NCBI GenBank assembly: GCA_903847905.1
Contig: CAINEZ010000350.1
Location: 1 to 53,313, forward strand
Reading direction: 5' to 3'
Source: an uncultured Bacteroidota bacterium
GTDB lineage: Bacteria > Bacteroidota > Bacteroidia > Bacteroidales > CG2-30-32-10
Length of the DNA: 53,313 nucleotides
Shown: positions 1 to 53,313 of the stretch, one piece after another
How positions within the stretch are numbered: the first letter of the stretch is position 1
Layout: each line of letters begins with the position of its first letter
Made by a program: the position numbers and the translations under genes
The notes under the pieces: generated by a model
Told to the model about the DNA's origin: nothing
What the model saw: the letters and a program-made list of their open reading frames with translations, nothing else
The model's database searches: none

Positions 1-1
1 A

Positions 2-1255
2 TTTTCTTCTAAAAACAAAGAGATACCAAGATATGCGAAGTACTCTGGTGAGAATTTAGATGAATTTGTTAGAAAGCATAATTTGAGTATAAGTCAGTTA
101 GAGAAATTTAATAAAAAGAAATTATATGGATTTACATTTATGGATAGCTATCAAAAGAAACAAAAACAAAAAAGCCTTATTGGTTCGGATCTTATTATAG
201 GTCATAATAGTGAATCAAAAGATAAAATTCAAAATAGAGTCTCCTATGAAATTCAAAAACCAAGGATAGAAAACATAATAGGTGATGCACATTTTGAGCT
301 TCAAAAACCCAAAATATTTAGTGCCGATTCACAAAATAAAAATTTTGAAGTATTCCAGCAATTGGAATCAATGGAGAGAAGAATCCTTAATAAAATAGAC
401 GATCTTTCTTCAGATAGAGAATCTTCACAGAAAATTCTTAGTCTGCAAAAAGATATTGAGTCAATGAAAGAGAGAATAAATCAATCTAATAATGAAAAGG
501 AAAGGATAAAGATTGAGCATGATAATGTTCAATCAGAATTATTAAAAACCAAAAAAGAAAAGCAACAAGTTGAGCTAGAATATTCGCGTCATACAGAGAA
601 GGTAATATTCCTTGATTTTCTTGAACCTTATGCACGGGTTACATCTGAGTATTTTGCAATTGCTAAGTCGGGCTATCAAAGAGCTTTGGAATTATATGAA
701 AAAATAAGCGATACTGATTCGAAAAATTCTATTATAGTTGCACAACTAATACTTAAGTTTCAATTAAATATTCCATTAAAAACTGGTAACTGGGAAGAAA
801 TATTATTTGAAATTAAAGAAAATAAAGCAACATCAAATTCTGATTTGATAAGAAGTTTTAAACAAATTCCAAATAATGAAGAAAAGTTGAAAGAGTTTAA
901 GAGAATTCTTTTTAAAGATGTTTTTGAAAGATACGCAAGCTGTCTTATGATACTTGTTGAAGAATTGAGTAGGCTATCTAAATTTACGAATAGCTCTAGT
1001 GCTATTATTCAAGAGATTGAACAATATTATTTAAAGTTTTCATTAGAGTTGAAAAATAAAACAAAGGCAATTGGTTTAGATTTGAATTATGTACCATTAT
1101 TTGAAAATTATGAGAAATATGCAGCTTTCACAAAGTTGGCAAACCAAAATTGTAGTTTGCCGTATAAAGGCATTCAACACATGGAAAAAGATACCGTGTT
1201 AGAAATAATTAGTTATGGATTTGGTAATGAGGAAACAAAAGTAATTTTAGCATAA
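2..1255 (+). CDS. coiled-coil protein of unknown function; 5' end runs off the window (first visible gene of the tubulin-like operon)
   Basis: The frame of ORF 83..1255 stays open back to base 2 (FSSKNKEIPRYAKYSGENLDEF...), so the TTG at 83 is unlikely to be the start. It has a charged heptad-like stretch (SLQKDIESMKERINQSNNEKERIKIEHDNVQSELLKTKKEKQQVELE). The stop lies 2 nt before the next ATG. Confidence 0.6.
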   Translation, partial: FSSKNKEIPRYAKYSGENLDEFVRKHNLSISQLEKFNKKKLYGFTFMDSYQKKQKQKSLIGSDLIIGHNSESKDKIQNRVSYEIQKPRIENIIGDAHFELQKPKIFSADSQNKNFEVFQQLESMERRILNKIDDLSSDRESSQKILSLQKDIESMKERINQSNNEKERIKIEHDNVQSELLKTKKEKQQVELEYSRHTEKVIFLDFLEPYARVTSEYFAIAKSGYQRALELYEKISDTDSKNSIIVAQLILKFQLNIPLKTGNWEEILFEIKENKATSNSDLIRSFKQIPNNEEKLKEFKRILFKDVFERYASCLMILVEELSRLSKFTNSSSAIIQEIEQYYLKFSLELKNKTKAIGLDLNYVPLFENYEKYAAFTKLANQNCSLPYKGIQHMEKDTVLEIISYGFGNEETKVILA

Positions 1256-1257
1256 TT

Positions 1258-2460
1258 ATGAAAGTACTGTTTAATAATTTTGGAAAATATATAAAAACTG
1301 CAGAATATAGTTCTATAGAATTCTGGCTATTTCCAATAGTGACTATATTAGTAATATGGTTGATTACAATTATTGGGTTAAAGATTTTTTCAAAAAGAAA
1401 AAAACTCAAATCTATTTTCATTATACATAAGGCATGGATTTGTAGTTCATTGATTGTTGCAACAATTATTATTGGTTTGATTTGCTATTGGTGGTCAATA
1501 AATTTTTTTTCAGAGAAACCATTGCAATTATCATTACTAATCAGTCTTTTTATATCGCTCATTATTTCTATTATTAGCTTTCTTTCTTTAAGAAGATATT
1601 TTACTATTGATAATATTAAGGAAATTGTTCAACAACCTAAAACTCAAAACCAACTTGAAGAAACCATTACTTATACTAAAAAGACATACAGAAAAAAGAA
1701 ACTTTGTTATTTCATATTGCTTGTTGGATTTTTAATGTTGTTTTTTGTACTTAATAAAGGACAAAACCTGATATCAATTGTATTCGATAACTCTGGCAGT
1801 ATGGAAAGTAAGAATGCAACAGAAGCATTGTCTGAAACTTTTGACAACCTTGATAAAAACAATGAAATAATGTTAACAACATTAGAGGGCTTAAATGAAA
1901 ACTCTGTGGGTGGTAAGAGTTCATTAAATGAGATTTTAGCAATAAAAAAATATTCAAATTTACAGGCAGGTAATGTTGTTTTTTTTCCTGATCCTGCATC
2001 AGCAAAGGCAGGGCTTAATCAAATTTCAAATCAATGTTGGGGGTCTCCAATCTGCGAGTCAATCTGGAAATCATTCTTATTTATTAAAGAAACAAAAGCT
2101 AATGATAATTATAAAAATAAACTTTTGATAATTATTACCGATGGGGTGGATAATGTGAGCAATACAATACTTAATAATAAATTCTTTTTTGATAATCAAG
2201 ATTTTGTTGAATATTTCCCTCAGGATAAAGTTTTTATTATCGATTATTCTGGAGGAGCAATGAATCCATTTTTGCAGAAGTTTCAGGATGAGGGTTGTAA
2301 TAGTTATAATGTAACTAATGATAAGCAAGATTATATTAATGCACTGGATACAGCACTTAAACCATTTAAAAATAACTGGTATTTGATTTACTGGACAATA
2401 ATAATCACGGGTTTAATGACCCTTATTGCACTCTTTATTCAGCCCAAAAAAATAATGTAA
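1258..2460 (+). CDS. polytopic membrane protein with von Willebrand factor A (vWA) domain
   Basis: Several N-terminal hydrophobic helices are followed by a MIDAS-type DxSxS (ISIVFDNSGSMES) and LLIIITDGVDN. There is a C-terminal hydrophobic helix (WYLIYWTIIITGLMTLIALFI). The gene is tightly packed with its neighbours. Confidence 0.8.
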   Translation: MKVLFNNFGKYIKTAEYSSIEFWLFPIVTILVIWLITIIGLKIFSKRKKLKSIFIIHKAWICSSLIVATIIIGLICYWWSINFFSEKPLQLSLLISLFISLIISIISFLSLRRYFTIDNIKEIVQQPKTQNQLEETITYTKKTYRKKKLCYFILLVGFLMLFFVLNKGQNLISIVFDNSGSMESKNATEALSETFDNLDKNNEIMLTTLEGLNENSVGGKSSLNEILAIKKYSNLQAGNVVFFPDPASAKAGLNQISNQCWGSPICESIWKSFLFIKETKANDNYKNKLLIIITDGVDNVSNTILNNKFFFDNQDFVEYFPQDKVFIIDYSGGAMNPFLQKFQDEGCNSYNVTNDKQDYINALDTALKPFKNNWYLIYWTIIITGLMTLIALFIQPKKIM

Positions 2461-2462
2461 AC

Positions 2463-3602
2463 ATGAAAAAAAGTATTTTAATTACATTCTTTATTATCTT
2501 TTCATTTTCTTTATTTGCTCAGGATAATGTATTTGTACTTGTTGATATCTCCACATCGATTAAACAACATGAGCTTGAAGATGCGCAGCAATTAGTGAAA
2601 GATTTATTATCTGGGAACACTATAAATACAAATAAGTTTAAAGTTGATAATACACTTCCAAATTATACTGTAAAAACAGGTAATAAAATCATGATTATGC
2701 CTTTTGGCGACAAAACAACAATCATGAATTATATCCCCTTAATTAATACAATTAATAGTCAAGCGGATGTTAATAATTATATAAATTTATATTTTCCTGT
2801 TAGGCCCCATGACCCATGGACTTATATTTCTCTTGCCAAAGCACGTCTGGCTGAGATAGCAAAACGAAACAACATCAACGATTACAGGTTGATTATTGTT
2901 TCTGATAATACTTCTGATGCATATGGTGGGCATCCTAATTATAGTCTATTTGAACAACAATTAGTTGATGGATATAATACTAGTAATAATCCAGTAACTG
3001 AAAACCCTGGTATAAGAATAAAATTATTATCAAATAATGCATTTTCAGTTTTTGTTCAATCAGTAAATGTTTCTAGTTATAAACCACCCTCTATTAGCAA
3101 TGCTCAGAGTATAGATTCTATTAGTGCTCCTTTGAAAATCGAATTAACATCCTATAAAGGTGGTACAACTCAAAAGCCAATAATTGTAAATAAGAATAGT
3201 TTCCCATTAACATGGTTTTGTAAATCAGCGCCAACTAATGCAAAATATAAGATTAGTATTAGTCCTATAGATAACTCTGAGGAAAAATCACAAATTCTGC
3301 ATGCACAAAATTCTCCTTATAATATTCCTAATATAGCAGATGGTAGATGGAGGATTACTATATCTTCAGATAACTCAAGTTTTAATGCTTCATCGGATAG
3401 TACAACTATTGAAGTTAAAAATGGAAGTTCATTATGGATTTTATGGGTTTTACTAGTTCCTGTTTTGGGTGGTGGTGGATATTGGTATTGGAAAAAAACG
3501 CAAAATGATAAATTGAAAAAACTGAATGCTCTTTCTAATAGCGGTAGTTTTAGTACTGGTTCAACAATAAATACAAATTCTGACAATTCTGGTTATTTTT
3601 AA
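2463..3602 (+). CDS. exported, C-terminally anchored vWA-like protein
   Basis: Signal peptide MKKSILITFFIIFSFSLFAQ. DxSxS motif in VFVLVDISTSI, and RLIIVSDNTSD. C-terminal TM LWILWVLLVPVLGGGGYWYW followed by a Ser/Asn-rich tail. The ATG lies 2 nt after the previous stop. Confidence 0.7.
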   Translation: MKKSILITFFIIFSFSLFAQDNVFVLVDISTSIKQHELEDAQQLVKDLLSGNTINTNKFKVDNTLPNYTVKTGNKIMIMPFGDKTTIMNYIPLINTINSQADVNNYINLYFPVRPHDPWTYISLAKARLAEIAKRNNINDYRLIIVSDNTSDAYGGHPNYSLFEQQLVDGYNTSNNPVTENPGIRIKLLSNNAFSVFVQSVNVSSYKPPSISNAQSIDSISAPLKIELTSYKGGTTQKPIIVNKNSFPLTWFCKSAPTNAKYKISISPIDNSEEKSQILHAQNSPYNIPNIADGRWRITISSDNSSFNASSDSTTIEVKNGSSLWILWVLLVPVLGGGGYWYWKKTQNDKLKKLNALSNSGSFSTGSTINTNSDNSGYF

Positions 3603-3606
3603 TACT

Positions 3607-3990
3607 ATGGAGAACTTATTTTTTAACACTGATTATTTAAGCTTTCAGCAAACATTATTAAAGCTGATGCTTATGCTGGCTATAAGTGGTTTCATTATTT
3701 ATTTATTGTTCTTTATTTTTTCGAAATTGCTTTATAGAAAAAGCAAGTTTAGAAGGGAAGCTATCCTTAGATTGATCTTTTTATGGTCTTTATTTGTTTT
3801 TTTTATCCTTTTCAATATCTATATATTCTTTTTTTTCAACAAGGTAGGTATTGTTAATATGAATTTTACGAAAGCAATCTTTTATCTTGGAATTTTATCC
3901 CAAATAATAATTTATGTGACGGTTATTATTTCCTTTTTTGTAAAACGTCACTTTTTGCAAAAAGTAATTAACAATAACTCATTAAATTAA
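3607..3990 (+). CDS. small integral membrane protein
   Basis: A 127-aa ORF with 3-4 hydrophobic helices, 4 nt after the previous stop and 7 nt before the next ATG. No recognisable motif. Confidence 0.55.
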   Translation: MENLFFNTDYLSFQQTLLKLMLMLAISGFIIYLLFFIFSKLLYRKSKFRREAILRLIFLWSLFVFFILFNIYIFFFFNKVGIVNMNFTKAIFYLGILSQIIIYVTVIISFFVKRHFLQKVINNNSLN

Positions 3991-3997
3991 AGAAAAT

Positions 3998-6391
3998 ATG
4001 GCAACTCCAACTTTAATAATTGGTATTGGTACAAGTGGTCTATACACGCTTGAACATGTGCAGCGGTTTTATTATGAAACGTTTAAGAAAAACAAACCCG
4101 ATCATGTTGAGTATCTCTATATTGAAACAAATAAAGATAATCAAGTAGGAGTAACTCCTTTACCTAACGAAATTCGCAGGGTTTATGTTAGTCTGGGTGA
4201 AATGGAAAAAATGGTTGCTAACTTAAAAAATGACGGTTGTGGCGATTGGTTACCGCCTTCAAATCAAATAGTCAATGCTGGTATGGGTGCCGGTGGTATC
4301 AGGTCTTGTGGACGTTTGGCTCTTTGGGGAAATAACTCTGAAGGTGATAATTTTAAAAATGTCGTTGATGCGATTAATAATGCTTATGGTAGGATTGCTT
4401 CACATACTATCAAAGGTGCTGAAAATGCCAAACCTACAGTATTTATTACGGGTTCATTTACTGGAGGAACAGGATCTGGTATTTTTATTGACATGGGTTA
4501 TCTTCTTCGTCATTTAATTAAAGACATAAAAGAATTGTTCGGTCTATTTCTTCTGCCCAGCAAACCTTCTTCAATACGTGGTTATGAGGTCTTATATGCA
4601 AATAGCTATGGGGCTTTAAGAGATCTTGAACATTTTAATCAGGTTGAATCTGTATATAAAGAAAAGTGGCCTAATGGTGTCAAGAAAGAATTCGCTGTTC
4701 CTCCTTACGAGTTAGTTCAGTTTATCAGTCAGGATTATTATGATGGAAGTCCTGCAATGAGCAATTTGGGCGCATTATATAAAATGGCGGGTTTGTATTT
4801 ATTTTTGAACATTGCAGGAATAAAAGAGAAACGTATGGAACGGTTTGTTGATGCAAAATCCGCCGGTCATATTGATAAGTATGGTTCTTTTGGTCTTTCT
4901 GCTATTCAATTTCCAAAGGACCAAATTCAGGAATACGTTGCCTCAAAATTATCTGTTGATTTGATTAATCGTTGGACAGACTCAGCTCAATATTTTTCAA
5001 ACAATGAAAAGAAACCAATAAATGTTGCTGTAATTACCCAAAATACAAATAAAATTTTTGATGAATTTCTAGAAAATGCATTTCTCACATTAAATAGTAT
5101 TGGCGGTAGAGATTTAATAATTGATATTGAACGGGAAGCTATTAAAATAAATTCAAAAGATATAAAAGGAATTCCGGTTGATTATATTTCTCAAATGTTT
5201 ACCAGTTCTTCAAATAGTAACTTTTATTGTTTGGTTAAAAACAACATTCAATCAGCAGTTGATTCATTAATTGATGATATTCACGATTTAATCGTAAACA
5301 AACTTAATGAAACCGAAAATTTATATTTTACTAAACATGTTTTAGAATCAATCAGTCAAGTAATTGAAAAAACTCTGGAATATTGGAAACAATTAGGTCT
5401 CTCTTCTAAATCTGACATTTGGGAAAATATTCTACGCGAACAATGCGGTATAACTCAGAAAAATACTTATAAGAGTGTATTAGAGCAGAATTCTGTTTTA
5501 AAAGATAGGTTACTTGCTATTTTTGAAATTATGAAGATGCATTTGTTTATTAAAGGCATGATTGATATTGTACGCCATATTTCAAAAGAAGAGATTCCCT
5601 TCAAATCTTCTGTTTCAAATAAAGAGTTACCAAAATTAAAAACTATCGATTCTTTTATTCGGAATCTATCTGAAGTTACCGGCAGAGTTGTTTCTCAAGA
5701 CAATATTTTTACTTTTGAAAGACGAATAAAAAATATTGAACAAGATGTTAATGACGAAACATTACCTATTTTAAGAATTTATCCATCAGAATCATTTGTG
5801 AGTGAAACAGAAAATGCAAAACGTATTTATATTCAAAAAACAAATAATAATGCAAGGACAAAGGATGAGGTAATTACAACTTCATCTTTATGGGATTATT
5901 TTGTGAAAATTTCAAAATCACGTTTTCATGACGAAATCTATCGTGATTGTTTAAATTCATATAGGAAAAACATTGAATTAAAGGATTGTGTTCCAGATTT
6001 TGATGTTGCTAAGTATATTATTAGTCGACCTGAAGCAGGTATTAGAATTGCAAAAAGATCGCTTTCTCCATTCATTGCAATTGAAAAAATTCTTTCAAAT
6101 TCGGCATATCTTCCTAAATTTATTGCAGGAGGTGAATTAGGTTCTATTAAGGAGGTAATAAAAGTCTTTCAATTAAATAATTTCAATGATTACCCAGAAT
6201 CTAATGATCGAATGCTGGAGTTAAATGAACTAAAAAATATTTTGATTTTCTATGAGGAGAAAGGTGGATTTAATTTATTAAGCGATTTGAGTTATATAAA
6301 ACAAATGGAAGATGTCTATAAGAACCCATCTAATAATGAGAATAAGACTCCTGAAAGATGGACGAATGAGCGTAATGCGTATTTGTATTAA
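3998..6391 (+). CDS. non-canonical tubulin/FtsZ-superfamily GTPase-like protein (797 aa)
   Basis: N-terminal glycine loop LIIGIGTSGLYT, and TGSFTGGTGSGIFIDMG containing the tubulin signature GGTGSG. No TM segment. A long, mostly helical C-terminal extension is unlike FtsZ. Confidence 0.8.
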   Translation: MATPTLIIGIGTSGLYTLEHVQRFYYETFKKNKPDHVEYLYIETNKDNQVGVTPLPNEIRRVYVSLGEMEKMVANLKNDGCGDWLPPSNQIVNAGMGAGGIRSCGRLALWGNNSEGDNFKNVVDAINNAYGRIASHTIKGAENAKPTVFITGSFTGGTGSGIFIDMGYLLRHLIKDIKELFGLFLLPSKPSSIRGYEVLYANSYGALRDLEHFNQVESVYKEKWPNGVKKEFAVPPYELVQFISQDYYDGSPAMSNLGALYKMAGLYLFLNIAGIKEKRMERFVDAKSAGHIDKYGSFGLSAIQFPKDQIQEYVASKLSVDLINRWTDSAQYFSNNEKKPINVAVITQNTNKIFDEFLENAFLTLNSIGGRDLIIDIEREAIKINSKDIKGIPVDYISQMFTSSSNSNFYCLVKNNIQSAVDSLIDDIHDLIVNKLNETENLYFTKHVLESISQVIEKTLEYWKQLGLSSKSDIWENILREQCGITQKNTYKSVLEQNSVLKDRLLAIFEIMKMHLFIKGMIDIVRHISKEEIPFKSSVSNKELPKLKTIDSFIRNLSEVTGRVVSQDNIFTFERRIKNIEQDVNDETLPILRIYPSESFVSETENAKRIYIQKTNNNARTKDEVITTSSLWDYFVKISKSRFHDEIYRDCLNSYRKNIELKDCVPDFDVAKYIISRPEAGIRIAKRSLSPFIAIEKILSNSAYLPKFIAGGELGSIKEVIKVFQLNNFNDYPESNDRMLELNELKNILIFYEEKGGFNLLSDLSYIKQMEDVYKNPSNNENKTPERWTNERNAYLY

Positions 6392-6408
6392 TTAAATTCT
6401 ATCGTAAA

Positions 6409-7167
6409 ATGTTTACTGGTGTTACTGAATATATTCATGAAAATAACAGGGTTTCTATTCTGAAAAAAATAAGAATTGTTACTGCTCTTTTTATTTTAAC
6501 AATACTACTACCCTTTATAATTTATTTTCTTTTCTATTTTGGAATAGTAACTGGTAAAGGGGCTTTTAATTCTAACATTCAAGAACCTGTTGCAAAAGTA
6601 ATTGTAAGAGATGGTGTTGGAACAGCATTTTTAATAAGTCCTACCACTTTATTGACAGCTAGACATGTTGTCGAAAATTATAAAGTTGGTGATCAGGTTG
6701 ATTTGATTTTCGAACATTCAAAAAATCAGTTTCAAACAAAGGCAATAATTAAATTTATTACACCCACAACACAACTGACCACAAATGACGCTGTACCTCT
6801 TGATTATTTTTTGTCAGACGTTGCAATATTGGAAATACCTGAAGTAAATGATATTACACCATTAGTTTTAGGAGAATCAGATGCCGTCGTAAACCTTGAT
6901 GAAGTGATATTAATCGGATATCCTAATGGAGATTATTCTATTACAAAAGGAAATATCAATAGCAATACATATCAAGGTTTAAACCTTTTTAAGTTGGATG
7001 CAGCATCTAATCCTGGCAATAGTGGCGGGCCATGTATTCGTAAGGATGACAATACTGTAATTGGAATTTTAGTAGGAGGTAGTTTAATAGCGAAACAGGG
7101 CGAAAATATCGCAGTGAAAATAGATGATGTGAAAAAAATTTTAGAAAAGGCGAAGATAAATTATTAA
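6409..7167 (+). CDS. membrane-anchored trypsin-like (chymotrypsin-fold S1) serine protease
   Basis: An N-terminal TM (IVTALFILTILLPFIIYFLFYFGIV) follows KKIR. The catalytic residues occur in H-D-S order: LLTARHVV, SDVAILEI, GNSGGP. Confidence 0.85.
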   Translation: MFTGVTEYIHENNRVSILKKIRIVTALFILTILLPFIIYFLFYFGIVTGKGAFNSNIQEPVAKVIVRDGVGTAFLISPTTLLTARHVVENYKVGDQVDLIFEHSKNQFQTKAIIKFITPTTQLTTNDAVPLDYFLSDVAILEIPEVNDITPLVLGESDAVVNLDEVILIGYPNGDYSITKGNINSNTYQGLNLFKLDAASNPGNSGGPCIRKDDNTVIGILVGGSLIAKQGENIAVKIDDVKKILEKAKINY

Positions 7168-7190
7168 TTAATCGAAATCGTTTTAAAAAA

Positions 7191-7226
7191 TCTGTATGCC
7201 TCCGAATACAGAATATAATCTTTTTC
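7191..7226 (+). terminator. possible intrinsic terminator of the tubulin-like operon
   Basis: A 7-bp stem TCTGTAT/ATACAGA with an 8-nt loop. The T-run (TTTTT) starts only 8 nt after the stem, so this is weak. Confidence 0.4.
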
Positions 7227-8059
7227 TTGAAAATAGGAATTAGTATATAAATTCGACTGTTAAAGAAAACCTAAGCGCATAATTGATACTTCTTATAATG
7301 GTAATTTGCTTTCTAATATATGTGAATTGCACGAATTAATATTTTTTTTTTCTATGAATTTTGTTAATTATTTAAAACTTTATAATTTAGTTTTTTTAGT
7401 TGGGAAAAAAATCGGTTTTTAAATTGATTCATAGTATTAATAAATGTATAATTTATACGAATAAAATCTCAAAATCTTCTGAAGAGCCAATCAAGTAATA
7501 ATCACAAGTGGTTTTTATGAGTTAATTAACTTTCGATTTCAGTTTATTGAATGTTAAGACTATAAATATCAATATCCCCCTTTTTAGGTAGATTGAAAAG
7601 ATGCTGCAAAATGTTACTGATAATTTTTGTATATTCGATTCAGAAGGATTAAAAGCGCTAAATAGGTACAATACCATGCGGTATATACGTTATTATTTTA
7701 TTGAAAAAAGTTAAGCAGAATATATGATAAAATGAGTATTTTGAATTTTTCGCTCTTGTTTTTTAATAATTAATGAACGTAATTTGTTAACCGCAATTTA
7801 ATAAAAATATAATCAAATGATGAAGTTGAATTTTCAGTTTGGTTTAAATTTTTCAAGATTCCTTTATGAGGTTTTTACAAAAGGAAATAATTGTTTATTT
7901 GCTAATGCCAATTTTTGCGCTAAAAAAACTTATCCTACAAACAGGAAACTTTTACCACAATTAATTCTCTTTATAATCCAGTATTTTTTTTTTATTTTAG
8001 GCAATGCTTTGTCAAAGGATTGTTGGAAAAATTGAAACAAGAAAATTTTTATAGTATTT

Positions 8060-8118
8060 GTGGATACCAGAGACCACTATAATAAACGGGGCGGAACTGA
8101 AAAGCCAAATGAGTAGGG
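8060..8118 (+). promoter_or_regulatory. conserved upstream element, copy A (short form)
   Basis: GTGGATACCAGAGACCAC-TATAATAAACG-GGGCGGAACTGAAAAGCCAAATGAGTAGGG. It ends 22 nt before the ATG at 8141. Confidence 0.7.
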
Positions 8119-8140
8119 AAAATAAATAAGAATTATCATT

Positions 8141-8452
8141 ATGGATGAAATTCAAAATCAACAAGATCAGTCTACTCAAACTATAGTTATTAATCAGATT
8201 AAAAAGAAATCAAATGGATTAGGTACAGCAGGTTTTATTCTTGCATTAATAGCAGTTTGTTTAAGCTGGATTCCAATCATACAAATGGTAGGAGGGGTAC
8301 TATGGTTTCTGGGCTTATTATTTTCCTTTATCGGAGTATTTAAAGCCCCCAGAGGTTTAGCTATTGCAGGCTTAATAATTTCCTTGATTGATCTGATTAT
8401 ATTAATTGCAGTATTTGGAGCTCTCTTAGGGATTGGGTCTATATCACATTGA
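8141..8452 (+). CDS. small membrane protein (2-3 TM, DUF4190-like look)
   Basis: A polar N-terminus is followed by GLGTAGFILALIAVCLSWIPII, VLWFLGLLFSFIGVF and GLAIAGLIISLIDLIILIAVFG. Element copy A lies upstream. Confidence 0.6.
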   Translation: MDEIQNQQDQSTQTIVINQIKKKSNGLGTAGFILALIAVCLSWIPIIQMVGGVLWFLGLLFSFIGVFKAPRGLAIAGLIISLIDLIILIAVFGALLGIGSISH

Positions 8453-8470
8453 AGTATCATAAAGAATAAA

Positions 8471-8552
8471 GTGGAGACCAGAAACCACTAAAAAAAACGG
8501 CCTAATCCGATAGGATTATCGGGGGGCGGAACTGAAAAGCCAGATGAGTAGG
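8471..8552 (+). promoter_or_regulatory. conserved upstream element, copy B (long form with inserted hairpin)
   Basis: GTGGAGACCAGAAACCAC-TAAAAAAAACG-[GCCTAATCCGATAGGATTATCG]-GGGGGCGGAACTGAAAAGCCAGATGAGTAGGA. The inserted hairpin is TAATCC/GGATTA. Confidence 0.7.
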
Positions 8553-8567
8553 AAAAATATAAAGAAT

Positions 8568-8963
8568 ATGGACAATAATAAATTTAATAATTTCTATTCA
8601 AAGAAATCGGTAAGTGAATTATTAGGACAATTGCGTTCAAATAGAATGACTGGGGCTACAATGGATAAGGAATGGTATGAAGGTTTAATAGCACATCTTC
8701 GTGAAAGAAACTTATCATTTCAAGAAAGGAATATGTTTGAATATATTATTTCTACAGATCCGGAAACTCTTATGACCGAAAGTGAACCCCGAATAGTTGA
8801 AGAAAATATTAATAATAATAAAATGGCTCTAATAGATGAGCATGAAAAGTGGTACCATAATTGGGCTGCTATATTTTTTACAATTACTGCTGCAGTTACT
8901 ATTGGAGTGGTAGTTGGTATTATAATTATAGGAACATTACTTAGTAAAAAATTAGGATTTTAA
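8568..8963 (+). CDS. tail-anchored membrane protein, unknown function
   Basis: The ORF track starts at 8544, but that ATG is the invariant ATG inside the conserved element. The next in-frame ATG is 8568 (MDNNKFNNFY...). There is a single C-terminal TM (AAIFFTITAAVTIGVVVGIIIIGTLL). Confidence 0.55.
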   Translation: MDNNKFNNFYSKKSVSELLGQLRSNRMTGATMDKEWYEGLIAHLRERNLSFQERNMFEYIISTDPETLMTESEPRIVEENINNNKMALIDEHEKWYHNWAAIFFTITAAVTIGVVVGIIIIGTLLSKKLGF

Positions 8964-9056
8964 TTGAAACCTGTCTATAATAAAGTTCCTCATATTTGGT
9001 GGTTGGCACCGCCTTCATGGAAATATGAAATGAGATAATAATTGAAAATAAACAAA

Positions 9057-9551
9057 ATGGAAATAATAAATGTTTTATTAATGGCAGGGGGAGGTTCAGG
9101 AGGTAGTAGCATATGGTCACAATTTGTCGTTGGAATATTATTTGTTTTAATTTTTGGCTTTTTCTTTATTAGAAATCGGAAAAAAAACAAAAACAATCCT
9201 AAGATTAAGCGTGAAGGAATACCTCCTCAAAAGAAATTGACAATAGGTATTATCATATTTGTGGTTGGTATTGTTTCAATAATAATTGCAGCTATATTTC
9301 CATCTGACGGTTCAGCACAAAAAGAAGAAGAACGCTATTTTTTATATATTCCAGGTTTTATAATCTTAATAGTTGGTGCAATTAATATAGCTGTTAATAT
9401 TGGCCGTATTACCAAACAAAATAAAGTAATTCCTGAAATAAAAGACAATACTGACCAATTTGACAAGCTTGAAAAATTAGCAAAATTAAAAGATCAAGGT
9501 GTAATTACTGAAGAGGAATTTATTGAACAAAAAAGAAAAATATTAAATTAA
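9057..9551 (+). CDS. membrane protein with C-terminal SHOCT-like domain
   Basis: The track start at 9042 is TTG; the first ATG is 9057 (MEIINVLLMAGGG). It has 3 TM helices. The C-terminus DQFDKLEKLAKLKDQGVITEEEFIEQKRKIL matches the SHOCT pattern. Confidence 0.6.
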   Translation: MEIINVLLMAGGGSGGSSIWSQFVVGILFVLIFGFFFIRNRKKNKNNPKIKREGIPPQKKLTIGIIIFVVGIVSIIIAAIFPSDGSAQKEEERYFLYIPGFIILIVGAINIAVNIGRITKQNKVIPEIKDNTDQFDKLEKLAKLKDQGVITEEEFIEQKRKILN

Positions 9552-9559
9552 AAATAAAA

Positions 9560-9616
9560 GTGGAAACCAGAAACCACTATAAAAAACGGGGTTTGAATGA
9601 AAAGACAAACGACTAC
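9560..9616 (+). promoter_or_regulatory. conserved upstream element, copy C (short form, divergent 3' block)
   Basis: GTGGAAACCAGAAACCAC-TATAAAAAACG-GGGTTTGAATGAAAAGACAAACGACTAC. It ends 23 nt before the ATG at 9640. Confidence 0.55.
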
Positions 9617-9639
9617 ATTAAAAATTAAACCAAAACAAA

Positions 9640-9924
9640 ATGAAAAATTACATTATAATTTTTAAGTTATTTGTGATAGTAGGCATGCTTTACTTCACAT
9701 CATGCAAGAAGTGCGAAACCTGTACTCAAACTAAAACAACATCTATTGACGACCAAAGCTATGTACCCGGCTATCCGAAAACAACAACGTCAACCTTTGA
9801 AGCATGCGACGATTCCTTGGCAGAAATTGATGGAAAAACTATTACTTCGCATGATTATCTATACTTTGGACCAGGTTATAACAATGAATTTGTAACAATT
9901 ACAAATACTACAACATGTAAGTGA
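9640..9924 (+). CDS. small Cys-containing lipoprotein/secreted protein
   Basis: Signal peptide with a lipobox-like YFTSC. 94 aa. Element copy C lies upstream. Confidence 0.55.
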   Translation: MKNYIIIFKLFVIVGMLYFTSCKKCETCTQTKTTSIDDQSYVPGYPKTTTSTFEACDDSLAEIDGKTITSHDYLYFGPGYNNEFVTITNTTTCK

Positions 9925-9944
9925 ACCAATACCTACCTTTAATC

Positions 9945-9972
9945 ATTCGAGCGCAAAGGCGAATATTTTTTT
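9945..9972 (+). terminator. possible intrinsic terminator
   Basis: A 5-bp stem ATTCG/CGAAT followed by ATTTTTTT. The stem is short. Confidence 0.4.
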
Positions 9973-10068
9973 CAGCTATGTTAGTTTACAACTGGTTGAT
10001 ATTAGAATGAAGAAGTGTTGAATTTTGGAATACCAAAGATGGAATAGAATAACAATTCATAAAAAAAC

Positions 10069-10128
10069 GTGGAGACCAGAGACCACTGAAAAAAACGGGG
10101 CGGAACTGAAAAGCCAGATGAGTAGGGG
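10069..10128 (+). promoter_or_regulatory. conserved upstream element, copy D (short form)
   Basis: GTGGAGACCAGAGACCAC-TGAAAAAAACG-GGGCGGAACTGAAAAGCCAGATGAGTAGGGG. It ends 24 nt before the ATG at 10153. Confidence 0.7.
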
Positions 10129-10152
10129 TAATTTAAATAATGTGTACAGAAA

Positions 10153-11487
10153 ATGATGAAGCCTAAATTTTGTAATAAATTTATTTTGGGTATTCTATTT
10201 TTGCTTTCATTAAATTCTTATGGTCAGAAAGCACTATTAGAAAAAGATGGTATAATTTATTGTGCCAAAGTATATGGGTATAATATTGGAACAAATGACT
10301 TTATTATTGAATGGTTATCAAATTTTGATGAAAAATTTGAAACTTATAAAAATAATGAATTTGAATTAAACGCAAAAAGAAATGAAGCCTTGCAAGAAAT
10401 AAATGCATTATCTAATGAATTACAATTTACAGATATTTATACACAGAAAATGGATGCAGAATTTGGGCAGTATGATTTTAATACTAAAAATTTCGAATTT
10501 AAACCTTTACAATTTGCTGATGAAAAAAAGCAAATTAATACTTCATCTTATTTTTATGTGCATACAAATATTATAAGTGCTGATCATAATAGAGCCGAAG
10601 TTTACGCATTGAATTTTAAAGATTTTGATGGGATTCCTATGGAAACTAATGATGCAAACTTATTTATAAATAATAGAACTAAACAGGGATATAACTCTTC
10701 TTATGTCAATAGAAAAGTATATCTAAAAATTTATTTTTCGATATTACCTGAAAAAATGCAAGATAATTATGGTTGGGGTGGATTAAAAGATATTGGACTA
10801 TATAGTTATGTTTATAAGATTGAAGTATGGGGCGATGAATGTATGTCAGGAAATAAAATAGCAGTTCTTAATGCTAAACAACAACCTCCAACATACCTTT
10901 TAGCTACAGGAGAGGAATTTAATAAAAATTATGATTTAGGTAATACTCAAGAAAAATTGCCTTTGGAGCAAGGATGGATAAAAATTGTTGATCAAACTTT
11001 ATATAATAATAACAGTTCAAATTGTAATAAAAAAAATCATTTTGAAATACATCTTTCAATGGAGAAAGACTATGGTGATTTATATAAAATAAAATTTAAG
11101 TTTCGTACAAATGCTTGTTTAATTTTTTCACCAGGATTTTTTTATACAATTACTGATTTTAAAGAGAATAAATATCCATTATTAGTAACTGATGTCACTG
11201 ATAATATAGTAAATGATTATAAAATTGTATCTGTAAGAATTAATAAAGAAACTCTAAAAAGTCTCGGTGACGGTGGTTTAGCAGATATCAAATTTCAATT
11301 TAACCCAACTTCACAATATCAAGGGTCTTCTAATTATACAAAATATTTTACCAATAAAAAATGCACATCATCTATTTATTTGTATGTTAATTGGTCTTCA
11401 CTAAAAAAGGAAGCTCCTGAATATTGGTTGGATGAAAATGCAAATGATGATTTTAAAAAAATGATAAAAACAATTTTAAACCAATAA
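10153..11487 (+). CDS. secreted protein; N-terminal domain paralogous to 40056..41555
   Basis: Signal peptide ILGILFLLSLNSYGQ. The segment NRKVYLKIYFSILPEK...LYSYVYKIEVWGDE aligns by eye with NRKIYLKFTYSILNKQ...DIYVYSIDVLENE of the 40056 gene. Confidence 0.7.
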   Translation: MMKPKFCNKFILGILFLLSLNSYGQKALLEKDGIIYCAKVYGYNIGTNDFIIEWLSNFDEKFETYKNNEFELNAKRNEALQEINALSNELQFTDIYTQKMDAEFGQYDFNTKNFEFKPLQFADEKKQINTSSYFYVHTNIISADHNRAEVYALNFKDFDGIPMETNDANLFINNRTKQGYNSSYVNRKVYLKIYFSILPEKMQDNYGWGGLKDIGLYSYVYKIEVWGDECMSGNKIAVLNAKQQPPTYLLATGEEFNKNYDLGNTQEKLPLEQGWIKIVDQTLYNNNSSNCNKKNHFEIHLSMEKDYGDLYKIKFKFRTNACLIFSPGFFYTITDFKENKYPLLVTDVTDNIVNDYKIVSVRINKETLKSLGDGGLADIKFQFNPTSQYQGSSNYTKYFTNKKCTSSIYLYVNWSSLKKEAPEYWLDENANDDFKKMIKTILNQ

Positions 11488-11490
11488 AAT

Positions 11491-13122
11491 ATGAAAACAA
11501 AAATTTTAATTATTTTTACATTTATATGTTTGATTATAAGTTCTTGTGGAAATAAAGGTCATGAACTCAAATTAATACCTTATAAGGCTGGTGATCTTTG
11601 GGGTTATTTGGATAAAGATGGTAAAATTGTAATAAATCCACAATTTAATCAGGCTAATGTATTTGTTAATGGATTAGCCTTAGTACAATCTCCCGATAAT
11701 AAATATGGTTATATCGGTGAAGATGGCAAGTATATAATCAATCCAACCTATAAATATGCAACATCTTTTTCGGAAGGTTTCGCATGTGTAGTAATTGAAA
11801 ATGGCAAACCTCAATTTATCAATGAAAAAGGAGAAGTTAAATTTACAGTAGAAGGAAGCGAATATTGCGGTGTATTTAATGATGGATTTGCTCTGGTAAA
11901 AACTGGTGATTTGTGGGGTTATTGTGATAAAACAGGCAATATAAAAATCTCACCTCAATTTGATTATGCATTTCCTTTTTCAGAAGGTTTAGCTGCTGTT
12001 GCAAAAACAAATAAAGAAAAAAACGAAACTTTATGGGGATTTATTAATGATAAAGGAGTGATAATAATTCCATGTCAATTTCAACGAGTAAATTCATTTT
12101 CTGAAGGATTATCATTAGTGAGCGATGGAAAAAAATATGGATATATCGATAAGAGTGGTAAATATATTATAAACTCACAATTTGATAATGCAGGTGATTT
12201 TAAAAATGGTATGGCAATAATTTATCAAGGATCGTTATTTGGTTTTATAAATAAGGCAGGGAAAATAGTTATTAATCCACAATTTAAAAATGCTTTTGCC
12301 TTTTCAAATAACAATGATATTACATTGGTTTTTAGTTCTGATAATAAAGCAGGCTATATTGATAAAGAAGGTAAGTACGTTATCAACCCACAATTTGAAA
12401 ATGGAACTAATTTTTATAATAATATTGCATTTGTTTGTTCAGCAAATAAGTGGGGTATAATTGATAAAAAAGGCAAATATATAGTAAATCCTCAATTTGA
12501 AAACATTAATGTTGATTTTGAAAGGATCAAAACATCAATTATCGAATCAGATTATTTTGATATTCCTACTGTAGTAGACAAGTTTCTTACAGGTACTGAT
12601 ACGAAAAATTTCAGAGGTTTGAATGAAAAGACAATTTACTCAATTATTGATAATGCAATTCCAGCTGGAACGCCTCATTTGACAATTTATGGTAATAAAG
12701 CAACAACCTCAACACAAGAAGATTTGGATAAAATGGTTTTCATTAGTCAAAAATATTATTATTTTACTCAAGATATTTCTTCTCAAAAACCAGTATATAA
12801 AACAGAAAAACAATATAATGCTTATAGGGGCGGATATTATAATGCACAGATTTTTGACCATTATGATAACATTTATAATACAAATTCAGTTTTAATGGGT
12901 GCAGACTTTATACTTGGCTTTTCAGGAAAAGCGTATAATAAGAAGGTCGATATTATGACTGCGATCGGAGATGCAATAGCTCTTAAAATTGGTGTAAAAG
13001 ATAAAATTGATAATACAGGTAATAATGTGGAAATTAATAATAGTGATCTAGACATTCATATCGATAAAAATAAAGGTCAAGTTGGCTTTTATTTTATGCA
13101 ATATAATGCGGGCGGTGATTAA
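11491..13122 (+). CDS. lipoprotein with KWG/WG-containing beta-propeller-type repeats
   Basis: Lipobox LIISSCG. There are more than 8 repeats of the type DLWGYLDKDGKIVINPQF / NKYGYIGEDGKYIINPTY. Confidence 0.8.
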   Translation: MKTKILIIFTFICLIISSCGNKGHELKLIPYKAGDLWGYLDKDGKIVINPQFNQANVFVNGLALVQSPDNKYGYIGEDGKYIINPTYKYATSFSEGFACVVIENGKPQFINEKGEVKFTVEGSEYCGVFNDGFALVKTGDLWGYCDKTGNIKISPQFDYAFPFSEGLAAVAKTNKEKNETLWGFINDKGVIIIPCQFQRVNSFSEGLSLVSDGKKYGYIDKSGKYIINSQFDNAGDFKNGMAIIYQGSLFGFINKAGKIVINPQFKNAFAFSNNNDITLVFSSDNKAGYIDKEGKYVINPQFENGTNFYNNIAFVCSANKWGIIDKKGKYIVNPQFENINVDFERIKTSIIESDYFDIPTVVDKFLTGTDTKNFRGLNEKTIYSIIDNAIPAGTPHLTIYGNKATTSTQEDLDKMVFISQKYYYFTQDISSQKPVYKTEKQYNAYRGGYYNAQIFDHYDNIYNTNSVLMGADFILGFSGKAYNKKVDIMTAIGDAIALKIGVKDKIDNTGNNVEINNSDLDIHIDKNKGQVGFYFMQYNAGGD

Positions 13123-13197
13123 TATTATCCAACCCTTGGTTCAGGTTCCACCTCCATCGAAATATTAAATGAGTAAATGATTCTAAACAAAATAAAA

Positions 13198-13252
13198 ATG
13201 GAGACCAGCAACCATTAAAAAACGGGGCGGAACCGAAAAGCCAGATGAGTAG
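13198..13252 (+). promoter_or_regulatory. conserved upstream element, copy E (short form, compensated stem)
   Basis: ATGGAGACCAGCAACCAT-TAAAAAACG-GGGCGGAACCGAAAAGCCAGATGAGTAGG. Both stem sides are changed relative to the other copies (GTGG/CCAC becomes ATGG/CCAT). Confidence 0.7.
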
Positions 13253-13283
13253 GAAATAAGCTGTTTAACTTAAAACTAAGAAC

Positions 13284-14717
13284 ATGAAAAAGACAAACAT
13301 TTTTTTGCTGTTTTTAACCGCAACATTTTTGATTGCACTACTTTCAGGTTGTGCAGGAAAAAAAAACAATCTTAATACAGGATTAATACCTGTAAAAAGT
13401 AATGATAAATGGGGATATGTAGATAAAGAGGGAAAATACATCATCAATCCCCAATTTTCATACGCCGATTACTTTATCAATGGAATCGCATTGGTAAAAA
13501 GCAATGATAATAAGTATGGATTTATTAATGAAAAAGGTGAATATTTGATTAATCCACAATATAAAAATGCTATGCCATTTTCTGAAAATATGGCTTGTGT
13601 TATTTCAGAAGGTTGTGTTCCGAAATACATCAACAAAAAAGGTGATATTTTATTTGAAGTGCCAACAGCAGAGCAGGCGGGCAATTTTCATAACGGTTTT
13701 GCCAGAATAAAAAATAAAGACAACAAATGGGGATTTGTTGATAATACTGGGAATATTAAAATCAATTGTCAATACGATGGTGTAAATGATTTTAACGAAG
13801 GGATGGCTGCCGTAATGAATATAAATAAGAAAGACACTACTAAGACTTTTGAAGAATGGGGTTATATAAATGAAAAAGGTGAAATGATTATTAATTTCCA
13901 ATTTAAGGATGCGTCACCATTTATTGAATCTTTAGCCAGAATTACATTAGATTATAAACAATATGGATATATTGATACTAAAGGAAAAATGATAATAAAT
14001 CCTCAATTTGATGCAACTACGATATTTACCGATGGACTTGCTCCATTTAGATCGGGGAAATTATGGGGCTTTATTGATAAAACAGGTAAAATAAAGATCA
14101 ATCCTCAATTTGACGAAGTTGGTTTAATAAATAATAAACTAATTCCTGTAAGATCTGGCGAAAAATGGGGATATATTGATAAAGAAGGCAAGATTGTTAT
14201 TAATCCGCAATTTGACGATGCACTTTCATTTTTAGGCGATATTGCCATGGTGAAATCTTCCGACAAATGGGGTTTCATTGATAAATCAGGTAAATATATA
14301 GTAAATCCACAGTTTGAAGATATAAACAGAGATATATTAACATACCTAATTATCGGTTCTGATTGGGGAAATATTGTAGTGAGTGATAAAATACCACCTG
14401 TCGAAGAAATTGCTGAGAAATTTCTTACCTTTTTGAATAGAAAAGATTATGATGAAGCTAGAAAACTTGGTACCGAAAATACCAAACAAATGCTTGATAT
14501 GATGAAGAGTTTTGCTGGTGCTGCTGCAAAACCTACCGTTACAAAAGATGTAAAGATTGAGAATCTGAAATGTGATACAAATAATGATAAGGCTAGATGT
14601 ACATATACAGCCGAAGGGAAATTGGAATCAATTGATTTAGTAAAACAAGACAATAAATGGTTGGTTGATATGAAAAAGGAAGGTGGAGGGAATAATGCTT
14701 CATCACCAGGTGAATGA
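13284..14717 (+). CDS. lipoprotein with KWG/WG-containing repeats (paralogue of 11491..13122)
   Basis: Lipobox LLSGCAG. Repeats of the type DKWGYVDKEGKYIINPQF. The C-terminal roughly 110 aa are distinct. Confidence 0.8.
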   Translation: MKKTNIFLLFLTATFLIALLSGCAGKKNNLNTGLIPVKSNDKWGYVDKEGKYIINPQFSYADYFINGIALVKSNDNKYGFINEKGEYLINPQYKNAMPFSENMACVISEGCVPKYINKKGDILFEVPTAEQAGNFHNGFARIKNKDNKWGFVDNTGNIKINCQYDGVNDFNEGMAAVMNINKKDTTKTFEEWGYINEKGEMIINFQFKDASPFIESLARITLDYKQYGYIDTKGKMIINPQFDATTIFTDGLAPFRSGKLWGFIDKTGKIKINPQFDEVGLINNKLIPVRSGEKWGYIDKEGKIVINPQFDDALSFLGDIAMVKSSDKWGFIDKSGKYIVNPQFEDINRDILTYLIIGSDWGNIVVSDKIPPVEEIAEKFLTFLNRKDYDEARKLGTENTKQMLDMMKSFAGAAAKPTVTKDVKIENLKCDTNNDKARCTYTAEGKLESIDLVKQDNKWLVDMKKEGGGNNASSPGE

Positions 14718-14740
14718 TTTGCTGGAATTATTGATAATTA

Positions 14741-14779
14741 AGCTATTGCTCTGGTAACAGGGCAAAAGCTTTATTATTA
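14741..14779 (+). terminator. intrinsic terminator
   Basis: The stem AGCTATTGCTCTG / CAGGGCAAAAGCT pairs at 12 of 13 positions (one of them a G-T wobble). GTAA loop, followed by TTATTATT. Confidence 0.65.
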
Positions 14780-14825
14780 TGCGCAATATGAACTTTTAAT
14801 ATTTGGTATCTAAAATAGTATAAAA

Positions 14826-14878
14826 ATGGAGACTAGGTACATTTAAAAAATTGGAATACGGCCGAAAACCAAGTATTG
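14826..14878 (+). promoter_or_regulatory. conserved upstream element, copy F (degenerate)
   Basis: ATGGAGACTAGGTACAT-TTAAAAAATTGGAATACGGCCGAAAACCAAGTATTG. The order of blocks is recognisable but many positions are changed. It ends 34 nt before the ATG at 14913. Confidence 0.4.
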
Positions 14879-14912
14879 ATTTTTATTTAGTATAAATTAA
14901 TAAGAGATAATC

Positions 14913-16475
14913 ATGAAAGCGGTTTCAATAATTAGCAATAAAAAATATTGGGGAATTTATTTCTCTATTATTTTTTTACTCAATTCTGCAATAAAATTAT
15001 CTGGACAATCAACTTTATCTCCAGAAATTAATAAAGTATTTTTTGAAAATTCTGAATTTGACAAGTCAATATTACTTGAGATACCAAATGAAAGTTCATT
15101 AACACAATTCGATAAAATCTCTAAAAATCCTGATATCTATGAATCAGGGCTTCCAATAGCAACTTTGACAATCGGAAAAGGAGTGGAAGATTATGATAAA
15201 TCGCTACTAAATTTTCTTGTAAATAATGGGTATGCGAAAATTCAAACTACAATTCAAACAATACATAATTCAAGGTACGGCGATAACTCAACAGTTTATA
15301 ATTTTATATTTTACTCCGAACAATTTAAAAAGTTTATTCAATATTATAAAGTAGATGAAATTGGTACTACTGAAAGAAAATTATTTATAAAAATAGGACA
15401 TCGAAAACTTATTTCAATCGATTATAAAAATGAATACGAAGATTCACCACTAGGAATGAAAAGAAAATTTTATTCAATTGTTTTTTCTTATAAACTAATA
15501 AATGATTTGCCAAATTTTAAAGTCATTACAAAAGTTTTTACTGGCAAAGGAAAAATATTTTTAGATCCAGATGATGGTAAATGGAAAATGATAGGCTCTT
15601 TTGATAATTTAGGATTGACGCTTGGCGATAATAAATTTGACGAGTATTTACAGATTATTCATAATGATTATTCTCCTTTTGATTTTGAGAAAAATAAAAA
15701 AGACTGTGCAATTAAAAATGCCAATCGAAGGGATTCATTATTTGTAGCCGAAACTCGAGCTAAAGCTTATAATGATTCTATAACTTATCATGAAAAATTT
15801 CCAGATCAGGTAACTTATCCTGATGGAACTATTTATAAAGGACATTTAATTGACGGTAAAAAAAATGGATATGGGGAATATACTAACAGTGGAGGTTCTG
15901 TTTATGAAGGTGAATGGAAAGGTGATAAAAAAAATGGTCAGGGCAAAATGGTTTATAAAGATGGTTCATCATACGACGGTGAATGGAAAGATGATAAAAT
16001 TGAAGGTTATGGTACTATTATTTGGGCTAACGGTAATAAATATATTGGCAATTTAGTAAATAACCAACCAGAAGGTCAGGGTGCATCATATTACCCTAAT
16101 GGAAATAAAGCCGCTGAAGGTAATTATAAGAATGGGAGATTTGATGGAAAGCTAACTTTTTATTATGAAAATGGAAAAATATCATATTCTGGTGACTGGA
16201 AAATTGGTAAAAAAGATGGTACAGGTACGTTGTTTAATGAAGATGGTTTTAAATTATACGAGGGAGAATTTAAAAATGATGCTATGGAAGGACAAGGAGT
16301 TTATACGCCACCCCCAGATCAAGGTCCAGATAATGATGTAATAAAAGGTGTTTTTACTGGGGAATTTAAAAATGGCAATATGTATAATGGAAATTATATT
16401 AATACTCTTAAGGACGGAACAATATACCTTACTGAATTTAAAAATGGTGTGAAAGGAAAATCTAAAAGACAATAG
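14913..16475 (+). CDS. exported MORN-repeat protein
   Basis: N-terminal hydrophobic signal. The C-terminal half has tandem MORN repeats (YKGHLIDGKKNGYGEY, YEGEWKGDKKNGQGKM, YDGEWKDDKIEGYGT...). Confidence 0.8.
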   Translation: MKAVSIISNKKYWGIYFSIIFLLNSAIKLSGQSTLSPEINKVFFENSEFDKSILLEIPNESSLTQFDKISKNPDIYESGLPIATLTIGKGVEDYDKSLLNFLVNNGYAKIQTTIQTIHNSRYGDNSTVYNFIFYSEQFKKFIQYYKVDEIGTTERKLFIKIGHRKLISIDYKNEYEDSPLGMKRKFYSIVFSYKLINDLPNFKVITKVFTGKGKIFLDPDDGKWKMIGSFDNLGLTLGDNKFDEYLQIIHNDYSPFDFEKNKKDCAIKNANRRDSLFVAETRAKAYNDSITYHEKFPDQVTYPDGTIYKGHLIDGKKNGYGEYTNSGGSVYEGEWKGDKKNGQGKMVYKDGSSYDGEWKDDKIEGYGTIIWANGNKYIGNLVNNQPEGQGASYYPNGNKAAEGNYKNGRFDGKLTFYYENGKISYSGDWKIGKKDGTGTLFNEDGFKLYEGEFKNDAMEGQGVYTPPPDQGPDNDVIKGVFTGEFKNGNMYNGNYINTLKDGTIYLTEFKNGVKGKSKRQ

Positions 16476-16629
16476 TAAATTTTAATGTTTGATTTAATAT
16501 AATATAGTATGTTTGACCTTCATAAATATTATGCTTGTATCTATCAGTGTTTATGTGGAAAGGTGAAAAATAATATGGAATTGAATAATTAGATAATTAT
16601 TAATAAATTTAAAAATAAAATTCAAGAAT

Positions 16630-17208
16630 ATGAACAAATCAAACCCAACACAAAAAATCCTTACTATCGTTGCATCGGCAGTGATAATATTATCATTCTT
16701 TTTACCATGGGTGGCCACCTTTGGGCAAACTGTTTCGGCTGCTAAAGCAATTGAGCAAATTGCAGAGGCTCTAAAATATATTGACCAACTGCAAGATGAA
16801 CAAAAATTATATCTTTTAATCCCTATTTCGCTTTTAGTTATGCCAATATGTTCATTTATTATTTTAATAACAACTTCAACCTCACCAAAAAGCAGACCTA
16901 TGCCTTTTCCTAAAATTCTAATGGCAATTGTAATGACGATATATTTTGGATTTTTGATTTATGAAGAATCGAAAAATCCTTTTTCAAGCCATGGTGGTTC
17001 TATTTTTTCGATGCTTGGAATTGGATTTTATTTAACATTTTTAAACGTAATTTATTTATTTGTAACTGTTTTTTTGAAGGAAAAAGTGATTATAAAGAAC
17101 GTAAATAATGCTAATTTTGATGTGCAATTATATTGTTCGGGATGTGGCAAAAGTTACAATCCATCAAATGCAGGGAAATTTTGCACAAAATGCGGAACCA
17201 AATTGTAG
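16630..17208 (+). CDS. 4-TM membrane protein with C-terminal zinc ribbon
   Basis: Hydrophobic helices, then LYCSGCGKSYNPSNAGKFCTKCGTKL (CxxC-N13-CxxC). Confidence 0.7.
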   Translation: MNKSNPTQKILTIVASAVIILSFFLPWVATFGQTVSAAKAIEQIAEALKYIDQLQDEQKLYLLIPISLLVMPICSFIILITTSTSPKSRPMPFPKILMAIVMTIYFGFLIYEESKNPFSSHGGSIFSMLGIGFYLTFLNVIYLFVTVFLKEKVIIKNVNNANFDVQLYCSGCGKSYNPSNAGKFCTKCGTKL

Positions 17209-17244
17209 GTTATAAATAAGTGTTATTTTAATAAAACAACGATT

Positions 17245-17904
17245 ATGGAAAATCAAAATTTAAACTCTGAAAATTCACCAGTATTTGATAGTCATTCTTC
17301 AGTTAAAAATGTAATTGAAAAACGTCGTACATTTATTCCGATTTCTTTTGGTCTAATAATTATTATGTTTTTCTTTACATTCTGTACATTTAGTTGTGGT
17401 GGACAAAAAATAGATTCTGTTTCCGGTATTAACTTAGTAACAGGTACAAGAATAGAAAATAAAGATTCACAACAAAACCAAAGCCAAAACAATAATAATA
17501 ATGAAAAAATACCGGCAAATATGTGGGCATTTTTGGCATATAGTGCAGCGATAGTTGGTGCGATTTTCTTTTTATTTATAAAGAAAAAGGAAAGTTTAAT
17601 CGGTGTTATTGCAGGTGCCACTGGAGTTACTTCCTTGATAATATTACAAATTGTAATAAAAGGCGATGTTTATGGAAAATATAAAGACTCAATTACTGCG
17701 GATTTTAAATTTGGGTATTGGGCAGCTTTAATTTTATTTATTGTTGCAGGTGTATTATGTTTACTCCAATTAATAGAGGAGAATAAAACAAGCAAAACAT
17801 TAAGCCCAGTTAACAAATTGAAAAAATATTGTACTAACTGTGGAAAAGAATTAGAAAATAATTTTACTGGGCAGTTTTGTAAAAATTGTGGAAATAAAAT
17901 TTAA
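17245..17904 (+). CDS. membrane protein with C-terminal zinc ribbon
   Basis: TM helices and a Q/N-rich loop, then KYCTNCGKELENNFTGQFCKNCGNKI. Confidence 0.7.
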   Translation: MENQNLNSENSPVFDSHSSVKNVIEKRRTFIPISFGLIIIMFFFTFCTFSCGGQKIDSVSGINLVTGTRIENKDSQQNQSQNNNNNEKIPANMWAFLAYSAAIVGAIFFLFIKKKESLIGVIAGATGVTSLIILQIVIKGDVYGKYKDSITADFKFGYWAALILFIVAGVLCLLQLIEENKTSKTLSPVNKLKKYCTNCGKELENNFTGQFCKNCGNKI

Positions 17905-17919
17905 TTCAATAATAATCCT

Positions 17920-19608
17920 ATGAAAACATGCACTAATTGTAGTATTTCTTATCCCGATGACAAAAAGTTTTGTAAGAATTGTGGAAATCCATTGGTAGAA
18001 ACAGCTACTCAGGAAAATAAGGAAATTCTAAAAAAGAAGGTTGTAGTTAGGATACCTGATAAGAAACAGGCGAATAAAAATGATGATATACAAAGGATGG
18101 CTGATTTGTCTGAAATAGCAATATCTAAAGATGATTATGATGAAGCACTACTACTTATTAATAAAGGCCTTTTGATTGATCAGAATAATAAAAGCATTTT
18201 AGTAAAAAAAGCTGAGCTTTTATTTAAGATGAAAAATGAAACGGAATGTATTTCAACATGGAATAAAGTGTATGAATTAGATCCTGAAAATGTTTCCGCC
18301 TGCTTATTTCTTGGAATAGAAGCTGTGAAGTTTGAGGACTTTCAAAAAGCTTGCAATTTATTAGAATTGGTTATTTCGAAATCAAAAAATGAAAATGAAA
18401 AAAGCACTGCAATGTTCTATTGTGCATTTTCCATACTTAGACTAAATGTAGAAGATAAACGTCTGCCTTTTTTTATAATTCACTCAAAACTGGACTCATA
18501 TTTTGATACAGCCGATTCGTATCAAAAAAACATACTTGAAGAGCTATTATTTTTTTATGGTGATTATAATGTGCAGCAGAAAAACTACGAATCAGCAATT
18601 TATAATTTTGAAACGGCTTACCAATTAAATAAGGACAACAAATTTACATCTTTGATTGCTAATGCTTATTATAAACTGGCTAAGAACAAATTTGATTTAG
18701 GTGAAAGAAAAAATTCCAGAATAAATATTGAAAAAGCTCTCGCGCTTTTCCCAGGAAACAAAGAATATAGAAGTCTTCTCGAAAAGATTATTATACTTCA
18801 GAAAAAGAAAAAGAGAAAACTTATTATTGGGATAATTGTTGTAATGGTTTCAATAATATTAATATTGGTTGGTATATGGGTAAGCACTTTCTTGATTGAA
18901 AAAAATGCTTGGGATAAAGCACTAAGTGAAAACAAAATCGATTCCTATCAGAAGTATCTAAATACCTATCCCAACGGAAAATATATTGACGAAGCAAATC
19001 AAATGATATCTAAAACAGAAGCGATAATGATCGATTCTGTTGCCGAAGCAATTTTCGAAAGTATTCCAGATGCTAAAAAAAATACAATTACCATTAATTC
19101 AAAAGTAGAAGATATTTTAAAAGCTATTGGAAAAACAAATGAAGCTCTCCCTAACAAGAATAGTGGTGTTAATTCTTTTTCTACGGAGGAAAAAATATCA
19201 AAAAATATCATAAGTTCTGTTACTTATGGATTCAATTCTGATATTAAAGAGCCTATTAAAAAGATCACGGGTAAAAATTGGTATGGTGAACCAACATTCA
19301 TTATTTCCGGTTATCAAAATTCCACCAAAGCTTTATTTGATTCTTTTGATGAACAAATAAGACTTGATTCACAATTTGCAAGTAAAACGGAAGCAATATT
19401 AAAAGCAATTTGTGATAAAATAGAAAAAAGTGGATTTTCAAATTATTCTAAACAACAACAAAATAGTGATATAAAATGCTTTATTAACGAAAATGCTATT
19501 ATTATTGTAAAGAAAAGTGATAATTTGATTATAATTAGATATAATAATACAAATTTTATAGATTATTCAGATTTGTTACAAAGAGCAAAAGCAGGTATAA
19601 TTTACTAA
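17920..19608 (+). CDS. N-terminal zinc ribbon / TPR / TM / extracytoplasmic domain protein
   Basis: MKTCTNCSISYPDDKKFCKNCGNPL. TPR-like helical repeats cover about 250 aa. TM IIGIIVVMVSIILILVGIWVSTFLI, then the juxtamembrane module NAWDKALSENKIDSYQKYLNTYPNGKYIDEA. Confidence 0.75.
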   Translation: MKTCTNCSISYPDDKKFCKNCGNPLVETATQENKEILKKKVVVRIPDKKQANKNDDIQRMADLSEIAISKDDYDEALLLINKGLLIDQNNKSILVKKAELLFKMKNETECISTWNKVYELDPENVSACLFLGIEAVKFEDFQKACNLLELVISKSKNENEKSTAMFYCAFSILRLNVEDKRLPFFIIHSKLDSYFDTADSYQKNILEELLFFYGDYNVQQKNYESAIYNFETAYQLNKDNKFTSLIANAYYKLAKNKFDLGERKNSRINIEKALALFPGNKEYRSLLEKIIILQKKKKRKLIIGIIVVMVSIILILVGIWVSTFLIEKNAWDKALSENKIDSYQKYLNTYPNGKYIDEANQMISKTEAIMIDSVAEAIFESIPDAKKNTITINSKVEDILKAIGKTNEALPNKNSGVNSFSTEEKISKNIISSVTYGFNSDIKEPIKKITGKNWYGEPTFIISGYQNSTKALFDSFDEQIRLDSQFASKTEAILKAICDKIEKSGFSNYSKQQQNSDIKCFINENAIIIVKKSDNLIIIRYNNTNFIDYSDLLQRAKAGIIY

Positions 19609-19703
19609 TTTATTGAATAAATCCTAATTATATGACAAATTAAAAGGATTTTATATTTGCTTTAATAAATTAAAATGATTATTAATTTAATAGATTGAAA
19701 ATT

Positions 19704-20963
19704 ATGTACAAAAAAATTTCTTTTTCCATTGTATTTATTATTTCACTTAATTGTGTTAGCTTTTCACAAAATTTATTATTGGATATTCAGACTAAGAATT
19801 ATGAGCAAGCAAATTCGTATTTAATAAACAAGAAGAGTGGATGGAAATTTATTTCATCTGGTGTTAATTCTGACTTTTTTAATTACAACTATTATAAATG
19901 GTCATGTGATTATAATGCGAATACTAATGAGAATGATAGTTGGCTTAGTTTATGTCAAAAACCGGGTTATAAAAATGCAGTAATTTACAATACAACTAGT
20001 GAAAAATTCAAAATTTTCAAATCAACTATATCTAATGATAGTCATTGGAAATTTGTTGAATCAAGCCTAGATAAAAACGGGTTTGACCATATTTATTATA
20101 GTTGTTTAAACTTTTATATCGAATTTGTTGCATTGGAAAACAACCAGATATTGTTGTATAACAGTCAGGAAATTAAACAACAAATAGTAGAGAAAGAAAG
20201 ATCAGAATTTGTTGCTGATTCTATCGCTAAATTAGCTGAAGAAAAACGGATTAGAGACAAATATATACTGGATTCGATTATCGCAATCAAAGCTAAAAGG
20301 GAAAGTGATTCTATTAGGGAAGTTTTAAGAATTGAAGCAGCAATTGAGAAAAGAAATGTTCAAGGAAAAACCTATAACCTTCGGGATTTTGATATCTATA
20401 ATAAAATTTACTCAGGCATTATTACCGCAACTGCTGATTATTTAAAAACTATTCCATATGGAAAACGAATTAATGCAGTTTATAAAATCAATATATTAGT
20501 TGATACAAATAATATAGCTACTATTGAACCGGTTAATGACAATGGAAGTAATATCCCTTCTGAACTTTTAAGCTATCTTATTAAGTCATGTCAAACTTAT
20601 TATAATTCTTATCCTCGTATTAAGGGATATCATGTAAAAGCGGAAACAGATCTTTTATTGCCCATTGTTTACGAACAGGGTTCAGTAAAATTGTTTAAAA
20701 AAAAGAATGGAAAAATTAATTATAATAGAGGTAATCCTAGCCAGGAAATACATGGCGACATATATGGCAAGTTAAATAGCAAAGGCGTGTATTTTTTTGA
20801 TTATACTGAGCAGAAAATTGATAATAAAAGTAGCAATACTGTAACTCTGACTAATTATAAAAAAACAACCGTATTTCGTACTATTACAACAGTTTTTGGA
20901 AGTATCATCGGAATAGGAGGTTTGGTAACTATAGCTGTAATTACAGGAGCATTCTCCCAATAG
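19704..20963 (+). CDS. exported protein with C-terminal TM anchor, unknown function
   Basis: The track start at 19695 is TTG; the ATG at 19704 gives MYKKISFSIVFIISLNCVSFSQ (signal peptide). C-terminal TM TVFGSIIGIGGLVTIAVITGAF. Confidence 0.65.
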   Translation: MYKKISFSIVFIISLNCVSFSQNLLLDIQTKNYEQANSYLINKKSGWKFISSGVNSDFFNYNYYKWSCDYNANTNENDSWLSLCQKPGYKNAVIYNTTSEKFKIFKSTISNDSHWKFVESSLDKNGFDHIYYSCLNFYIEFVALENNQILLYNSQEIKQQIVEKERSEFVADSIAKLAEEKRIRDKYILDSIIAIKAKRESDSIREVLRIEAAIEKRNVQGKTYNLRDFDIYNKIYSGIITATADYLKTIPYGKRINAVYKINILVDTNNIATIEPVNDNGSNIPSELLSYLIKSCQTYYNSYPRIKGYHVKAETDLLLPIVYEQGSVKLFKKKNGKINYNRGNPSQEIHGDIYGKLNSKGVYFFDYTEQKIDNKSSNTVTLTNYKKTTVFRTITTVFGSIIGIGGLVTIAVITGAFSQ

Positions 20964-21035
20964 AGTTGGTTTAGAATAAGTTAAAAAAAATGCGATATAG
21001 TTGTATGAAAAGTTACTTAATGAAATAAAATAAAG

Positions 21036-22010
21036 ATGAAGACATGCACTAAATGCCTAATTTCTTATTCAAATAATAAAAAGTTCTGCAAGAAATGTGG
21101 GGCGATTTTAATTCCAGAAAATAATATTATTGAGCAAGAGGAGAATAATAATACAAATAACTTTATTAAAGAAAGCGGTTTAATTCCTGATGTTGAAACT
21201 TCTAAAGACCAAGTTTCACAAAAAGGGAATAAAAGTATCTTAAAGAAAATAATTATTATCGGCACCTCTTTTATTGCTGTATTTATTGTTGTAATTATCC
21301 TAGTCTTTTATTTCAGACAAAAAAGTGCCTGGAATGAAGCTGAACAAATTAATTCGATCAATTCATTTCAATCATACATAAATGATTATCCTACTGGAAG
21401 ATATGTTGATGAGGCTAAATTGAAAATAAAGCTAATCAATGAGTCTATTATAATACAAAGACAGCAAGCTATTCAAGACTCTATTGCTCATGTTCAAAAA
21501 GCAATTGCTGATTCTATTGCAGCAGTTGGGAAACAATCAAATATTACAATAAATCAAAAACCTTCCACATTGGCAATAAAAGGCATTAAAGTAAATATTC
21601 GTTCTTTTCCATCTTTAAGGTCAAATGTTATTTTTCAATTAAATACAGGTGATGTTTGTTATATAGTCGAAAAGGGTAATCTTGAAAATATAAATGGTAC
21701 ACCGGATTATTGGTTTAAAGTAAATTTCAACGGTAAAATAGGCTGGGTATTTGGGACGTTTACTAGTCTATCAACAATTAGTACCTCTTCAAATTCTTCT
21801 ACCTATAATGGAAATAAAACAGGAAAAGCTATTTATGATAGAGTTTATTTTTATTCATCCCCAAATTTAAACTCTCGATTGAATACATATATTGTTAGTG
21901 GCCAAAATGTTGAAATTATTTCGAATAATGGAGATTTTTGGAAAGTATCTTTTACATTTAATAATAAAACAACTAATGGTTTTATTAGGAAAATGGATCT
22001 CAGTTTGTAA
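21036..22010 (+). CDS. N-terminal zinc ribbon / TM / SH3b-like domain protein
   Basis: MKTCTKCLISYSNNKKFCKKCGAIL. TM, then SAWNEAEQINSINSFQSYINDYPTGRYVDEA. The SH3b-like segment is VNIRSFPSLRSNVIFQLNTGDVCYIVEKG...YWFKVNFNGKIGWVFGTF, with a second similar unit. Confidence 0.7.
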   Translation: MKTCTKCLISYSNNKKFCKKCGAILIPENNIIEQEENNNTNNFIKESGLIPDVETSKDQVSQKGNKSILKKIIIIGTSFIAVFIVVIILVFYFRQKSAWNEAEQINSINSFQSYINDYPTGRYVDEAKLKIKLINESIIIQRQQAIQDSIAHVQKAIADSIAAVGKQSNITINQKPSTLAIKGIKVNIRSFPSLRSNVIFQLNTGDVCYIVEKGNLENINGTPDYWFKVNFNGKIGWVFGTFTSLSTISTSSNSSTYNGNKTGKAIYDRVYFYSSPNLNSRLNTYIVSGQNVEIISNNGDFWKVSFTFNNKTTNGFIRKMDLSL

Positions 22011-22087
22011 ATATTATTAAATTGTAAATCAAATTAGATTAGTTTATTATTAATGCAAGAATTTATGTTAATCTTATTTAATACAAT

Positions 22088-23149
22088 ATGAAGACATGTC
22101 CAAGATGCCATATTCAATATCCTGAGGATAAGAAATTTTGTAAGAAATGCGGCGAATTGCTGGTTTTAGATTATTCAACAGAATCTTCAAAGATTAAATC
22201 AGAAATTAATCCTATAAAACAAATCACAGTTAAAGAGACTGTTCTAGCAAATAGCAACAGTAAAAAAATAATATTAAAGGCTATATCTATAGGAGTTTCT
22301 GTTATAGTGGTTGCCTTGATTGCAATTTTTATGATTATTTACTTTAAACAAAATAGTGCCTGGAAGGATGCAAAAGAAAAAAATTCAATTAATTCTTTTC
22401 AAGCTTATATCAATGATTATCCTAATGGAAGGTATGTTGATGAAGCAAAAAGTATTATTAAAGCAAAAGATGACTCTATTGCAGGTGCGCAGATGATTAT
22501 GGCTATTCATGATTCAATTTCCGCTGCAAAAAAATCGTTAGATAATGGGCAGGGTTTAAATATACTAATTGGAACATGGAAGGGCCCTTTTAATAAAAAA
22601 ACAATGGAATTGGTAGTTAATAGTGTTATTGATAATTCAGTTGCAGGCTATGATGTCTTAAATGGCAAAAAAAGACCATTTACAGGTACTTATTATGAAA
22701 ATGGTAATAGTTATAGTTTGACTTTAAATGAGCCTGGTGATGATAATGGAGATGGGAAATTTGAATTGAGCATTGACAAATCATCAAATATTATTACGGG
22801 ATATTGGAAACTATTTAAAGGTTCATTGAATTATAGTTTTAGTTTTAATAAAATAAATACCATTAATATTAACCAAAATGGAAATTCAAATAATAATAGT
22901 ATATATGGCCTTTATCCACAAGCCTCTGAAAAATTGCTTTATGCATCAGATTTGAGAGACCTAAACAAATATGATTTGAAAATTATGCGAAATGAAGTTT
23001 TTGCTCGCCATGGTTATATTTTTAAGACACCTGATATGATTTCATACTTCCAAAAGCAATCGTGGTATCGAGGTCAGTATAATGATGTAGCCTCAATGCT
23101 TACAATAATTGAAAAGAAGAATATTGAATTAATAAAAAAGTATGAATAA
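22088..23149 (+). CDS. N-terminal zinc ribbon / TM / YARHG-domain protein
   Basis: MKTCPRCHIQYPEDKKFCKKCGELL. TM, then SAWKDAKEKNSINSFQAYINDYPNGRYVDEA. C-terminal MRNEVFARHGYIFKTPDMISYFQKQSWY (YARHG motif). Confidence 0.75.
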   Translation: MKTCPRCHIQYPEDKKFCKKCGELLVLDYSTESSKIKSEINPIKQITVKETVLANSNSKKIILKAISIGVSVIVVALIAIFMIIYFKQNSAWKDAKEKNSINSFQAYINDYPNGRYVDEAKSIIKAKDDSIAGAQMIMAIHDSISAAKKSLDNGQGLNILIGTWKGPFNKKTMELVVNSVIDNSVAGYDVLNGKKRPFTGTYYENGNSYSLTLNEPGDDNGDGKFELSIDKSSNIITGYWKLFKGSLNYSFSFNKINTININQNGNSNNNSIYGLYPQASEKLLYASDLRDLNKYDLKIMRNEVFARHGYIFKTPDMISYFQKQSWYRGQYNDVASMLTIIEKKNIELIKKYE

Positions 23150-23903
23150 ATTTATTTTAATTAGTATAATATTCCTTTTGGGTTGCTCATTTAATGAAGC
23201 AAAAAACCAAGAAGCGAAAGATTGTAAAAATGTTATAAAATCTCCCCCAACTGGTAAATGTGTTGATTTTAATTCACTAAATAATAAAATACGTGATTGT
23301 TTAATTTCAAAGGAGGATGCTTTGAAACAAATTCAAATTTTGCTACCAGAATTAAAAATATATTTTTACAAAAATGGTGGCCAGGATTTTGCTAAATCTA
23401 ATTGGGTTTTTCCAGTTCAAGGTTATACTGCAAAATCTATCGGTGGGTCAAATGGAAGCGGGTACATTGATACAGGTTACGATTATTTTGATGGCAACAA
23501 ACATAAAGGCCATCCAGCGCAAGATATCTTTATTTTTGATAAAAATCAGGACTGCATTAGTGATATAACAAAAAAGCCTGTAAATGTTCTTTCGATGACA
23601 GGGGGGATTGTTATTGCGACTGAAACAATATGGGATTCGACCAGCGACTTAAGAGGAGGAAAATATATTTGGATTTATGACCCATCTACTAATAACTTTT
23701 TTTACTATGCACATAACAGTAAAGTTTTGGTTCATCCATGCAATATCGTGAAACCAGGTGACACAATAGCCACGGTTGGTAGAACGGGTTTAAATGCTTT
23801 TAAAAAACGATCACCTACACATCTTCATTTAATGCAACTTAAACTTGATGATAGAAGTTATCCCAGCCCGGTTAATTGTTATAAGGATTTAATATTATTA
23901 TAA
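23142..23903 (+). CDS. M23-family metallopeptidase lipoprotein
   Basis: Lipobox FLLGCS. HxxxD in KGHPAQDIF and HxH in PTHLHLM, plus GDTIATVGRTG. The start overlaps the previous stop by 8 nt (ATGAATAA). Confidence 0.8.
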   Translation: MNKFILISIIFLLGCSFNEAKNQEAKDCKNVIKSPPTGKCVDFNSLNNKIRDCLISKEDALKQIQILLPELKIYFYKNGGQDFAKSNWVFPVQGYTAKSIGGSNGSGYIDTGYDYFDGNKHKGHPAQDIFIFDKNQDCISDITKKPVNVLSMTGGIVIATETIWDSTSDLRGGKYIWIYDPSTNNFFYYAHNSKVLVHPCNIVKPGDTIATVGRTGLNAFKKRSPTHLHLMQLKLDDRSYPSPVNCYKDLILL

Positions 23904-23928
23904 TTAGTTGAACCTAATATTATTGAAT

Positions 23929-25623
23929 ATGAAAACATGTACTAAATGTGAACTTTCATACGCTGAAGGCACCAAGTTTTGCAAAAAATGTGGCAGCCTT
24001 TTAGTTTCTTCTTCCAATCTCAATTATATTAATACAGATCAAAATACAGAATCAAAAAATAAGATTGGATTAACTAAGAATATTGTGCCAAATAAAAAAT
24101 TTAAAATATTTGCGTTATCTTCTATTTCTTTTTTGTTAGTAGTTATTGCGATTCTATTAATATGTTATTTTGTAGAAAAGAGATCAATAGATTCTATGCT
24201 TAAAAACGTAAATGATTGTTTGATTATTACAAATGAGAATTTCAATAAAAAAGTCGAGGGTACATATGCGCAACTTGAAAAACAGTTGCTTATGAATAAG
24301 GCTAAAGTTCTTCCTACTTATGAAAAAGCTATGCAAGCTAAAAAAATAACACAGGAATTAGTTGATTATATTGAAAAGCTTAAAATAGAATTCGATTCAA
24401 AGAAAAAAATATATAGTTTTCTTGAAACACGCTCTGGTGGCAAAGAAAATGCTTCCTTATTGAAGGAAAAAATTGAACTTTATAAATCAGCAATACTTAA
24501 TCTGATAGAACCAAAATACAGAAATATTGTAAACCTAGGTTTATATACTGATGAATCTTTTAAAGACAAAAATGGGAAGGAAAGAAATTGGGAAATGCAA
24601 AAGTTTTATCAAATAAATAACATAACATTTATTATTACTTTGAATGGCCTTATTGGCGAAATAAAAAATGCTGAATTTAATGTTATAAATCAATTATTAG
24701 CAGATGTTAGTATAGAAGACTTTAAGTTTAATAATATTGATGCAAGAGTAATTTCTAAAAAAAATTATTTGTTAACTGGTGATACTTATGAAGCAGATAT
24801 TTTTGTTGCAGCTTATGATACTAAACAAAAACCTGAGATTATTGTTGGTTCTGGAGTTGATTTAAATTCTCTTGCTATATCAGGTGAACAAATGAAAGTA
24901 GAAAGTGTAGGTGGTATCGGAAAACTTAAACTTCCTACTAATGGACCTGGCTTAAAACAATTTGGTGGCGTAATTAAAATTATTGGAGTTGATGGGACAT
25001 TAAAGGCATATCCTTTTAACAGTGAGTATTTTGTTGGAACACCTTCTGCAATAATTTCTCCTTCAAAAATGAATGTTTTTTATATCGGTGTTGATAATCC
25101 TGTTTCTATTTCAGTTCCGAGTGCTTCTAACGAACAAGTAACAGCTACTATAAGCGGTGGTGGGGGATCAATAACTAAAGTTGCTGGCAATGGTACATAT
25201 AATGTAAAAGTAACTAATAAGGGAGAATGTACAATAAATGTAAATGCAAAAATGGGAAATGCTTCTCGATCAATGGGATCCATGAAATTTCGTATTAAAT
25301 CGATTCCAGACCCTGTGGCATACGTGGCTGGGGTAAAAGGAGGTCTGGTTAATAAGTCAACTTTACTTAATTCTGGAGGTGTGATTCCTAAAATGGATGG
25401 TTTTGATTTCAATTTATATCCAACAATAGTAAGTTTTACATTAACCATGAATAAATCAGGAGATTTAATTTCAGAATTTACCACTGGTAGTAGATTTACT
25501 CCAAAAATGATACAAATGCTAAATTCAGTCAGTAAAGGTCAGAAAGTTTTTTTTGAAGATATTAAAGCAAAAATGCCTGATGGCATACGTAATCTTGGAG
25601 CAATAGCATTAAAAATAAATTAA
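23929..25623 (+). CDS. zinc ribbon fused to a GldM/PorM-like protein
   Basis: The track start at 23908 is TTG; the ATG at 23929 gives MKTCTKCELSYAEGTKFCKKCGSLL. A single TM follows. The GldM-like N-terminal region is ITNENFNKKVEG...ITQELVDYIEKLKIEF. The C-terminal regions resemble F. johnsoniae GldM as I recall it: KMNVFYIGVDNPVSISVP, FRIKSIPDPVAYVAG, MDGFDFNL and GQKVFFEDIKAKM. Confidence 0.75.
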   Translation: MKTCTKCELSYAEGTKFCKKCGSLLVSSSNLNYINTDQNTESKNKIGLTKNIVPNKKFKIFALSSISFLLVVIAILLICYFVEKRSIDSMLKNVNDCLIITNENFNKKVEGTYAQLEKQLLMNKAKVLPTYEKAMQAKKITQELVDYIEKLKIEFDSKKKIYSFLETRSGGKENASLLKEKIELYKSAILNLIEPKYRNIVNLGLYTDESFKDKNGKERNWEMQKFYQINNITFIITLNGLIGEIKNAEFNVINQLLADVSIEDFKFNNIDARVISKKNYLLTGDTYEADIFVAAYDTKQKPEIIVGSGVDLNSLAISGEQMKVESVGGIGKLKLPTNGPGLKQFGGVIKIIGVDGTLKAYPFNSEYFVGTPSAIISPSKMNVFYIGVDNPVSISVPSASNEQVTATISGGGGSITKVAGNGTYNVKVTNKGECTINVNAKMGNASRSMGSMKFRIKSIPDPVAYVAGVKGGLVNKSTLLNSGGVIPKMDGFDFNLYPTIVSFTLTMNKSGDLISEFTTGSRFTPKMIQMLNSVSKGQKVFFEDIKAKMPDGIRNLGAIALKIN

Positions 25624-25724
25624 GAAAAAAATAACTTAAAAAAAAGTATTTAATATTTTATAAATGAGTACATTTGGAGTATAAAATTTATTAAAAAATA
25701 GAATTTTAACTAAAAGCTTATTAT

Positions 25725-27002
25725 ATGGCAGTAATAGACGTAGTCCGATGGGCGCCACAAGGTGACAAAACCATTTATGCCTGGAAATTTCGTGAGAGAA
25801 ATCGTGCATCAAACGATGGATTGAATTTAAGTACTTATACTCAGCTTATAGTTCAGGAATCGCAAGAAGCCATTTTATTTTCAAAGGGTCAGATTATTGG
25901 AAAATTTGGACCGGGAAAGCACACCTTAAACACCGAAAATCTTCCTTTACTAAGAAGGTTATACGGATTGCCTTTTGGTGGTAAGAATCCATTTACGGCA
26001 GAAGTGTGGTTTGTAAATAAACTTCAGCCTTATAATATTGAATGGGAGATCGACAGAATGGACATACATGATGTAGATTACAATACAGGTATCCCGCTTG
26101 TGGCTAATGGCTTGTATGGCCTTAAAATTAGTGATGCAGAGCGATTTTTAATAAAGATAGTTGGCGCAAGGGATGAATTTGATGAAATTGATTTGACCGA
26201 ACAGTTTAAAGGAGAGTTTGTAACTAAGACAAAATCAACTTTGATGCAGTTCATGATCCAGAACAAAATTGGTATTAAGCAAATTTCAGCACATCTGGAT
26301 AGCATTTCAGATCATTTGCGTACAATAATGCTTCCATTTTGGGAAAATATCGGCTTTGAATTAACGAAATTCTATATAACAAGCATACAAGTTGATAGTT
26401 CTACTGAAGTTGGACAAAGAGTACAAGATGCAATTTCGAGACAAAGTACACAGAATATTGTTGGGGCAACATATCAGCAGACACAAGCATTTGAAATCGC
26501 CAAAGATGCAGTTAACGGAATGTCGAATGGAAGTGGCGGCCTATTGGGAGCTGTTGTTGCAGCAAATATGATGGGCGGAGTTGGTGGCGCAGGCGGTATT
26601 ATGCAACCTCAATATAATCAGCCTACATTTAATTCAAATAATGGCGGTATGCAAGGTGGAAATCAGCAAACACCTACTCTTCCAAGAGAAGTTTATTGTT
26701 CTAATTGTGCAAAGAAATTTGCGAGTAATCTAAAATTTTGTCCTTTTTGTGGTGATGAATATTGTCCATGCCCAAAGTGTGGAACAGATAATGATAAAAG
26801 TGCGAAAAGATGTGTTAGTTGTGGTCAAACCTTGATGATTGAACAAAGTTTGTGTCCAAACTGTAATTCATCTGTTCCTGCTGGTAGCGGTTTTTGTGGT
26901 AATTGTGGAAAGCCTCTTGCTGAAAATAAATGTACAAGATGTGGTGCTCAATTAACACCAAGCATCAAATTTTGCCCAAAATGTGGTCAAAAAAATGGAT
27001 AA
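25725..27002 (+). CDS. SPFH/Band-7-like protein (YdjI/COG4260 type) with four C-terminal zinc ribbons
   Basis: The N-terminus VIDVVRWAPQGDKTIYAWKF...QLIVQESQEAILFSKGQIIGKFGPGKHTLNTENLPLL...NPFTAEVWFVNK matches the YdjI-like SPFH pattern. A Gly/Gln-rich linker follows. The ribbons are CSNC..CPFC, CPKC..CVSC, CPNC..CGNC and CTRC..CPKC. Confidence 0.75.
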   Translation: MAVIDVVRWAPQGDKTIYAWKFRERNRASNDGLNLSTYTQLIVQESQEAILFSKGQIIGKFGPGKHTLNTENLPLLRRLYGLPFGGKNPFTAEVWFVNKLQPYNIEWEIDRMDIHDVDYNTGIPLVANGLYGLKISDAERFLIKIVGARDEFDEIDLTEQFKGEFVTKTKSTLMQFMIQNKIGIKQISAHLDSISDHLRTIMLPFWENIGFELTKFYITSIQVDSSTEVGQRVQDAISRQSTQNIVGATYQQTQAFEIAKDAVNGMSNGSGGLLGAVVAANMMGGVGGAGGIMQPQYNQPTFNSNNGGMQGGNQQTPTLPREVYCSNCAKKFASNLKFCPFCGDEYCPCPKCGTDNDKSAKRCVSCGQTLMIEQSLCPNCNSSVPAGSGFCGNCGKPLAENKCTRCGAQLTPSIKFCPKCGQKNG

Positions 27003-27075
27003 CACAGATAATATTATTGTATGAAATTTTTTGTTGAGTTGAAAATTAATAGTTTATATTCTAACAGACAATATT

Positions 27076-27795
27076 ATGAAACCAAATAAACTTTTCACTA
27101 TTTTGCTTCTACTATTTGGAGAAGCATTGATTATTATAGGTTTTTTATATTTTGCGAAAAACCTTGAACTCAAAATATTAATACTAAATATAGCTGTAAC
27201 ATCGATTTTATATTTTGTCTGTTTTGTCTACTTTTCAGATAAAATCATTCCAATTGTTGATATAAAAGAGAAATCTCATAGTTCAGTTGGTTCCCTCGGA
27301 ATAAAATGGGTCTTTGTTACCATATATGCAATACTGGCCATTGGGGCTATGCTAATATTAAACACAGTTAAACCACTTGGTTTTACAGGGCAAATTATTA
27401 TTCAAGGAGTAATTTTATTCATTCTATTGCTCGGGATATATTTTTCTATTTACGCTTCAAATAAAGTCCATGAAGTTTATACTGAAGAGAAGCAAAATCG
27501 CAGTCGTATTGGTGATATGAAAAAAGCAACAAACGATGTAAAGTTGAGGATAGACCAAATGAAAGGTATGCCAGCAGATTTAATTGTGAGAATTACTACA
27601 TTATTGGATAATATGCGATTCATTTCTCCTGGAGATAACAATGATGCAATTGTTTTAGAAACAGATTATTTAAAAGAAATCAAAACAGTTCATGATTGTT
27701 TGTTTGAAATTCCCATTAATTATGAAAAGATTACGGAGAATATTTCCAATTGTGAGCGAGTCTATAATGAAAGAAAAAAAGTGTACTCAAATTAA
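27076..27795 (+). CDS. 4-TM membrane protein with helical cytoplasmic C-terminal domain
   Basis: Four hydrophobic helices in the first 125 aa or so, then a charged helical domain. The next ATG lies 23 nt downstream. Confidence 0.65.
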   Translation: MKPNKLFTILLLLFGEALIIIGFLYFAKNLELKILILNIAVTSILYFVCFVYFSDKIIPIVDIKEKSHSSVGSLGIKWVFVTIYAILAIGAMLILNTVKPLGFTGQIIIQGVILFILLLGIYFSIYASNKVHEVYTEEKQNRSRIGDMKKATNDVKLRIDQMKGMPADLIVRITTLLDNMRFISPGDNNDAIVLETDYLKEIKTVHDCLFEIPINYEKITENISNCERVYNERKKVYSN

Positions 27796-27818
27796 TAATA
27801 ATCTTAAACTTCAAAAGC

Positions 27819-30230
27819 ATGAAAGGTAAAATTTTTGCGGAATCAAGTAATATCTACCAGGATCAGGCGAAGATATTATTTAACTATTATCAGCAAATGG
27901 CTGAAAAGATAGTTCTAGAAGAAGAAAACACGGAAAAAGAGATCGCTAAACTGGAAGAAGAAAAAACAGTCTTAGAAAAAGATTTATCAAATGCCAAACT
28001 TTGGAAATGGGTGCTTTGCATTTTTATCATCCCTTTTATTTATTTTTTATTAAGAGAAAAAAATCTAATTACCCAAATAAGTGCACTTGAAGAAAGGATA
28101 GCTGAATATCAAAAACTGCACAAAGAAATATTCAGAGATTACAAAGTCAGTAAATTAGGGATAGCCTATGTGCCTGTTGCTAGTCAATTTAAATATGAAA
28201 ATAAGAGCTTTATTGTTGACCATACAGGAATGGTTGGAGAATCAGAGGTAAAGCTACAATTATCAAAACAAAATGATTTATTGATCGAAAAAATTGAAGA
28301 TTTGGAAAAATTGTCTTCAGAGGCCCCATTGGTTGAAAGTTCAAATGAAACTGAGGAAATTGATACTGAGAAATATTCACTTTCTATGCAGCAATTAAAT
28401 CAGCATGATTATTTTGGAAATCTGGAACGCTCACTAAGGACTATTTCATACTGTATGGATGATTTGGATGTTACATCAGTTTCATTACCTCTGGTTGCTA
28501 ACAATAGCCCTTACCTAAAATTTATCAATGAATATTCAACAACAGAGATCCCAGAGGGAGCACCTGTTTTTGAAGTTTTCGATACTAAAAAATATAATGA
28601 TGATATTGCAAAATTTCAGGAACTTAATAAATTAAAAGATTCACTTTCAAAAAATACTGCACAATTTGAAGATGTTTTAAAGGGTCTTATGGTTACTATG
28701 GCTAATTCTGTTCAGGCAATTTCGGCACTTAAAGTTGCTTCAACAGATAAGATTATATTTGAATCAAATAAAGTATTATTCAAAATTTTAAAATCCCCTT
28801 ATAATCATTACTCCCCAGTATTAGAAGCCGGAGAAATTGAAAGAATCAGAAATGAAAACTTTAATTATGGAGATTCGGTGCAGGATTATGTTCCTTTTCA
28901 ATTAAAAGATAGTTCGCGTGTAAAATACAATTTGTTATCCGATGCATGGGTTGCAGAAGATGGAAGTTCAACGAACTTCCCTTTTGGAATTCATCAGATA
29001 CACGAAGAAATTGTCGCTCCTATGGTACAGAATTTAATGAATGAGACGCGTATTGAAAGATTGAAAATATACAACCATATTAAAGACCAAAAGATAAGCT
29101 ATCTGAATAAATGGCACCAGGATACAGAAGATTTTTACGGTAGAAATCGGGCCGAAAGTGCAGATTTAATCAATTTAATGCGAGCAAGTTTGAGGGATTA
29201 CATAGCCGCCTATAATACATTTGCCGCACTTAAAAATACTGAAAATAGCATGACGGCATCAAAAGTATCAAGGGATTCTGATATCGAAGGAGAAAATGAT
29301 AATTCAGTTGGTTTATTAGATTCAACTGTTGTAACAGTAAATGATAATTCCGCTGAAGTATTGGCTGCTTTTGACATGCAATCAAAAGAATTTCAAAATG
29401 TTCAACTTGATTTTGAGGATTATATGGAGCGCCTCAAAGAGGATATTGATCAAAAAGCAGAAAAATTTGAGCATATTGATTATTATGATGCCCTCCTTCG
29501 AGATGGAAATTCAAAAGATACTGCTGTTGCAACAAATGAAATGCAAAAATTAGATGAAAGGAGAAAACCACTTATTTCGGTTAATCCTCTTTTTGCAAAA
29601 AATTCAGAAATGCCACCGATACCAAGCGTTGAAGATATTACATATGAGCACATCTCACTCAACTTGCCGGTAATAGCCAGAAATGCCCTTAAGGATCTTG
29701 ATGATGATTTAAGTACTGAATCAATAAATGACGATAATAATGGAGGACCAAAGATTGGAAGTCCCATTGAAAATAATGACGTAAAAGATGATGTTGAATC
29801 TGGCACATCCATCGAAAAATACTTTTGTACTGATTGTGGAGCAGAGTTAACATCGGATACTACTATTTGCACGGATTGTGGGGCCAAGATTGATACTGTT
29901 AATGAGGATAAAATGAATGAAGCCGAAAAAGTTCCCAACACAATAAATGAAGAACAGAATTTGGACGAAACTAAACAGTTTTTCTGCCCTGAATGCGGTT
30001 CAAAAGTCACATCAGATTCAAAACATTGTCCGGAGTGTGGAATTGAATTAAAGGTTGAAGAATTTGAGGAAAATGATATTAATCAGGAAAATCAAAGTGA
30101 AGAAGAAGCAGGACAATTTTTTTGCCCTGAATGTGGTATCAAGGTGACAACAGAAGTAACAATTTGTCCGGGTTGCGGCACTGAACTTAGTTTTGATGAA
30201 GACGATGAAGATAAAAAAATTAATAATTAA
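27819..30230 (+). CDS. 803-aa coiled-coil protein with one hydrophobic segment and three C-terminal zinc ribbons
   Basis: N-terminal coiled coil (EKEIAKLEEEKTVLEKDL), then the hydrophobic segment LWKWVLCIFIIPFIYFLL. The C-terminus carries YFCTDCGAELTSDTTICTDCGAKI, FFCPECGSKVTSDSKHCPECGIEL and FFCPECGIKVTTEVTICPGCGTEL, separated by acidic linkers. No P-loop is seen. Confidence 0.75.
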   Translation: MKGKIFAESSNIYQDQAKILFNYYQQMAEKIVLEEENTEKEIAKLEEEKTVLEKDLSNAKLWKWVLCIFIIPFIYFLLREKNLITQISALEERIAEYQKLHKEIFRDYKVSKLGIAYVPVASQFKYENKSFIVDHTGMVGESEVKLQLSKQNDLLIEKIEDLEKLSSEAPLVESSNETEEIDTEKYSLSMQQLNQHDYFGNLERSLRTISYCMDDLDVTSVSLPLVANNSPYLKFINEYSTTEIPEGAPVFEVFDTKKYNDDIAKFQELNKLKDSLSKNTAQFEDVLKGLMVTMANSVQAISALKVASTDKIIFESNKVLFKILKSPYNHYSPVLEAGEIERIRNENFNYGDSVQDYVPFQLKDSSRVKYNLLSDAWVAEDGSSTNFPFGIHQIHEEIVAPMVQNLMNETRIERLKIYNHIKDQKISYLNKWHQDTEDFYGRNRAESADLINLMRASLRDYIAAYNTFAALKNTENSMTASKVSRDSDIEGENDNSVGLLDSTVVTVNDNSAEVLAAFDMQSKEFQNVQLDFEDYMERLKEDIDQKAEKFEHIDYYDALLRDGNSKDTAVATNEMQKLDERRKPLISVNPLFAKNSEMPPIPSVEDITYEHISLNLPVIARNALKDLDDDLSTESINDDNNGGPKIGSPIENNDVKDDVESGTSIEKYFCTDCGAELTSDTTICTDCGAKIDTVNEDKMNEAEKVPNTINEEQNLDETKQFFCPECGSKVTSDSKHCPECGIELKVEEFEENDINQENQSEEEAGQFFCPECGIKVTTEVTICPGCGTELSFDEDDEDKKINN

Positions 30231-30250
30231 TTTTCCCAAATTTAGTAATT

Positions 30251-31165
30251 ATGGCAACATTTAATTATACAGTCGATACTCAGCCAATGGCTGAGGAAAT
30301 GAGCAGTGTTTCGCGACATGTTAACGTAACTACCGGTGCTGTTGTAGCAATGCAAACTTCATTAATTGCCGCAGAAGCAAGTGCTGCTGATCACATTTGT
30401 GAAAATGTTAATAAGGGTTTTTATTCTCTTATCCGGTCTCAGATTTCACAAAAAATGGCAAAGTTAAAAAGTGATGTAGACTCCCATTTAATGCAATTAG
30501 TTCAACAAAAAAAGGCCTTATTAAGTATTAAAAGCAGAATGTCTCGTGATTATAATATGATAGCAAATCGGTACAATAAACTCTTCAATAGCCTAAATGC
30601 GAATCTTAAACACAGGGTTTTTGAACTCGACAAGCCAACAATTGATTTTGCATGCAAGGAAATAGATAAAGTTTCGAACCGTACAAAATATTTAACGGCG
30701 ACAATTCCTATAACTCAATTAGAATCAATTTCGTTGAGCCAAAAAATAATTGCTTCAAATGTAAAGAAAAGAGGCTTTAATGTAATAAATTCCATGAAAG
30801 GCTTTATTCATGAAATGAACCTCCAAAAAAAGTTAACGGACCAGGTATTAATTGATAATAATAATATTATTAAAGTCGGAACATCATCTATCCCAATTTT
30901 AGTTTATGAATGCAACAGGGATAGAACAGAAAATAAAAATATTGATATTATTGTGCCAGTAGTTGAATTAGACAATATCACTGTATGTTCTATAAAAAAT
31001 AAAGCCTATAGTGAATTCTCGCAATTAAATTGGAATAATGAAACTAAACCAGCTCCAGAGGTATATGAAGAGTTCAGTAAATTATTGGCAATATCCTCTA
31101 AATCATCCCAAATAAAGGATTTAGCATTACAATTGTTTCAATCTAACAAGTATCAAACCATTTAA
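30251..31165 (+). CDS. unknown protein, paralogue A of tandem pair
   Basis: It shares with the next gene VDTxP...ENVN...A.V...GFYxxIRSxISQ...HLM.L......K..M..DY..I..RY.K.F..LN..L..R..ELD.P. The central region is helical. Confidence 0.65.
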   Translation: MATFNYTVDTQPMAEEMSSVSRHVNVTTGAVVAMQTSLIAAEASAADHICENVNKGFYSLIRSQISQKMAKLKSDVDSHLMQLVQQKKALLSIKSRMSRDYNMIANRYNKLFNSLNANLKHRVFELDKPTIDFACKEIDKVSNRTKYLTATIPITQLESISLSQKIIASNVKKRGFNVINSMKGFIHEMNLQKKLTDQVLIDNNNIIKVGTSSIPILVYECNRDRTENKNIDIIVPVVELDNITVCSIKNKAYSEFSQLNWNNETKPAPEVYEEFSKLLAISSKSSQIKDLALQLFQSNKYQTI

Positions 31166-31176
31166 TTGTTACGGAT

Positions 31177-32208
31177 ATGAGTTATACAAGAAGATATAGT
31201 GAAACTGTTTCCAAAACGATAACTGTTTCTTATCCAGAAGTCAAAGGAGGGGGGAGTAAATCTGTAACAGTTGATATTCCAATTGATGTGAATATCCATG
31301 TTGACACCAATCCATTTGATCAGAGCGTTGAACATTGTGGGGAAAATGTAAATCTACTTACTGCTGCTGTAGTGGCAACAGAATCTGCTGAAATTATCTC
31401 TAAAAAGAAAAATTCGGTTAAAGTTGCAAATTCTATTATTGGCGGTTTCTATGGTTATATTCGTTCAGAAATCAGCCAGCAAATTGCTGAATTGAGTCAA
31501 AACATTGATGCTCATTTAATGCATCTTAAAGAATTGGCACAATCCTGTTTTGCGAAAAAGAAACAGATGGAAACAGATTATCATAGAATTACCAGTCGGT
31601 ATGTAAAGATTTTTGAAGACTTGAATAACGAGTTATCTAATCGAATACATGAATTGGATAGGCCTTCATTTGTTTTTAAAAAAGAAACTGATAATCAAAA
31701 AATCAGAACTACCGACAACCAATTGGTTAATACAGTTGCAATAGGAGGGGCTGAAAGTGGAAGTTTACAGTCAAGAATTGGTGCATCATTAGCCAAAAAA
31801 CGCGCATTTGATGCTTTATGCAAGGCAAAGTCATTTCTATTACAGCAAAAGCAATTAAATACTACCATTCAGCGGAGTATGTTTAATGAAAGTGTTACTA
31901 ATTCAATTTATACTCCTATTTGTTTTATTGAAAAAAATAATGTTGGCAATCAATCTGATAAAACTGTCTTTACTCTGGAATACTTATCTATGCTTAAGGA
32001 AAATCTACAAAAAATTGCATTGATTGAGCATTTTTCTGCAAAATCAATAACATGGAATAAACTTTCTCAAGATGATCAAAAATCTATAGGATTATATTTT
32101 GACACTGAGCTTAATAATAATTCTGCAAATGATATACATTCCGAACGTGTCAGGGATATGATACGGAAGTTAGCAAACCTAAGTTCAATTAAAGTAATAA
32201 ATTATTAA
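31177..32208 (+). CDS. unknown protein, paralogue B of tandem pair
   Basis: GFYGYIRSEISQQIAELSQNIDAHLMHLKELAQSCFAKKKQMETDYHRITSRYVKIFEDLNNELSNRIHELDRP aligns with the same region of 30251..31165. The intergenic gap is 11 nt. Confidence 0.65.
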   Translation: MSYTRRYSETVSKTITVSYPEVKGGGSKSVTVDIPIDVNIHVDTNPFDQSVEHCGENVNLLTAAVVATESAEIISKKKNSVKVANSIIGGFYGYIRSEISQQIAELSQNIDAHLMHLKELAQSCFAKKKQMETDYHRITSRYVKIFEDLNNELSNRIHELDRPSFVFKKETDNQKIRTTDNQLVNTVAIGGAESGSLQSRIGASLAKKRAFDALCKAKSFLLQQKQLNTTIQRSMFNESVTNSIYTPICFIEKNNVGNQSDKTVFTLEYLSMLKENLQKIALIEHFSAKSITWNKLSQDDQKSIGLYFDTELNNNSANDIHSERVRDMIRKLANLSSIKVINY

Positions 32209-32219
32209 AATATAATATT

Positions 32220-33194
32220 ATGAAAGAATTAAAAGAAGTCCGGTATAACGAAACAAATATTCAACTTAAAGATAATTTAGTAAAAGGGTCAATTTTACCC
32301 GAAAAAATTGCTGAACTCGATAGAACAATAACCATTCAAGGTAATGCAATAATTGAGGGTGCCGTTTATGCCCATAAATTGGAGATTCAGCAAGGTGATA
32401 CTGAAATCCATGGAGCAGTGTTTACCCAACTTGAAATGTATGTTAATAGTGAGGCAAAAGGGAATATCTTTTTCAAAAAGAGTGTTGGTTCTGCAAATTC
32501 TATTGTTTCCAGAGCACTAAATTGTCATTTAATGTTTTACTCTGATATAAATGCTAAAAGTGTAACCCTATACAATGCATTTATAGCTGGCAGTATTTAT
32601 GCAGATGAAATAATTTTACAAAACTGCGTGGTTATTGGAGGTGTTTTTGCAACACAGAACATAGATATTACTAATTCTATTGTTGGGACATTTAATACCC
32701 CTTCAATAAAAGTAGCACAACAACTATGGCTTTTACTACCAAGTGCGTTTTCAATTGAAAAAATTATTACTGTACCCGGCACAAAGTTCTACAATTTAAG
32801 TTTAGCAGATCTTGGGTCCCTATATAAAGGGATGGTACAGTCAGTTAATTCTGGTAAGATAGAGATGAATATTGATACTGACGAAGTGAAAACGACACTG
32901 ACTAGTGAAGATATGCAGAAGACGATACGGAGTTATACTGTAGTTGGAAAAGTATTAGCAGCTGATCTATTAGATTTTGATAAATTTCAAAATCATTTTT
33001 TACTAACTGCTGCCAGTTTAGGTTCTCAACTACTTAAGAATTATGATCTGGGAGTTGATGATAAAGGGAAACCAGTTACGCTTTCATTTGAAAAAATCAG
33101 GGATTTCTTTTTTGGAATATTACATGGTAAAATTGAAGTGCAAGAAATTGATGGGAAGTTTGATATCTCTGATATTACAGGAAAATTCAATTAA
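32220..33194 (+). CDS. beta-helical repeat protein, bactofilin-like (putative polymer-forming)
   Basis: Periodic small/hydrophobic pattern ITIQGNAIIEGAVYAHKLEIQQGDTEIHGAVFTQLEMYVNSEAKGNIFFKKSVGSANSIV...IAGSIYADEIILQNCVVIGGVFATQNIDITNSIVG, typical of bactofilin or Toastrack-like beta-helices. It is the last gene of the operon. Confidence 0.45.
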   Translation: MKELKEVRYNETNIQLKDNLVKGSILPEKIAELDRTITIQGNAIIEGAVYAHKLEIQQGDTEIHGAVFTQLEMYVNSEAKGNIFFKKSVGSANSIVSRALNCHLMFYSDINAKSVTLYNAFIAGSIYADEIILQNCVVIGGVFATQNIDITNSIVGTFNTPSIKVAQQLWLLLPSAFSIEKIITVPGTKFYNLSLADLGSLYKGMVQSVNSGKIEMNIDTDEVKTTLTSEDMQKTIRSYTVVGKVLAADLLDFDKFQNHFLLTAASLGSQLLKNYDLGVDDKGKPVTLSFEKIRDFFFGILHGKIEVQEIDGKFDISDITGKFN

Positions 33195-33215
33195 TATTGT
33201 GTAATTGTATTAGAG

Positions 33216-33881
33216 CTATTTTTGAATTTTCTTTTTTATATTCTTATAATTCTTCACAAAATCACCATAGCATTTAACCTGCTTGAATTGTTCTTTATAA
33301 ACAGAATCTTCCTCATATAAGAAACCCATGCTGCACGATAATTGCCCGCAATCCTCCGTTAAAATATCAGTATAATATTTGTTTTCATCATCTTTTGATA
33401 GAATAACGACTATATCTCCGCTCCATCTGCCTTCAGGATCATCACTGTAATTGAAAACGGAAATAACATCTTTGTTACCCAATAAAGTAAACCACTCCAC
33501 TTCGAAATAATAATCCGCTCCAGCAAAATTATAAAGAAATCCTGCCTGAGTGCCACTTCCATCCGTATATTTTCTGAAAAACAATTTCCGAAAAGCAGAT
33601 GTTTTTAACTCCCGCCCACTAGTATAGATTTTATCAATTTTTTGGGTAGCTTCATGCGCAATTTTTAAATTGCACATCTTATCTATAAGCTCGTCCGATA
33701 AATCACTGCTTTTGTTTTGGCACAAAGCATAAACTTTTTCCGTTGTGCATCTATCTGTGTTTGCATCCTTGTAAGAGCTTGTTGTATCTGTTTTATTTAT
33801 TACGGTATCCGGCTTTTTGGTGTTGGAGTGGCATGAACAAATTACGCAAATAAATAATATGAATAAGATTTTGAAGTTCAT
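33216..33881 (-). CDS. lipoprotein, unknown function
   Basis: Lipobox in MNFKILFILFICVICSCHSN. It is convergent with the + strand block. Confidence 0.65.
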   Translation of the reverse strand: MNFKILFILFICVICSCHSNTKKPDTVINKTDTTSSYKDANTDRCTTEKVYALCQNKSSDLSDELIDKMCNLKIAHEATQKIDKIYTSGRELKTSAFRKLFFRKYTDGSGTQAGFLYNFAGADYYFEVEWFTLLGNKDVISVFNYSDDPEGRWSGDIVVILSKDDENKYYTDILTEDCGQLSCSMGFLYEEDSVYKEQFKQVKCYGDFVKNYKNIKKKIQK

Positions 33882-33884
33882 TTT

Positions 33885-34517
33885 TTATTTTTTTGATAAG
33901 TAATAAATTACTAATATTATTGCACCAATAATGAGAAAAATTATAGTTCTCCTAAATCTTCTTGCTCGTTTTTCTTTCTCAATCCTATCGTCTTCTTCAA
34001 TTTTTAAAAATTCTTTTGTTAATTGTTCATCAGTATATTCATCCCAAATTTTATTCTTTAGGTAAATATAAAAAACAATAGAGGAGATAATACCAATAAT
34101 TAATAGAGAAATACCAAGCCATTGTTTAATTGCGAATCCAATTACTGTTATCCAAAATGCAGCAGCAAAAAAATTGATAATTGCTTCATTTTTCCAAAAA
34201 AGTTTCTTTCTTACTCTGTTTTTTTCTTCGTAACTCAATTCTTTTCTGTGACAAAATGGGCAAACTAAGGCGTTCTCATTAATCAATTCTTGACAAAAGT
34301 TACAATTTTTTTTATTTTTTCGTTCATCCCTTTCTAATTTCATTTTCTCCAAAAAAGCACCTAATTTTTGCTCATCCAGCGAGCCATAATTGTTAAATAC
34401 TTTGTCACGAAAATGCAACCAATCCTCATGAGTCCATCCGTTTGGATGTATATATAAAAAATCATCAATCTCCGGACCTTTTTTGATTTTAATAAAAATT
34501 TCTTCCTGATATTCCAT
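33885..34517 (-). CDS. zinc-ribbon membrane protein
   Basis: CNFCQELINENALVCPFCHRK, followed by two or three TM helices. Confidence 0.65.
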   Translation of the reverse strand: MEYQEEIFIKIKKGPEIDDFLYIHPNGWTHEDWLHFRDKVFNNYGSLDEQKLGAFLEKMKLERDERKNKKNCNFCQELINENALVCPFCHRKELSYEEKNRVRKKLFWKNEAIINFFAAAFWITVIGFAIKQWLGISLLIIGIISSIVFYIYLKNKIWDEYTDEQLTKEFLKIEEDDRIEKEKRARRFRRTIIFLIIGAIILVIYYLSKK

Positions 34518-34598
34518 TCGTTTAAAAAAATTATTAATCCTTTTTAGAGTTAAATTCCAATAATAATATCATTTGAGGCTGTGAATTTTTAAATTCAA

Positions 34599-35291
34599 TT
34601 AACGACAATTTTTATATACTTCGTCTTTATTAATATAAGATTTAATTTGTTCGGGAGTCAAGTAGGTATTTCTTTTAAAGTCTTTATATTCTTTTGATGC
34701 ATTAGATTTATTTAGTACAAAATCAGCCCAATCATATAGTTGCCAACCCAAGCCATTTTTAATCGTCAAACTATCGATAAATTGTTCATATTCTTTCTTT
34801 TTCTCATCAGAAAGATAATCTAATCCTCTATTAATAACTCCAATTGTATTTTTATTTTCATAATCAATAATATGTGCGAGTTCATGTCCAATTACACCAA
34901 TCTGAGCATTAAATGGCACATTTTCTAAAAGAACACCTTCGAAATCTTTGCTATTATTAATATAAATAATGTACTCTTTTTGAGAAAGATTTTGAATTAT
35001 AGAGTGGATTGTTGGCCTACATTGCATAGTAGTAGTAATATTTAAAAAAACGAAATCAATATGCACATCCTTTAATGAAGGATAATAAGATAGTGCAATT
35101 AAACATTGTAACCTAAATCGTGGTATAAAAAATTTATTTGAACCAAATTTTGTTAAAAGTGTTTCTTTGTTTTTTGCAAAGTTTGCAGAATCAATATATC
35201 TACAAGGAATTGGTACTTGCGCATATAAACCGGGGTTATAGCTTAGAATAACAAATAATATCTTATATACTAGCTTAATTTTGAAATTCAT
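34599..35291 (-). CDS. exported putative zinc metallopeptidase (HExxH)
   Basis: Signal peptide ending LYAQ. HELAH motif in IGVIGHELAHIIDYE. Confidence 0.55.
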   Translation of the reverse strand: MNFKIKLVYKILFVILSYNPGLYAQVPIPCRYIDSANFAKNKETLLTKFGSNKFFIPRFRLQCLIALSYYPSLKDVHIDFVFLNITTTMQCRPTIHSIIQNLSQKEYIIYINNSKDFEGVLLENVPFNAQIGVIGHELAHIIDYENKNTIGVINRGLDYLSDEKKKEYEQFIDSLTIKNGLGWQLYDWADFVLNKSNASKEYKDFKRNTYLTPEQIKSYINKDEVYKNCR

Positions 35292-36183
35292 GGAATAATC
35301 TTTCTTTAAAAACTTTTTTTATGATAATGCTGAAAACAATTGCAGTCCAAAATGAGAACATTGAATATATTAATGATGGTTTTACCATGTCTTGATTTTG
35401 TAATAAAGTACCGGCTATAAGAAAAGCTAACGTAGTATTATGGACTGCTGCCTCAATGGAAATTGTATACGAATTTCTCTTGCCTAAACTAAATATAAAT
35501 CCAATAAAACAGCCTGTCAACATGCAACCTATGTTTAGCATTATAGCAAACGGTAAAATTTCAAAAATTTCACCAGATGTAATACCAGTACCTCCTTGAT
35601 TTTTATTTGCAAAAAATTTGACTATGAAAACAACTGCCAACGCAATAAGCAAAACTATTTTTAAAGGCTTTTGTATTTTTATCGCTGTAATGGGCTTTAG
35701 ATGTCTAAAAATCACACCAATCGAAGCAGGTAAAATTGTTACCATAAAAATTTGAATTACAGTTTCCACGAATGATAAATGAATATCAGTCCCCTTTCCA
35801 TAATAAAATTGAAGTGCCAAATTTGTTATAAATGGAATTGAGAATAAAGTCAAGATGCTATTTATTGATGTAAGAGTAATTGACAATGCAACATTGCCTT
35901 TAAAAAAGTATGTGATAAAACCAGAGGTTGTACCACCTGGACAAGAAGCTAAAAGAATTAATCCCACTTTATAAGGTATAGGTATATTTGAAATTGATGC
36001 AATAGCAAAAGCTATCAAGGGTAAAACAATCATTTGGGTTGTTAAACCTATAATGAAAGACTTTGGATAAATTGCAATAGTTTTAAAATTCATAGGGGTT
36101 AAGGATAAACCTATCCCAAACATTATAAAACCTAAAACACAACTTATTAAAATATCAATAAAAGAATATGATGATAATTCCAT
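35275..36183 (-). CDS. bile acid:sodium symporter (BASS/SBF) family transporter
   Basis: About 9-10 TM helices, with the family-typical LASCPGGTTSG motif. The track start at 36189 is TTG; the ATG is at 36183. The 3' end overlaps the next gene by 17 nt. Confidence 0.75.
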   Translation of the reverse strand: MELSSYSFIDILISCVLGFIMFGIGLSLTPMNFKTIAIYPKSFIIGLTTQMIVLPLIAFAIASISNIPIPYKVGLILLASCPGGTTSGFITYFFKGNVALSITLTSINSILTLFSIPFITNLALQFYYGKGTDIHLSFVETVIQIFMVTILPASIGVIFRHLKPITAIKIQKPLKIVLLIALAVVFIVKFFANKNQGGTGITSGEIFEILPFAIMLNIGCMLTGCFIGFIFSLGKRNSYTISIEAAVHNTTLAFLIAGTLLQNQDMVKPSLIYSMFSFWTAIVFSIIIKKVFKERLFHEFQN

Positions 36184-36213
36184 TAGCAAAAGTCTCTATT
36201 AAATTTTATTGTT

Positions 36214-36257
36214 AAAAAAATAAGCCAAACCTTTTACTAATTTGGCTTATTTAAAAA
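36214..36257 (-). terminator. intrinsic (bidirectional) terminator
   Basis: A 10-bp stem ATAAGCCAAA/TTTGGCTTAT flanked by A-run and T-run. It lies downstream of 36272..36682. Confidence 0.8.
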
Positions 36258-36271
36258 AACATAGAAATTTC

Positions 36272-36682
36272 CTAGTTTATGCATCCATTACTACATCCAG
36301 GAGAAAATCCGCCACTATCGGCAATCTTTTCCCAGGTTCTAGTCTTAGCAGTTGTATTAAATATTAACCTTCCTTTAATCCAATAACTGGCACCAGAAAT
36401 TGATCCAGTCCACGATGCCATCATTGTGATTGTGATATTTCCAGTTAATTTACTAATTCTTGTTTGGCAAGTTCCATTACCATCGGCATCCCAATAAACA
36501 GTTGCTTGTAAATTGTTACCGCCCCATTTCGAACAACAACTCATCAAGTTACTTGCTGCCTGATTTGCCAAATCCTGAATTTCAGATTTCGCATCAGGGT
36601 CATTTTTTAATTCAGAACAATCTTGTGCTTTAACGCCCATTGTCCATATCAACATCCAAAAAATTAAAAAAACTTTTTTCAT
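36272..36682 (-). CDS. small secreted Cys-containing protein
   Basis: Signal peptide MKKVFLIFWMLIWTMGVKAQ. Element copy G lies upstream. Confidence 0.65.
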   Translation of the reverse strand: MKKVFLIFWMLIWTMGVKAQDCSELKNDPDAKSEIQDLANQAASNLMSCCSKWGGNNLQATVYWDADGNGTCQTRISKLTGNITITMMASWTGSISGASYWIKGRLIFNTTAKTRTWEKIADSGGFSPGCSNGCIN

Positions 36683-36701
36683 AATATTAATTTATTAATT
36701 A

Positions 36702-36789
36702 CCCTACTCTTAAGGCTTTTCAGTTCCGCCCCCAAGTTTTTTACCTGACCGGGACAGGCTCGTTTATTTAGTGGGTTCTGGTCTCCACT
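36702..36789 (-). promoter_or_regulatory. conserved upstream element, copy G (long form)
   Basis: The minus strand reads AGTGGAGACCAGAACCCACT-AAATAAACG-[AGCCTGTCCCGGTCAGGTAAAAAACTT]-GGGGGCGGAACTGAAAAGCCTTAAGAGTAGGG. It ends 20 nt before the ATG at 36682. Confidence 0.7.
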
Positions 36790-36805
36790 TTTATTTATTA
36801 TTTCT

Positions 36806-36829
36806 CAAAAAAATAGACCGCTACGCGGT
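36806..36829 (-). terminator. intrinsic terminator
   Basis: On the minus strand: ACCGC-GTA-GCGGT followed by CTATTTTTTT. It sits between the stop of 36860..37453 and element copy G. Confidence 0.5.
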
Positions 36830-36859
36830 AAGTATCAAATTGTCAAATAGACAAATAAA

Positions 36860-37453
36860 TCAATAATCGCTAACACAACGCACAGAGAACCCAGAAGGCT
36901 TACTGGTAGTGTTTCTGTATACAACGCTGTCTTTACCGTCCATGCCCATGTGCCAAGCATTATCTATATCATACTCTGTAGAACTCCACCAGTTACCGTT
37001 GTATCCAATGTCGTAAAATGTTCCATAGTGGGCCCGTAAACCTCCCGGAAGGGCTGTAAAGCCACTGGTGTTAGTGCCATTGCCATTTTCATTCCATCCG
37101 TTCTTAGATTTCATTTTTTCACCGGCAACTAAAACTCCACCAAAATTATTAATCAGCGTTGTCCATTCTGCATCGCTTGGTAAATGCCAACCTGTGGGGC
37201 ATACATTTTTAGCTGTTCCCCAACTATAAAGATAACCATAGTTTTTCACATTGTTTTGATCATCATTATATGCCCAACAGCCACTATCTGCTTTAAAAGC
37301 AAGGTTCTCCGCCATCCATGTTTGGGTGCCAATTTTTACGGTTTTGTAAGTTTTACCATCTCTTGAATCGGTAAAAGAACCAATTTGTTGAGCAAAGGAA
37401 CTTATTGCAAAAATAAACATAGCAATTGTCAATGATAAATTTTTGTTTTTCAT
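36860..37453 (-). CDS. Fibrobacter succinogenes major paralogous domain (Fib_succ_major) lipoprotein/secreted protein
   Basis: FTDSRDGKTYKTVKIGTQTWMAENL...YLYSWGTAKNVCPTGWHLPSDAEWTTL...GFTALPGG...WWSST. The track start at 37492 is a TTG inside element copy H. The ATG at 37453 gives MKNKNLSLTIAMFIFAISSFAQQ. Confidence 0.8.
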   Translation of the reverse strand: MKNKNLSLTIAMFIFAISSFAQQIGSFTDSRDGKTYKTVKIGTQTWMAENLAFKADSGCWAYNDDQNNVKNYGYLYSWGTAKNVCPTGWHLPSDAEWTTLINNFGGVLVAGEKMKSKNGWNENGNGTNTSGFTALPGGLRAHYGTFYDIGYNGNWWSSTEYDIDNAWHMGMDGKDSVVYRNTTSKPSGFSVRCVSDY

Positions 37454-37470
37454 TTTAATAAATAATTTTC

Positions 37471-37553
37471 CCATAATCATCTGGTTTTTCAATTCCGCCC
37501 CCGATAAAATTACCTGATCAGGACAGGCTCGTTTTTTATAGTGGGTTCTGAAT
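37471..37553 (-). promoter_or_regulatory. conserved upstream element, copy H (long form, 5' hairpin half lost)
   Basis: The minus strand reads ATTCAGAACCCACT-ATAAAAAACG-[AGCCTGTCCTGATCAGGTAATTTTATC]-GGGGGCGGAATTGAAAAACCAGATGATTATGG. It ends 17 nt before the ATG at 37453. Confidence 0.6.
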
Positions 37554-37582
37554 TTTGTTATTTTTCAGATTTATTGTTATGT

Positions 37583-38023
37583 TTAATAAGACCACCATTC
37601 AAGAGTAAGTGCTAAACAAGTCAATTCTTTTCCATTCATATTTGCAATGGTTTTATTAATTCTCTGCTCAAATTTACTTTTTTGCTGATTTGAATTATTT
37701 TTGATGTAGTCTATTGCTAGATCTTTAATGTTTTCTATTGCACCAAAAGGGGACATCCAGGGGTCATCATCCTCAATAACATCAATACCTGTGAACCAAT
37801 TTCCATCTCTAAAAATTTTAACTATAGTTGGCCTTTTTTTATAATCAACTCTTACCCAAACATAACTATCATCAACAGTGAATTGACCAGAAACAAATGT
37901 ATTTGTAGGATGAGCACATTCTGCAACAATTCCAACCCCTTTACTTCTAAAAAAATCATCCATAGATTGGCTAAAACAAAATGCTGGTAATAAAAAACAC
38001 AAAACCAATAAAAGTTTTTTCAT
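37583..38023 (-). CDS. small secreted protein, unknown function
   Basis: Signal peptide MKKLLLVLCFLLPAFCFSQ. Element copy I lies upstream. Confidence 0.65.
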   Translation of the reverse strand: MKKLLLVLCFLLPAFCFSQSMDDFFRSKGVGIVAECAHPTNTFVSGQFTVDDSYVWVRVDYKKRPTIVKIFRDGNWFTGIDVIEDDDPWMSPFGAIENIKDLAIDYIKNNSNQQKSKFEQRINKTIANMNGKELTCLALTLEWWSY

Positions 38024-38044
38024 AATTGAACAATTTTAGTTTTT

Positions 38045-38132
38045 CCTACTCTTTAGGCTTTTCAGTTACGCCCCCGATTTTTTTGTCTGTTCGGGCCAGG
38101 CTCGTTTTTTTTAGTGGATTCTGAACTCCACT
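38045..38132 (-). promoter_or_regulatory. conserved upstream element, copy I (long form)
   Basis: The minus strand reads AGTGGAGTTCAGAATCCACT-AAAAAAAACG-[AGCCTGGCCCGAACAGACAAAAAAATC]-GGGGGCGTAACTGAAAAGCCTAAAGAGTAGGA. The stem is extended to GTGGA/TCCAC. Confidence 0.7.
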
Positions 38133-38832
38133 TCAGGTTATTTTCTAATTCTAATTTCAAGATTCTAATTTCGAATACTATATTTTTACTTTTTGAAATA
38201 AAAAGTCAAAGTACAATTAATTTTATTTGATAAACAAATTTTTTCTTTGAAATTTAACGAATATTTTTCAATTATTTTTTTTTACACGCTGGGTGCCTTA
38301 TACATTGTGCATTTCAGAATATTTGCGAACTGTCTGCGTACTGGGATAGGCATCTTATATGATTGAGTTGTCATTTCCGTTGATATTATGGCAATATAGA
38401 AATTTGCAAAATGTAGAATCTGCATTTATTTTTCATTTATTTTTTATACCCGTTATAAATTTCTTTTCGGGTTGGGCACATACAGATAAATCTACCGCCA
38501 AACGGCATCTTGTTTGTGCAAAATTTATTGATACTACATTGTATAAAATGAATTTCGTTTTCAATACATTGTTCAACTTTACACAAAGTGTGGTTTTCGT
38601 TTTTCAGACAGCTAAATTCTTTTTCTAAACAAAGAGTTTGGTTAATAGTTTTTTCGTTGATCTAAAATTTTATTGAAAGAATTTTCCACCTTCCAATGTT
38701 CCCTTTGTTGCAGTATACAAAATCTTAAATCTCTTTTCTTTTCAGGTATGCCAATCATCTTTCGCCACAAGTAAAAACGCCATGCTATTCTGCAATTATT
38801 ATTCAACCAAATAAAACTTACCTCCCATTGAA

Positions 38833-39150
38833 GTCATAATTCATTCCAACGCAGTCAAAATTCAGTTCAGTTTTGTCAATGTTGTTTTCTGGTGTGTAAA
38901 TGTCCTTTTCGGCTCTGTCACCGGGCTTTCTGTCAGTGTCAATCATGTTTTCTGCTCTGTCAACTTACTTTCTGTCAGTGTTAACAGTGTTTTCTGCCTT
39001 GTACATGCATTATTCTGTTATATAAATGGTGTTTCCCATTATGTCAGATGTTTTTTCCGGCATGTCAGTGAGGTATTCTACTCCGTATATGCATTATTCT
39101 TGTATGTAAAAGGTGTTTCCGGCTCTGCCAATGTCGTTATCGGGTATTTA
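38833..39150. repeat. degenerate tandem array, about 15 units of about 21 bp (GTCA-N6-8-TTTTCYG-N4-5)
   Basis: Read by eye: gtcaatgttgttttctggtgt / gtaaatgtccttttcggctct / gtcaccgggctttctgtca / gtgtcaatcatgttttctgctct / gtcaacttactttctgtca / gtgttaacagtgttttctgcctt / ... No ORF of 60 aa or more on either strand. Confidence 0.7.
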
Positions 39151-39323
39151 TCATGGGTCTCAGCCGTTCTTTTCAATTGTCCGGGTCATACATCTATCTT
39201 TTAGGATATTCTTCTTCAGATTGATTATCGTTTTCTGCAAGCCGGTATTAACTTCGAACAATTGCGCTTAGGGTGTTCGGGTATTGGTAATGAAGAGGTA
39301 TTAATTACCAATATGTCTTTATA

Positions 39324-39851
39324 TTGTTTTTTTTTAAAGAAACAAACTCACGGGAAGCGGAAATAATATTGCACGCCACGCAGGTAGCCGACCGTGATGA
39401 AAAGTATCATAATCTGATCGTTTATATGAAAACGATGCTGGATACGGCAGCGAAACCTTTCAGGAAAAAAGATCCTGCTTTTTTTAAGTTATACAAAAAA
39501 TGTCGTAAGCTGCATTTGCAAGGGCATAGAAAAAGAAAACCGGGCGACAACGGCGCTCCCGGAGAGTTTGATAAAATTATTCCGATGCTAAAAATTGTGC
39601 CTATGGGATTTCAGATTGAAGCAGGAAAAATTTATTTGTTCAGCAACCTGGGAAACCCTGACCTGAAATATTGGACACAGGCAACCCCTGATGCTCCGAC
39701 CACGATACCGGCAGGTTTCAAACTTATAACAGGAGGTGATGAAGCCACACAGAGTTCGGTGGATTTGGGATTTCCGGATAAGACATATTTGTTCGTGGCC
39801 AATGAAAGCAATACGGAGGATGGGGAGATAGGGATTGATGAAGTGGTTTAG
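39324..39851 (+). CDS. hypothetical protein in a locally GC-richer patch (start uncertain; alternative ATG at 39426)
   Basis: A 175-aa ORF starting at TTG, with an internal ATG giving MKTMLDTAAKPFRKKDP. A strong terminator follows. No motif is recognised, and it could be a gene remnant. Confidence 0.4.
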   Translation: MFFFKETNSREAEIILHATQVADRDEKYHNLIVYMKTMLDTAAKPFRKKDPAFFKLYKKCRKLHLQGHRKRKPGDNGAPGEFDKIIPMLKIVPMGFQIEAGKIYLFSNLGNPDLKYWTQATPDAPTTIPAGFKLITGGDEATQSSVDLGFPDKTYLFVANESNTEDGEIGIDEVV

Positions 39852-39890
39852 GAAGGTGTTTAGACTGTAGGCTTTTAGACTATAGGTAAA

Positions 39891-39927
39891 AAAACTCTCT
39901 TGGTTGTGGCTGGGGGAGTTTTTTTTT
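39891..39927 (+). terminator. intrinsic terminator
   Basis: AAAACTCTC ... GGGAGTTTT stem (one G-T wobble) followed by a T-run of 9. Confidence 0.7.
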
Positions 39928-39979
39928 GATGGTTTTTTTATTTTGAATTGAAAATTAGTTATTTTTGAGGTACAATAAA

Positions 39980-40037
39980 GTGGAGACCAGAAACCACTTA
40001 AAAAAACGGGGCGGAACTGAAAAGCCAGATGAGTAGG
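39980..40037 (+). promoter_or_regulatory. conserved upstream element, copy J (short form)
   Basis: GTGGAGACCAGAAACCAC-TTAAAAAAACG-GGGCGGAACTGAAAAGCCAGATGAGTAGG. It ends 18 nt before the ATG at 40056. Confidence 0.7.
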
Positions 40038-40055
40038 AAATTTATAATAAGAAAA

Positions 40056-41555
40056 ATGAAAATTAAATGCTTCTTAGCATTAGCCTGTATATTCACAAGC
40101 AGTTTCAAGCTATTAACTGCACAAGAACTTAAAAAGGAACAAGCATTTTTTTATTTCATGAATGTATACAATTTAAATCCAAGTTCAAGTACGTTTACTT
40201 ATGCCATGGAAATAAATAGGTGCGGAAGAAATTACTTGGACTACTATGCAATTGTATTTGATAACAATAATTATATTCAAAAACGAAACGATGAATTTGA
40301 AAGAAAAAGCTATTCGGACAAATTAAATGCCAAAATTTTAGATGGAATAAATAATGTAAATTTTGAAAACAAATACACTATAACTAGTAAAGCTGAAATA
40401 GGAGAATATTCATTTTCGAATAATTCTTTTCCTATTTATTTTACTATGGGATTGGGGGCATTACCTCTATATTATGATAATTCATGTTACTTAATGGTCT
40501 ATGTCGGTGAAATAGTGAATTACAAGTACTTTAATTGGTATCTTAATATGCCAGAAATTCAAGCAAAATCTTTTATTGCAAAAAGAAAAGACCCAAATGG
40601 TAAAATTAATAGAAAAATTTATTTAAAATTCACTTACTCAATTTTAAATAAGCAGACATCACATGCAAATTACACTTCAAATTTATTAGGTTCAAACCTT
40701 GATATTTATGTTTATTCTATTGATGTTTTAGAAAACGAATGGTCAGATCAAAAACTAGCGACTCTTTATCCAAGTATAGATTTTTATGACAAAGTTCATG
40801 GTATAAAAATTAAGGCTGGAGAAGAGAAAATTTACTTTGATAATAATTGGAATATACTTCCGAATGGACTGGGAGCTAAGTATTACAGGTTAATAAATTA
40901 TACTGATGGTAAAATTAGTGGTAAGGTTAAAGATTATTATATTTCAGGAAATATACAAATGGAAGGAACTTTTTCTGACTATTGGGCAAATAAAATACGT
41001 AATGGATTATTTATTTGGTACTATGAAAATGGGCAAAAAGAATCTGAAATAAATTACATTAATGGTTTACGAAATGGAAAGTATACAGCATGGTATAGTA
41101 ATGGGGCAAAATTGGAAGAAGTAAATTATGTAAATGATCAAAAAAATGGTTGCGATTATATATGGACAGAAAGCGGTGATCCAAAAACCGAACCTGGATG
41201 TACTTGGTATTATTTTACTGTTTATAAAAACGGAGCAAAAGATACTTATAACCGTGAATATCCATTCATGTCTATTACTGATAAAGAAAAAAATGAAAGT
41301 TTACCAAAACCTTTTTCTGGTTCAGCTACATTAAATGAAGGTGATACTGTTATAGCATGGTTTGATTCTTATACTGGAACAAAGGTGATACAAGGTAGGG
41401 TAAGATATACTTCTGTAGATAATCCATCATTTTATATTGAAGAAACACCAATGAATTTAGTGGGTGAATATAAGCAAAGATGGCTCTCAAAGCCAAGTGG
41501 ATTCTACAAAATCACTGGCAATGGTAAGATGAATTGGTATAATGAGAATCAATAA
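40056..41555 (+). CDS. secreted protein: N-terminal domain paralogous to 10153..11487 plus MORN-variant (YwqK-like) repeats
   Basis: The track start at 40029 is the ATG inside the conserved element. The ATG at 40056 gives MKIKCFLALACIFTSSFKLLTAQ (signal peptide). The repeats are YYENGQKESEINYINGLRNGKYTAWYSNGAKLEEVNYVNDQKNG. Confidence 0.75.
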   Translation: MKIKCFLALACIFTSSFKLLTAQELKKEQAFFYFMNVYNLNPSSSTFTYAMEINRCGRNYLDYYAIVFDNNNYIQKRNDEFERKSYSDKLNAKILDGINNVNFENKYTITSKAEIGEYSFSNNSFPIYFTMGLGALPLYYDNSCYLMVYVGEIVNYKYFNWYLNMPEIQAKSFIAKRKDPNGKINRKIYLKFTYSILNKQTSHANYTSNLLGSNLDIYVYSIDVLENEWSDQKLATLYPSIDFYDKVHGIKIKAGEEKIYFDNNWNILPNGLGAKYYRLINYTDGKISGKVKDYYISGNIQMEGTFSDYWANKIRNGLFIWYYENGQKESEINYINGLRNGKYTAWYSNGAKLEEVNYVNDQKNGCDYIWTESGDPKTEPGCTWYYFTVYKNGAKDTYNREYPFMSITDKEKNESLPKPFSGSATLNEGDTVIAWFDSYTGTKVIQGRVRYTSVDNPSFYIEETPMNLVGEYKQRWLSKPSGFYKITGNGKMNWYNENQ

Positions 41556-41594
41556 TAATTTTAAATTTGAGTATAAATCGTAATAATCTAAACT

Positions 41595-42464
41595 ATGAAA
41601 ACAAAAATTAAATTTTTATTTTATTTATGTTCAGTGTTTCTTTTTTCCTCATGTACTGATAAAGCAAATAAATTTCTTGGAACATGGCAAAATGTAACGG
41701 ATACAACAATTACAATCACTATTACTAAGACAGGTGATAATTGTGTTTTTGAAGGTGAAGACTTAAAAAAACATGTCGCTACTTATAATAAAGAGCATGA
41801 CAAATTAGAAGTAAACGTAGACAATAGCGTTGATAATAGTAGTGATAAGTTAGATTTTATTTATGTTGAAACAACCAAGCATTTAATAGGGGATAGAGAG
41901 GAATATAAAAAACAGGAATGGGGAGATACGTCTACCAAAAAATTTGGAAGGTTTAAAGACTCCCGTGATGGTAAGGTCTATAAAATAGTAAAAATAGGCA
42001 AACAAATTTGGATGGCTGAAAATCTCGCATATAAAACAGGCACTGGTAGTAAGGCATATAATAGTAATCAGCGTAATGTTTCGGTATATGGAGAAGAATA
42101 TAGTTGGGAATCTGCAATAAAAGCTTGTCCTTCTGGCTGGCATCTACCCACTGATGATGAATGGTATACGCTTATTGTTTATTTAGGTGGCAGGGATGTT
42201 GCAGGAGGAAAGTTAAAATCAACTTCAATTTGGACCCGTCCTAATACAGGAGCAACCAATAGCAGCGGATTTACAGCACTCCCGATATTCAGGCAAGGTG
42301 AGTATGGTACGACTATTGACGAATACGGCATCTGGTGGGGTTCGGATTTGGCAGGGTACCCCTCTGTCAGGACACTGCAATACGATGACAGCAAAGTGGG
42401 TTACAGTGGCGGCACCGAACTCGCAGGGGGTGGTTATTATTCTATACGCTGTATAAGGGATTAA
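41595..42464 (+). CDS. Fib_succ_major-domain lipoprotein
   Basis: Lipobox FLFSSCTD. FKDSRDGKVYKIVKIGKQIWMAENLAYK...YSWESAIKACPSGWHLPTDDEWYTL...GFTALP. Confidence 0.8.
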   Translation: MKTKIKFLFYLCSVFLFSSCTDKANKFLGTWQNVTDTTITITITKTGDNCVFEGEDLKKHVATYNKEHDKLEVNVDNSVDNSSDKLDFIYVETTKHLIGDREEYKKQEWGDTSTKKFGRFKDSRDGKVYKIVKIGKQIWMAENLAYKTGTGSKAYNSNQRNVSVYGEEYSWESAIKACPSGWHLPTDDEWYTLIVYLGGRDVAGGKLKSTSIWTRPNTGATNSSGFTALPIFRQGEYGTTIDEYGIWWGSDLAGYPSVRTLQYDDSKVGYSGGTELAGGGYYSIRCIRD

Positions 42465-42600
42465 TACCAGTTACAATAGATAAAAAATATTTATCCAACG
42501 AAACGCTAACAATAGAATAGATTCCAAAAGGTTCAATGAAATTCAAATAATATTGATTTAAACAAATTTGCTAATTTATCGTACAACTTGTTTTATCAAT

Positions 42601-43428
42601 ATGAACACAACTAAAACATCAAAAAGATATTTTCTAACCGTTGGATTAGGATTATTTACTCTATTTACTTTTTTTTTAATTATTGGCAGTACAGAAAAGC
42701 CATTGATTTTAGAGTTGAAAAAGGCAAACTCTCCATTTACTAATTTATATAAAGGCTTAACTACACAAATTGTTGATTCTAATTTAATAGTAAAAGATTC
42801 ATCTGAAATAAAACTTCAACTAGAGCCGGATTCAACAATAAATGATACCAATAGAGATAAAGGTGAAAGAGTTATGCTAATTGGTGATTCACAATTAGAG
42901 GGTTTAAGAAATCCGGTTTATGAATGTTGTGCAAAAAATCACCATAAACTTGTTGCATCAGTTTTATGGTATGGGTCATCAACAAAGCAATGGAGCAATT
43001 CAGATACATTGAGCTATTTTCTAAAAAAGTTTAAACCAACCTATTTGTTTATTGCTTTAGGATTAAATGAGCTATTTGTGAGGGATATGGATAGTAGGAG
43101 GATTTACATTAATAAAATAATTTCAACCGTAAAAAAACACCATGTGCGTTATTTTTGGATAGGACCTGCCGCATGGAAGCAAGACCAAGGAATTACGGCC
43201 TTACTTCAAGAAATTAATGGAACATTATTTTATCCTTCACACAAGTTGAAATTAGAAAGAGCAAGCGATCACATGCATCCTAGTAGAAACGCAGCTAAAA
43301 TTTGGTTTGATAGTGTTGCAGTTTGTGTTACAAAACTCAAAACATCTGGTATTGATTTAAGTTTTAAAAAGGATACAATACTTAAAATTAGTAATTCACC
43401 ATTAATTATTATTGGTCAAGAAAAATAA
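42601..43428 (+). CDS. membrane-anchored SGNH/GDSL-like hydrolase or acyltransferase
   Basis: The track start at 42568 is TTG; the ATG at 42601 gives MNTTKTSKRYF plus a TM. GDS block in VMLIGDSQLEG, and DHMHP near the C-terminus. Confidence 0.65.
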   Translation: MNTTKTSKRYFLTVGLGLFTLFTFFLIIGSTEKPLILELKKANSPFTNLYKGLTTQIVDSNLIVKDSSEIKLQLEPDSTINDTNRDKGERVMLIGDSQLEGLRNPVYECCAKNHHKLVASVLWYGSSTKQWSNSDTLSYFLKKFKPTYLFIALGLNELFVRDMDSRRIYINKIISTVKKHHVRYFWIGPAAWKQDQGITALLQEINGTLFYPSHKLKLERASDHMHPSRNAAKIWFDSVAVCVTKLKTSGIDLSFKKDTILKISNSPLIIIGQEK

Positions 43429-43435
43429 GAAATAA

Positions 43436-44884
43436 ATGGAATGGACCAAGATATTATTTCATAATTCTGCAGAACCATTTTTATTCCATAATGGTTTTTT
43501 TCTTTTCATATTTTCTTTGTTTTTAATTTTTTATGGTTTTATCTTTAAAAAAATAAGATGGAGAGATTTAGCAATTATATTGTTTGGATTTTACTTTTAT
43601 TATAAATGTAGTGGTATTTTTATTTTATTACTTGTTCTTTCATTATCTGCTGATTATCTATTTTCGATTTGGATGTGCCATAATAATAAGCAAAATCAGA
43701 AAAAAGCCATATTGATTTTAGGCATTCTATTTAGCCTTTCGTTTCTGATTTATTTTAAATACCGCAATTTTTTTCTTGAAAATTACCATAATATTCGTGG
43801 AGAAAATTACAACCTGACTCATTTGATTTTACCTATTGGAATTTCATTTTATACTTTTCAATCGATAAGCTATCTTGTGGATGTATACCAAAATAAACTC
43901 AAACCAAGCGGCTATAAAAATTACTTACTATATATGACTTTCTTTCCGCATTTGGTTGCAGGGCCTATTGTTAGAGCTAAAGATTTTTTACCTCAAATAA
44001 AAAAGAAAACAATACTAAACAAGGCCAAAATAAATGAGGCACTTTATTTAATTATCAAGGGACTGATAAAAAAGGCCATAATAGCTGATTTTATTGGTCA
44101 ATATGCGGACTCTGTTTTTTCGACACCAAATGGGTTCACAGGAGGTGAGCATTTGGTTTCTGTTCTATGCTATTCATTACAGATATTTTGTGATTTTAGC
44201 GGTTATACTGACATGGCTATTGGAATCGCTTTATTGTTGGGCTTTCGATTGCGGATTAATTTTGATTCGCCCTACAAAGCTTTGAACATTACAAATTTTT
44301 GGAGACGCTGGCATATCTCTCTTTCATCGTGGCTCCGCGACTATATATACATCCCTATGGGTGGCAACAGGAAGGGATTAATATTGCAATTATTATTTCT
44401 TCTCCTGACAATGCTTATTGGTGGTTTTTGGCACGGAGCCAACTGGAAATTTGTTTTTTGGGGTGCAGGTCATGGATTATTATTGGTATTTCACAAATTA
44501 ATTGTTTTAAAATTTCCAAAAAAAACAGAAAAAATACCTTTAAAGATATTATTCTGGACGATAACCTTTGTATGTGTTTGCTTGCTTTGGGTACCATTTC
44601 GGGCAGAAACAATGAATGATGCACTCATTATTTATAAAAAGTTATTTACTAACATGGATTTCCATTATTTTCCAGCAATTTTCCGAACCAATACTTTGCT
44701 TATAGTTCTTCTGATTTTTGGATTTGTTGCAACATTGTTTCCAAATAAATTGAAAGACTTCATAAAAATGAAGTTCTATGAAACTGATTTAATATTTAAG
44801 ATATTTTTCCTTGGGATAGTAATCCAAATGTTTTTGCAAATAAAATCATCATCAGTTCAACCTTTTATTTATTTTCAATTCTGA
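43436..44884 (+). CDS. MBOAT-family membrane O-acyltransferase (AlgI/DltB/PatA-like)
   Basis: Polytopic. NFWRRWHISLSSWLRDYIYIPMGGNR and FWHGANW (conserved His) are hallmark MBOAT blocks. Confidence 0.85.
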   Translation: MEWTKILFHNSAEPFLFHNGFFLFIFSLFLIFYGFIFKKIRWRDLAIILFGFYFYYKCSGIFILLLVLSLSADYLFSIWMCHNNKQNQKKAILILGILFSLSFLIYFKYRNFFLENYHNIRGENYNLTHLILPIGISFYTFQSISYLVDVYQNKLKPSGYKNYLLYMTFFPHLVAGPIVRAKDFLPQIKKKTILNKAKINEALYLIIKGLIKKAIIADFIGQYADSVFSTPNGFTGGEHLVSVLCYSLQIFCDFSGYTDMAIGIALLLGFRLRINFDSPYKALNITNFWRRWHISLSSWLRDYIYIPMGGNRKGLILQLLFLLLTMLIGGFWHGANWKFVFWGAGHGLLLVFHKLIVLKFPKKTEKIPLKILFWTITFVCVCLLWVPFRAETMNDALIIYKKLFTNMDFHYFPAIFRTNTLLIVLLIFGFVATLFPNKLKDFIKMKFYETDLIFKIFFLGIVIQMFLQIKSSSVQPFIYFQF

Positions 44885-46371
44885 TGGCCAAACGTTATTT
44901 TAAATATTGGGGAATTATTTTGTTGCTGATATTGAATTACAATGTTCAATCACAATCAATAAATAATGATAGTACTTTGTTTGAAAGTCCAATAAATATT
45001 GGCAAAAATAAAATAATTAATTTTACCGGTCTTGACAAATCATTTCAAAAATTAAAATCAATAAAGGAAGGAAGCAATAAACAATTTGTAATTGTTCATT
45101 TTGGTGATTCTCATATTCAAATGGGGCATTTTTCAGGAACAATAAAGAAAAATTTGCAAACGATTTTTGGAGACTGTGGTGAGGGAATTTTGTTTCCATA
45201 TTCAGCCTGTAAAAGCTTTGGTCCGACAAATCTAATTTCAAAATTTTCCGGCAATTGGATATGGAACAATCTTCTTGTAAATCCAGAAAGAACAGCACTG
45301 GGTATAACAGGTTACTGTATTAAGACTAATGATACAAATGCATCCTTCGATTTTGCATACTCGCAGTGCCCTTATTGTGATAGCCCAATTAATATTGGAA
45401 AAATAAAGATCTTTCATGGCATAAATAACTTTGGGATAGTTTCTCAAAATGATATTATCGATGATGGATATACAGAACTTGACAAAAACTCAAGTTGGGA
45501 AATAACTACGATTACTCCAAAAACTCGATCATCAAATTTTACTTTTAATTTTATAAAGACGAAGGAATCACAAAAGGAATTTGTGCTATATGGTATATTA
45601 TTCGAGAATTCACAGAAAACGGGAATTCAATATCATCATTTTGGTGTTGTGGGAGCACAATTTTTAGAAATAGTAAAAGTTGCCCCCTTATTAATTCCAC
45701 AACTTGAATCTCTAAAACCAGATTTAATTATTTTTTCTTATGGATCAAATGAATCTTACAATCCCACTTTTGATTCAATTTCTTACTTTAAAGAAATAGC
45801 CAATTTTATTAAAAAAATTCGAGTAGAATTACCTAACGTAGAGTTCATTATTACTTCTGCACCAGATACAAGAAGTAATAACGTCTATCCAACCTATACT
45901 AAATCTATAAACAATACTTTTAGAATGATAGCAAAAAACACAAATTCTGCCTATTGGGATCTAAATGCCATTATGGGAGGTGATGGCTCTATGGAATCAT
46001 GGTATAAAAATGGATTGTCGAAAAAGGACAAATTGCATTTTATAAAATCTGGTTATATGCTTCAGGGAAATTTGTTTAGTCTGGCATTTTTTAATGCTTA
46101 TAATGAGAAATATCCCAAATCGATAAAAACCACCCTTTTAATTTCGGAAATTGAGAAACAAGCTCAAACGTTTTCACAAATAAAAAAGGATTTATTACCT
46201 CAGATTCAGAACACAAATGAGTCAATTAAACATGTCGTAAAAGCTGGCGAAACCTTAGTAGGATTATCTAAAAAGTATCATTGTTCGGTTGAGTCAATAA
46301 TGAATCTAAACAATCTTACAAGCACAAAAATTATAGTTGGCAGATCTCTTAAAATACCTAATAGTCATTAA
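44884..46371 (+). CDS. SGNH-like protein with C-terminal LysM domain
   Basis: The start overlaps the previous stop (TGATG). VIVHFGDSHIQMGH and DKLHF are SGNH-like blocks. C-terminal LysM: HVVKAGETLVGLSKKYHCSVESIMNLNNLTSTKIIVGRSLKIP. Confidence 0.7.
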   Translation: MAKRYFKYWGIILLLILNYNVQSQSINNDSTLFESPINIGKNKIINFTGLDKSFQKLKSIKEGSNKQFVIVHFGDSHIQMGHFSGTIKKNLQTIFGDCGEGILFPYSACKSFGPTNLISKFSGNWIWNNLLVNPERTALGITGYCIKTNDTNASFDFAYSQCPYCDSPINIGKIKIFHGINNFGIVSQNDIIDDGYTELDKNSSWEITTITPKTRSSNFTFNFIKTKESQKEFVLYGILFENSQKTGIQYHHFGVVGAQFLEIVKVAPLLIPQLESLKPDLIIFSYGSNESYNPTFDSISYFKEIANFIKKIRVELPNVEFIITSAPDTRSNNVYPTYTKSINNTFRMIAKNTNSAYWDLNAIMGGDGSMESWYKNGLSKKDKLHFIKSGYMLQGNLFSLAFFNAYNEKYPKSIKTTLLISEIEKQAQTFSQIKKDLLPQIQNTNESIKHVVKAGETLVGLSKKYHCSVESIMNLNNLTSTKIIVGRSLKIPNSH

Positions 46372-46516
46372 TTTTATGATTCAATGAATTGATTAATTTT
46401 CGAAAATGCTGCAAATAATTGCATGATAATTGGCTGCCATAAAAAATGTTTTTAAGTTATTTTTTATTTTGATTACTTATTATTTTGCTTTGGAAAACCA
46501 TGAGTGAAAGAGATTA

Positions 46517-47761
46517 TTAAAGTTTGGTAACCTTTTCATTCATTTGTTTTAGACTCTGGTTATCCAGACCAGCAAAATATCCAACTGTCACTGAATTATC
46601 ACTGTGTTTGAATGCATCTCCAACCATGTCCATGGTATATCCATCCCTTAGGCTTTTGGTCGCGAAACTATGTCGGGCCCAGTAGGAACTTATTCTTACA
46701 GGCAAATTGTTGTTTTTTGCAAGGATTTGTAAGTGCTGGTTGATAAAGCGTGTAAAATTCCGTATTCCCCTGTGAATTTGTTTTTCATCCCATCCCGGTT
46801 TCAGAATATCAAAAACATAGTCGTTTGGTTTTTGGTCAGCAGTACCGTATCTTTTTAAAATATCCCTTGAAATATCTGTTAGATATACTTCGTGTTCTAC
46901 TACCTCTTTTTTTGATGTATTTTCAGTTTTGGATCGTATATAAGTGATTTTATCTTCTGAGATGTCCTTCCACTTTAATAAAAGAATATCCTTGACATTC
47001 ATTCCAAAAGTAGCAAAACTGAAAAACCAAAAGTCTCTGGCTTTATCCTGATAGGGTGGAGGTGCCGGGCAGGTCAGCAGTGCCTTGAGATGTTCATTAC
47101 TCAGAGCTTTCTTTACTTTTTTTACAGAGGGTCTTACATACTTCCTGGCCCCGAAAGGATAGATTTCTCCACTTATATCCTTATTATAAATGGCCATATT
47201 AAAAATAGCCTGTATAGCCCGGGCATATATAGAAACGGTAGTCCTGCTTTTATCCTTTTTGAGCATATAATCTTCAAAGTCTTGCAGCCACACTGGAGTG
47301 ACTTCAATAAACGCTAAATATTCAAGGTCATTACCTGTTTTGTTTTTACAAAAGGCCTTCATCATCTTAAGGCAACTGGAGTATATATCCAAGGTGCTAA
47401 ATTTATTATGTGCTTTTAATTCTTCTATTTTGGTTTCAAAATAAAAGAAGATATTTTTTCCATTTCCTCTGCTTTTAAACATTTTCCATTCGAAAATATC
47501 AAAGGTAAAGGGATCAAGACTTCTTATAATCTCCTCAGCTTCTGAGTAATAAGTATGCAAGAGGCCGTTATAAAACTGGTAATCCTTTGGGGGATTGTTA
47601 GTTCCCCAAGTTTTATTAAACTCAGACCTGCTTAAATTGATGTTAAGGTTGTAGAGCTTGGCCTTTTGTGTTGTGAGGTCATATACCCGTAATTTTACAG
47701 GTAAAGTATTGTCTGATTTGATTCTACGGGCATCTAAAATGATGTTTAAATTTGCATTCAT
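46517..47761 (-). CDS. tyrosine recombinase / site-specific integrase (Bacteroidetes type)
   Basis: N-terminal arm-binding-like region (LNIILDARRIKSDNTLPVKLRVY). The catalytic C-terminus has SYWARHSFATKSL and HSDNSVTVGYF. Confidence 0.85.
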   Translation of the reverse strand: MNANLNIILDARRIKSDNTLPVKLRVYDLTTQKAKLYNLNINLSRSEFNKTWGTNNPPKDYQFYNGLLHTYYSEAEEIIRSLDPFTFDIFEWKMFKSRGNGKNIFFYFETKIEELKAHNKFSTLDIYSSCLKMMKAFCKNKTGNDLEYLAFIEVTPVWLQDFEDYMLKKDKSRTTVSIYARAIQAIFNMAIYNKDISGEIYPFGARKYVRPSVKKVKKALSNEHLKALLTCPAPPPYQDKARDFWFFSFATFGMNVKDILLLKWKDISEDKITYIRSKTENTSKKEVVEHEVYLTDISRDILKRYGTADQKPNDYVFDILKPGWDEKQIHRGIRNFTRFINQHLQILAKNNNLPVRISSYWARHSFATKSLRDGYTMDMVGDAFKHSDNSVTVGYFAGLDNQSLKQMNEKVTKL

Positions 47762-48025
47762 AAAGCATTATATTAACAATATTAGTAAATTTGCACAAGA
47801 ATTTTACAAATGTACAAAATTAGATTAATAAAAGGCCTGTTAATCAAAAAAGATATGAACCAAAATTCGAGTTTTATGTGCACAAAATTTGCACAAAATA
47901 ATGTGAAAAATATCAAAAGAGGAGTAGTTACATGTCAGAATGGAATGTTAACAGACTTCATAAATAGCAATAAATAAAAGCATTAATAAATAATAACATT
48001 TAATCAATAAGTTAACCTCTTGCAT

Positions 48026-48065
48026 GGGGTACAAGTGGTCGGAAGTTCGAGTCTTCTCACCCCGA
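48026..48065 (+). pseudogene. orphan 3' fragment of a tRNA gene (T-arm plus acceptor 3' strand); candidate att site
   Basis: GGAAG-TTCGAGT-CTTCT T-arm followed by CACCCCG-A. No complementary 5' acceptor strand (CGGGGTG) lies within the preceding 70-95 nt. The left boundary is uncertain. Confidence 0.6.
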
Positions 48066-48077
48066 CATAAAATACAT

Positions 48078-48110
48078 AAAAGTCACTGATAAACAGTGGC
48101 TTTTATTATT
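48078..48110 (+). terminator. intrinsic terminator directly after the tRNA fragment
   Basis: AAAAGTCACTG-ATAAA-CAGTGGCTTTT (one G-T wobble) with the T-run continuing. Confidence 0.75.
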
Positions 48111-48679
48111 TATATACGTTAAATGTACAACATTCTAATTGCATAATAAATGTTAATTCTCCAAAACATACAAATTTTCTTTAAAAGTTGAGCATTTTTT
48201 TAAAACCAAATTTTTGCAAACGCCTTCATTATCATCAAATGTATTAATAATGAACTTTTTAATTATGGAAATTTGCATTTTCAAACACGAATAACAGAGT
48301 GTAACAAAAGGAAGCAAAAGAAATAAAGATAAAATGAGATGCATGGGGCAGAGATCCTGTCAAAAATAAATATAATATCCTGTAATTAAGAAGTTTGCAA
48401 GAATTTGTTTGATAGGGCATTTAACATTTCAAAATTAACCATCATGATCAGATTTACCAAGTAGGATTATCATTAAATATGATTGATGAAAGCCAAGAGA
48501 TTGATATTTATTAGCCTGTATAACTCCTTTCTTGATTTTTTCAGCACTATTAACTTTGGATTTATCCTCATCAAGTAAACACTTTTTATACGTTTGCGTT
48601 CAATTGCAACTGATTTACAACTTGTCTGAATTACTTAGATAAAAGAAAAAGAACCGACCGAAGGGAGCTCAGCGTAGCT

Positions 48680-49350
48680 AAATGAACGAAAAAATTCAAA
48701 GATGAACGAAGAAACTAAAAGATGGTCGAAGAAACTAAAAGATGAGCGAAGAAACTCAAAGATGAGCGAAGAAACTAAAAGATGAACGAAGAAACTAAAA
48801 GATGATCTTGAAAACTAAAAGATGAACTCGAAAACTAAAAGATGGTCTCGGAAACTAAAAGATGATCTCGAAAACTAAAAGATGAACTCGGAAACTAAAA
48901 GATGAACTCGAAAACTAAAAGATGGTCTCGGAAACTAAAAGATGGACGCTGGCGGTCAAAAAATGGACGCTGTCACTCAGAAGATGAGCTCGGAAACTTC
49001 ACTTTGAGTCATCGACACTCAAAAGATGGTCTCGGAAACTAAAAGATGAGCTCGGAAACTAAAAGATGAGCTCGGAAACTTCACTTTGAGTCATCGACAC
49101 TCAAAAGATGATCTCGGAAACTAAAAGATGGTCGCGGATTTTCAAAAGACGAGCATCGGCACTCAAAAGATGAACGCTGACACATAAAAAATGAGCGAAG
49201 AAACCTGAAAGAACGTCACTGAACATCAAAAAACGATCACTGTCACTCAAAAAACCTTCATCGCACATCAATTTACCATCACTGTCACTCAACCAACCAA
49301 CCCTGCCTCTCAAAAAATGCACACTATCTCTCAAAAATAATTCACTGCAC
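48680..49350. repeat. tandem array of about 30 units of 20-21 bp (RAAACTAAAAGATGRNCNCG core, decaying outward)
   Basis: Twelve well-conserved 20-bp units lie at 48711-48950 (gaaactaaaagatggtcgaa, gaaactaaaagatgagcgaa, aaaactaaaagatgaactcg ...), and the units decay toward 49350. A 48-bp segment (aagatgagctcggaaacttcactttgagtcatcgacactcaaaagatg) occurs twice, at 48981 and 49063. Confidence 0.85.
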
Positions 49351-49703
49351 CTTCCTTTCGGCGATAAGATTTATCTCAAAAGAAATATCTATCCTTAATT
49401 CATTACTACACCCTTCAATATTTTGCGCAGGCGACCCATCGTGCCGGCAACTTTATAATTCGCCGGGAAAGGTGAATGGAAATAGGTGTTTATACATAAT
49501 AACACATGTTGACATAAGTGTACGCATTAGAACATGCAATAACATACGTGTATATATACACACACACACACATTAATACGCAATTACACGCAAATATTTG
49601 CAATTACACGTAAATATACGTAAAAATCTGTCTAATTTTATACTGTAGGAAAAAGAGAGTACATACAAAAGCAGCAATTATTAATTTGACAATGATTATA
49701 AAT

Positions 49704-49736
49704 AAAAAAATGGAGGGTTTAACCCTCCATTTTTTA
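49704..49736 (-). terminator. intrinsic (bidirectional) terminator of the adhesin gene
   Basis: AAAAAAA-TGGAGGGTT-TA-AACCCTCCA-TTTTTT, 9 nt downstream of the stop at 49745. Confidence 0.8.
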
Positions 49737-49744
49737 CATGATCT

Positions 49745-52700
49745 CTAATTAATAATAATTTTTTCAACATGCGAGTAATTCTTTGAAATTACTCTTAAGA
49801 AATACATACCTTTCGGAATATATCCCAAATCAATAGACTTATTGACGAATCCTTCATTATTCAGGATATCGCTATAAACGATTTTTCCACTCATGTTGAT
49901 AATATTCAGATTAGCTGTTTCATACAAACCATTAATTGCAAGATGGAATATTCCATTTGATGGATTAGGATTGATATTGAATAAAATATTGTCGTTGACT
50001 TCCGATATACTTGCACATTGATCGAAAGTAACCAAGATCGAATCCGAAACAGAACATGAATTAGGTGAAGTTACAAGCACTGAAATCAAGTGAGTACCAA
50101 TACTAAGTCCTGATGAATCGAGTAATATGGATTGAGACGTTTGACCTCCCGGAGTCCAAAGATAGGAGGCATCGGAATTTCCTGCATCAAGTAATACGGA
50201 CTGCTTGGCACATACATAAGTGTCGTTGCCCAGATCCACAACAGGCAAAGTCTTTGGTTCAGCAAAACCATAAGCGGGAATGCTTGAAGTTCCGCCAATG
50301 GTCCGGGTCACAGAATATGTTCCTCCAGCAGTAACGGTGATCGATGAAGTCGTTGCTCCTGTACTCCACAACAATGACCCCGTGGCCGTTGTTGATAGTA
50401 TAGAGTTACCGCAATTGTTCACAACGGTCACCACAGGTGGAGTCGTTGTTCCCGGAGGTATAATATGAGGATCTGTTACACCTGATCCTGGTAAACTAGT
50501 ACACTGACCTACAGTTTGAGTTACAGTATAAGTTCCTGCAACAGTAACGGTAATTGATGAAGTCGTTGCTCCTGTACTCCACAACAATGACCCGGTGGCC
50601 GTTGTTGATAGTACAGAGTTACCGCAATTATTAACCACTGTTACAACAGGTGTTGATGGGGTAGGAGGTTGAGTAATTGTTATTGATGCTATAGCTGATA
50701 TTCCATGAGCATCTGTAACAGTAACCGAATATGTACCTGCACTCAATCCTGAAACAGAAGATGAGGTGCCGCCATTTGACCAATGATATGTATATGGTGA
50801 CTGACCATCACTTGCAATTACGGTGGCTGAACCGCTGCTGGTTCCATTACAAGGAGTATTTACTCCAGATATTGACAAGCTTATTGAACAGCTGAGGAAA
50901 TTACCATTTACAAGTCCATCGTCATAATTCTGATTGATATTATCAAGTGCAGTTGTAAGTGCTGAATAAGAATATGCAGAACCACACCCTCCAATTGCTC
51001 TGTTTGCTTCTGCAAGCAAACTGTTTACTGACCATCCCGAGAAGGTTCCAGAAGTTACTATAAGGTGTCCAAGAGATCCTGAGGATGGAGCAAAATTTGC
51101 ATCTGTACTGTCAAATCCAACATTTAAAGTCGCAGCCACTAATTGTCCGGCCAAGACATTGGAATAAGTTGAACCGGGATTAGTTAATGTTCCTGCTGGA
51201 AGCGCTGAAGGTGTCGTTCCTGATGGAAGGAATGCTTCAACAGCTGCTGCAGAAGTTAAAGTAAGATGGTTTATGCAACCTATTGTTAACCCTGATGGAA
51301 AAGCCGATGCGAAATGTGCATCTCTGTAGCATCCGGGGTTCGTCCCATGGCATACTGTTCCCCATCCTCCTTGTGTTTCTGTGCGGAAACCTGAACAAGC
51401 ATAAGGTTGACTAATCAGAATTTCATTTGAAAGGATACTGCAACCATGTGCATCTGTAACCACAACTGAATAAACGCCAGCCGGAATATTAACCAAATTT
51501 TGTGTTGTTGCTCCATTCGACCATAAATAACTATACGGTGAAGTACCTCCTGTAACGGTTAATGTTATCGACCCATTGCTACCTCCGGATGTTGTAACAT
51601 CAATAAAGGTATTACTTATCGAAAGTGCCAGTGATGGCTGAGTTATTGTAGCTGAAGTCATCGAGGTGCATCCTTTATAGTCAGTAACAATTACACTATA
51701 GGTTCCTGCTGAAAGACCTGAAACAGAACTAGTGTGTTGAACCGGACTTGTATTCCATGAATACGTGTAAGGAGCTGTACCACCACTTGCCAAAACTGAA
51801 GCACTTCCCGTTAATTGTCCAAAACAATTTACATTATTTTGACTTGAAATCGTAGAAGATAATACTGTTGCCGGCTGGGTAATAGTAACACTTGCTGAAC
51901 TTGTACATCCTGCATGATCTGTAATTGTAACAGAATATGATCCTGATGCAAGACCCGTAGCAGTTGGTGATGTTTGTGATGGTACCGTATTCCATAAATA
52001 AGTGTAAGGTAATGTCCCATTAGAAGCAGTTACAGTGGCGCTTCCGGATGACAGTCCAAAACAATTTACATTAGTTTGGCTTGAAATTGCAGAAGACAAT
52101 ACTGCTGCCGGTTGAGTGATTGTTACACTTGCTGAATTTGAACATCCGCCGCTTGTATTTGTTACAGTATATGTACCCGCGGTAGTTACATTTATAGACG
52201 GAGTCGTTGCCCCTGTACTCCATAACAATGATCCCGTAGCTGTTGTGGACAATATGGAATATCCGCAACTATTGACAACCGTTACAACAGGAGCTGATGG
52301 TATTGCTAATGGTGCTGCAATTCCTGAGCCTGAAGTGCTGGTACATCCGCCTACTGTTCTGGTAACGGAATATGTTCCGGCTGTAGTAACAGTGATAGAC
52401 GAAGTCGTTGCTCCTGTGCTCCATAACAATGATCCTGTTGAAGTTGTTGATAATACAGAATTACCACAGTTATTGACCACTGTTACAACAGGTGCTGATG
52501 GTGTTGATAAAGGTGCTGCTATCCCTGAGCCTGATGGACTGGTACATCCGCCTACAGTTCTGGTTACAGTGTATGTTCCGGCAGCAGTAACTGTGATGGA
52601 CGAAGTCGTTGCTCCTGTGCTCCATAACAATGATCCTGTAGCTGTTGTTGACAATACAGAGTTACCACAGTTATTAACTACGGTTACAACAGGTGCCGAT

Positions 52701-53313
52701 GGTATAACTAATGGTGAAGCAATACCATATCCTGAAGAACTATTACATCCTGTTCCATTGGAACTTAAAGTTTGAGTAACTGAATAAGTTCCTGCTGTTG
52801 TAACCATAATAGATGAAGTGGTTGCTCCGGTGCTCCATAGTAAAACTCCTGTAGCTGTTGTTGACAATACAGAGTAGCCACAGTTATTGACTACGGTTAC
52901 AACAGGTGCTGATGGTATTGCTAACGGTGCTGCTATACCTGAGCCTGAAGCGCTGGTGCATCCGCCTAATGTTCTGGTTACCGTATATGTTCCGGCTGTA
53001 GTAACAGTGATAGACGAAGTCGTAGCTCCTGTGCTCCACAACAAAGACCCTGAAGCCGTTGTTGATAATACAGAGTAGCCACAGTTATTGACTACGGTTA
53101 CAACAGGTGCCGATGGTATTGATAAAGGTGCTGCTATCCCTGAGCCTGAAGCGCTGGTGCATCCGCCTAAAGTTCTGGTAACGGTATATGTTCCGGCTGT
53201 AGTAATAGTGATAGACGAAGTCGTAGCTCCTGTGCTCCATAACAATGATCCTGTAGCTGTTGTTGATAATACAGAGTAGCCACAGTTATTGACTACGGTT
53301 ACAACAGGTGCCG
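49745..53313 (-). CDS. large T9SS-secreted repeat adhesin (SprB repeats plus LLWSTGATT-type repeats plus C-terminal sorting domain); 5' end off the window
   Basis: The frame is open to the window edge; the track's M at 53245 is a TTG Leu codon inside a repeat. There are at least 8 copies of a 67-aa unit (VVTVVNNCGxSVLSTTATGSLLWSTGATTSSITVTTAGTYTVTRTxGGCTSxSGSGIAAPLxIPSAP). SprB-type repeats follow (NVNCFG..SGSATV.ASGGT.PYTY.W). The C-terminal T9SS type-A sorting domain is INPNPSNGIFHL...GMYFLRVISKNYSHVEKIIIN. Confidence 0.85.
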   Translation of the reverse strand, partial: APVVTVVNNCGYSVLSTTATGSLLWSTGATTSSITITTAGTYTVTRTLGGCTSASGSGIAAPLSIPSAPVVTVVNNCGYSVLSTTASGSLLWSTGATTSSITVTTAGTYTVTRTLGGCTSASGSGIAAPLAIPSAPVVTVVNNCGYSVLSTTATGVLLWSTGATTSSIMVTTAGTYSVTQTLSSNGTGCNSSSGYGIASPLVIPSAPVVTVVNNCGNSVLSTTATGSLLWSTGATTSSITVTAAGTYTVTRTVGGCTSPSGSGIAAPLSTPSAPVVTVVNNCGNSVLSTTSTGSLLWSTGATTSSITVTTAGTYSVTRTVGGCTSTSGSGIAAPLAIPSAPVVTVVNSCGYSILSTTATGSLLWSTGATTPSINVTTAGTYTVTNTSGGCSNSASVTITQPAAVLSSAISSQTNVNCFGLSSGSATVTASNGTLPYTYLWNTVPSQTSPTATGLASGSYSVTITDHAGCTSSASVTITQPATVLSSTISSQNNVNCFGQLTGSASVLASGGTAPYTYSWNTSPVQHTSSVSGLSAGTYSVIVTDYKGCTSMTSATITQPSLALSISNTFIDVTTSGGSNGSITLTVTGGTSPYSYLWSNGATTQNLVNIPAGVYSVVVTDAHGCSILSNEILISQPYACSGFRTETQGGWGTVCHGTNPGCYRDAHFASAFPSGLTIGCINHLTLTSAAAVEAFLPSGTTPSALPAGTLTNPGSTYSNVLAGQLVAATLNVGFDSTDANFAPSSGSLGHLIVTSGTFSGWSVNSLLAEANRAIGGCGSAYSYSALTTALDNINQNYDDGLVNGNFLSCSISLSISGVNTPCNGTSSGSATVIASDGQSPYTYHWSNGGTSSSVSGLSAGTYSVTVTDAHGISAIASITITQPPTPSTPVVTVVNNCGNSVLSTTATGSLLWSTGATTSSITVTVAGTYTVTQTVGQCTSLPGSGVTDPHIIPPGTTTPPVVTVVNNCGNSILSTTATGSLLWSTGATTSSITVTAGGTYSVTRTIGGTSSIPAYGFAEPKTLPVVDLGNDTYVCAKQSVLLDAGNSDASYLWTPGGQTSQSILLDSSGLSIGTHLISVLVTSPNSCSVSDSILVTFDQCASISEVNDNILFNINPNPSNGIFHLAINGLYETANLNIINMSGKIVYSDILNNEGFVNKSIDLGYIPKGMYFLRVISKNYSHVEKIIIN
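52040..53313. repeat. near-identical 201-bp tandem repeats inside the adhesin gene (at least 6 copies, continuing off-window)
   Basis: The spurious + strand ORFs at 52887 and 53088 are 201 nt apart and almost identical. The protein units of 67 aa repeat head to tail. Two more diverged copies lie at about 50280-50700. Confidence 0.85.

Follow-up and report, generated by a model that had tools for sequence, protein, structure and literature searches.

A Bacteroidota operon combining an FtsZl1-type tubulin-like GTPase with vWA proteins, a membrane-tethered Hsp70 and an anchored S1 protease: a candidate conflict system

Introduction

In the 53,313-nt stretch of Bacteroidota DNA analysed here (the window), the gene for a tubulin/FtsZ-like GTPase lies in a compact set of genes for membrane proteins and a serine protease. 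This raises the question of what a tubulin-like protein would do in such company. An earlier note on this DNA had named membrane remodelling and a conflict effector as possible roles, and the evidence below leans to the latter.

Organization of the operon

The window holds genes 2 (partial) to 7 of a seven-gene operon; gene 1 is absent from it. As the earlier note had described, six co-directional ORFs, all on the plus strand, are separated by short gaps (2, 2, 4, 7 and 17 nt):

2..1255, + strand: orf1 (gene 2), open at the 5' window edge; coiled-coil membrane protein, C-terminal 417 aa
1258..2460, + strand: orf2 (gene 3), polytopic vWA protein, 400 aa
2463..3602, + strand: orf3 (gene 4), exported vWA-FNIII protein, 379 aa
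3607..3990, + strand: orf4 (gene 5), small integral membrane protein, 127 aa
3998..6391, + strand: gene 6, FtsZl1-type tubulin-like GTPase, 797 aa
6409..7167, + strand: gene 7, anchored S1 protease, 252 aa
7168..8054, no strand: AT-rich non-coding spacer at the operon end, from sequence

No consensus terminator was found in the 7168..8054 spacer. The first DUF805 RNA motif begins at 8055, and the genes past the spacer are not syntenic with the operon elsewhere and have no counterparts in related loci. The suspicion that the operon is longer than its visible part proved right, as a gene for a membrane-tethered Hsp70-like protein of about 1200 aa precedes it in related loci.

Topology of the window proteins was assigned by a hydropathy scan and the positive-inside rule, and agrees with the earlier placement of parts on both sides of the inner membrane. 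Six of the seven operon proteins are predicted to span this membrane, the exception being the soluble tubulin-like protein. This protein is predicted to lie in the cytoplasm together with the Hsp70 module and the coiled coil, and both vWA domains and the S1 protease are predicted to lie in the periplasm.

The tubulin-like GTPase

The 797-aa protein matches Pfam Tubulin_2 (PF13809, E=2.2e-47, 162.5 bits against a cut-off of 27) and, judged by its sequence, is a member of the FtsZl1 family (Makarova and Koonin, 2010), to which the earlier note had rightly pointed. A T1-like loop, GIGTSG, occupies residues 9-14 and a T4 loop, GGTGSG, residues 156-161. Residues G9, I10, G11, G14, G152, G156, G157, T158, G159 and G161 are invariant among 29 homologues of 46-84% identity; full-length homologues number 279. 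The AF2 model (pLDDT 87, pTM 0.80) was matched by Foldseek in the PDB to CetZ2 (E=1.6e-5), CetZ1, S. aureus FtsZ, TubZ and gamma-tubulin, and the matches to CetZ, FtsZ, TubZ and tubulin span about 320-340 aligned columns. By both profile and structure searches, residues 1 to about 340 thus have the tubulin/FtsZ GTPase fold. Residues from about 370 to 797 (about 450 aa) form a conserved, mostly helical domain for which no known relative was found. The hydropathy scan called no TM helix, and Pfam detected no FtsZ_C domain and gave PF00091 14.9 bits against a cut-off of 33. Both glycine loops, the lack of a TM segment and the non-FtsZ C-terminal extension, first noticed by reading the sequence, are therefore all present.

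A literature search turned up no experimental work on the FtsZl1 family, in keeping with the earlier statement that such families lack an experimental function. The T7 loop was not identifiable in FtsZl1 (Makarova and Koonin, 2010; PMC2875224), which counts against an assumed polymerisation.

Membrane and periplasmic components

Gene 1 codes for a lidless Hsp70-like protein with NBD and SBDbeta, modelled from an 81%-related locus rather than from this genome. A signal peptide, periplasmic alpha/beta and beta-sandwich domains, a TM helix, cytoplasmic beta-sandwiches, the NBD and SBDbeta follow one another. The ATPase motifs of the NBD are conserved, a PDB profile match reached E=8e-14, and the AF2 model matches DnaK without SBDalpha (E=6e-22, about 610 columns).

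The product of orf1 had been taken for a coiled-coil protein. The coiled coil is present, and its profile gave only coiled-coil matches in the PDB; however, alignment with orthologues indicates more than that, namely a bitopic membrane protein. The full-length form is roughly 600 aa, and alignment with 17 orthologues indicates that the window copy lacks about 190 N-terminal residues and begins just past the TM helix. The complete layout is signal peptide, periplasmic domain, TM helix, cytoplasmic coiled coil and conserved C-terminal domain. Orthologues hold the same operon position in more than 20 loci, and W264, E320, L366, F367, E401, I402, G406 and T412 are at least 90% conserved.

Both vWA candidates carry the DxSxS motif that had been pointed out, and it is conserved in orthologues. 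The orf2 protein is predicted to have four TM helices, then a vWA domain on the periplasmic side (about residues 170-373) and a C-terminal TM helix. In its MIDAS motif, DNSGS at 177-181, D177, S179 and S181 are at least 90% conserved, and D295 and G296 are also conserved. The window copy matches VWA_2 under the Pfam cut-off (E=4.8e-4); among 15 orthologues, VWA_2 is matched by six and VWA by three (best E=1e-5). Weak integrin I-domain matches were also obtained. The orf3 protein has a signal peptide, a periplasmic vWA domain, an FNIII-like beta domain, a C-terminal TM helix (about residues 322-345) and a predicted cytoplasmic tail of roughly 35 aa. Its motif is DISTS at 28-32 (D28 and S30 at least 90% conserved), and D117, T120 and D152 are conserved. 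VWA_2 (E=0.046) and VWA (E=0.07) again fall under the Pfam cut-offs for the window copy, and five of 19 orthologues match VWA_2 (best E=4.8e-6). The vWA assignment of the two window copies is thus weak, backed by the matches of their orthologues. The profile of orf3 matches fibronectin FNIII (E=2.4e-4), a domain that adds to the earlier description. The topologies agree with that description, orf2 being polytopic and orf3 exported and C-terminally anchored, the orf3 anchor having been read by eye and not called by the hydropathy scan. Since both vWA domains are predicted to be periplasmic, any coupling of a filament to the protease by vWA adaptors, as earlier proposed, is a link that we still infer.

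The orf4 protein has three predicted TM helices by hydropathy and no significant domain match in Pfam, NCBIfam or PADLOC; 32 loci have an orthologue at this place in the operon.

Gene 7 encodes an S1 protease (Trypsin_2 E=7e-22, Trypsin E=4e-13) in which the H86/D137/S205 triad is at least 90% conserved among 31 orthologues. One N-in TM helix (about residues 23-48) is predicted after KKIR, followed by a periplasmic protease domain, which bears out the triad and the anchor that had been seen by eye. No PDZ domain was detected by Pfam in its 252 aa. Its best NCBIfam relatives belong to the HtrA, DegP and MamE family, with scores far under all HtrA-family cut-offs. Its best PADLOC matches are the protease domains of RT-Protease_XI, PDC-M35A, LmuA and Avs1b, a likeness to defence-associated proteases that was counted for a conflict role.

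Conservation and distribution

The proposed synteny of the neighbouring genes was borne out. About 30 genomes spread over many Bacteroidota families share the seven-gene order, with cases in Lentimicrobium, Chitinophagaceae, Flavobacterium, Emticicia, Dyadobacter, Saprospiraceae, Draconibacterium, Flavivirga, Prolixibacteraceae, Pedobacter and Cyclobacteriaceae; such recurrence means that the arrangement is not due to chance. A motif-limited scan of 185,579 species genomes found 187 loci with any tubulin-like relative, about 30 of them with the partner genes. Among 1.84e9 representatives, relatives at E<=1e-30 formed 114 clusters at 50% identity.

The modules of the operon are, by sequence comparison, mosaic. 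The tubulin-like gene of the window is closest to that of locus L001 (81%), whereas L007 has the nearest relatives of its coiled-coil and vWA-FNIII genes (68% and 59%) and a tubulin-like gene with only 47% identity to that of the window. It is well supported that the operon is self-contained and spreads horizontally within Bacteroidota. The rare, patchy distribution and the mosaic modules were counted for a conflict role. The ectodomain proteins, gene 2 and orf3 (32% for the latter), evolve fastest, with 31-32% median identity to orthologues, and the protease slowest (65%). The fast-evolving ectodomains were likewise counted for a conflict role.

Possible function

The favoured reading, which we give about an even chance, is a trans-membrane system of sensor, switch and effector acting in conflict, for example against phage or competitor attack at the envelope. 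In such a system, the fast-evolving periplasmic vWA/FNIII domains and the ectodomain of the coiled-coil protein would bind a foreign or damage-derived ligand through metal-dependent MIDAS sites, and the signal would pass the membrane via TM segments and short cytoplasmic tails. In the cytoplasm, thresholding and assembly may fall to two nucleotide-dependent devices, the tubulin-like GTPase and the Hsp70 module. GTP-dependent polymerisation of the former would cluster the membrane partners, SBDbeta might hold or release the tail of a partner, and clustering would switch on the periplasmic protease. Certain relatives could use an additional or alternative effector, namely a fused TIR domain or an exported lipoprotein SNase nuclease. 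Signalling could run outside-in or inside-out.

Hints of an immune role come from relatives of the operon. Among these are orthologues, 47-48% identical along their whole length, that have a TIR_2 domain at the C-terminus; one TIR-fused orthologue directly follows a TIR-NACHT-WD40 gene, and another follows a contig-truncated WD40-repeat ORF. Of eight neighbourhoods annotated with Pfam, five, among them the TIR locus, contain defence-type genes, a proportion that is stated without a background rate and is suggestive only. These five hold, respectively, integrases with AbiEii, Mrr and SIR2_2; nSTAND3/NB-ARC; HsdR; a Type ISP R-M enzyme adjoining an 84%-identical relative; and TIR-NACHT. In at least five loci, a lipoprotein SNase gene is found downstream of that for the protease, in two of them as the very next gene. 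Also, distant FtsZl1-vWA pairs on plasmids adjoin BrxL/WYL and CHAT/caspase genes. Neighbourhoods with a tubulin, two vWA proteins (one polytopic with an external vWA), FNIII and Hsp70 have been assigned to conflict systems (Kaur et al., 2020; PMC7159879). Against this role, the other three neighbourhoods have no defence-type gene (two are housekeeping or proteostasis, one has unannotated flanks only), and none is recognisable in the window's own flanks, which encode WG, MORN, DUF4852, TPR and zinc-ribbon proteins. PADLOC has a model for no operon component except the protease domain. The most conserved gene is that of the protease, unlike typical variable conflict effectors, and its product could rather act in signalling or maturation.

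A membrane-remodelling or cytoskeletal machine is unlikely, though it deserves consideration. Here an anchored tubulin-like filament would act on the inner membrane, deforming it or organising it into vesicles, invaginations or envelope domains, while periplasmic vWA domains bind wall or outer membrane and the protease trims partners. Makarova and Koonin (2010; PMC2875224) inferred such a role from membrane-rich FtsZl1 neighbourhoods, and the six membrane proteins among seven, the intact fold with conserved GTP loops, and the housekeeping genes around some loci fit it. However, rare, patchy, horizontally mobile and mosaic modules are unusual for a core cell-biology function, the operon has no ESCRT, dynamin or lipid-handling partner, and the TIR-fused orthologues beside TIR-NACHT-WD40 or WD40-repeat genes, like the frequent defence-type neighbours, argue for another role.

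The pairing of Hsp70 with an HtrA-like protease could equally make sense as proteostasis. In an envelope stress module, these two would process misfolded or damaged envelope proteins, with vWA/FNIII domains capturing these clients and the tubulin-like protein serving as a scaffold. The conserved ATPase motifs of the NBD and SBDbeta unit, the HtrA, DegP and MamE relatives of the protease, one relative adjoining ClpB and Lon, and the co-chaperone-like peptide binding of vWA in MoxR systems (reviewed in Kaur et al., 2020; PMC7159879) are consistent with this. The explanation is nevertheless quite improbable: PDZ domains, by which HtrA/DegP are defined, are missing from the protease, the operon contains neither DnaJ nor GrpE and its coiled-coil protein does not resemble GrpE, housekeeping genes for proteostasis are normally less sparse than this, and the TIR fusions and defence-island contexts are left unexplained.

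A second cell-division or shape-determining FtsZ paralogue is highly improbable despite the fold and intact GTP-binding loops, given the absence of ftsA, ftsQ and mur among the neighbours (the earlier note had likewise denied a division locus), the missing FtsZ_C and sub-threshold PF00091 score, the unrelated C-terminal domain and the presence of the gene in a tiny fraction of Bacteroidota genomes, a view shared by Makarova and Koonin (2010; PMC2875224).

Comparison with known systems

The operon protease shares with HtrA/DegP the S1 fold, the H-D-S triad and a predicted periplasmic location, but is a single-domain, membrane-anchored, PDZ-less protein of 252 aa. MoxR-vWA systems, including the Bacteroides Bat aerotolerance operon, combine two membrane-anchored vWA proteins with a chaperone-like NTPase. 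The Bacteroidota operon resembles them in this respect; its NTPases, in contrast, are Hsp70-like and tubulin-like, and no MoxR AAA+ ATPase, DUF58 or BatA-type N-terminal domain was detected by Pfam in the window operon.

The FtsZl1/vWA operons of Makarova and Koonin (Biol Direct 2010; PMC2875224) include the family of the window protein. Their supplementary lists hold a single case of FtsZl1 with two vWA genes and a 1626-aa DnaK-like gene (Magnetospirillum) and a single case with a Do-type serine protease (Gemmata). The authors do not describe the fixed Bacteroidota order of seven genes, and their account has no lidless Hsp70 tethered to the membrane, no bitopic coiled-coil protein, no FNIII domain and no anchored S1 protease without PDZ. 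Conversely, the partners stressed in that paper (a new GTPase, OmpA-family proteins and protein kinases) are absent from the Bacteroidota operon, and its authors favoured membrane remodelling whereas the present evidence leans to conflict.

The closest published description is that of the GTPase-centric (DO-GTPase / GAP1-N2) conflict systems with tubulin, vWA and Hsp70 themes (Kaur, Burroughs, Iyer and Aravind, eLife 2020; PMC7159879), a paper which the earlier note did not cite. Both comprise a tubulin-like protein whose C-terminal region is helical or coiled-coil, a pair of vWA proteins, of which one is polytopic and has its vWA outside the membrane, a membrane-bound vWA and FNIII component, Hsp70 family proteins and, sometimes, trypsin-like effectors. 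Constant NTP-dependent switches are likewise joined to fast-evolving non-enzymatic sensor domains. The TRAFAC DO-GTPase and GAP1 that form the defining core of those systems are absent from the operon: Pfam gave no match to either, and none of the seven operon families has a conserved Walker A motif. Their Hsp70 is accompanied by GrpE and DnaJ, whereas that of the Bacteroidota operon is membrane-tethered, lidless and without either. The tubulin and Hsp70 themes are non-overlapping in Kaur et al. (2020), but both co-occur in the Bacteroidota operon, which is rated here, from its predicted components, as a variant of a computationally predicted kind of tubulin/vWA/Hsp70 system.

Organization and conservation of the operon

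Six co-directional genes open the window, and their positions agree with those in the earlier note: all lie on the + strand, separated by gaps of 2, 2, 4, 7 and 17 nt.

Operon genes in the window
2..1255, + strand, orf1, coiled-coil protein, open at the window edge
1258..2460, + strand, orf2, TM-vWA protein
2463..3602, + strand, orf3, SP-vWA protein
3607..3990, + strand, orf4, small membrane protein
3998..6391, + strand, tubulin-like protein
6409..7167, + strand, protease

Relatives were collected by scanning one genome per species (185,579 species), which gave 187 loci with a relative, 80 of them kept; because the scan was motif-limited, its counts are lower bounds. With the window proteins as tblastn queries, the common order was coiled-coil, TM-vWA, SP-vWA, small membrane protein, tubulin-like protein and protease. 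This order is kept in Lentimicrobium, Bacteroidales, Chitinophagaceae, Flavobacterium, Emticicia, Dyadobacter, Saprospiraceae, Draconibacterium, Flavivirga, Prolixibacteraceae, Pedobacter and Cyclobacteriaceae, and the arrangement of two vWA genes upstream of the tubulin-like gene is kept in 27–32 loci. None of the window genes downstream of the operon was conserved at the related loci by tblastn.

Clustering of all locus ORFs revealed an extra conserved gene (gene 1; 730–1316 aa) directly upstream of the coiled-coil gene in 27 loci. No gene is conserved 5' of gene 1, where the intergenic gap is typically about 280–850 nt. Since a conserved gene precedes the coiled-coil gene and none is conserved before it, the operon consists of seven genes; gene 1 and about 190 N-terminal residues of gene 2, the coiled-coil gene, are missing from the window. 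For the exact tubulin-like protein of the window, the only record is a 4.5-kb contig; thus, gene 1 was analysed in relatives and not in its own genome. As both the gene 1 product and the coiled-coil protein are membrane-spanning, six of the seven operon proteins are predicted to cross the inner membrane, the tubulin-like protein being the only soluble one.

Evolutionary rates differ sharply between the operon proteins, with median identities to the window proteins of 65% (protease), 49% (tubulin-like protein and orf2), 45% (orf4), 32% (orf3) and 31% (coiled-coil protein). The operon modules are also mosaic. The tubulin-like gene closest to that of the window is found at locus L001 (81%), and the closest coiled-coil (68%) and orf3 (59%) genes are found at L007, whose own tubulin-like gene is only 47% identical. 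Bacteroidota-type operons were also seen on short contigs at L008 and L010 ('Bacilli bacterium' MAG; 47–59% identity to the window proteins) and L040 ('Cyanobium sp.' MAG; 24–48%). These operons in MAGs of other phyla represent either binning contamination or cross-phylum transfer.

The tubulin-like protein

The earlier note assigned the 797-aa product of the fifth gene to the tubulin/FtsZ-type GTPases on the motifs GIGTSG and GGTGSG, found no TM segment in it, and pointed to families predicted by Makarova and Koonin (2010). The motifs lie at residues 9–14 and 156–161, hydropathy and positive-inside analysis likewise detected no TM segment, and the reference is the correct one, the family being FtsZl1 (Pfam Tubulin_2, PF13809). 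The GTPase assignment was upheld by an end-to-end match to PF13809 (E=2.2e-47; 162.5 bits, cut-off 27), in which residues 6–323 correspond to profile positions 1–355 of 356, and by Foldseek matches of an AF2 model.

GIGTSG forms the glycine-rich T1 loop, and the T4 loop, with the tubulin/FtsZ signature GGGTG(S/T)G, is TGGTGSG at 155–161. In an alignment of 29 homologues (46–84% identity), no substitution occurs at the GTP-loop glycines or T158, and the C-terminal 450 residues are also conserved. The AF2 model built on this alignment (pLDDT 87, pTM 0.80) has a Rossmann-type GTPase domain, a long H7-like helix at 257–289 in the H7 position and a small beta/alpha subdomain at 295–340; D285 is conserved by alignment and model, which yielded no assignable T7 catalytic loop. 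Foldseek against the PDB returned CetZ2 (E=1.6e-5), CetZ1, S. aureus FtsZ, TubZ, gamma-tubulin and BtubA, each over about 320–340 columns. Residues ~370–797 are mostly helical in the model and match nothing in the PDB by Foldseek, and Pfam detected neither FtsZ_C nor Tubulin_C. By sequence and model, the protein is placed in FtsZl1/Tubulin_2, and GTP hydrolysis and self-assembly would be expected of a member.

A search of 5.8 billion proteins identified 279 homologues, nearly all of about 800 aa and alignable over their full length; the named ones are from Bacteroidota MAGs (Lentimicrobium, 81%). When 1.84 billion cluster representatives were scanned exhaustively, 2382 clusters scored E<=1e-3 and only 114 scored E<=1e-30, so the full-length clade is rare. 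Within the tubulin/FtsZ superfamily, the FtsZl1 branch has probably diverged furthest. In a 2023 phylogeny of the superfamily, Tubulin_2 sequences served only as outgroup, and no experimental papers on FtsZl1 were found, sixteen years past its prediction.

Among the extensions of orthologues, a TIR domain is found only in P0114 and P0115; the C-terminal extensions of longer orthologues (890–1022 aa) gave no Pfam domain bar one weak TPR match. Verrucomicrobial genomes (L029–L032, L035) contain full-length homologues with 28% identity over about 780 residues. These are solo genes without the partner genes and were set aside as uninformative. They adjoin LolCE/MacB-type permeases in L031 and L029, and in L031 also UvrC and an M23 peptidase.

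The Hsp70-like and coiled-coil proteins

Pfam HSP70 (PF00012) is matched by 21 of 22 gene 1 orthologues, and the family profile recovers BiP/DnaK nucleotide-binding domains (NBDs) from the PDB (E=8e-14). Its phosphate-binding motifs (DPGTTGS, DMGGAT, GGDTID and SGRS) show little or no variation. Long forms contain a signal peptide and a conserved domain of about 290 aa, followed by a TM helix and a cytoplasmic part; the ectodomain is missing from short forms (~730 aa). For the Lentimicrobium orthologue, the AF2 model (pLDDT 82) has the following layout.

Layout of the modelled gene 1 protein (residues)
18-250, alpha/beta domain
260-420, beta-sandwiches
427-452, TM helix
455-610, two further beta-sandwiches
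617-1050, NBD
1056-1173, terminal beta domain

Foldseek aligned this model over about 610 columns with DnaK without its alpha-helical lid (5obu, E=6e-22), which suggests that SBDbeta is present; the modelled protein stops at the beta domain and would therefore have no lid (SBDalpha). The gene 1 product is thus modelled as a membrane-tethered, lidless Hsp70 (NBD and SBDbeta) with a periplasmic ectodomain. No J-domain or GrpE co-chaperone is encoded in the operon. The conserved periplasmic N-terminal domain (RRHFIIAYDVS...ILLSDFLTGS) was considered by eye as a third vWA domain, a reading not retained: hhalign against the orf2 family gave a probability of 0.2%, and nothing in the PDB was matched by profile search at E<=10. 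The region is an alpha/beta domain in the AF2 model.

The full coiled-coil protein, as aligned from relatives (A3), has a signal peptide, a periplasmic domain of about 180 aa and a TM helix, followed by a cytoplasmic coiled coil and a conserved C-terminal domain, both of which are in the window. The ectodomain is absent from short variants. A role as a GrpE-like exchange factor for the Hsp70 was also considered and dropped, as the PDB profile search returned generic coiled coils only. Similarly, a LysM-like stretch at the start of orf1 (YAKYSGENLDEF...QLEKFN) had no Pfam or PDB support and was discarded.

The vWA proteins, protease and associated nuclease

The topologies and motifs that the earlier note read from the flanking genes were all recovered. 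Orf2 is predicted to be polytopic, with four TM segments, an external vWA domain and one further TM segment (hydropathy and positive-inside analysis); orf4 is a small membrane protein with three predicted TM segments. Orf3 is predicted to be exported, with a signal peptide and external domains; its C-terminal TM anchor was read by eye, the scan making no call there, and its cytoplasmic tail is predicted at about 35 aa. Both DxSxS motifs were found, with D177/S179/S181/D295 of orf2 and D28/S30 of orf3 conserved in >=90% of orthologues; of the MIDAS pattern DxSxS...T...D, orf2 conserves DxSxS plus a distal D, and orf3 conserves D-x-S. The vWA assignment is weak for the window copies, whose scores of 21.1 (orf2) and 14.8 bits (orf3) fall short of the Pfam cut-off of 27, and gains from orthologues that match at E=1e-5 and 5e-6 respectively. 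A PDB profile search gave weak integrin I-domain matches only (E=0.14). An FNIII domain is also present in orf3 (profile match to fibronectin, E=2.4e-4). Between orf2 and orf3, hhalign aligned the MIDAS-to-TDG region at E=0.007 and a probability of 5.7%, which is too weak for use.

The protease has an S1 domain whose H-D-S triad (H86/D137/S205) is likewise conserved in >=90% of orthologues, and the TM anchor after KKIR is present; one N-in anchor and an external catalytic domain are predicted. HtrA/DegP proteases combine S1 with at least one PDZ domain. No PDZ domain was found in the window protease, which hence falls outside that definition and scores 18–41 bits against HtrA/DegP models with cut-offs of 250–800. 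In PADLOC it comes closest to the protease domains of RT-Protease_XI, PDC-M35A, LmuA and Avs1b.

At least five loci have a lipoprotein staphylococcal nuclease-like (SNase) gene 3' of the protease gene, and in two of these it follows immediately.

Lipoprotein SNase-like genes (LxxC lipobox) at loci of relatives
14987-15508, L001
13152-13691, L084
13187-13693, L086
15102-15653, L087

Variable membrane proteins of about 600–680 aa are sometimes encoded between the protease and SNase genes of relatives. The window copy of the operon has neither the lipoprotein SNase gene nor such a membrane protein.

Neighbourhoods of orthologues

P0114 and P0115 contain a C-terminal TIR_2 domain (E=3.5e-19 and 1.6e-18) and are 47–48% identical to the window protein across all 800 residues. 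On the P0115 contig (JGI 3300075153; genes 2532-7106 and 7161-10481), the tubulin-TIR gene directly follows a TIR-NACHT-WD40 STAND gene, and at L081 (1540-4863) the tubulin-TIR orthologue follows a WD40-repeat ORF truncated by the contig end. The vWA/protease set is absent at both TIR-fusion loci. The TIR-fused tubulin and the TIR-NACHT-WD40 gene may together form a separate immune system of two genes that uses the same tubulin-like module.

Some other orthologues have defence-type neighbours. By Pfam, one neighbourhood contains integrases, DUF6088/AbiEii, IS91, Mrr and SIR2_2, another a 1242-aa nSTAND3/NB-ARC protein and a further one HsdR; a Type ISP restriction-modification enzyme adjoins the closest relative (84% identity). 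Two orthologue loci lie among proteostasis or housekeeping genes and one has unannotated flanks only, all of these being raw counts uncorrected for background.

Plasmid carriage was seen for distant FtsZl1 only. On the Allomeiothermus silvanus megaplasmid pMESIL01 (L082, 7366-13767), a distant FtsZl1-vWA pair lies between two identical IS701 copies and adjoins BrxL, a helicase and a WYL protein. A second megaplasmid pair, on Nostoc punctiforme pNPUN01 (L083, 7982-12300), is located by CHAT, caspase and S8 peptidase genes. No phage match was found for carriage of the operon, and Foldseek against viral models gave weak phage-tubulin matches only.

In PADLOC-DB v2 the protease domain alone was matched, generically (RT-Protease_XI, LmuA, Avs1b), with nothing for the other five window proteins, the Hsp70-like protein or the full-length coiled-coil protein. 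NCBIfam gave generic protease matches and nothing else across all components. Repeat proteins, and no defence genes, are encoded in the window's own flanks. These flanks, and the lack of PADLOC models for the other components, are counted against a defence role.

Other features of the window

A terminator scan 3' of the protease gene gave no match. The AT-rich stretch of about 890 nt at 7168-8054 contains no convincing ORF and no consensus terminator; a weak hairpin (CTGTAT...ATACAG) lies past the protease gene at about 7193-7212. Directly past this spacer is the first of five copies of the DUF805 RNA motif (RF03081), an Rfam cis-regulatory candidate. The copies score 54–86 bits (gathering score 51), each just 5' of a + strand ORF, and it is unusual to find an orphan riboswitch-like motif five times within 53 kb. 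The ORFs 3' of these motifs encode repeat proteins or proteins of unknown function and no DUF805 protein, and thus the usual gene association of the motif is not upheld in the window.

Features outside the operon
8055-8124, 8466-8558, 10064-10133, 13193-13259 and 39975-40043, + strand, DUF805 RNA motifs
8141-9551, + strand, small membrane proteins after DUF805 RNA motifs
10153-16475 and 40029-41555, + strand, ORFs after DUF805 RNA motifs: two DUF4852 proteins, two adjacent WG beta-repeat proteins, MORN repeats
17920-19608, + strand, 562-aa protein, N-terminal zinc ribbon and TPR repeats
27819-30230, + strand, 803-aa protein, several C-terminal zinc ribbons
49745-53245, - strand, 1166-aa SprB-repeat adhesin, type IX secretion C-terminal sorting domain

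The SprB repeats and type IX sorting domain of the adhesin mark the organism as Bacteroidota. The adhesin stretch has 43% G+C, and the remaining window about 29%.

Possible functions

Any functional proposal starts from the observed domain identities, the conservation of catalytic and nucleotide-binding residues and the conserved gene order, together with a topology predicted from sequence. The periplasmic vWA/FNIII ectodomains would sense a ligand, and the tubulin-like GTPase and tethered Hsp70 would act as nucleotide-dependent assembly or threshold modules on the cytoplasmic face. The output would be the anchored protease, to which an exported nuclease or a fused TIR may be added, or for which it may substitute, in relatives.

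With the TIR fusions and conflict-related neighbours on one side, and the repeat-protein flanks on the other, a conflict or immune role is the favoured reading, at about even odds. A fuller version, offered tentatively, is a Bacteroidota immune receptor complex spanning the inner membrane. Here the ectodomains would detect an attack on the envelope, and detection would trigger GTP-dependent polymerization of the tubulin-like protein at the cytoplasmic face. The assembly would be a cytoskeletal, inflammasome-like thresholding device, chaperoned by the membrane-tethered lidless Hsp70, and would switch on periplasmic effectors: the anchored serine protease and, in relatives, the lipoprotein nuclease or fused TIR.

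Membrane remodelling was proposed by Makarova and Koonin (PMC2875224), who described FtsZl1 with vWA proteins, a novel GTPase, OmpA-family proteins and kinases; the predicted membrane location of six operon proteins is consistent with it, and the TIR fusions point to conflict, so this role is considered unlikely. Envelope proteostasis, to which the Hsp70, the protease and the two loci among proteostasis or housekeeping genes might point, is quite improbable; the protease lies outside HtrA/DegP and the operon has no co-chaperone genes. Cell division, which the superfamily assignment might evoke, is scarcely credible: canonical FtsZ has PF00091, FtsZ_C and a dcw cluster (ftsQ/ftsA/mur), whereas the tubulin-like protein scores 14.9 bits against PF00091 (cut-off 33), has no FtsZ_C, and is encoded among vWA, membrane and protease genes.

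If the immune receptor proposal is true, prokaryotic immunity would gain its first demonstrated tubulin-superfamily protein, and the Hsp70s their first member with a periplasmic sensor domain. If the conflict role holds, a cytoskeletal GTPase and a membrane-tethered Hsp70 would join the bacterial immune switches, in a rare case of inner-membrane signalling to periplasmic effectors; if it fails, the operon would still encode a new kind of membrane-bound tubulin/Hsp70 machine. The Bacteroidota version is compact and sharply delimited, with cultivable carriers in Flavobacterium, Pedobacter, Dyadobacter and Flavivirga, which makes FtsZl1 function directly testable; carriers include Pedobacter sp. 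MR2016-19, Dyadobacter diqingensis and Flavivirga algicola.

Comparison with known systems

No Walker A motif is conserved in any of the seven protein families (~30 loci), an isolated one occurring in 1 of 28 Hsp70-like copies, and no operon protein gave a Pfam match to a GTPase (TRAFAC DO-GTPase). Pfam includes models of GAP1 (N1/N2, M and C domains). None was matched by the Hsp70-like gene or the full-length coiled-coil protein (E<=0.01) or by the six window proteins (E<=1), although very divergent versions might escape.

The supplementary tables of PMC2875224 include single neighbourhoods that combine two vWA genes with a giant DnaK-like gene, or that have a Do-type protease. Related neighbourhoods, with a tubulin, two vWA proteins (one polytopic with an external vWA domain) and FNIII components, were classed by Kaur et al. 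(2020; PMC7159879) in 'GTPase-centric' conflict systems, in which Hsp70 is a separate theme. The present operon shares the tubulin homologue, the two vWA proteins, one of them polytopic with an external domain, and an FNIII-bearing membrane component. This accessory theme is present, but the DO-GTPase and GAP1 core is absent; thus, the operon would work like the systems of Kaur et al., yet is not a member of them. It belongs to FtsZl1, outside the DO-GTPase/GAP1 systems, and unites in one operon, in a different phylum, the tubulin and Hsp70 that are separate themes there.

Follow-up and report, generated by a model that had tools for sequence, protein, structure and literature searches.

The closest described system is the DUF805 RNA motif, which originates from a comparative-genomics survey (Weinberg et al. 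2017, PMC5737381). Rfam holds it as RF03081, in clan CL00115 together with DUF805b (RF02914). The RF03081 consensus joins a hairpin (GUGG-AGaCCAGAaA-CCAC), an A-rich linker, an ACGGGGcG..CCGAAAAgCC stem-loop and a GAGUAGG tail, and is found 5' of protein-coding genes in Bacteroidota; RF02914 comprises the 3' core alone, i.e. the CCGAAAA stem-loop followed by the GAGUAGG tail. A literature search found no paper on the function of either motif.

Copies of the DUF805 motif in the window

The window, the whole 53,313-nt stretch of Bacteroidota DNA analysed here, carries a repeated element that is this catalogued motif: it shares with RF03081 the sequence, the nested structure and the location 5' of protein-coding genes. 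Using the Rfam covariance models, eight of the ten window copies match RF03081 or RF02914, five of them (A, B, D, E and J) over the curated threshold, with RF03081 scores of 54-86 bits (gathering score 51.1 bits), and three (C, G and I) slightly under it (gathering score of RF02914, 35.6 bits). Related loci outside the window are also matched by the two models. The element is thus a previously described candidate cis-regulatory RNA, and the initial annotation, which recognised no named RNA motif, was wrong on this point: an Rfam match had been set beforehand as the observation that would contradict novelty, and the search gives DUF805/DUF805b. The copies are as follows:

Copy A: 8055..8124, + strand; RF03081, 75.3 bits; hairpin 1 8060-8077, core pseudoknot 8090-8117; ATG 8141 of a 103-aa membrane protein.
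Copy B: 8466..8558, + strand; RF03081, 54.3 bits with a 28-nt insertion; hairpin 1 8471-8488, crossing-helix insert about 8499-8524, core 8525-8552; likely start 8568.
Copy C: 9555..9623, + strand; RF03081, 49.5 bits, under the gathering score; hairpin 1 intact, core degenerate (GGGGTTTGAATGAAAAGACAAACGACTACA); ATG 9640.
Copy D: 10064..10133, + strand; RF03081, 77.8 bits; core 10099-10126; ATG 10153 of a 444-aa DUF4852 protein (Pfam).
Copy E: 13193..13259, + strand; RF03081, 82.7 bits; hairpin 1 ATGG...CCAT, core 13226-13253 with C13-G31; ATG 13284 of a WG-repeat lipoprotein (Pfam).
Copy F: 14826..14885, + strand; doubtful copy, no Rfam match at E<=1; ATG 14913.
Copy G: 36697..36793, - strand; RF03081, 46.5 bits; hairpin 1 36770-36789, crossing-helix insert, core 36703-36730; ATG 36682.
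Copy H: 37472..37553, - strand; decayed copy, no Rfam match at E<=1; ATG 37453.
Copy I: 38043..38132, - strand; RF02914, 33.0 bits (38043-38074); hairpin 1 GTGGA...TCCAC, crossing-helix insert, core 38045-38072 (GGCGtAAC); ATG 38023.
Copy J: 39975..40043, + strand; RF03081, 86.3 bits; core 40010-40037; likely start codon 40056.

All ten sites lie where they had been reported, each oriented to its adjacent downstream gene. Copy F is doubtful: it holds only fragments (ATGGAGAC, CCGAAAA and AGTA) at the wrong spacing, no pseudoknot can form, and it is either a relic or a match by chance. Copy H is decayed, hairpin 1 having lost its 5' half, and its core (37472-37499) carries 3 or more substitutions, with A19, T28 and a changed tail (3-5 mismatches); even so, it is clearly homologous to copy G. 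Six occurrences of the 25-nt 3' block, at up to 3 mismatches, were counted in the window, whereas 100 dinucleotide shuffles give an expectation of 0.00. The starts given by the ORF lister for the genes after copies B (8544) and J (40029) are ATGs within the element; the true starts are likely 8568 and 40056.

The window copies also depart from the catalogued families. None of the ten downstream genes encodes a DUF805 domain (Pfam). RF02914, the best model for copy I, also matches relatives without hairpin 1, but its consensus differs by one additional loop base and in the connector (6-nt vs 4-nt), and several relatives with an exact core score under its threshold.

An RNA element with a pseudoknotted core

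About 330 relatives across Bacteroidota formed the comparison set, and a scan of genome contigs gave at least 120 loci; both collection scans held parts of the pattern fixed, which biases class frequencies, and many instances share descent. Nearly all matches listed belong to Bacteroidales, Flavobacteriales, Chitinophagales, Cytophagales or Sphingobacteriales.

The outer pair of hairpin 1 is paired in 69 of 77 sequences (GC 44, AU 11, GU 9, UA 5), against 53.9 ± 2.3 and at most 64 in 2000 shuffles, and G.U (9) is tolerated where A.C (2) is rare. Covariation of hairpin 1 among relatives and its G.U tolerance indicate an RNA of the sense strand. The loop AGACCAGAAA, said to be conserved, is so within the window but differs in about one third of relatives. 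The 3' stem GGC/GCC is swapped to CGG/CCG in four relatives (L001, L120, L042 and L150). As for the "optional hairpin" of the initial annotation, an inserted domain does exist in some copies, but it is better seen as two crossing helices. Thermodynamic folding of single window copies was not distinctive (z-scores -2.1 to +0.8).

The 28-nt core is an H-type pseudoknot because position 13 covaries with 31 and position 12 with 32. Positions 13/31 are C-G 106, U-A 61, U.G 26 and C.A 10 times (Fisher p = 1e-20), and in loci with a GC content of at least 0.40 G31 goes with C13 in 55/55 cases and A31 with U13 in 12/12; a control column showed no association (p = 0.44). The mutual information of 13/31 (0.322 bits) makes each the top partner of the other, the runner-up standing at 0.146. 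Positions 12/32 are C-G nearly always, their covariation coming from two sequences, one G-C (L179) and one G.U (L042). When the structure pairs were scored, 97.2% of cells were paired and the covariation score was 0.177, whereas shuffles gave 0.104 ± 0.009 and 0/500 of them came up to 0.177; shifting the 3' partners by 1-3 columns left merely 1-49% paired. Length changes are confined to two loops (L1 4-6 nt, L3 4 or 6 nt) and never fall in the helix strands. The structure line of RF03081 leaves the tail unpaired and the insert unaligned; in the present comparison the tail is the pairing partner of the loop, making the pseudoknot, and the insert forms the two crossing helices. The pseudoknot was also absent from the initial annotation.

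The rest of the second helix recalls a known RNA module, AGUA/GAA being the canonical sarcin-ricin sequence (PMC1865062). As in sarcin-ricin/bulged-G (loop E) motifs, tail A27G28U29A30 stands opposite G14A15A16, flanked by the covarying 13-31 pair; CCGAA/AGUAGG fits the module and may take the bulged-G geometry. The likeness is one of sequence pattern: all seven bases are invariant, leaving no isosteric variation with which to test that geometry.

Promoter position, spacing and downstream genes

For the sigma-A -7 box, the consensus TAnnTTTG and its placement follow PMC9723704. The 160 nt upstream of the element contain 55 sense occurrences of this motif but 14 antisense ones, a perfect box lies 5' of the element in 40 of 203 instances (about 20%, against 9.0 ± 2.7 in shuffles), and for 27 of 31 cases transcription is predicted to start -1 to +38 nt before hairpin 1. 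In the window, copy J has a perfect box (TAttTTTG) ending 12 nt before hairpin 1, which places the predicted transcription start 8 nt before it. Upstream of copy G no recognisable -7 box was found, and a terminator-like hairpin (36817-36829) lies about 25 nt before its hairpin 1. Boxes 5' of the entire element, together with covariation in hairpin 1, the 3' stem and the pseudoknot, uphold the first of two readings offered initially, that of a structured 5' leader RNA marking a set of genes.

The second reading took the 3' block as a promoter for an alternative sigma factor, of ECF type or another (GGAAC as -35, GAGTA as -10) with the hairpin as operator. GGAAC does resemble ECF -35 elements; envelope proteins are over-represented among the targets, and at copy G there is scant room for another promoter after the terminator-like hairpin. 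We nevertheless consider this reading very improbable: (i), GATAC, GTTAC, GAAAC, GGAGC or AAAGC replace GGAAC in otherwise perfect, correctly placed copies. (ii), it is the putative spacer (CCGAAAAGCC) that is invariant, and of constant length. (iii), spacer base 13 covaries in Watson-Crick fashion with "-10" base 31, and 12 with 32, and this is strand-asymmetric (U.G 26 vs C.A 10). (iv), hairpin 1 shows RNA-type covariation, sigma-A boxes lie upstream, and there is no CGT-type -10 such as SM6, an ECF motif of F. psychrophilum, has. Thus, while ECF promoters (sigma-E type, GGAAC...N16...TC) share with the element a pentamer and an association with envelope genes, the AAC of the -35 is unconserved here and the element is predicted to be transcribed from upstream sigma-A boxes. 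A sigma-54 promoter was also rejected: the GG/GC spacing and the flanking bases do not fit.

From core to ATG the commonest distance is 19-21 nt, and about 90% of 123 instances fall within 15-30 nt, the spacer being A-rich and unconserved. In intact window copies the end of GAGTAGG lies 15-30 nt from the ATG. The 20-nt rule is not absolute, since a copy in a genome of the beta-proteobacterium Sphaerotilus stands 42 nt from an ATG, and this ATG has a Shine-Dalgarno-like sequence of its own. Orientation relative to genes is non-random, as all of the roughly 330 instances point the same way at a near-constant distance from the start codon. This weighs heavily against a mobile repeat of the MITE/REP kind, or a recombination (cassette) site, that regulates nothing, as the many copies in a 32-kb stretch, some decayed (C, F, H), and the element-ORF-element-ORF runs might suggest. 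Moreover, the element precedes orthologous single-copy genes across orders (AHSA1, DUF805 and SCO4226-like families), none was found in the viral contigs scanned, and neither terminal inverted repeats nor target duplications were noticed on reading the copies; a mobile origin seems to us scarcely credible.

In the products of all ten window genes, N-terminal signal, lipoprotein or transmembrane features can be made out by eye, but the products are not all small as had been stated, four having 444-520 aa. Among relatives DUF805 is the commonest downstream partner, yet accounts for 12 of 125; the others include lipoproteins, T9SS cargo, rhodopsins, AHSA1/SRPBCC and SCO4226-like proteins and many unknowns. 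The heterogeneity of these genes is such that a physiological signal cannot be inferred. It also bears on the possibility that the core is a small riboswitch aptamer, a pseudoknot binding a small molecule or ion and altering translation or mRNA stability. The compact H-type pseudoknot architecture recalls other very small riboswitch classes, near-invariance of a 28-nt core throughout a phylum is a usual trait of ligand- or ribosome-binding RNAs, and some partners are channels or transporters (MIP, MscS-type, FNT and DUF805 membrane proteins). However, the gene set is very mixed and without a common pathway, no conserved alternative pairing or terminator is seen from core to AUG, and there are very few Watson-Crick pairs (3 bp + 2 bp), so that we regard a riboswitch as unlikely.

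Alternatively, the element could mainly set mRNA stability or processing, with a protective 5' hairpin, the core as an RNase or processing determinant, and cistrons matured separately. The position of hairpin 1, within 0-38 nt of the predicted transcript 5' end, would suit this, as would copies in consecutive gaps of co-directional runs (in the window and at L013, L064, L042 and L001). But the rigid spacing to the start codon and the DUF805b-type copies that lack hairpin 1 would be left unexplained, and we think this quite unlikely. No terminator-like site was detected in the short gaps between co-directional genes that hold copies B and C, a situation that suits a translational element acting per cistron.

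A proposed role at translation initiation

We thus propose, with a probability of about 0.65, that the element is a DUF805/DUF805b cis-acting leader RNA whose core acts at translation initiation. A sigma-A promoter upstream would start the transcript, with the 4-6 bp hairpin 1 at or near its 5' end, followed by the A-rich linker and, in some copies, by the inserted domain of two crossing helices. In the invariant core, the 3-bp stem G5G6C7/G19C20C21 closes a loop whose C12C13-G14A15A16 pairs with tail A27G28U29A30-G31G32. The pseudoknot so formed is compact and of H-type, and where its second helix is not Watson-Crick paired it has the sarcin-ricin (bulged-G) sequence AGUA/GAA. Between core and AUG lies a fixed distance of about 20 nt, A-rich in sequence, and at about -20 the core would sit at or close to the 5' boundary of the mRNA covered by an initiating 30S subunit, in a phylum that does without Shine-Dalgarno pairing. 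Once folded, it would act on initiation of the adjacent ORF by docking a partner, which would be the ribosome or else an RNA-binding protein that is conserved. The comparisons establish to which family the element belongs, that it is a structured RNA of the sense strand, its pseudoknot pairs, its spacing and its gene set, while the bulged-G geometry, the action on translation and the partner are inferred. If this is true, the element would define a post-transcriptional regulon that spans the phylum and consists mostly of small envelope and stress-type proteins.

Pseudoknots serving as translational operators are known from the T4 gene 32 and E. coli rpsO leaders. There too a small pseudoknot lies 5' of an unstructured A/U-rich stretch leading to the start codon, and its placement relative to the ribosome-binding region matters. 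However, each of those leaders serves autoregulation of a single gene, whose own protein product binds it, whereas the DUF805 element stands ahead of dozens of unrelated genes across a phylum.

Identity and distribution of the element

The element belongs to a family listed in Rfam since a 2017 survey. The initial annotation had taken it for no named RNA motif, which was wrong: an Rfam search leads to DUF805 (RF03081) and its sister family DUF805b (RF02914), and a match to a described family, which that annotation had itself named as speaking against its proposal, was thus found. Its ten sites were all confirmed in sequence, each facing the adjacent downstream gene.

Copies of the element in the window
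8060, + strand, copy A
8471, + strand, copy B
9560, + strand, copy C
10069, + strand, copy D
13198, + strand, copy E
14826, + strand, copy F
36702-36789, - strand, copy G
37471-37553, - strand, copy H
38045-38132, - strand, copy I
39980, + strand, copy J

In a covariance-model scan, five copies (54.3-86.3 bits) scored at or above the gathering score (51.1) of RF03081 "DUF805 RNA" (cis-regulatory, clan CL00115), copies C (49.5 bits) and G (46.5 bits) came narrowly below it at a permissive threshold, and copy I matched DUF805b best (33.0 bits against a threshold of 35.6, permissive scan); copy H had no Rfam match in the permissive window scan. The 25-nt 3' block occurs six times with up to 3 mismatches, where shuffles predict 0.00. 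Hairpin 1 (a 4-bp stem with an A/G-rich 10-nt loop) was found in eight of the ten copies. The 3' stem-loop GGC-(GGAA)CCGAAAA-GCC with its GAGUAGG tail shows at most one mismatch in A, B, D, E, G and J and two in I; C, H and F carry degenerate versions. Judged from these sequences, copy H is clearly a decayed homologue of G that has lost the 5' half of hairpin 1 and carries at least three core substitutions, and copy F, of which only wrongly spaced fragments are left, is regarded as a relic or a chance match. All window copies lie in sense orientation 5' of a protein-coding gene.

The window (about 30% GC, no tRNA genes) encodes Bacteroidota-type proteins, including GldM-like, Fib_succ_major, WG and MORN repeat proteins, an SBF transporter and an MBOAT protein. 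The genes behind the element had been described as encoding small membrane, lipoprotein or secreted proteins: by eye, all ten do have a hydrophobic signal, lipoprotein or transmembrane N-terminus; "small" holds only in part, since four of the ten products are 444-520 aa long. None of the ten carries the DUF805 protein domain (PF05656), and the genes at 9057-9551 and 11491-13122, within the runs, have no copy.

Genes around the copies
83-7167, + strand, ORF run directly adjoining the first DUF805 copy on its 5' side, co-directional
83-3990, + strand, four ORFs without a Pfam match
3998-6391, + strand, 797-aa protein with a Tubulin_2 (PF13809) domain
6409-7167, + strand, trypsin-like peptidase
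21036-30230, + strand, envelope-type gene cluster with no element before any of its genes
10153-11487 and 40056-41555, paralogous pair, DUF4852 (with MORN_2)
11491-13122 and 13284-14717, paralogous pair, WG_beta_rep
36860-37453 and 41595-42464, paralogous pair, Fib_succ_major

The paralogous pairs, lying behind or beside the element, suggest that genes and leaders were duplicated together. The products of the 21036-30230 cluster are an SH3_3 protein, a protein combining YARHG with a zinc ribbon, an M23 peptidase, a four-domain GldM-like protein (23908-25623), an SPFH/Band-7 protein carrying a double zinc ribbon and an 803-aa protein carrying several zinc ribbons. The stretches 38024-39323 and 47762-49744 lack ORFs of at least 90 aa. 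In the second, a (TG)n/(TA)n microsatellite (about 49531-49593) produced a spurious mir-297 match; beyond it, GC rises abruptly to 0.43 at 50-52 kb, inside a 1166-aa minus-strand ORF. On the opposite (+) strand, two sites score as intrinsic-terminator-like, each a hairpin followed by a T-run: hairpin 1 together with the A-run upstream of it (36770-36789), and part of an insert together with the A-rich linker (38085-38104). These sites could stop antisense transcription or be incidental.

A scan of one genome per species (pattern GGAACNGAAAAGCCNNNNGAGTAGG) yielded at least 120 related loci. The matches listed come from Bacteroidales, Flavobacteriales, Chitinophagales, Cytophagales and Sphingobacteriales and are almost all from Bacteroidota, the few MAGs labelled as other phyla among them being taken to be mis-binned; copies near-identical to those of the window occur in a Bacteroidales MAG (L084, L069). 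Cultivable carriers include Chryseobacterium daecheongense (L017), Chitinophaga rupis (L022), Flagellimonas flava (L025) and Flavobacterium bernardetii (L006). Rfam splits these relatives by the 5' hairpin, those with it falling into DUF805 and those without into DUF805b (35.6-41.4 bits, threshold 35.6). Viral contigs gave no match for canonical or variant cores, and a phage-borne element was rejected. The proteins encoded downstream are very diverse and mostly 50-250 aa long. DUF805 is the commonest partner (12/125), so that the association is a tendency and not a requirement; next come DUF6567, T9SS-tail proteins, LipL32-like lipoproteins, AHSA1/SRPBCC, rhodopsins and SCO4226-like proteins, and further partners are DUF1842, TM2, PEGA, beta-barrel outer-membrane proteins, aquaporin, FNT, YiaAB and MscS-type channels. 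Runs of 3-5 copies within 2-4 kb, each copy before a short ORF, are found in other Bacteroidota genomes:

Copy runs in related loci
1174-3563 of locus L013
3147-4972 of locus L064
15-2463 of locus L042
2631-3895 of locus L001

Clusters like those of the window are therefore typical, and islands of small genes with their own DUF805 leaders recur. Among the matches listed, the sole clear exception to the Bacteroidota distribution and to the 20-nt spacing described below is Sphaerotilus natans ATCC 13338 (NZ_FTMZ01000004.1, L087:1350-1470), an isolate genome with a complete DUF805 element (hairpin GTGGAATCCGGAAACCAC and an exact core) in a 57-59% GC island of a 73% GC beta-proteobacterial chromosome. 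There the ATG is 42 nt away and has its own Shine-Dalgarno-like AAGGGAG; this copy could reflect horizontal transfer or contamination.

Conserved structure of the leader

Single-sequence folding energies are unremarkable (z -2.1 to +0.8); the evidence for structure is comparative only. For hairpin 1, anchored on its invariant GG/CC core only in 77 relatives, the outer pair is GC in 44, AU in 11, GU in 9 and UA in 5, that is 69/77 paired versus 53.9 +/- 2.3 in shuffles (maximum 64 in 2000). G.U (9) outnumbers A.C (2), an asymmetry that points to the sense strand of an RNA, so that hairpin 1 covaries as RNA, in line with the structured 5' leader with a compensated stem that was one of the two readings initially offered. 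Whole-stem variants in relatives include GTTG/CAAC, GAGA/TCTC, GTGA/TCAC and GCGG/CCGC.

The core is numbered here G5 G6 C7, G8 G9 A10 A11, C12 N13 G14 A15 A16 A17 A18, G19 C20 C21, N22-25, G26 A27 G28 U29 A30 G31 G32. Its 3' stem GGC/GCC is changed to CGG/CCG, with compensation, in four loci (L001, L120, L042, L150), and the tail is shown unpaired in the Rfam structure lines. Pairing of loop and tail was tested by scanning the metagenome collection for non-G31 cores (pattern GGCGGAACNGAAAAGCCN{4,6}GAGTAHG; 91 loci). All variants carry A31, with U13 in 61/71, and the G31 set has C13 in 106/133; the combined counts for pair 13-31 (C-G 106, U-A 61, U.G 26, C.A 10; Fisher p = 1e-20) come from two collection scans that both had fixed pattern parts and from instances many of which are related by descent. 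This association is not an artefact of AT drift, because loci with GC >= 0.40 split perfectly (C13 in 55/55 G31 cores, U13 in 12/12 A31 cores) and N25, a variable position serving as control, gives no such signal (p = 0.44). By mutual information (0.322 bits; next best 0.146), 13 and 31 are each other's top partners. Covariation of pair 12-32 comes from two sequences, as only three cores have a base other than C at 12: G12/U32 (L042) and G12/C32 (L179), both pairable, and U12 in the decayed copy H.

A count over 100 distinct cores finds 97.2% of cells paired, with changes on both sides in each pseudoknot pair, and a covariation score of 0.177 (shuffles 0.104 +/- 0.009) that 0/500 shuffles reached; sliding the 3' partners by 1-3 columns leaves only 1-49% paired. 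Length varies in the connecting loops only (loop L1 is GGAA, GGAAG or longer, loop L3 is 4 or 6 nt), which is what an H-type pseudoknot predicts. Between pair 13-31 and the 3-bp stem, the strands G14A15A16 and A27G28U29A30 are invariant. AGUA/GAA is the canonical sarcin-ricin (bulged-G) sequence (PMC1865062), from which we infer that this segment may adopt the bulged-G geometry. Two further pairings were discarded, that of CGG (positions 2-4) with C12C13G14, where the 3-13 association (mutual information 0.146) reflects subfamily structure and no pairing, and a 4-22 pair that would lengthen the 3' stem, which is unsupported.

What had been called an optional hairpin is indeed an optional structured insert, located between the ACG of the linker and the core, and appears to consist of two crossing helices instead of a single hairpin. 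We compared 14 distinct inserts of differing sequence (window copies B, G, H and I, and L001, L027, L069, L074, L084, L106, L156, L178, L197 and L202), which have this architecture in common in the order a-b-a'-(A-rich)-b', with b' directly abutting the GGC of the core stem. Helix a/a' takes the forms GCCTG/CAGGC, CTTG/CAAG, ACCT/AGGT and GCCTTA/TAAGGC, and helix b/b' the forms CCCGAT/ATCGGG, CCTGAA/TTCAGG, CCTGC/GCAGG, CCCTG/CAGGG and CCCGA/TCGGG. A per-sequence shuffle test of the insert pseudoknot was noisy (p <= 0.015 in 5/14, about 0.06 in two more); support for the crossing helices, in which we have moderate confidence, hence comes from recurrent compensated changes and from differing sequences with one architecture. 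In one locus (L197:4060-4115), an additional 8-bp hairpin (AAACCCGT...ACGGGTTT) lies between hairpin 1 and the insert, which indicates that the linker region tolerates modular additions.

A possible role at the start codon

Every instance among the relatives is on the sense strand, 5' of an ATG. The gap between the GAGTAGG end and this ATG has a mode of 19-21 nt, and about 90% of 123 instances fall within 15-30 nt. A MITE- or REP-like mobile repeat, to which random orientation or position would have pointed according to the initial annotation, is hard to reconcile with this spacing and with the uniform orientation, and we consider it extremely improbable. Two listed ORF starts, at 8544 (copy B) and 40029 (copy J), are ATGs within the element (..AGATGAGTAGG..) in frame with the downstream ORF; the real starts are likely 8568 and 40056. 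Positions N24-N25-G26 read ATG only if N25 is T, in 84/219 cores, so that this is not a conserved start, and an upstream ORF beginning there was rejected. For annotation, the motif-internal ATG is a likely source of misplaced starts, as happened for these two ORFs.

The data show a transcribed, structured leader that stops a constant distance short of the start codons of many unrelated genes across the phylum. Its folded core would most likely act on translation initiation: given the mRNA stretch known to be covered in initiation complexes, a rigid structure ending at about -20 would sit at or near the 5' edge of the region under the initiating 30S subunit. A 28-nt sequence kept invariant across a phylum would be expected of an RNA in contact with a small ligand, the ribosome or some universally conserved protein, and not of a lineage-specific regulator. 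Bacteroidota are without Shine-Dalgarno sequences (PMC9723704). We tentatively propose, with a probability of about 0.3, that the invariant 28-nt pseudoknot with its sarcin-ricin-like module docks on the Shine-Dalgarno-independent ribosome, or on one phylum-wide RNA-binding protein, about 20 nt 5' of the AUG, as a dedicated translation-initiation signal of a phylum-wide post-transcriptional regulon. If true, this docking signal would define a regulon of small envelope and stress proteins throughout the phylum.

A classical riboswitch would also display a conserved structured core, as is present here; we think it unlikely, because the downstream gene set is incoherent and heterogeneous and no terminator, sequestering helix or conserved alternative helix was found between core and AUG. 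A role chiefly in mRNA stability or processing, for its part, would leave the spacing to the AUG unexplained and is an outside possibility. The AGGA of the tail, at least 17 nt from the AUG, was rejected as a Shine-Dalgarno sequence. To our knowledge Bacteroidota lack CsrA, which makes a CsrA-type dual-GGA site unlikely.

A literature search on the DUF805/DUF805b motif, the Rfam accessions and the core sequence found no work on function, the only match to the core sequence being a designed RNA-origami loop. The motif is not discussed in the Weinberg 2017 main text, and the supplementary material of two transcriptome papers, on F. psychrophilum and B. thetaiotaomicron, makes no mention of it. 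The pseudoknot of the core and its AGUA/GAA module, the crossing helices of the insert, the ruler-like AUG spacing and the breadth of the gene set may be new. Together with the case for RNA and the two pseudoknots, such a ruler-like distance, in a phylum whose ribosomes skip Shine-Dalgarno pairing, bears on how some Bacteroidota mRNAs get selected for translation; cheap and specific experiments follow from this, and the finding would gain interest if docking for translation were confirmed.

RNA leader or promoter

The second reading initially offered was an ECF-type promoter, with GGAAC as -35, GAnTA as -10 and the hairpin as operator. GGAAC varies in otherwise perfect, correctly spaced copies (GGCGatACC, GGCGttACC, GGCGaAACC, GGCGGAgCC, GGtaaAgCC), which keep CCGAAAA, the stem, GAGTAGG and a constant "spacer" length. 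The Bacteroidota sigma-A -7 box is TAnnTTTG, spanning -12 to -5 (PMC9723704), and such boxes lie just upstream of the whole element, 55 in sense versus 14 in antisense; the perfect box is found in 40/203 instances versus 9.0 +/- 2.7 in shuffles. The start predicted from the box falls -1 to +38 nt before hairpin 1 in 27/31 cases, and copy J has a perfect TAttTTTG with a predicted start 8 nt 5' of its hairpin. Copy G has no recognisable -7 box, and a terminator-like hairpin ends about 25 nt before its hairpin 1; both count against the leader case, as do the unremarkable single-sequence folding energies. A sigma-70 promoter scan is uninformative for Bacteroidota. A sigma-54 promoter (GG...GC as -24/-12) was rejected, because the two elements would be misspaced by one, the element lacks the TGGCA/TTGC context, and covariation is left unexplained.

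Five independent lines argue strongly for RNA: covariation of hairpin 1, the variable GGAAC, the compensated 3' stem, the upstream -7 boxes and the core pseudoknot. An orphan motif is thereby narrowed to RNA rather than promoter, and two pseudoknots are added to its structure. A promoter for an ECF-type or other alternative sigma factor is very improbable, as the upstream sigma-A boxes and the RNA covariation across the region argue against a transcription start just 3' of the "-10". In an ECF-type promoter, the -35 (G)GAAC and the short -10 are both conserved and the spacer between them is fixed in length and free in sequence, whereas in intact copies of the element the supposed -35 varies and the spacer is invariant.

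Follow-up and report, generated by a model that had tools for sequence, protein, structure and literature searches.

In Bacillus subtilis, the pspA-ydjGHI (samGHI) operon encodes YdjI (SamI), a soluble SPFH (Band-7) protein in which a low-complexity linker leads to a C-terminal zinc finger, together with YdjG, which has two zinc ribbons, an NTF2-like domain and a transmembrane (TM) segment, and another membrane protein. The interdependence of YdjG and YdjI is established (PMC8581546, PMC11237479), and the proteins of the system rely on one another for their membrane localisation. Arrival of YdjI at the membrane requires both YdjG and YdjH, and loss of YdjG or YdjH leads to misplaced cell-wall synthesis (PMC8581546, PMC11237479, bioRxiv 10.64898/2026.02.06.704340). 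A second architecture, ribbon-TM-YARHG, was described by Coggill and Bateman in 2012; YARHG is thought to bind peptidoglycan, and ribbon-bearing forms, with a pair of ribbons, were reported only on Gram-positive sequences (PMC3355149). In Haloferax, CdpC anchors FtsZ1 at the membrane through its zinc ribbons, and zinc-site mutations abolish binding (bioRxiv 10.64898/2026.07.16.738847).

The window analysed here is a contig of 53,313 nt (53 kb) from an uncultured Bacteroidota bacterium. ORFs of at least 60 aa in all six frames were searched with the regular expression CxxC-N(8-20)-CxxC. This found 14 ribbons in nine proteins, all within nt 17134-34304, and none elsewhere on the contig, which is exactly the tally, protein by protein, of a preliminary description of this DNA. 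The genes of the region, named by their first coordinate, are as follows.

16630..17208 (+), 4-TM protein, 192 aa, one C-terminal ribbon at nt 17134-17193 (ribbon scan, hydropathy)
17245..17904 (+), second 4-TM protein, 219 aa, one C-terminal ribbon at nt 17830-17889 (ribbon scan, hydropathy)
17920..19608 (+), one N-terminal ribbon at nt 17929-17982, TPR, TM, AW segment, C-terminal domain (Pfam TPR and Zn_Ribbon_1)
19695..20963 (+), 422 aa, N-terminal hydrophobic segment, C-terminal TM (hydropathy)
21036..22010 (+), one N-terminal ribbon at nt 21045-21098, TM, AW segment, two SH3_3 (SH3b) domains (Pfam, hydropathy)
22088..23149 (+), one N-terminal ribbon at nt 22097-22150, TM, AW segment, YARHG (Pfam YARHG, E = 2.6e-24)
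23142..23903 (+), M23 peptidase, lipoprotein-like N-terminus, no ribbon (Pfam Peptidase_M23)
23929..25623 (+), one N-terminal ribbon at nt 23938-23991, TM, four GldM domains (Pfam GldM_1st to GldM_4th)
25725..27002 (+), operon gene 1, soluble SPFH protein, Gly/Gln/Asn-rich linker, four C-terminal ribbons at nt 26697-26750, 26769-26822, 26853-26906 and 26931-26984 (Pfam Band_7_1, ribbon scan)
27076..27795 (+), operon gene 2, 4-TM protein, 239 aa, cytoplasmic C-terminal part (hydropathy)
27819..30230 (+), operon gene 3, 803 aa, N-terminal coiled coil, hydrophobic segment at aa 60-78, conserved core, acidic variable tail with three ribbons at nt 29826-29879, 29985-30038 and 30123-30176
30251..31165 (+), operon gene 4, 304 aa, mostly helical, paralogue of 31177 (36% identity over 192 aa)
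31177..32208 (+), operon gene 5, 343-aa helical paralogue of 30251
32220..33194 (+), operon gene 6, 324 aa, bactofilin-like N-terminal beta-helix of ~170 aa (Pfam sub-threshold, AF2)
33885..34517 (-), unrelated 210-aa ribbon protein, one ribbon at aa 72-89 (nt 34251-34304), then three TM segments (ribbon scan, hydropathy)

This ribbon-dense stretch is a side-by-side juxtaposition of three separately conserved modules: A (16630-19608), a ribbon cassette; B (19695-25623), a ribbon-TM array; and C (25725-33194), a six-gene SPFH operon. The preliminary description had treated the 18 kb as a single locus, and this composition is not kept in relatives. Homologues of the genes upstream of the operon were found in only 3-4/80 related loci, on either side of the operon, and its upstream neighbours vary from locus to locus. 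Ribbon genes cluster with one another independently of SPFH. The gene 33885, which is convergent with the operon, has no homologue in any of 138 related loci.

The local density of ribbons is nevertheless well above background. No ribbon is found in the other 26 genes of the window (Fisher p = 2.6e-5), 1000 shuffles of the 42 proteins gave a mean of 0.024 ribbon proteins and a maximum of 1 versus the nine observed, and ~1% of ORFs (4/395) have a ribbon farther out in the flanks of 80 loci from related genomes. Ribbons in all three modules belong to the same class, the short Cys4 zinc ribbon (Pfam Zn_Ribbon_1/DZR type). Those of 25725 (eight CxxC, aa 325-420) and 27819 (aa 670-786) pass the Pfam gathering cut-off of 25 bits, and the single N- and C-terminal ribbons fall below it at 18-23 bits. 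The N-terminal ribbons share the pattern MKTC(T/P)xC...KFCKxCG. Because positions other than the cysteines (K2, Y11, K16, F17, K19, G22 and L25) are conserved within each ribbon subtype, we read the ribbons as specific binders. Their probable location is the cytoplasmic side of the inner membrane, as had been proposed for all of the membrane proteins. A rough estimate from hydropathy and the positive-inside rule is compatible with this placement, but is ambiguous for 22088, with 3 K/R before the TM and 4 after.

In module A, one or two small multi-TM proteins with a C-terminal ribbon are encoded ~20 nt upstream of a ribbon-TPR-TM gene. The layout is widespread: in 26/57 cases (24 of the 42 informative metagenome loci) an N-terminal-ribbon gene is immediately preceded by a multi-TM gene with a C-terminal ribbon, with gaps of 6-35 nt, and an SPFH operon was found near none of these pairs. 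The 16630 product belongs to a widespread family of 164-195 aa with four TM segments and a C-terminal ribbon, with homologues in 22 metagenome loci, mostly 18-35 nt upstream of an N-terminal-ribbon gene. Homologues of 17245, which has weak DZR/Zn_ribbon_15 matches in Pfam, were found in 19. The 17920 family is represented in 38 metagenome loci, and its periplasmic ends are variable (Laminin_G_3, MORN, SecDF_P1). Its TPR, noted previously, was confirmed, but as the TPR (aa 50-290) precedes the single TM (aa 301-319), it shares the side of the membrane with the ribbon, presumably the cytoplasmic one. The TM is followed by the segment AW..A..N.I.SYQ.YLN.YP.G.Y.DEA and a C-terminal domain of no assigned family.

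Module B consists of ribbon-TM-X paralogues in a lineage-specific tandem array, where X is SH3b, YARHG (with an M23 peptidase) or GldM-like, and the ribbon and post-TM segment are common to the window paralogues. Pfam bore out the domains named earlier, with two SH3_3, YARHG and all four GldM domains, and from these assignments the outer parts are predicted to bind or cut the cell wall, or resemble GldM. The 19695 product has neither a ribbon in the regex scan nor a Pfam match; its homologue in L089 is 90% identical. The 21036 product is paralogous to that of 22088 (44% over 162 aa) and has homologues in L073, L009 and L089. The 22088 product has exactly the published architecture (PMC3355149) of an N-terminal zinc ribbon, one TM and a C-terminal extracellular YARHG. 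However, it has a single ribbon, its nearest relatives are from Bacteroidales, and its gene is a member of a paralogous array and is translationally coupled to the M23 peptidase gene, which its 3' end overlaps by 8 nt. The M23 gene is a conserved partner of the ribbon-TM-YARHG gene, the pair being present in L009, L073 and L089 with 72-89% identity. Like GldM of the type IX secretion/gliding motor, the 23929 product has an N-terminal TM followed by four GldM periplasmic domains. However, it has an additional N-terminal ribbon, its gene is not adjoined by gldK, gldL or gldN, and L073, the closest relative, has no counterpart at the equivalent position, between M23 and SPFH. We therefore class it as a GldM-like paralogue.

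Module C is found in at least 173 species genomes, mostly Bacteroidota among the 80 listed. All six genes stand in unbroken order in 53 loci, and nearly all of the others are shortened versions consistent with contig ends, the exceptions being a few split or duplicated ORF calls. The G+C content of the operon is 0.33, compared with 0.27-0.30, and nucleotide identity between orders is 85-91%, which indicates recent transfer; the operon has spread horizontally. The earlier assignment of 25725 as SPFH was upheld (Band_7_1, E = 3.9e-35), and its architecture is that of YdjI, making it a YdjI/SamI-type SPFH protein. It differs from YdjI in having four ribbons rather than one, a tail kept in 62/64 homologues. 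The module also differs from ydjGHI in its partners, which are four proteins of no known family and a bactofilin-like beta-helix. The window contains no TPM-domain YdjH, no YdjG-type NTF2-like protein and no PspA/ESCRT-III homologue detectable with Pfam, and the 30251 family showed no similarity to Escherichia coli PspA with hhalign. As in HflK/C-FtsH, QmcA-YbbJ (SPFH-NfeD) and the flotillins FloA/FloT, the genes for an SPFH protein and membrane partners occur together, and one would expect an oligomeric membrane-microdomain scaffold. However, 25725 belongs to the Band_7_1 (PF13421) branch and has no TM by hydropathy, no hairpin, no NfeD and no protease partner. No solved structure was detectable for it by sequence.

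For the second gene, 27076, there is no Pfam match, and a homologue occupies the same position in 72 loci. The 27819 family comprises anchored proteins of 720-800 aa, with a core that extends to ~aa 627 and shows 60-86% identity across the 80 listed genomes, most of them from Bacteroidota. Its tail ribbons are rare (5/73 species representatives), and distant homologues have acquired ribbons, some N-terminal and others C-terminal. The AF2 model of 30251 consists of long helices at middling overall and low global confidence (pLDDT and pTM, respectively), with no PDB match by fold or sequence. The most conserved operon gene is 32220 (78-89% identity). Its product shares with the bactofilins (CcmA/BacA) a right-handed beta-helix N-terminal domain, modelled by AF2 with high confidence over aa 20-160 and good global confidence, and some database entries name its homologues CcmA. 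The Bactofilin match is sub-threshold (17.7 bits against a cut-off of 27.9) but occurs in 32/32 homologues. The helix is longer (~170 aa), an additional C-terminal region of ~150 aa has a low-confidence structure, and PDB matches are to generic beta-helices only. As no family is recognisable for four of the six operon proteins, the scaffold reading derives from the SPFH and beta-helix proteins and from the lack of any recognisable enzyme among the six. The Band_7_1 match, the TM-less SPFH protein, the 32220 model and the predicted long helices of 30251 together suggest a scaffold.

The explanation that we prefer, and to which we give even chances, is that three modules are juxtaposed and that the ribbons are contact modules which, in some lineages, are facultatively tied to the SPFH scaffold. 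Module C would form a scaffold under the membrane, like YdjI with YdjG/YdjH in B. subtilis. The ribbons would be small protein-protein contact modules, through which single-pass and multi-pass envelope proteins could associate with one another (module A) and, in some lineages including that of the window, with the scaffold. Such facultative association would link domains that face the cell wall with a platform in the cytoplasm. Given both kinds of association, the ribbon would therefore be a shared, reusable adaptor and not a tag dedicated to the six-gene operon. CdpC offers an analogy for ribbon action, as short zinc ribbons there likewise bind protein and tether a cytoskeletal polymer to the membrane. 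However, it is archaeal, non-homologous, binds FtsZ1 and has no SPFH partner, and is not a relative.

A tie to the scaffold is suggested by the neighbours of the operon. Ribbon-TM genes adjoin it in ~15% of loci, and genes with an N-terminal ribbon and a single TM occupy position +1 in 6/58, -1 in 2/56 and -2 in 2/51 cases, compared with 4/395 farther out (p = 0.004 for |rel| <= 2; 5e-4 for +1). They represent at least six families with no relationship to one another outside the ribbon, which argues for repeated independent recruitment. They also co-vary with the 27819-family tail ribbons (present with 6/8 ribbon-bearing versus 5/74 ribbon-less homologues), though these counts are small and partly phylogenetically non-independent, the close pairs being the window and L009, L025 and L028, and L010 and L150. 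Against such a tie, L148 and L149 have a ribbon-bearing 27819 homologue and no adjoining ribbon-TM gene. Finally, the ribbon-TM-YARHG plus M23 block precedes the operon in the window and in L073 but follows it in L009. The enrichment, the six families, the co-variation and this block are at odds with a plainer reading, which we consider possible but somewhat unlikely, that the ribbons are generic and common cytoplasmic ends of membrane proteins in bacteria and that a tandem-duplicated ribbon-TM family happens to lie beside a horizontally acquired SPFH operon with its own ribbons, A/B and C being functionally unlinked. That reading would account for the unconserved locus composition, the signs of recent transfer, the rarity of the 27819 tail ribbons and the outcome of a reverse search, in which 58 loci picked by the same N-terminal ribbon type included none with the operon.

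The preliminary description had proposed that the ribbon is a docking tag onto the SPFH scaffold. This is supported in part. The conserved four-ribbon tail, the positional enrichment, the six families, the co-variation, the ribbons acquired by distant 27819 homologues and the YdjG/YdjI precedent agree with it, but ~85% of operons have no adjoining ribbon gene, and the unconserved locus composition, the scarce 27819 tail ribbons, the reverse search, the clustering of ribbon genes independently of SPFH and the isolated 33885 also count against it. In its strong form, with a dedicated tag and all nine proteins plugging as one system into a 25725/27819 multi-ribbon scaffold, the proposal is improbable. 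It shares the positive evidence for our preferred explanation, gained ribbons included, and multi-ribbon tails could provide several docking sites. However, the operon is not consistently linked to 33885 or to modules A and B, neither 27819 tail ribbons nor ribbon-TM neighbours accompany most operons, and module A is a self-contained cassette elsewhere.

It is quite improbable that the ribbons are not binders at all, but fast-folding topology determinants that fix one end in the cytoplasm, or sensors that register envelope stress through zinc or thiol redox state. Cys4 sites are capable of redox switching, and every ribbon lies at the very N- or C-terminus beside a TM. However, each subtype has conserved surface residues other than cysteine, genes for two ribbon subtypes stand strictly next to each other, and a soluble protein with four tandem ribbons has no need of a topology signal. 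Highly improbable is the published hypothesis for ribbon-TM-YARHG proteins (PMC3355149), by which the ribbons would be membrane-tethered nucleic-acid-binding or transcription-factor modules relaying an outside signal via YARHG, SH3b or similar to DNA or RNA: zinc ribbons of other proteins do bind nucleic acids, but here a single 22-aa ribbon has no HTH or other DNA-binding domain in Pfam, 4-TM proteins end in the same type and a soluble SPFH protein has four of them, and the Pfam-scanned genes of 16630-34517 include no regulator or sigma factor.

In L011, L078 and L149, single-pass neighbours of the operon have a different N-terminal module in place of the ribbon, which counts against our preferred explanation. 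In its favour, the domains of the neighbours follow a cell-wall theme (SH3_3, YARHG plus M23, SLT_2, TonB_C and SPOR).

Putative zinc ribbons were sought in the translations of all six-frame ORFs of at least 60 aa in the window, using the motif CxxC-N(8-20)-CxxC. All matches were confined to nt 17134-34304, and the nine proteins with 14 ribbons counted in the preliminary description were recovered exactly. These are listed here, with genes named by their start coordinates.

Ribbon-bearing proteins found by the motif scan
16630 product: one ribbon, C-terminus
17245 product: one ribbon, C-terminus
17920, 21036, 22088 and 23929 products: one ribbon each, N-terminus, MKTC(T/P)xC...KFCKxCG
25725 product: four ribbons, i.e. 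eight CxxC motifs
27819 product: three ribbons
33885 product, minus strand: one ribbon

The true start of 23929 is the ATG at that position. All 14 putative ribbons have a spacing of 10-13 residues between the CxxC pairs. Those of 25725 and 27819 exceed the Pfam cut-off for Zn_Ribbon_1/DZR, and the single terminal ribbons fall below it (18-23 bits versus 25). The unusual density claimed for this stretch is real, as ribbons are found in none of the 26 other genes of the 53-kb contig (Fisher p = 2.6e-5) and shuffled versions of the 42 window proteins gave a mean of 0.024 ribbon proteins, compared with the nine observed. The Pfam domains found in the products of the ribbon-dense stretch included SH3_3, YARHG, four GldM domains, TPR, Band_7_1 (SPFH) and Peptidase_M23, the last in the 23142 product, which has no ribbon. 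The earlier SH3b-like, YARHG, GldM-like and SPFH assignments were thereby confirmed, but the placement of the TPR region of 17920 had to be corrected, as it precedes the sole transmembrane segment (TM) and lies on the same presumed cytoplasmic side as the ribbon. The window makes up a complete metagenome contig. Its relatives are mostly from Bacteroidales and other Bacteroidota, and its G+C content is ~30 %.

The ribbon-dense stretch consists of three modules with different conservation patterns.

16630-19608: module A, a ribbon cassette
19695-25623: module B, an array of ribbon-TM paralogues (N-terminal ribbon and a single TM)
25725-33194: module C, a six-gene operon

Module C has a fixed gene order, namely an SPFH protein with ribbons (25725), a 4-TM protein (27076), a large protein (27819), a 304-aa protein (30251), a 343-355-aa paralogue (31177) and a 324-aa protein (32220). 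The order was examined in 80 species-representative genome loci and in JGI and NCBI contigs. All six genes were intact in 53 loci and nearly all of the others were shortened in a way consistent with contig ends, the exceptions being a few split or duplicated ORF calls. The upstream context varies, and includes thioredoxins and an integrase, a TonB-like gene, an AAA ATPase and ribosomal protein genes. The large protein (803 aa in the window) has numerous homologues. Over its first ~627 residues, it is 60-86 % identical among the 80 listed genomes; its acidic C-terminal tail is variable. These genomes are mostly Bacteroidota (Bacteroidales, Alistipes, Muribaculaceae, Capnocytophaga, Flavobacteriales and Chitinophagales), with a few Melioribacteraceae/Ignavibacteriae and MAGs labelled Saccharibacteria or Pseudobacteroides. 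Carriers in culture are Capnocytophaga sputigena (NCTC11653), Capnocytophaga granulosa (ATCC 51502) and Labilibaculum filiforme.

The 25725 product matches Band_7_1 (PF13421) over aa 39-226 (E = 3.9e-35; 121.8 bits versus a cut-off of 24) and has no hydrophobic segment, i.e. no intrinsic membrane anchor. A G/Q/N-rich linker (aa 265-320) is followed by the eight CxxC motifs, where DZR, Zn_Ribbon_1 and Zn_ribbon_3 were all above their cut-offs. The SPFH ribbons are a conserved feature, with all eight motifs kept in 62 of 64 homologues. Ribbons in the tail of the large protein were present in only five of 73 species representatives.

For the five non-SPFH operon proteins, there was no Pfam match above threshold and no informative NCBIfam, PADLOC or PDB-sequence match. 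PDB sequence searches with 25725, 27819, 30251 and 32220 yielded nothing usable. NCBIfam and PADLOC contained no family for ten products (the six operon proteins, 33216, 33885, 19695 and 16630), and the sole match of these ten to the PADLOC defence models was a marginal one to MTase_II (E = 0.0099). When the 27819 core was searched exhaustively with phmmer, all relatives recovered, to as low as ~35 % identity, were of the same length, and sporadic ribbons were the only informative fusions. The 32220 product gives a sub-threshold match to Bactofilin (PF04519; 17.7 bits versus a gathering value of 27.9), which recurs as a weak match in 32 of 32 homologues. Its AF2 model is a confident beta-helix (pTM 0.76) without a significant PDB match to bactofilin. 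The AF2 model of 30251 consists of long helices. Identification of 30251 and 31177 as PspA/ESCRT-III proteins was considered and rejected, as there was no Pfam match, hhalign of the 30251 family against Escherichia coli PspA was negative (probability 0.1 %) and the 30251 model has no PDB structural neighbour, though a pTM of only 0.25 leaves that fold uncertain. Neither PspA_IM30 nor Snf7 matched any scanned product.

Ribbons aside, the operon encodes a membrane-associated system that is highly conserved and has spread horizontally. The coding DNA is 85-92 % identical among a Chitinophagales MAG, L. filiforme and a Bacteroidales MAG (locus L029 versus L021 and L030), which points to recent horizontal transfer between orders, and in the window the G+C content of the operon is above that of its surroundings. 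By these sequence measures, the operon appears to move horizontally. An origin from phage or plasmid was rejected for want of matches in IMG/VR and PLSDB. In Labilibaculum, an integrase gene lies two genes upstream of the operon. The window includes a tyrosine integrase gene (46517-47761, minus strand; Phage_int_SAM_5 and Phage_integrase) ~12 kb downstream of the ribbon stretch.

Conserved non-coding DNA flanks the operon on both sides in many other loci. An upstream element of ~290 nt ends at the SPFH start codon, and a downstream element of ~225 nt starts ~15 nt past the last operon stop codon.

L029: 7883-8182 (upstream) and 15306-15532 (downstream)
L021: 8782-9073 (upstream) and 16290-16514 (downstream)
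Also present in L048, L014, L050, L007/L008, L019, L027, L030 and L058

Both elements stay 84-92 % identical even when coding-DNA identity drops to 66-70 % (L029 versus L048), and in L029 a second copy of the downstream element is found upstream. The elements had no Rfam match, and covariation in the upstream element did not support a structured RNA. Neither element is present in the window, where an Rfam scan of 14500-35500 found no family. A scan for sigma-70 promoters and terminators did no better than on shuffled sequence, and would not suit a Bacteroidota, which the relatives suggest the source to be.

Conserved co-localisation of the ribbon genes with the operon as a block, as the docking-tag proposal of the preliminary description would have it, was not borne out among the 80 genome loci. 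Homologues of 16630, 17245, 19695 and 33885 were found in none of them, and homologues of 17920, 21036, 22088 and 23142 in only 3-4. Partial equivalents of the upstream genes were seen in single loci. In L073, genes for an SH3b-like, a ribbon-TM-YARHG and an M23 protein lie directly upstream of the SPFH gene, without the GldM-like gene; in L009, ribbon-TM, ribbon-TM-YARHG and M23 genes lie directly downstream of the operon; and in L056, a ribbon-TPR-TM protein is encoded at position -1. When any ribbon ORF was counted by position relative to the operon, there was an excess close to it (p = 0.004 within two positions; p = 5e-4 at +1).

Ribbon ORFs by position relative to the operon
Position +1: 6 of 58
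Position -1: 2 of 56
Position -2: 2 of 51
Position +2: 1 of 52
Three or more positions away on either side: 4 of 395

Nearly all of the operon-adjacent ribbon proteins are encoded on the same strand and have an N-terminal ribbon and one TM. They belong to at least six families that are unrelated outside the ribbon, namely proteins with the AW segment (the post-TM segment of the window paralogues), TonB_C, SH3_3 with a 17-residue ribbon spacer, SLT_2 lytic transglycosylase, DUF805, and an uncharacterised family in L025 and L028. Such diversity cannot be put down to inherited synteny. The ribbon-TM genes are facultative neighbours of the operon that have been recruited repeatedly.

One Bacteroidales MAG (L018, 226-3231, plus strand) has, at -5 to -2 relative to the operon, genes for two small Prok-RING_1 and ribbon membrane proteins and for a 515-aa protein that combines a UQ_con (E2-like) domain with seven Cys-pair motifs. 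These may constitute a ubiquitin-like conjugation module.

The ribbon-TM neighbours also co-vary with ribbons in the tail of the large protein. Such tail ribbons occur in genome loci L009, L010, L017, L025 and L028. Four of these adjoin a ribbon-TM gene, and the fifth, L017, does not extend far enough for a call. Among loci with a ribbon-less large protein, only five of 74 have an adjacent ribbon-TM gene (p = 4e-4). The prediction that every ribbon-bearing 27819 homologue adjoins a ribbon-TM gene was checked on three new contigs, with a mixed outcome. It held in L150, where a ribbon-TonB_C gene lies at -6 and an IS66 element interrupts the ribbon gene at +1. It failed in L148 and L149, the latter having, instead of a ribbon-TM gene, an array of single-pass YARHG/SPOR proteins with another N-terminal module. 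In total, with the window as the eighth locus, a ribbon-TM neighbour is found in six of eight ribbon-bearing loci versus the five of 74, though the numbers are small and the lineages partly related. Single-pass arrays with the non-ribbon module are found downstream of the operon in L011 (15359-19066), L149 (10415-15745) and L078 (+1). The N-terminal cytoplasmic module comprises a repeated segment, 'IEKIYKDYNPDKIS..ILEKYKGKE.ELL.KISEKY', without a Pfam match, and is followed by a TM and YARHG or SPOR; it may serve as an adaptor in place of the ribbon. Among distant 27819 relatives (35-48 % identity), ribbons are N-terminal in P0256, P0258 and P0262 and C-terminal in P0255, showing repeated ribbon gain. 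This suggests that both ends of the large protein are cytoplasmic, in which case its single hydrophobic segment would be a re-entrant anchor.

In the reverse direction, metagenome contigs were scanned with a profile of the ribbon-TM-AW module and 58 loci were obtained, none of which contained any non-ribbon gene of the operon. In these loci the ribbon genes cluster together (118 of 492 ORFs are ribbon-bearing) and form a conserved cassette of their own. A multi-TM gene ending in a ribbon lies directly upstream of an N-terminal-ribbon gene in 26 of 57 informative cases (24 of 42 loci), with gaps of 6-35 nt. The product of the N-terminal-ribbon gene is usually a ribbon-TPR-TM protein of 600-735 aa whose outer domain varies. 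The multi-TM gene before it is of the 16630/17245 family, often with an additional 2-TM C-terminal-ribbon gene further ahead. As the same arrangement recurs without the operon genes, 16630-17245-17920 represents a ribbon cassette conserved independently of the SPFH operon, and no description of this cassette was found in the literature searched. The consensus is ktC.kCnisY.ddKKFCKkCG..L for the N-type ribbon and fC..CGK.y.....G.FC.eCGnK for the C-type. The retention of non-Cys residues within both subtypes points to putative specific binding surfaces and not mere zinc knuckles.

Downstream of the cassette in several loci (L096 10994-12760, and equivalents in L095, L098 and L124) is a gene for a secreted caspase-like Peptidase_C14 and CARDB protein, accompanied by further conserved genes without an assigned function. 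Just upstream of the ribbon stretch in the window, there are three repeat-protein genes, and MORN-repeat and WG-repeat relatives are present in some cassette loci too.

11491-13122 and 13284-14717, plus strand: WG_beta_rep paralogues, 47 % identical, eight repeats each
14913-16475, plus strand: MORN-repeat protein

The 25725 product shares the architecture of YdjI/SamI, namely a Band-7 (COG4260-like) domain, a low-complexity linker, zinc finger(s) and no anchor. Membrane localisation of Bacillus subtilis YdjI depends on YdjH and on YdjG, a protein with an NTF2-like domain, a TM and two ribbons. Once at the membrane, YdjI recruits PspA, and stressed cells that lack YdjG or YdjH make cell wall at the wrong sites (PMC8581546; PMC11237479; bioRxiv 10.64898/2026.02.06.704340). 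Only the SPFH component is common to ydjGHI and the present operon. PspA, which belongs to pspA-ydjGHI, was not detectable here by Pfam, hhalign or PDB fold search, and there was no TPM_phosphatase or YpeB-like Pfam match that would correspond to YdjH (TPM) or YdjG. In archaea, the zinc ribbons of CdpC tether a cytoskeletal polymer to the membrane (bioRxiv 10.64898/2026.07.16.738847). The 22088 product (ribbon, aa 4-21; TM, 66-84; YARHG, 275-353, E = 2.6e-24) fits the ribbon-TM-YARHG architecture already described, for which a role as membrane-tethered transcription factor was guessed (PMC3355149). This role is not supported here, as the part before the TM contains only the ribbon, or a ribbon and TPR in 17920, and no HTH or DNA-binding family was found by Pfam. 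The 23929 product resembles GldM of the T9SS motor, with GldM_1st to GldM_4th above cut-offs after an N-terminal TM. However, GldM belongs in gldKLMN, whereas the neighbours of 23929 are the M23 peptidase and SPFH genes, and no GldK, GldL or GldN was found among the 40 window products scanned with Pfam (all but those of 36272-36682 and 49745-53245).

Terminal zinc ribbons are present on thousands of bacterial membrane proteins, and Zn_Ribbon_1/DZR ribbons are among their commonest unexplained appendages. Suggestions in the literature extend from DNA binding to no specific role, and we know of no tested function. What was found here is a YdjI-type SPFH protein with putative ribbon-bearing membrane partners, in an operon for which no description was found in the literature searched. 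In the reading that we prefer, the ribbons would be cytoplasmic protein-contact modules, the operon would form a sub-membrane scaffold, and the cell-wall-facing ribbon-TM proteins (SH3b, YARHG with M23, and GldM-like) may couple to it in this lineage; we consider its chances to be about even. The neighbour enrichment and the co-variation with the tail ribbons speak for the docking-tag idea in part, and the lack of a conserved block and the many operons, a majority, without ribbon neighbours speak against it. Pure juxtaposition of the modules is rather unlikely. The strongest reading, that the nine proteins make up one dedicated system, is very improbable, as neither 33885 nor module A fits it and ribbon neighbours are missing from most operons.

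The main value of the observation is that terminal zinc ribbons, hitherto unexplained, become specific testable pairings. There are three handles: the strictly adjacent gene pair with two different conserved ribbon subtypes in module A, the SPFH protein with its near-invariant four-ribbon tail, and the lineages where large-protein ribbons and ribbon-TM neighbours co-occur. A wider proposal, which we hold to be doubtful, is that short Zn_Ribbon_1/DZR ribbons constitute a modular ribbon-to-ribbon or ribbon-to-scaffold docking code, in which N-type 'MKTCxxCxxxYxxxKKFCKKCG' would pair with C-type 'FCxxCGKx7GxFCxxCGxK', and the previously undescribed six-gene SPFH/bactofilin-like scaffold (mostly Bacteroidota) would gather cell-wall-facing proteins into membrane platforms via its multi-ribbon tails. 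The operon would carry the YdjI/SamI paradigm of SPFH-based envelope stress platforms into Gram-negative bacteria.

Elsewhere in the window, there are five plus-strand copies of the cis-regulatory DUF805 RNA motif (Rfam RF03081; 54-86 bits versus a gathering value of 51), each at the start of a plus-strand gene for a small or envelope-type protein. Three lie just upstream of the gene, and the second and fifth overlap its listed start by ~15 nt. Within 14500-35500, there was no copy even at E <= 1.

8055-8124, plus strand: upstream of 8141
8466-8558, plus strand: overlapping the start of 8544
10064-10133, plus strand: upstream of 10153 (DUF4852)
13193-13259, plus strand: upstream of 13284 (WG_beta_rep)
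39975-40043, plus strand: overlapping the start of 40029 (DUF4852 and MORN_2)

A separate uncharacterised gene cluster occupies 83-7167 (plus strand), and consists of four consecutive ORFs without Pfam matches (83-3990), a gene for a 797-aa Tubulin_2 protein (PF13809; E = 2e-47) and one for a trypsin-like peptidase.

Follow-up and report, generated by a model that had tools for sequence, protein, structure and literature searches.

A horizontally transferring six-gene cassette of Bacteroidota and beyond that combines an SPFH protein with a bactofilin-like protein and may form a sub-membrane scaffold

The window analysed here is a stretch of 53,313 nucleotides from an uncultured Bacteroidota bacterium (assembly GCA_903847905.1, contig CAINEZ010000350.1). 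Positions 25725-33194 hold six co-oriented open reading frames on the + strand, here called G1 to G6 (Table 1), with intergenic gaps from G1 to G6 of 73, 23, 20, 11 and 11 nt. G4 has 992 homologues, G6 has 1865 and G3 has more than 2877; with hundreds to thousands of homologues apiece, G1 to G6 are real genes rather than chance open reading frames. An original prediction made from the sequence alone had described these six frames, their gap sizes and their domains, and the coordinates, family matches and motif counts bear it out. It had also noted the lack of any enzyme motif, which agrees with our results: a motif scan found neither Walker A nor HExxH in any of the six proteins, and searches of Pfam, NCBIfam, PADLOC and PDB profiles revealed no enzyme motif or family in any of them, the PADLOC search returning no match of any kind.

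Table 1. Genes and features of the cassette (nucleotide positions in the window).
Feature	Position	Strand	Description
G1	25725..27002	+	425 aa; YdjI/SamI-type SPFH protein; Gly/Asn/Gln-rich linker, then four C-terminal zinc ribbons
G1 SPFH (Band_7_1) domain	25839..26402	+	aa 39-226
G1 low-complexity linker	26511-26690	+	aa 263-322, before ribbon array
G1 four-zinc-ribbon array	26697..26990	+	aa 325-422
G2	27076..27795	+	239 aa; 4-TM protein; cytoplasmic tail of ~110 aa (predicted)
G3, whole ORF	27819-30230	+	803 aa
G3 conserved core	27819..29708	+	aa 1-630; N-terminal helical stretch, membrane hairpin, ~550 aa orphan region
G3 hydrophobic/amphipathic membrane hairpin (predicted)	27996-28052	+	aa 60-78
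G3 variable acidic tail with three zinc ribbons	29709..30230	+	aa 631-803
G4, first paralogue	30251..31165	+	304 aa
G5, second paralogue	31177..32208	+	343 aa
G6	32220..33194	+	324 aa; bactofilin-like half and orphan C-terminal domain
G6 bactofilin-like β-helical N-terminal half	32322-32714	+	about aa 35-165
G6 orphan C-terminal domain	32727-33191	+	~155 aa

G1 matches Band_7_1 (PF13421) with E=3.9e-35, as well as Zn_Ribbon_1, DZR and Zn_ribbon_3, and it has no TM segment. Its linker consists of 25% Gly, 13% Asn and 10% Gln, and its eight CxxC motifs make up four ribbons, confirming the call of a YdjI/COG4260-type SPFH protein with a Gly/Gln linker and four ribbons. The same number of ribbons is present in 57/57 distinct G1 orthologues. 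No solved structure of this SPFH subfamily was detectable by sequence. As had been predicted, G2 is a 4-TM protein, with hydrophobic segments at residues 6-24, 34-52, 76-94 and 107-125; 47 of its orthologues have four TM segments and 10 have three. It is the least conserved member of the cassette (24-52% identity), and in the fetched loci its gene invariably lies between G1 and G3. Pfam, NCBIfam and PADLOC gave no credible family match for G2 (UbiA sub-threshold only), and neither an NfeD nor a TPM domain was found in it.

Conservation is very strong over residues 1-630 of G3, where many Pro, Gly, aromatic and polar residues are invariant; this core reaches 62-81% identity within Bacteroidota and 42-44% against distant cassettes. 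The pattern is unlike that of a plain coiled coil. Helix is predicted only at residues ~12-105, with moderate confidence, and an AlphaFold model of the whole protein was unusable (pLDDT 47.9); the description of G3 as a giant coiled coil is not borne out. We found no relative of G3 in Pfam, the PDB, NCBIfam or PADLOC. The single hydrophobic segment that had been noticed is there; among 66 orthologues it is absent from 11, and in distant ones it is two TM lengths long. The tail also has the predicted acidic character and three ribbons, containing 26% Asp+Glu and six CxxC motifs. All orthologue tails are acidic (median 44% Asp+Glu, length 11-189 aa) but ribbons occur in only 4/66 of them, and the three ribbons on this G3 are therefore atypical for the family.

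G4 and G5 align at 36% identity over 192 aa (BLASTP, E=3e-35), which supports the prediction of two tandem paralogues and marks them as true ones. An AlphaFold model of G4, built with a 123-sequence alignment, has a pLDDT of 88.7. From a conserved VDTxP motif at the N-terminus the chain runs into a helix of 116 residues (aa 11-126), and then through two more helices to a small α/β domain (aa 217-303). This fold has no match in the PDB (best E=0.9) or in BFVD, and the G4/G5 family has no relatives in Pfam, NCBIfam, PADLOC or the PDB. At 50% identity the family falls into 613 clusters, and two length classes of ~300 and ~345 aa recur through the whole of it. G5 differs from G4 in an extra strand-rich N-terminal extension of ~40 aa, and its gene always follows that of G4, a median of 10 nt downstream. 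The paralogues and the presumed coiled-coil protein G3 had been proposed as possible functional analogues of PspA, and we considered them as stand-ins for PspA or ESCRT-III. We found no support for this: none of 123 diverse G4/G5 members has a PspA or Snf7 match in Pfam, hhalign against E. coli PspA gave a probability of 0.2-0.3%, and the G4 fold search was likewise negative.

G6 is the most highly conserved protein of the cassette (64-89% identity). Its match to the Bactofilin domain (PF04519) lies below threshold (E=0.004), but a sub-threshold match to the same domain recurs in 31/33 diverse G6 orthologues, with a best E of 2.5e-5. In the PDB profile search, Caulobacter BacA (2n3d) ranks third for G6 (E=0.59), and several orthologues are named 'CcmA (bactofilin family)' by JGI. 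By eye, the N-terminal half contains repeats of ~17-20 residues, as expected for β-helix windings. Thus, of the two folds proposed for this protein, the resemblance to bactofilin is weak but consistent, whereas no DUF4097-type match, as a Toastrack fold would give, was found in 33 members at E<=1.

We then compared gene neighbourhoods. Of the 80 genomes fetched, ~60 have G1 to G6 in the same order, the median gaps being 18, 20, 13, 10 and 12 nt, and the order is kept even where protein identity is only 30-50%, in a Treponema MAG and a pig-gut contig. This synteny, the common orientation and the tight spacing uphold the reading of the six genes as one operon. Eight loci hold genes 3-6 only, without the SPFH and 4-TM genes, indicating that G3 to G6 are the core. 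Between MAGs or genomes whose labels place them in different orders or classes (Chitinophagales, Marinilabiliales and Bacteroidales among them), the cassette proteins share 97-100% identity, which indicates that the cassette is transferred horizontally as a unit. One subset of the loci has conserved non-coding sequence on both sides of the cassette, and a 230-nt hairpin element follows G6; in one of these loci it is copied upstream of G1 as a direct repeat. Taken together, these comparisons show that the six genes are one autonomous, horizontally transferring operon of Bacteroidota and beyond. The original prediction had missed both this autonomous transfer and the core of genes 3-6.

The same prediction had suggested that the cassette forms one large system with the ribbon-tagged genes upstream of it. 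Those genes, at 16630-25623, are all co-oriented and encode ribbons of the cassette type at the N- or C-terminus, and the one directly upstream of G1 matches GldM/PorM (TIGR03517, E=1.6e-65). Except in the closest relative (L004), the cassette is not conserved together with the upstream GldM-like, TPR, SH3, YARHG and M23 genes, and N-terminal-ribbon genes are only weakly enriched near cassettes (11/286 near versus 3/208 far, p=0.09), which argues against the suggestion.

The best reading of the cassette, which we hold tentatively, is that of an accessory sub-membrane scaffold protecting the envelope. The six products would build a protein assembly at the inner face of the cytoplasmic membrane. 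G1, a soluble SPFH protein, would form a ring-shaped or cage-like oligomer that G2 would hold at the membrane, in parallel to the recruitment of SamI by SamG/SamH in B. subtilis. For G3, the variable hydrophobic segment, the cytoplasmic-type zinc ribbons and the acidic tail suggest insertion into the membrane by a hairpin or amphipathic stretch, both ends of the protein lying in the cytoplasm. G4 and G5 probably pair by their very long helices into a rod, and G6 probably polymerises via its bactofilin-like β-helix. The most likely role of such an assembly would be to stabilise or remodel the membrane when the envelope is stressed, perhaps also by phage attack. Membrane or membrane-proximal features in three of the six proteins, the conserved order and spacing, the Band_7_1 and ribbon architecture of G1, the bactofilin-like G6, the long-helix G4 and the lack of an enzyme motif or family all speak for this scaffold, as does the very strong conservation, which is expected of the parts of a multi-subunit assembly. 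Against it, the SPFH and 4-TM proteins are dispensable in eight loci; PspA, PspC, LiaF, Toastrack or another envelope-stress marker was found neither in the cassette nor consistently nearby; no conserved stress regulator was found, a σ54 activator adjoining in one lineage only; and the enzyme-like conservation of G3 and of the C-terminal domain of G6 could reflect a hidden catalytic activity.

The patchy spread of the cassette and its recent transfer between orders fit an accessory or conflict function at least equally well. The main rival, which we consider rather unlikely, is a membrane-acting anti-phage (abortive-infection) system that senses phage-induced perturbation of the membrane or envelope and disrupts or sequesters the membrane via yet-unrecognised effectors. 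Besides the near-identity of cassette proteins across orders, it can draw on the facts that common DNA stops a few hundred nt beyond the cassette and that flanking genes vary from locus to locus. In several loci the two genes nearest the cassette include an integrase or recombinase, one cassette following an integrase, HTH_17 and DUF5906 primase-like set, and in the window a Tubulin_2/trypsin pair and an integrase lie in the same low-GC region as the cassette. Mrr-SNF2 helicase, ThsB-TIR, LeoA, type I methyltransferase and Cas4 genes are occasional neighbours, but among 148 immediate neighbours defence matches are few and scattered and most genes are housekeeping ones. Nor does PADLOC recognise any of the six proteins; phage collections, plasmid collections and IMG/VR contained no copies, giving no sign of satellite or prophage carriage; and all members are strongly conserved, with no hypervariable sensor save the G3 tail.

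An improbable alternative is a morphogenetic or cell-wall-positioning cytoskeleton, in which a G6 polymer and coiled-coil adaptors place envelope enzymes, including the ribbon-tagged M23, SH3, YARHG and YkuD proteins beside some cassettes. The bactofilin likeness of G6 favours it, as do an M23 peptidase and YARHG/SH3 ribbon proteins adjoining the cassette in the window and in L004, and same-strand ribbon and TM proteins within 200 nt of it in ~8 loci, one of them with a YkuD neighbour. However, such neighbours are missing from most loci and their enrichment is not significant, the extra domain of G6 is absent from bactofilins (PMC10945521), and a housekeeping determinant of cell shape would be neither patchily distributed nor newly transferred from order to order. 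We regard as more improbable still that the cassette serves a mobile element (in entry exclusion, stabilisation or a transfer-associated membrane structure, for example) and has no host function; movement as a discrete unit and the conserved flanks with their hairpin element and direct repeat would suit this, but the conserved unit lacks genes for a relaxase, a coupling protein, a transposase and a recombinase, neither the window nor most of the loci have the flanking element, and no plasmid or phage copies were found. That the cassette is an arm of a larger window-specific system with the upstream ribbon-tagged and GldM/PorM-like proteins, linked to type IX secretion or gliding, is highly improbable, since despite the co-oriented ribbon genes and the GldM/PorM match the GldM-like protein matches other fetched loci (L004, L062) by its N-terminal ribbon only, the neighbourhoods of the ~60 loci are unrelated and the cassette also occurs in Treponema.

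Among known systems, the scaffold that we favour is closest in its first gene to B. subtilis pspA-ydjGHI (pspA-samGHI). YdjI has a Band-7 domain and a C-terminal zinc ribbon (PMC11237479), and G1 is likewise a TM-less Band_7_1 protein with C-terminal ribbons. Membrane partners are reported to recruit SamI, and SamI to stabilise PspA foci (PMC8581546; bioRxiv 10.64898/2026.02.06.704340); the G1 gene similarly adjoins genes for membrane proteins that are potential recruiters. In contrast to that operon, the cassette has no PspA homologue, no TPM-domain YdjH-like protein (neither G2 nor G3 has such a Pfam match) and no protein like YdjG, which has two ribbons and an NTF2-like fold, and no comparison run gave any sign of a phage-shock (PspA)-like system. 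G1 carries four ribbons behind its Gly/Asn/Gln-rich linker, unlike YdjI, and G3 to G6 belong to four families unknown from Psp neighbourhoods that are also found without SPFH. By homology searches, the cassette appears to join a known SPFH scaffold type to four protein families matching nothing described. G6 resembles the bactofilin cytoskeleton (BacA/CcmA) in its N-terminal half, and the M23 gene two genes upstream in the window recalls bactofilin-M23 peptidase modules; yet G6 scores under the Pfam cut-off, the M23 neighbour is not conserved, and bactofilins have short, disordered flanks only (PMC10945521), whereas G6 has a strongly conserved extra C-terminal domain.

An SPFH gene followed by the gene of a small multi-TM protein is the arrangement of SPFH-NfeD pairs. 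With G2 directly after G1, the cassette shares it with QmcA/YqiK-NfeD and with the band-7/flotillin-YqiJ/YuaF operons (described in PMC11237479), but G2 has no NfeD or other recognised domain and G1 belongs to the TM-less Band_7_1 branch. Unlike HflK/C-FtsH, the cassette has no protease or AAA+ partner. It also resembles a Vps4/ESCRT-III-bearing multi-gene, membrane-associated locus that encodes coiled-coil proteins and an SPFH domain fused with, or linked to, zinc ribbons; it differs from that locus in having no Vps4, ESCRT-III, adaptin-appendage or GOLD component, and in being bacterial and horizontally mobile.

The six open reading frames of the cassette (G1 to G6) and the gaps between them, 73, 23, 20, 11 and 11 nt, are exactly those of the original prediction, and the accompanying remark that no enzyme motif is visible also holds, with both Walker A and HExxH absent from all six products. 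Comparison of G1 to G6 with PADLOC, NCBIfam and PHROGs gained nothing of substance. The grouping of the genes is itself conserved: an identical six-gene order recurs in approximately 60 of the 80 loci fetched from other genomes, with median gaps of 18, 20, 13, 10 and 12 nt, and the predicted unit is therefore syntenic.

Positions of the cassette genes and of the DUF805 RNA motifs in the window
Feature	Position	Strand	Basis
G1	25725-27002	+	ORF, as originally predicted
G2	27076-27795	+	ORF, as originally predicted
G3	27819-30230	+	ORF, as originally predicted
G4	30251-31165	+	ORF, as originally predicted
G5	31177-32208	+	ORF, as originally predicted
G6	32220-33194	+	ORF, as originally predicted
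DUF805 RNA motif (RF03081)	8055-8124	+	Rfam
DUF805 RNA motif (RF03081)	8466-8558	+	Rfam
DUF805 RNA motif (RF03081)	10064-10133	+	Rfam
DUF805 RNA motif (RF03081)	13193-13259	+	Rfam
DUF805 RNA motif (RF03081)	39975-40043	+	Rfam

With one genome scanned per species, a close G4 relative was identified in 171 species, from which the 80 loci were fetched. Homologues number 992 for G4, 1865 for G6 and more than 2877 for the G3 core, and nearly all of the best 120 listed for each are unannotated. When 1.84 billion representative proteins were searched with a profile, the G4/G5 family came to at least 613 clusters at 50% identity, and its members, either ~300 or ~345 aa long, agree in length with the two paralogue types. 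The fetched loci are nearly all from Bacteroidota (Bacteroidales, Flavobacteriales, Chitinophagales and Sphingobacteriales); carriers labelled otherwise are a Melioribacteraceae MAG, a Chloroherpeton-labelled MAG and one Saccharibacteria-labelled MAG. Strong selection acts on all six cassette families.

Because eight loci with ample upstream sequence (L039, L046, L047, L064, L069, L074, L076 and L081, where L-numbers denote fetched loci carrying cassette homologues) contain G3 to G6 alone, these four genes are the core of the cassette, and the SPFH protein and the 4-TM protein are a frequent add-on. ORFs 5' of G3 were inspected in L039, L046, L069 and L074. The ~265-aa ORF found there was rejected as a substitute for G1 and G2, since it encodes unrelated proteins of secreted or outer-membrane type that differ from locus to locus. 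Five more distant cassettes were looked up, and in the four for which it was measured G4 is 31-50% identical to that of the window. Four of the five, including a pig-gut contig and LAHS01, keep the gene order where the contig allows; the fifth, from a Treponema sp. MAG (L085, 4971-12150), carries G1 to G5 in order, and a G6 homologue was not found in that cassette. A Cas4 gene follows the Treponema cassette after a gap of 377 nt. In a further member, L089, G4 to G6 lie downstream of an uncalled 2.4-kb gap. For G3 and G6, homologues of 40-55% identity are available, for instance in L084-L088.

SPFH proteins occur across cellular life, and little is understood of what they do in bacteria and with which partners. 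Residues 39-226 of G1 match the SPFH family Band_7_1 (PF13421) at 121.8 bits (cut-off 24; E=3.9e-35), a match also recorded for G1 in the fetched loci with reported Pfam results. The protein has no hydrophobic segment, and its Gly/Asn/Gln-rich linker leads into four C-terminal zinc ribbons (CxxC pairs), a number found exactly in 57/57 distinct orthologous sequences. With a Pfam match above the gathering cut-off and no TM segment, the original assignment of G1 as a YdjI-type SPFH protein with a linker and four ribbons is confirmed, and in architecture it corresponds to YdjI/SamI. The SPFH domain gave no match to PDB sequences. G2 contains four hydrophobic segments, in agreement with its description as a 4-TM protein. 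It matches no family and lacks an NfeD domain, unlike the TM partner in the SPFH-NfeD pair.

G3 contains a single hydrophobic segment, at aa 60-78, and carries three ribbons within an acidic tail. The ribbons had been predicted and are present in the window protein, but they are atypical, occurring in just 4/66 orthologues; the tail is acidic in all orthologues (median 44% Asp+Glu). Conservation of residues 1-630 is very strong (62-81% identity within Bacteroidota, 42-44% in the distant cassettes), and many Pro, Gly, aromatic and charged positions are invariant, among them E396, E397, N419, W432, H433, R444 and an NxYSP motif at 329-333. Searches, diversified alignment included, found no Pfam or PDB relative for G3. 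In the window protein the hydrophobic segment is one stretch of ~18 residues with a central Pro. In distant homologues it spans two TM lengths, and in 11/66 orthologues an amphipathic Trp/Phe-rich stretch takes its place. Because the segment varies in this manner, we infer that G3 is anchored monotopically or by a hairpin and that both of its termini are cytoplasmic, a topology that would agree with the cytoplasmic-type ribbons at its C-terminus. The description of G3 as a giant coiled coil is unproven, because the AlphaFold model of aa 1-650, built from a shallow alignment of 38 sequences of 75-85% identity, failed (pLDDT 47.9, pTM 0.20).

G4 and G5 are 36% identical over 192 aa (E=3e-35), which bears out their description as tandem paralogues. 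The AlphaFold model of G4 is confident (pLDDT 88.7, 123-sequence alignment) and predicts that a conserved N-terminal VDTxP motif is followed by an unbroken helix (aa 11-126), further helices (128-148 and 158-200) and a small α/β domain (217-303). The paralogues, or G3, had been suggested as a possible functional analogue of PspA, and comparison with ESCRT-III had been advised. Foldseek returned nothing significant for the G4 model, with a best E of 0.9 in the PDB library and of 0.044 (TM 0.16) in BFVD, a result to be read with the weakness of Foldseek on long helices and with the possibility that the monomer model differs from the assembled state; the PDB library presumably includes PspA, Vipp1 and ESCRT-III structures. 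The helical hairpin of the α1-α2/3 fold was sought in the G4 model, and none is predicted. Neither 123 diverse G4/G5 members nor 33 G3 members produced a PspA_IM30 or Snf7 match in Pfam, and hhalign against E. coli PspA gave probabilities of 0.2% (G4/G5) and 0.3%. Profile, hhalign and G4 fold comparisons are uniformly negative for the suggested analogy. Likewise, hhalign of G3 with G4/G5 and of G6 with G3 detected no homology between cassette families, and profiles of G3, G4/G5 and G6, deeper alignments included, retrieved nothing below E=0.19 from PDB sequences. Residues 50-186 of G5 weakly resemble PHROG 23309, a phage family of unknown function (E=1e-4); tblastn of G5 against 50,697 phage genomes gave no match, so this similarity is unsupported.

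The window G6 scores 17.7 bits against Bactofilin (PF04519), for which the cut-off is 27.9. Such a sub-threshold match recurs in 31/33 G6 members, the best with E=2.5e-5; in the PDB profile search BacA (2n3d) ranks third (E=0.59), and several orthologues are labelled CcmA/bactofilin by JGI. The predicted beta-helix is bactofilin-like by these weak but consistent matches, but G6 falls outside the bactofilins both by the Pfam cut-off and by architecture, as it carries an additional C-terminal domain. This domain, ~155 aa in length, is an orphan and the most conserved part of the entire cassette. The invariant residues of G6 are D197, D221, D249, N258 and H259. The alternative resemblance to Toastrack did not hold up: among all 16 families matched by the 33 members at E<=1 there is no Toastrack/DUF4097. 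A PD-(D/E)xK interpretation of G6 (D197 ... E222-x-K224) was dropped because K224 is not conserved.

The best-supported reading is that the cassette products would form a sub-membrane assembly. An SPFH oligomer of G1 would be held by its 4-TM partner G2, G3 would be the large hairpin-anchored member, G4 and G5 would probably pair as a long-helix heterodimer, and G6 would probably be a polymer-forming β-helix protein. We tentatively propose an accessory role in envelope protection or membrane remodelling, to which we would give slightly less than an even chance.

The flanks of the cassette vary between loci. Its proteins are 97-100% identical across genomes labelled Chitinophagales, Labilibaculum (Marinilabiliales), Dysgonomonadaceae and Bacteroidales, and 90-98% identical among Lutibacter, Sphingobacteriales and a GWF2 Bacteroidetes MAG; DNA similarity between such loci starts ~60-290 nt before G1 and stops ~40-360 nt after G6. 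Provided that the MAG taxonomy labels on which this comparison leans are right (an isolate genome is among the loci), what was recently transferred horizontally is the cassette and nothing more, and since it moves between orders it serves as a portable, self-sufficient module. Horizontal transfer and patchy distribution are also what would be expected under the main rival explanation, a membrane-acting anti-phage system, as are the integrase or defence genes that occasionally adjoin the cassette and its island-like setting in the window, where a Tubulin_2/trypsin pair and an integrase are also encoded. No Pfam family is more frequent among the 148 immediate neighbours than Phage_integrase, which has 4 members; all others are scattered, and PADLOC matches are few (ThsB-TIR 2, LeoA 2, type I methyltransferase 1; also PDC). 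However, by these raw counts the remaining neighbours are housekeeping genes, so that ordinary genes predominate, and PADLOC-DB 2.0 gave no credible match to the cassette itself, the sole one (0.0099) pairing the G3 ribbon tail with a methyltransferase model. We rate an anti-phage function as somewhat less probable than the envelope role.

Transfer would also suit a function for the mobile element itself, a lesser alternative; cassette copies were looked for in IMG/VR, INPHARED (GenBank phages) and PLSDB plasmids, and none was found. A bactofilin-type morphogenetic system, another lesser alternative, would accommodate the β-helix of G6, but bactofilins, which polymerise spontaneously, have a β-helical core with only short disordered termini, in contrast to the conserved extra domain of G6.

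Immediately preceding the cassette, an unbroken co-oriented run (16630-25623, + strand) encodes zinc-ribbon-tagged proteins. Four of the upstream proteins have an N-terminal ribbon that is nearly the same in each (MKTCxxCxxSYxxxxKFCKKCG) and is fused to TPR, SH3_3, YARHG or GldM/PorM-like domains, and an M23 peptidase is also encoded. These genes had been suggested to form one large system with the cassette, a suggestion that is not supported, as they are not co-conserved: YARHG/SH3 and M23 homologues occur near the cassette only in L004, the closest relative, and there downstream. Same-strand N-terminal-ribbon genes lie <=200 nt from the cassette in ~8 loci, and their enrichment (11/286 near vs 3/208 far, p=0.09) is not significant; they are at most facultative neighbours. 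The GldM/PorM-like ectodomain is complete (TIGR03517, E=1.6e-65), but the protein matches other loci through its N-terminal ribbon only, and we consider very unlikely a window-specific link to type IX secretion or gliding, the weakest of the lesser alternatives. It is unusual for a GldM-like protein to carry a cytoplasmic ribbon and to have no GldK/L/N-like gene next to its own.

Elsewhere in the window, an 797-aa protein with Tubulin_2 (PF13809, E=2e-47) is encoded at 3998-6391 (+), directly followed by a trypsin-like peptidase (6409-7167, +) and preceded by three ~380-400-aa ORFs without a Pfam match (83-3602, +) and a 127-aa ORF (3607-3990, +). The region 83-7167 looks like a separate, uncharacterised conflict-type system. 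The five DUF805 motifs score 54-86 bits, all above gathering, and each lies just 5' of a + strand ORF; the scanned genes are DUF4852, WG_beta_rep and MORN-type. The low-GC 47 kb of the window may be an integrated island. A tyrosine integrase at 46517-47761 (-) is followed by ~2 kb without long ORFs and by a SprB-repeat protein with a T9SS sorting domain (49745-53245), where GC is 0.43 vs ~0.30 elsewhere; no tRNA was found.

Scans for σ70 promoters and terminators and for the Bacteroidetes -33/-7 pattern did no better than shuffles, and a lone TAcaTTTG box 56 nt 5' of G1 is uninformative by itself. A conserved 5' leader, 160 nt upstream of G1, is shared by L012/L001, L013, L014, L019, L020, L023, L052 and L057. 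It contains repeated TTTGCCGACACACA-like motifs and a TGGCAC...TTTTGC stretch, with a spacing that differs from a canonical σ54 promoter; the window's own G1 upstream region is AT-rich and unrelated. In L091-L093, which represent one lineage only, a GAF-σ54-activator gene (55-1953, -) is divergent from G1 (at 2578), an arrangement that resembles pspF-pspA. A σ54 promoter upstream of G1 was rejected, as there is no canonical site and this activator is not conserved elsewhere. Downstream, a ~230-nt non-coding element starts <=~10 nt after the G6 stop in at least 9 loci (L011, L013, L014, L019, L020, L023, L052, L057 and L058). It is 84-90% identical, also between L014 and L058, whose proteins are each only ~55-85% identical to those of the window. 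The element opens with an imperfect ~24-bp hairpin showing compensatory changes at five pairs, has no Rfam match and does not occur in the window. L014 carries it on both sides of the cassette as a direct repeat (5348-5595 and 12978-13225). After G6 in L013, L014 and L019, an ORF of ~120 aa was not accepted as a gene, since it overlies this element.

The cassette makes a solid candidate for a new system associated with the membrane, one that lends itself to experiment and for which the mechanism is only proposed. Its function is directly testable, since culture-derived genomes carry it (Labilibaculum filiforme 59.16B, Bacteroidales bacterium CF and Dysgonomonas termitidis). A bolder reading, which we hold to be less likely than not, is that G3 to G6, usually with the SPFH and 4-TM proteins, constitute an undescribed sub-membrane machine for a new form of membrane remodelling or immunity, independent of PspA/ESCRT-III and with no known enzymatic effector. 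It would combine a 630-aa protein with a hairpin anchor, a long-helix rod built as a heterodimer and a polymer of bactofilin type with a new C-terminal domain, and would have spread horizontally across Bacteroidota into Spirochaetota.

B. subtilis YdjI, from the pspA-ydj operon, has a band-7 domain and a C-terminal zinc ribbon (PMC11237479), and a 2026 preprint (10.64898/2026.02.06.704340) reports that the cytosolic SPFH protein SamI is brought in by SamG/SamH and that it stabilises PspA foci. This pspA-samGHI (YdjGHI) system is the closest one described, and only G1 is common to both. [quoted passage not shown] The four-gene core resembles no described system by sequence, and G4 none by structure either, so we place the cassette outside the known kinds, where new means having no detectable relative, as judged for G3 and G6 by sequence comparison alone. 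What the cassette brings together is an SPFH protein of the YdjI/SamI type with a fixed group of four orphan families and a protein resembling bactofilin. Should its role be membrane protection or membrane-based immunity, it would give several large protein families their first functional context and would represent a route independent of PspA.
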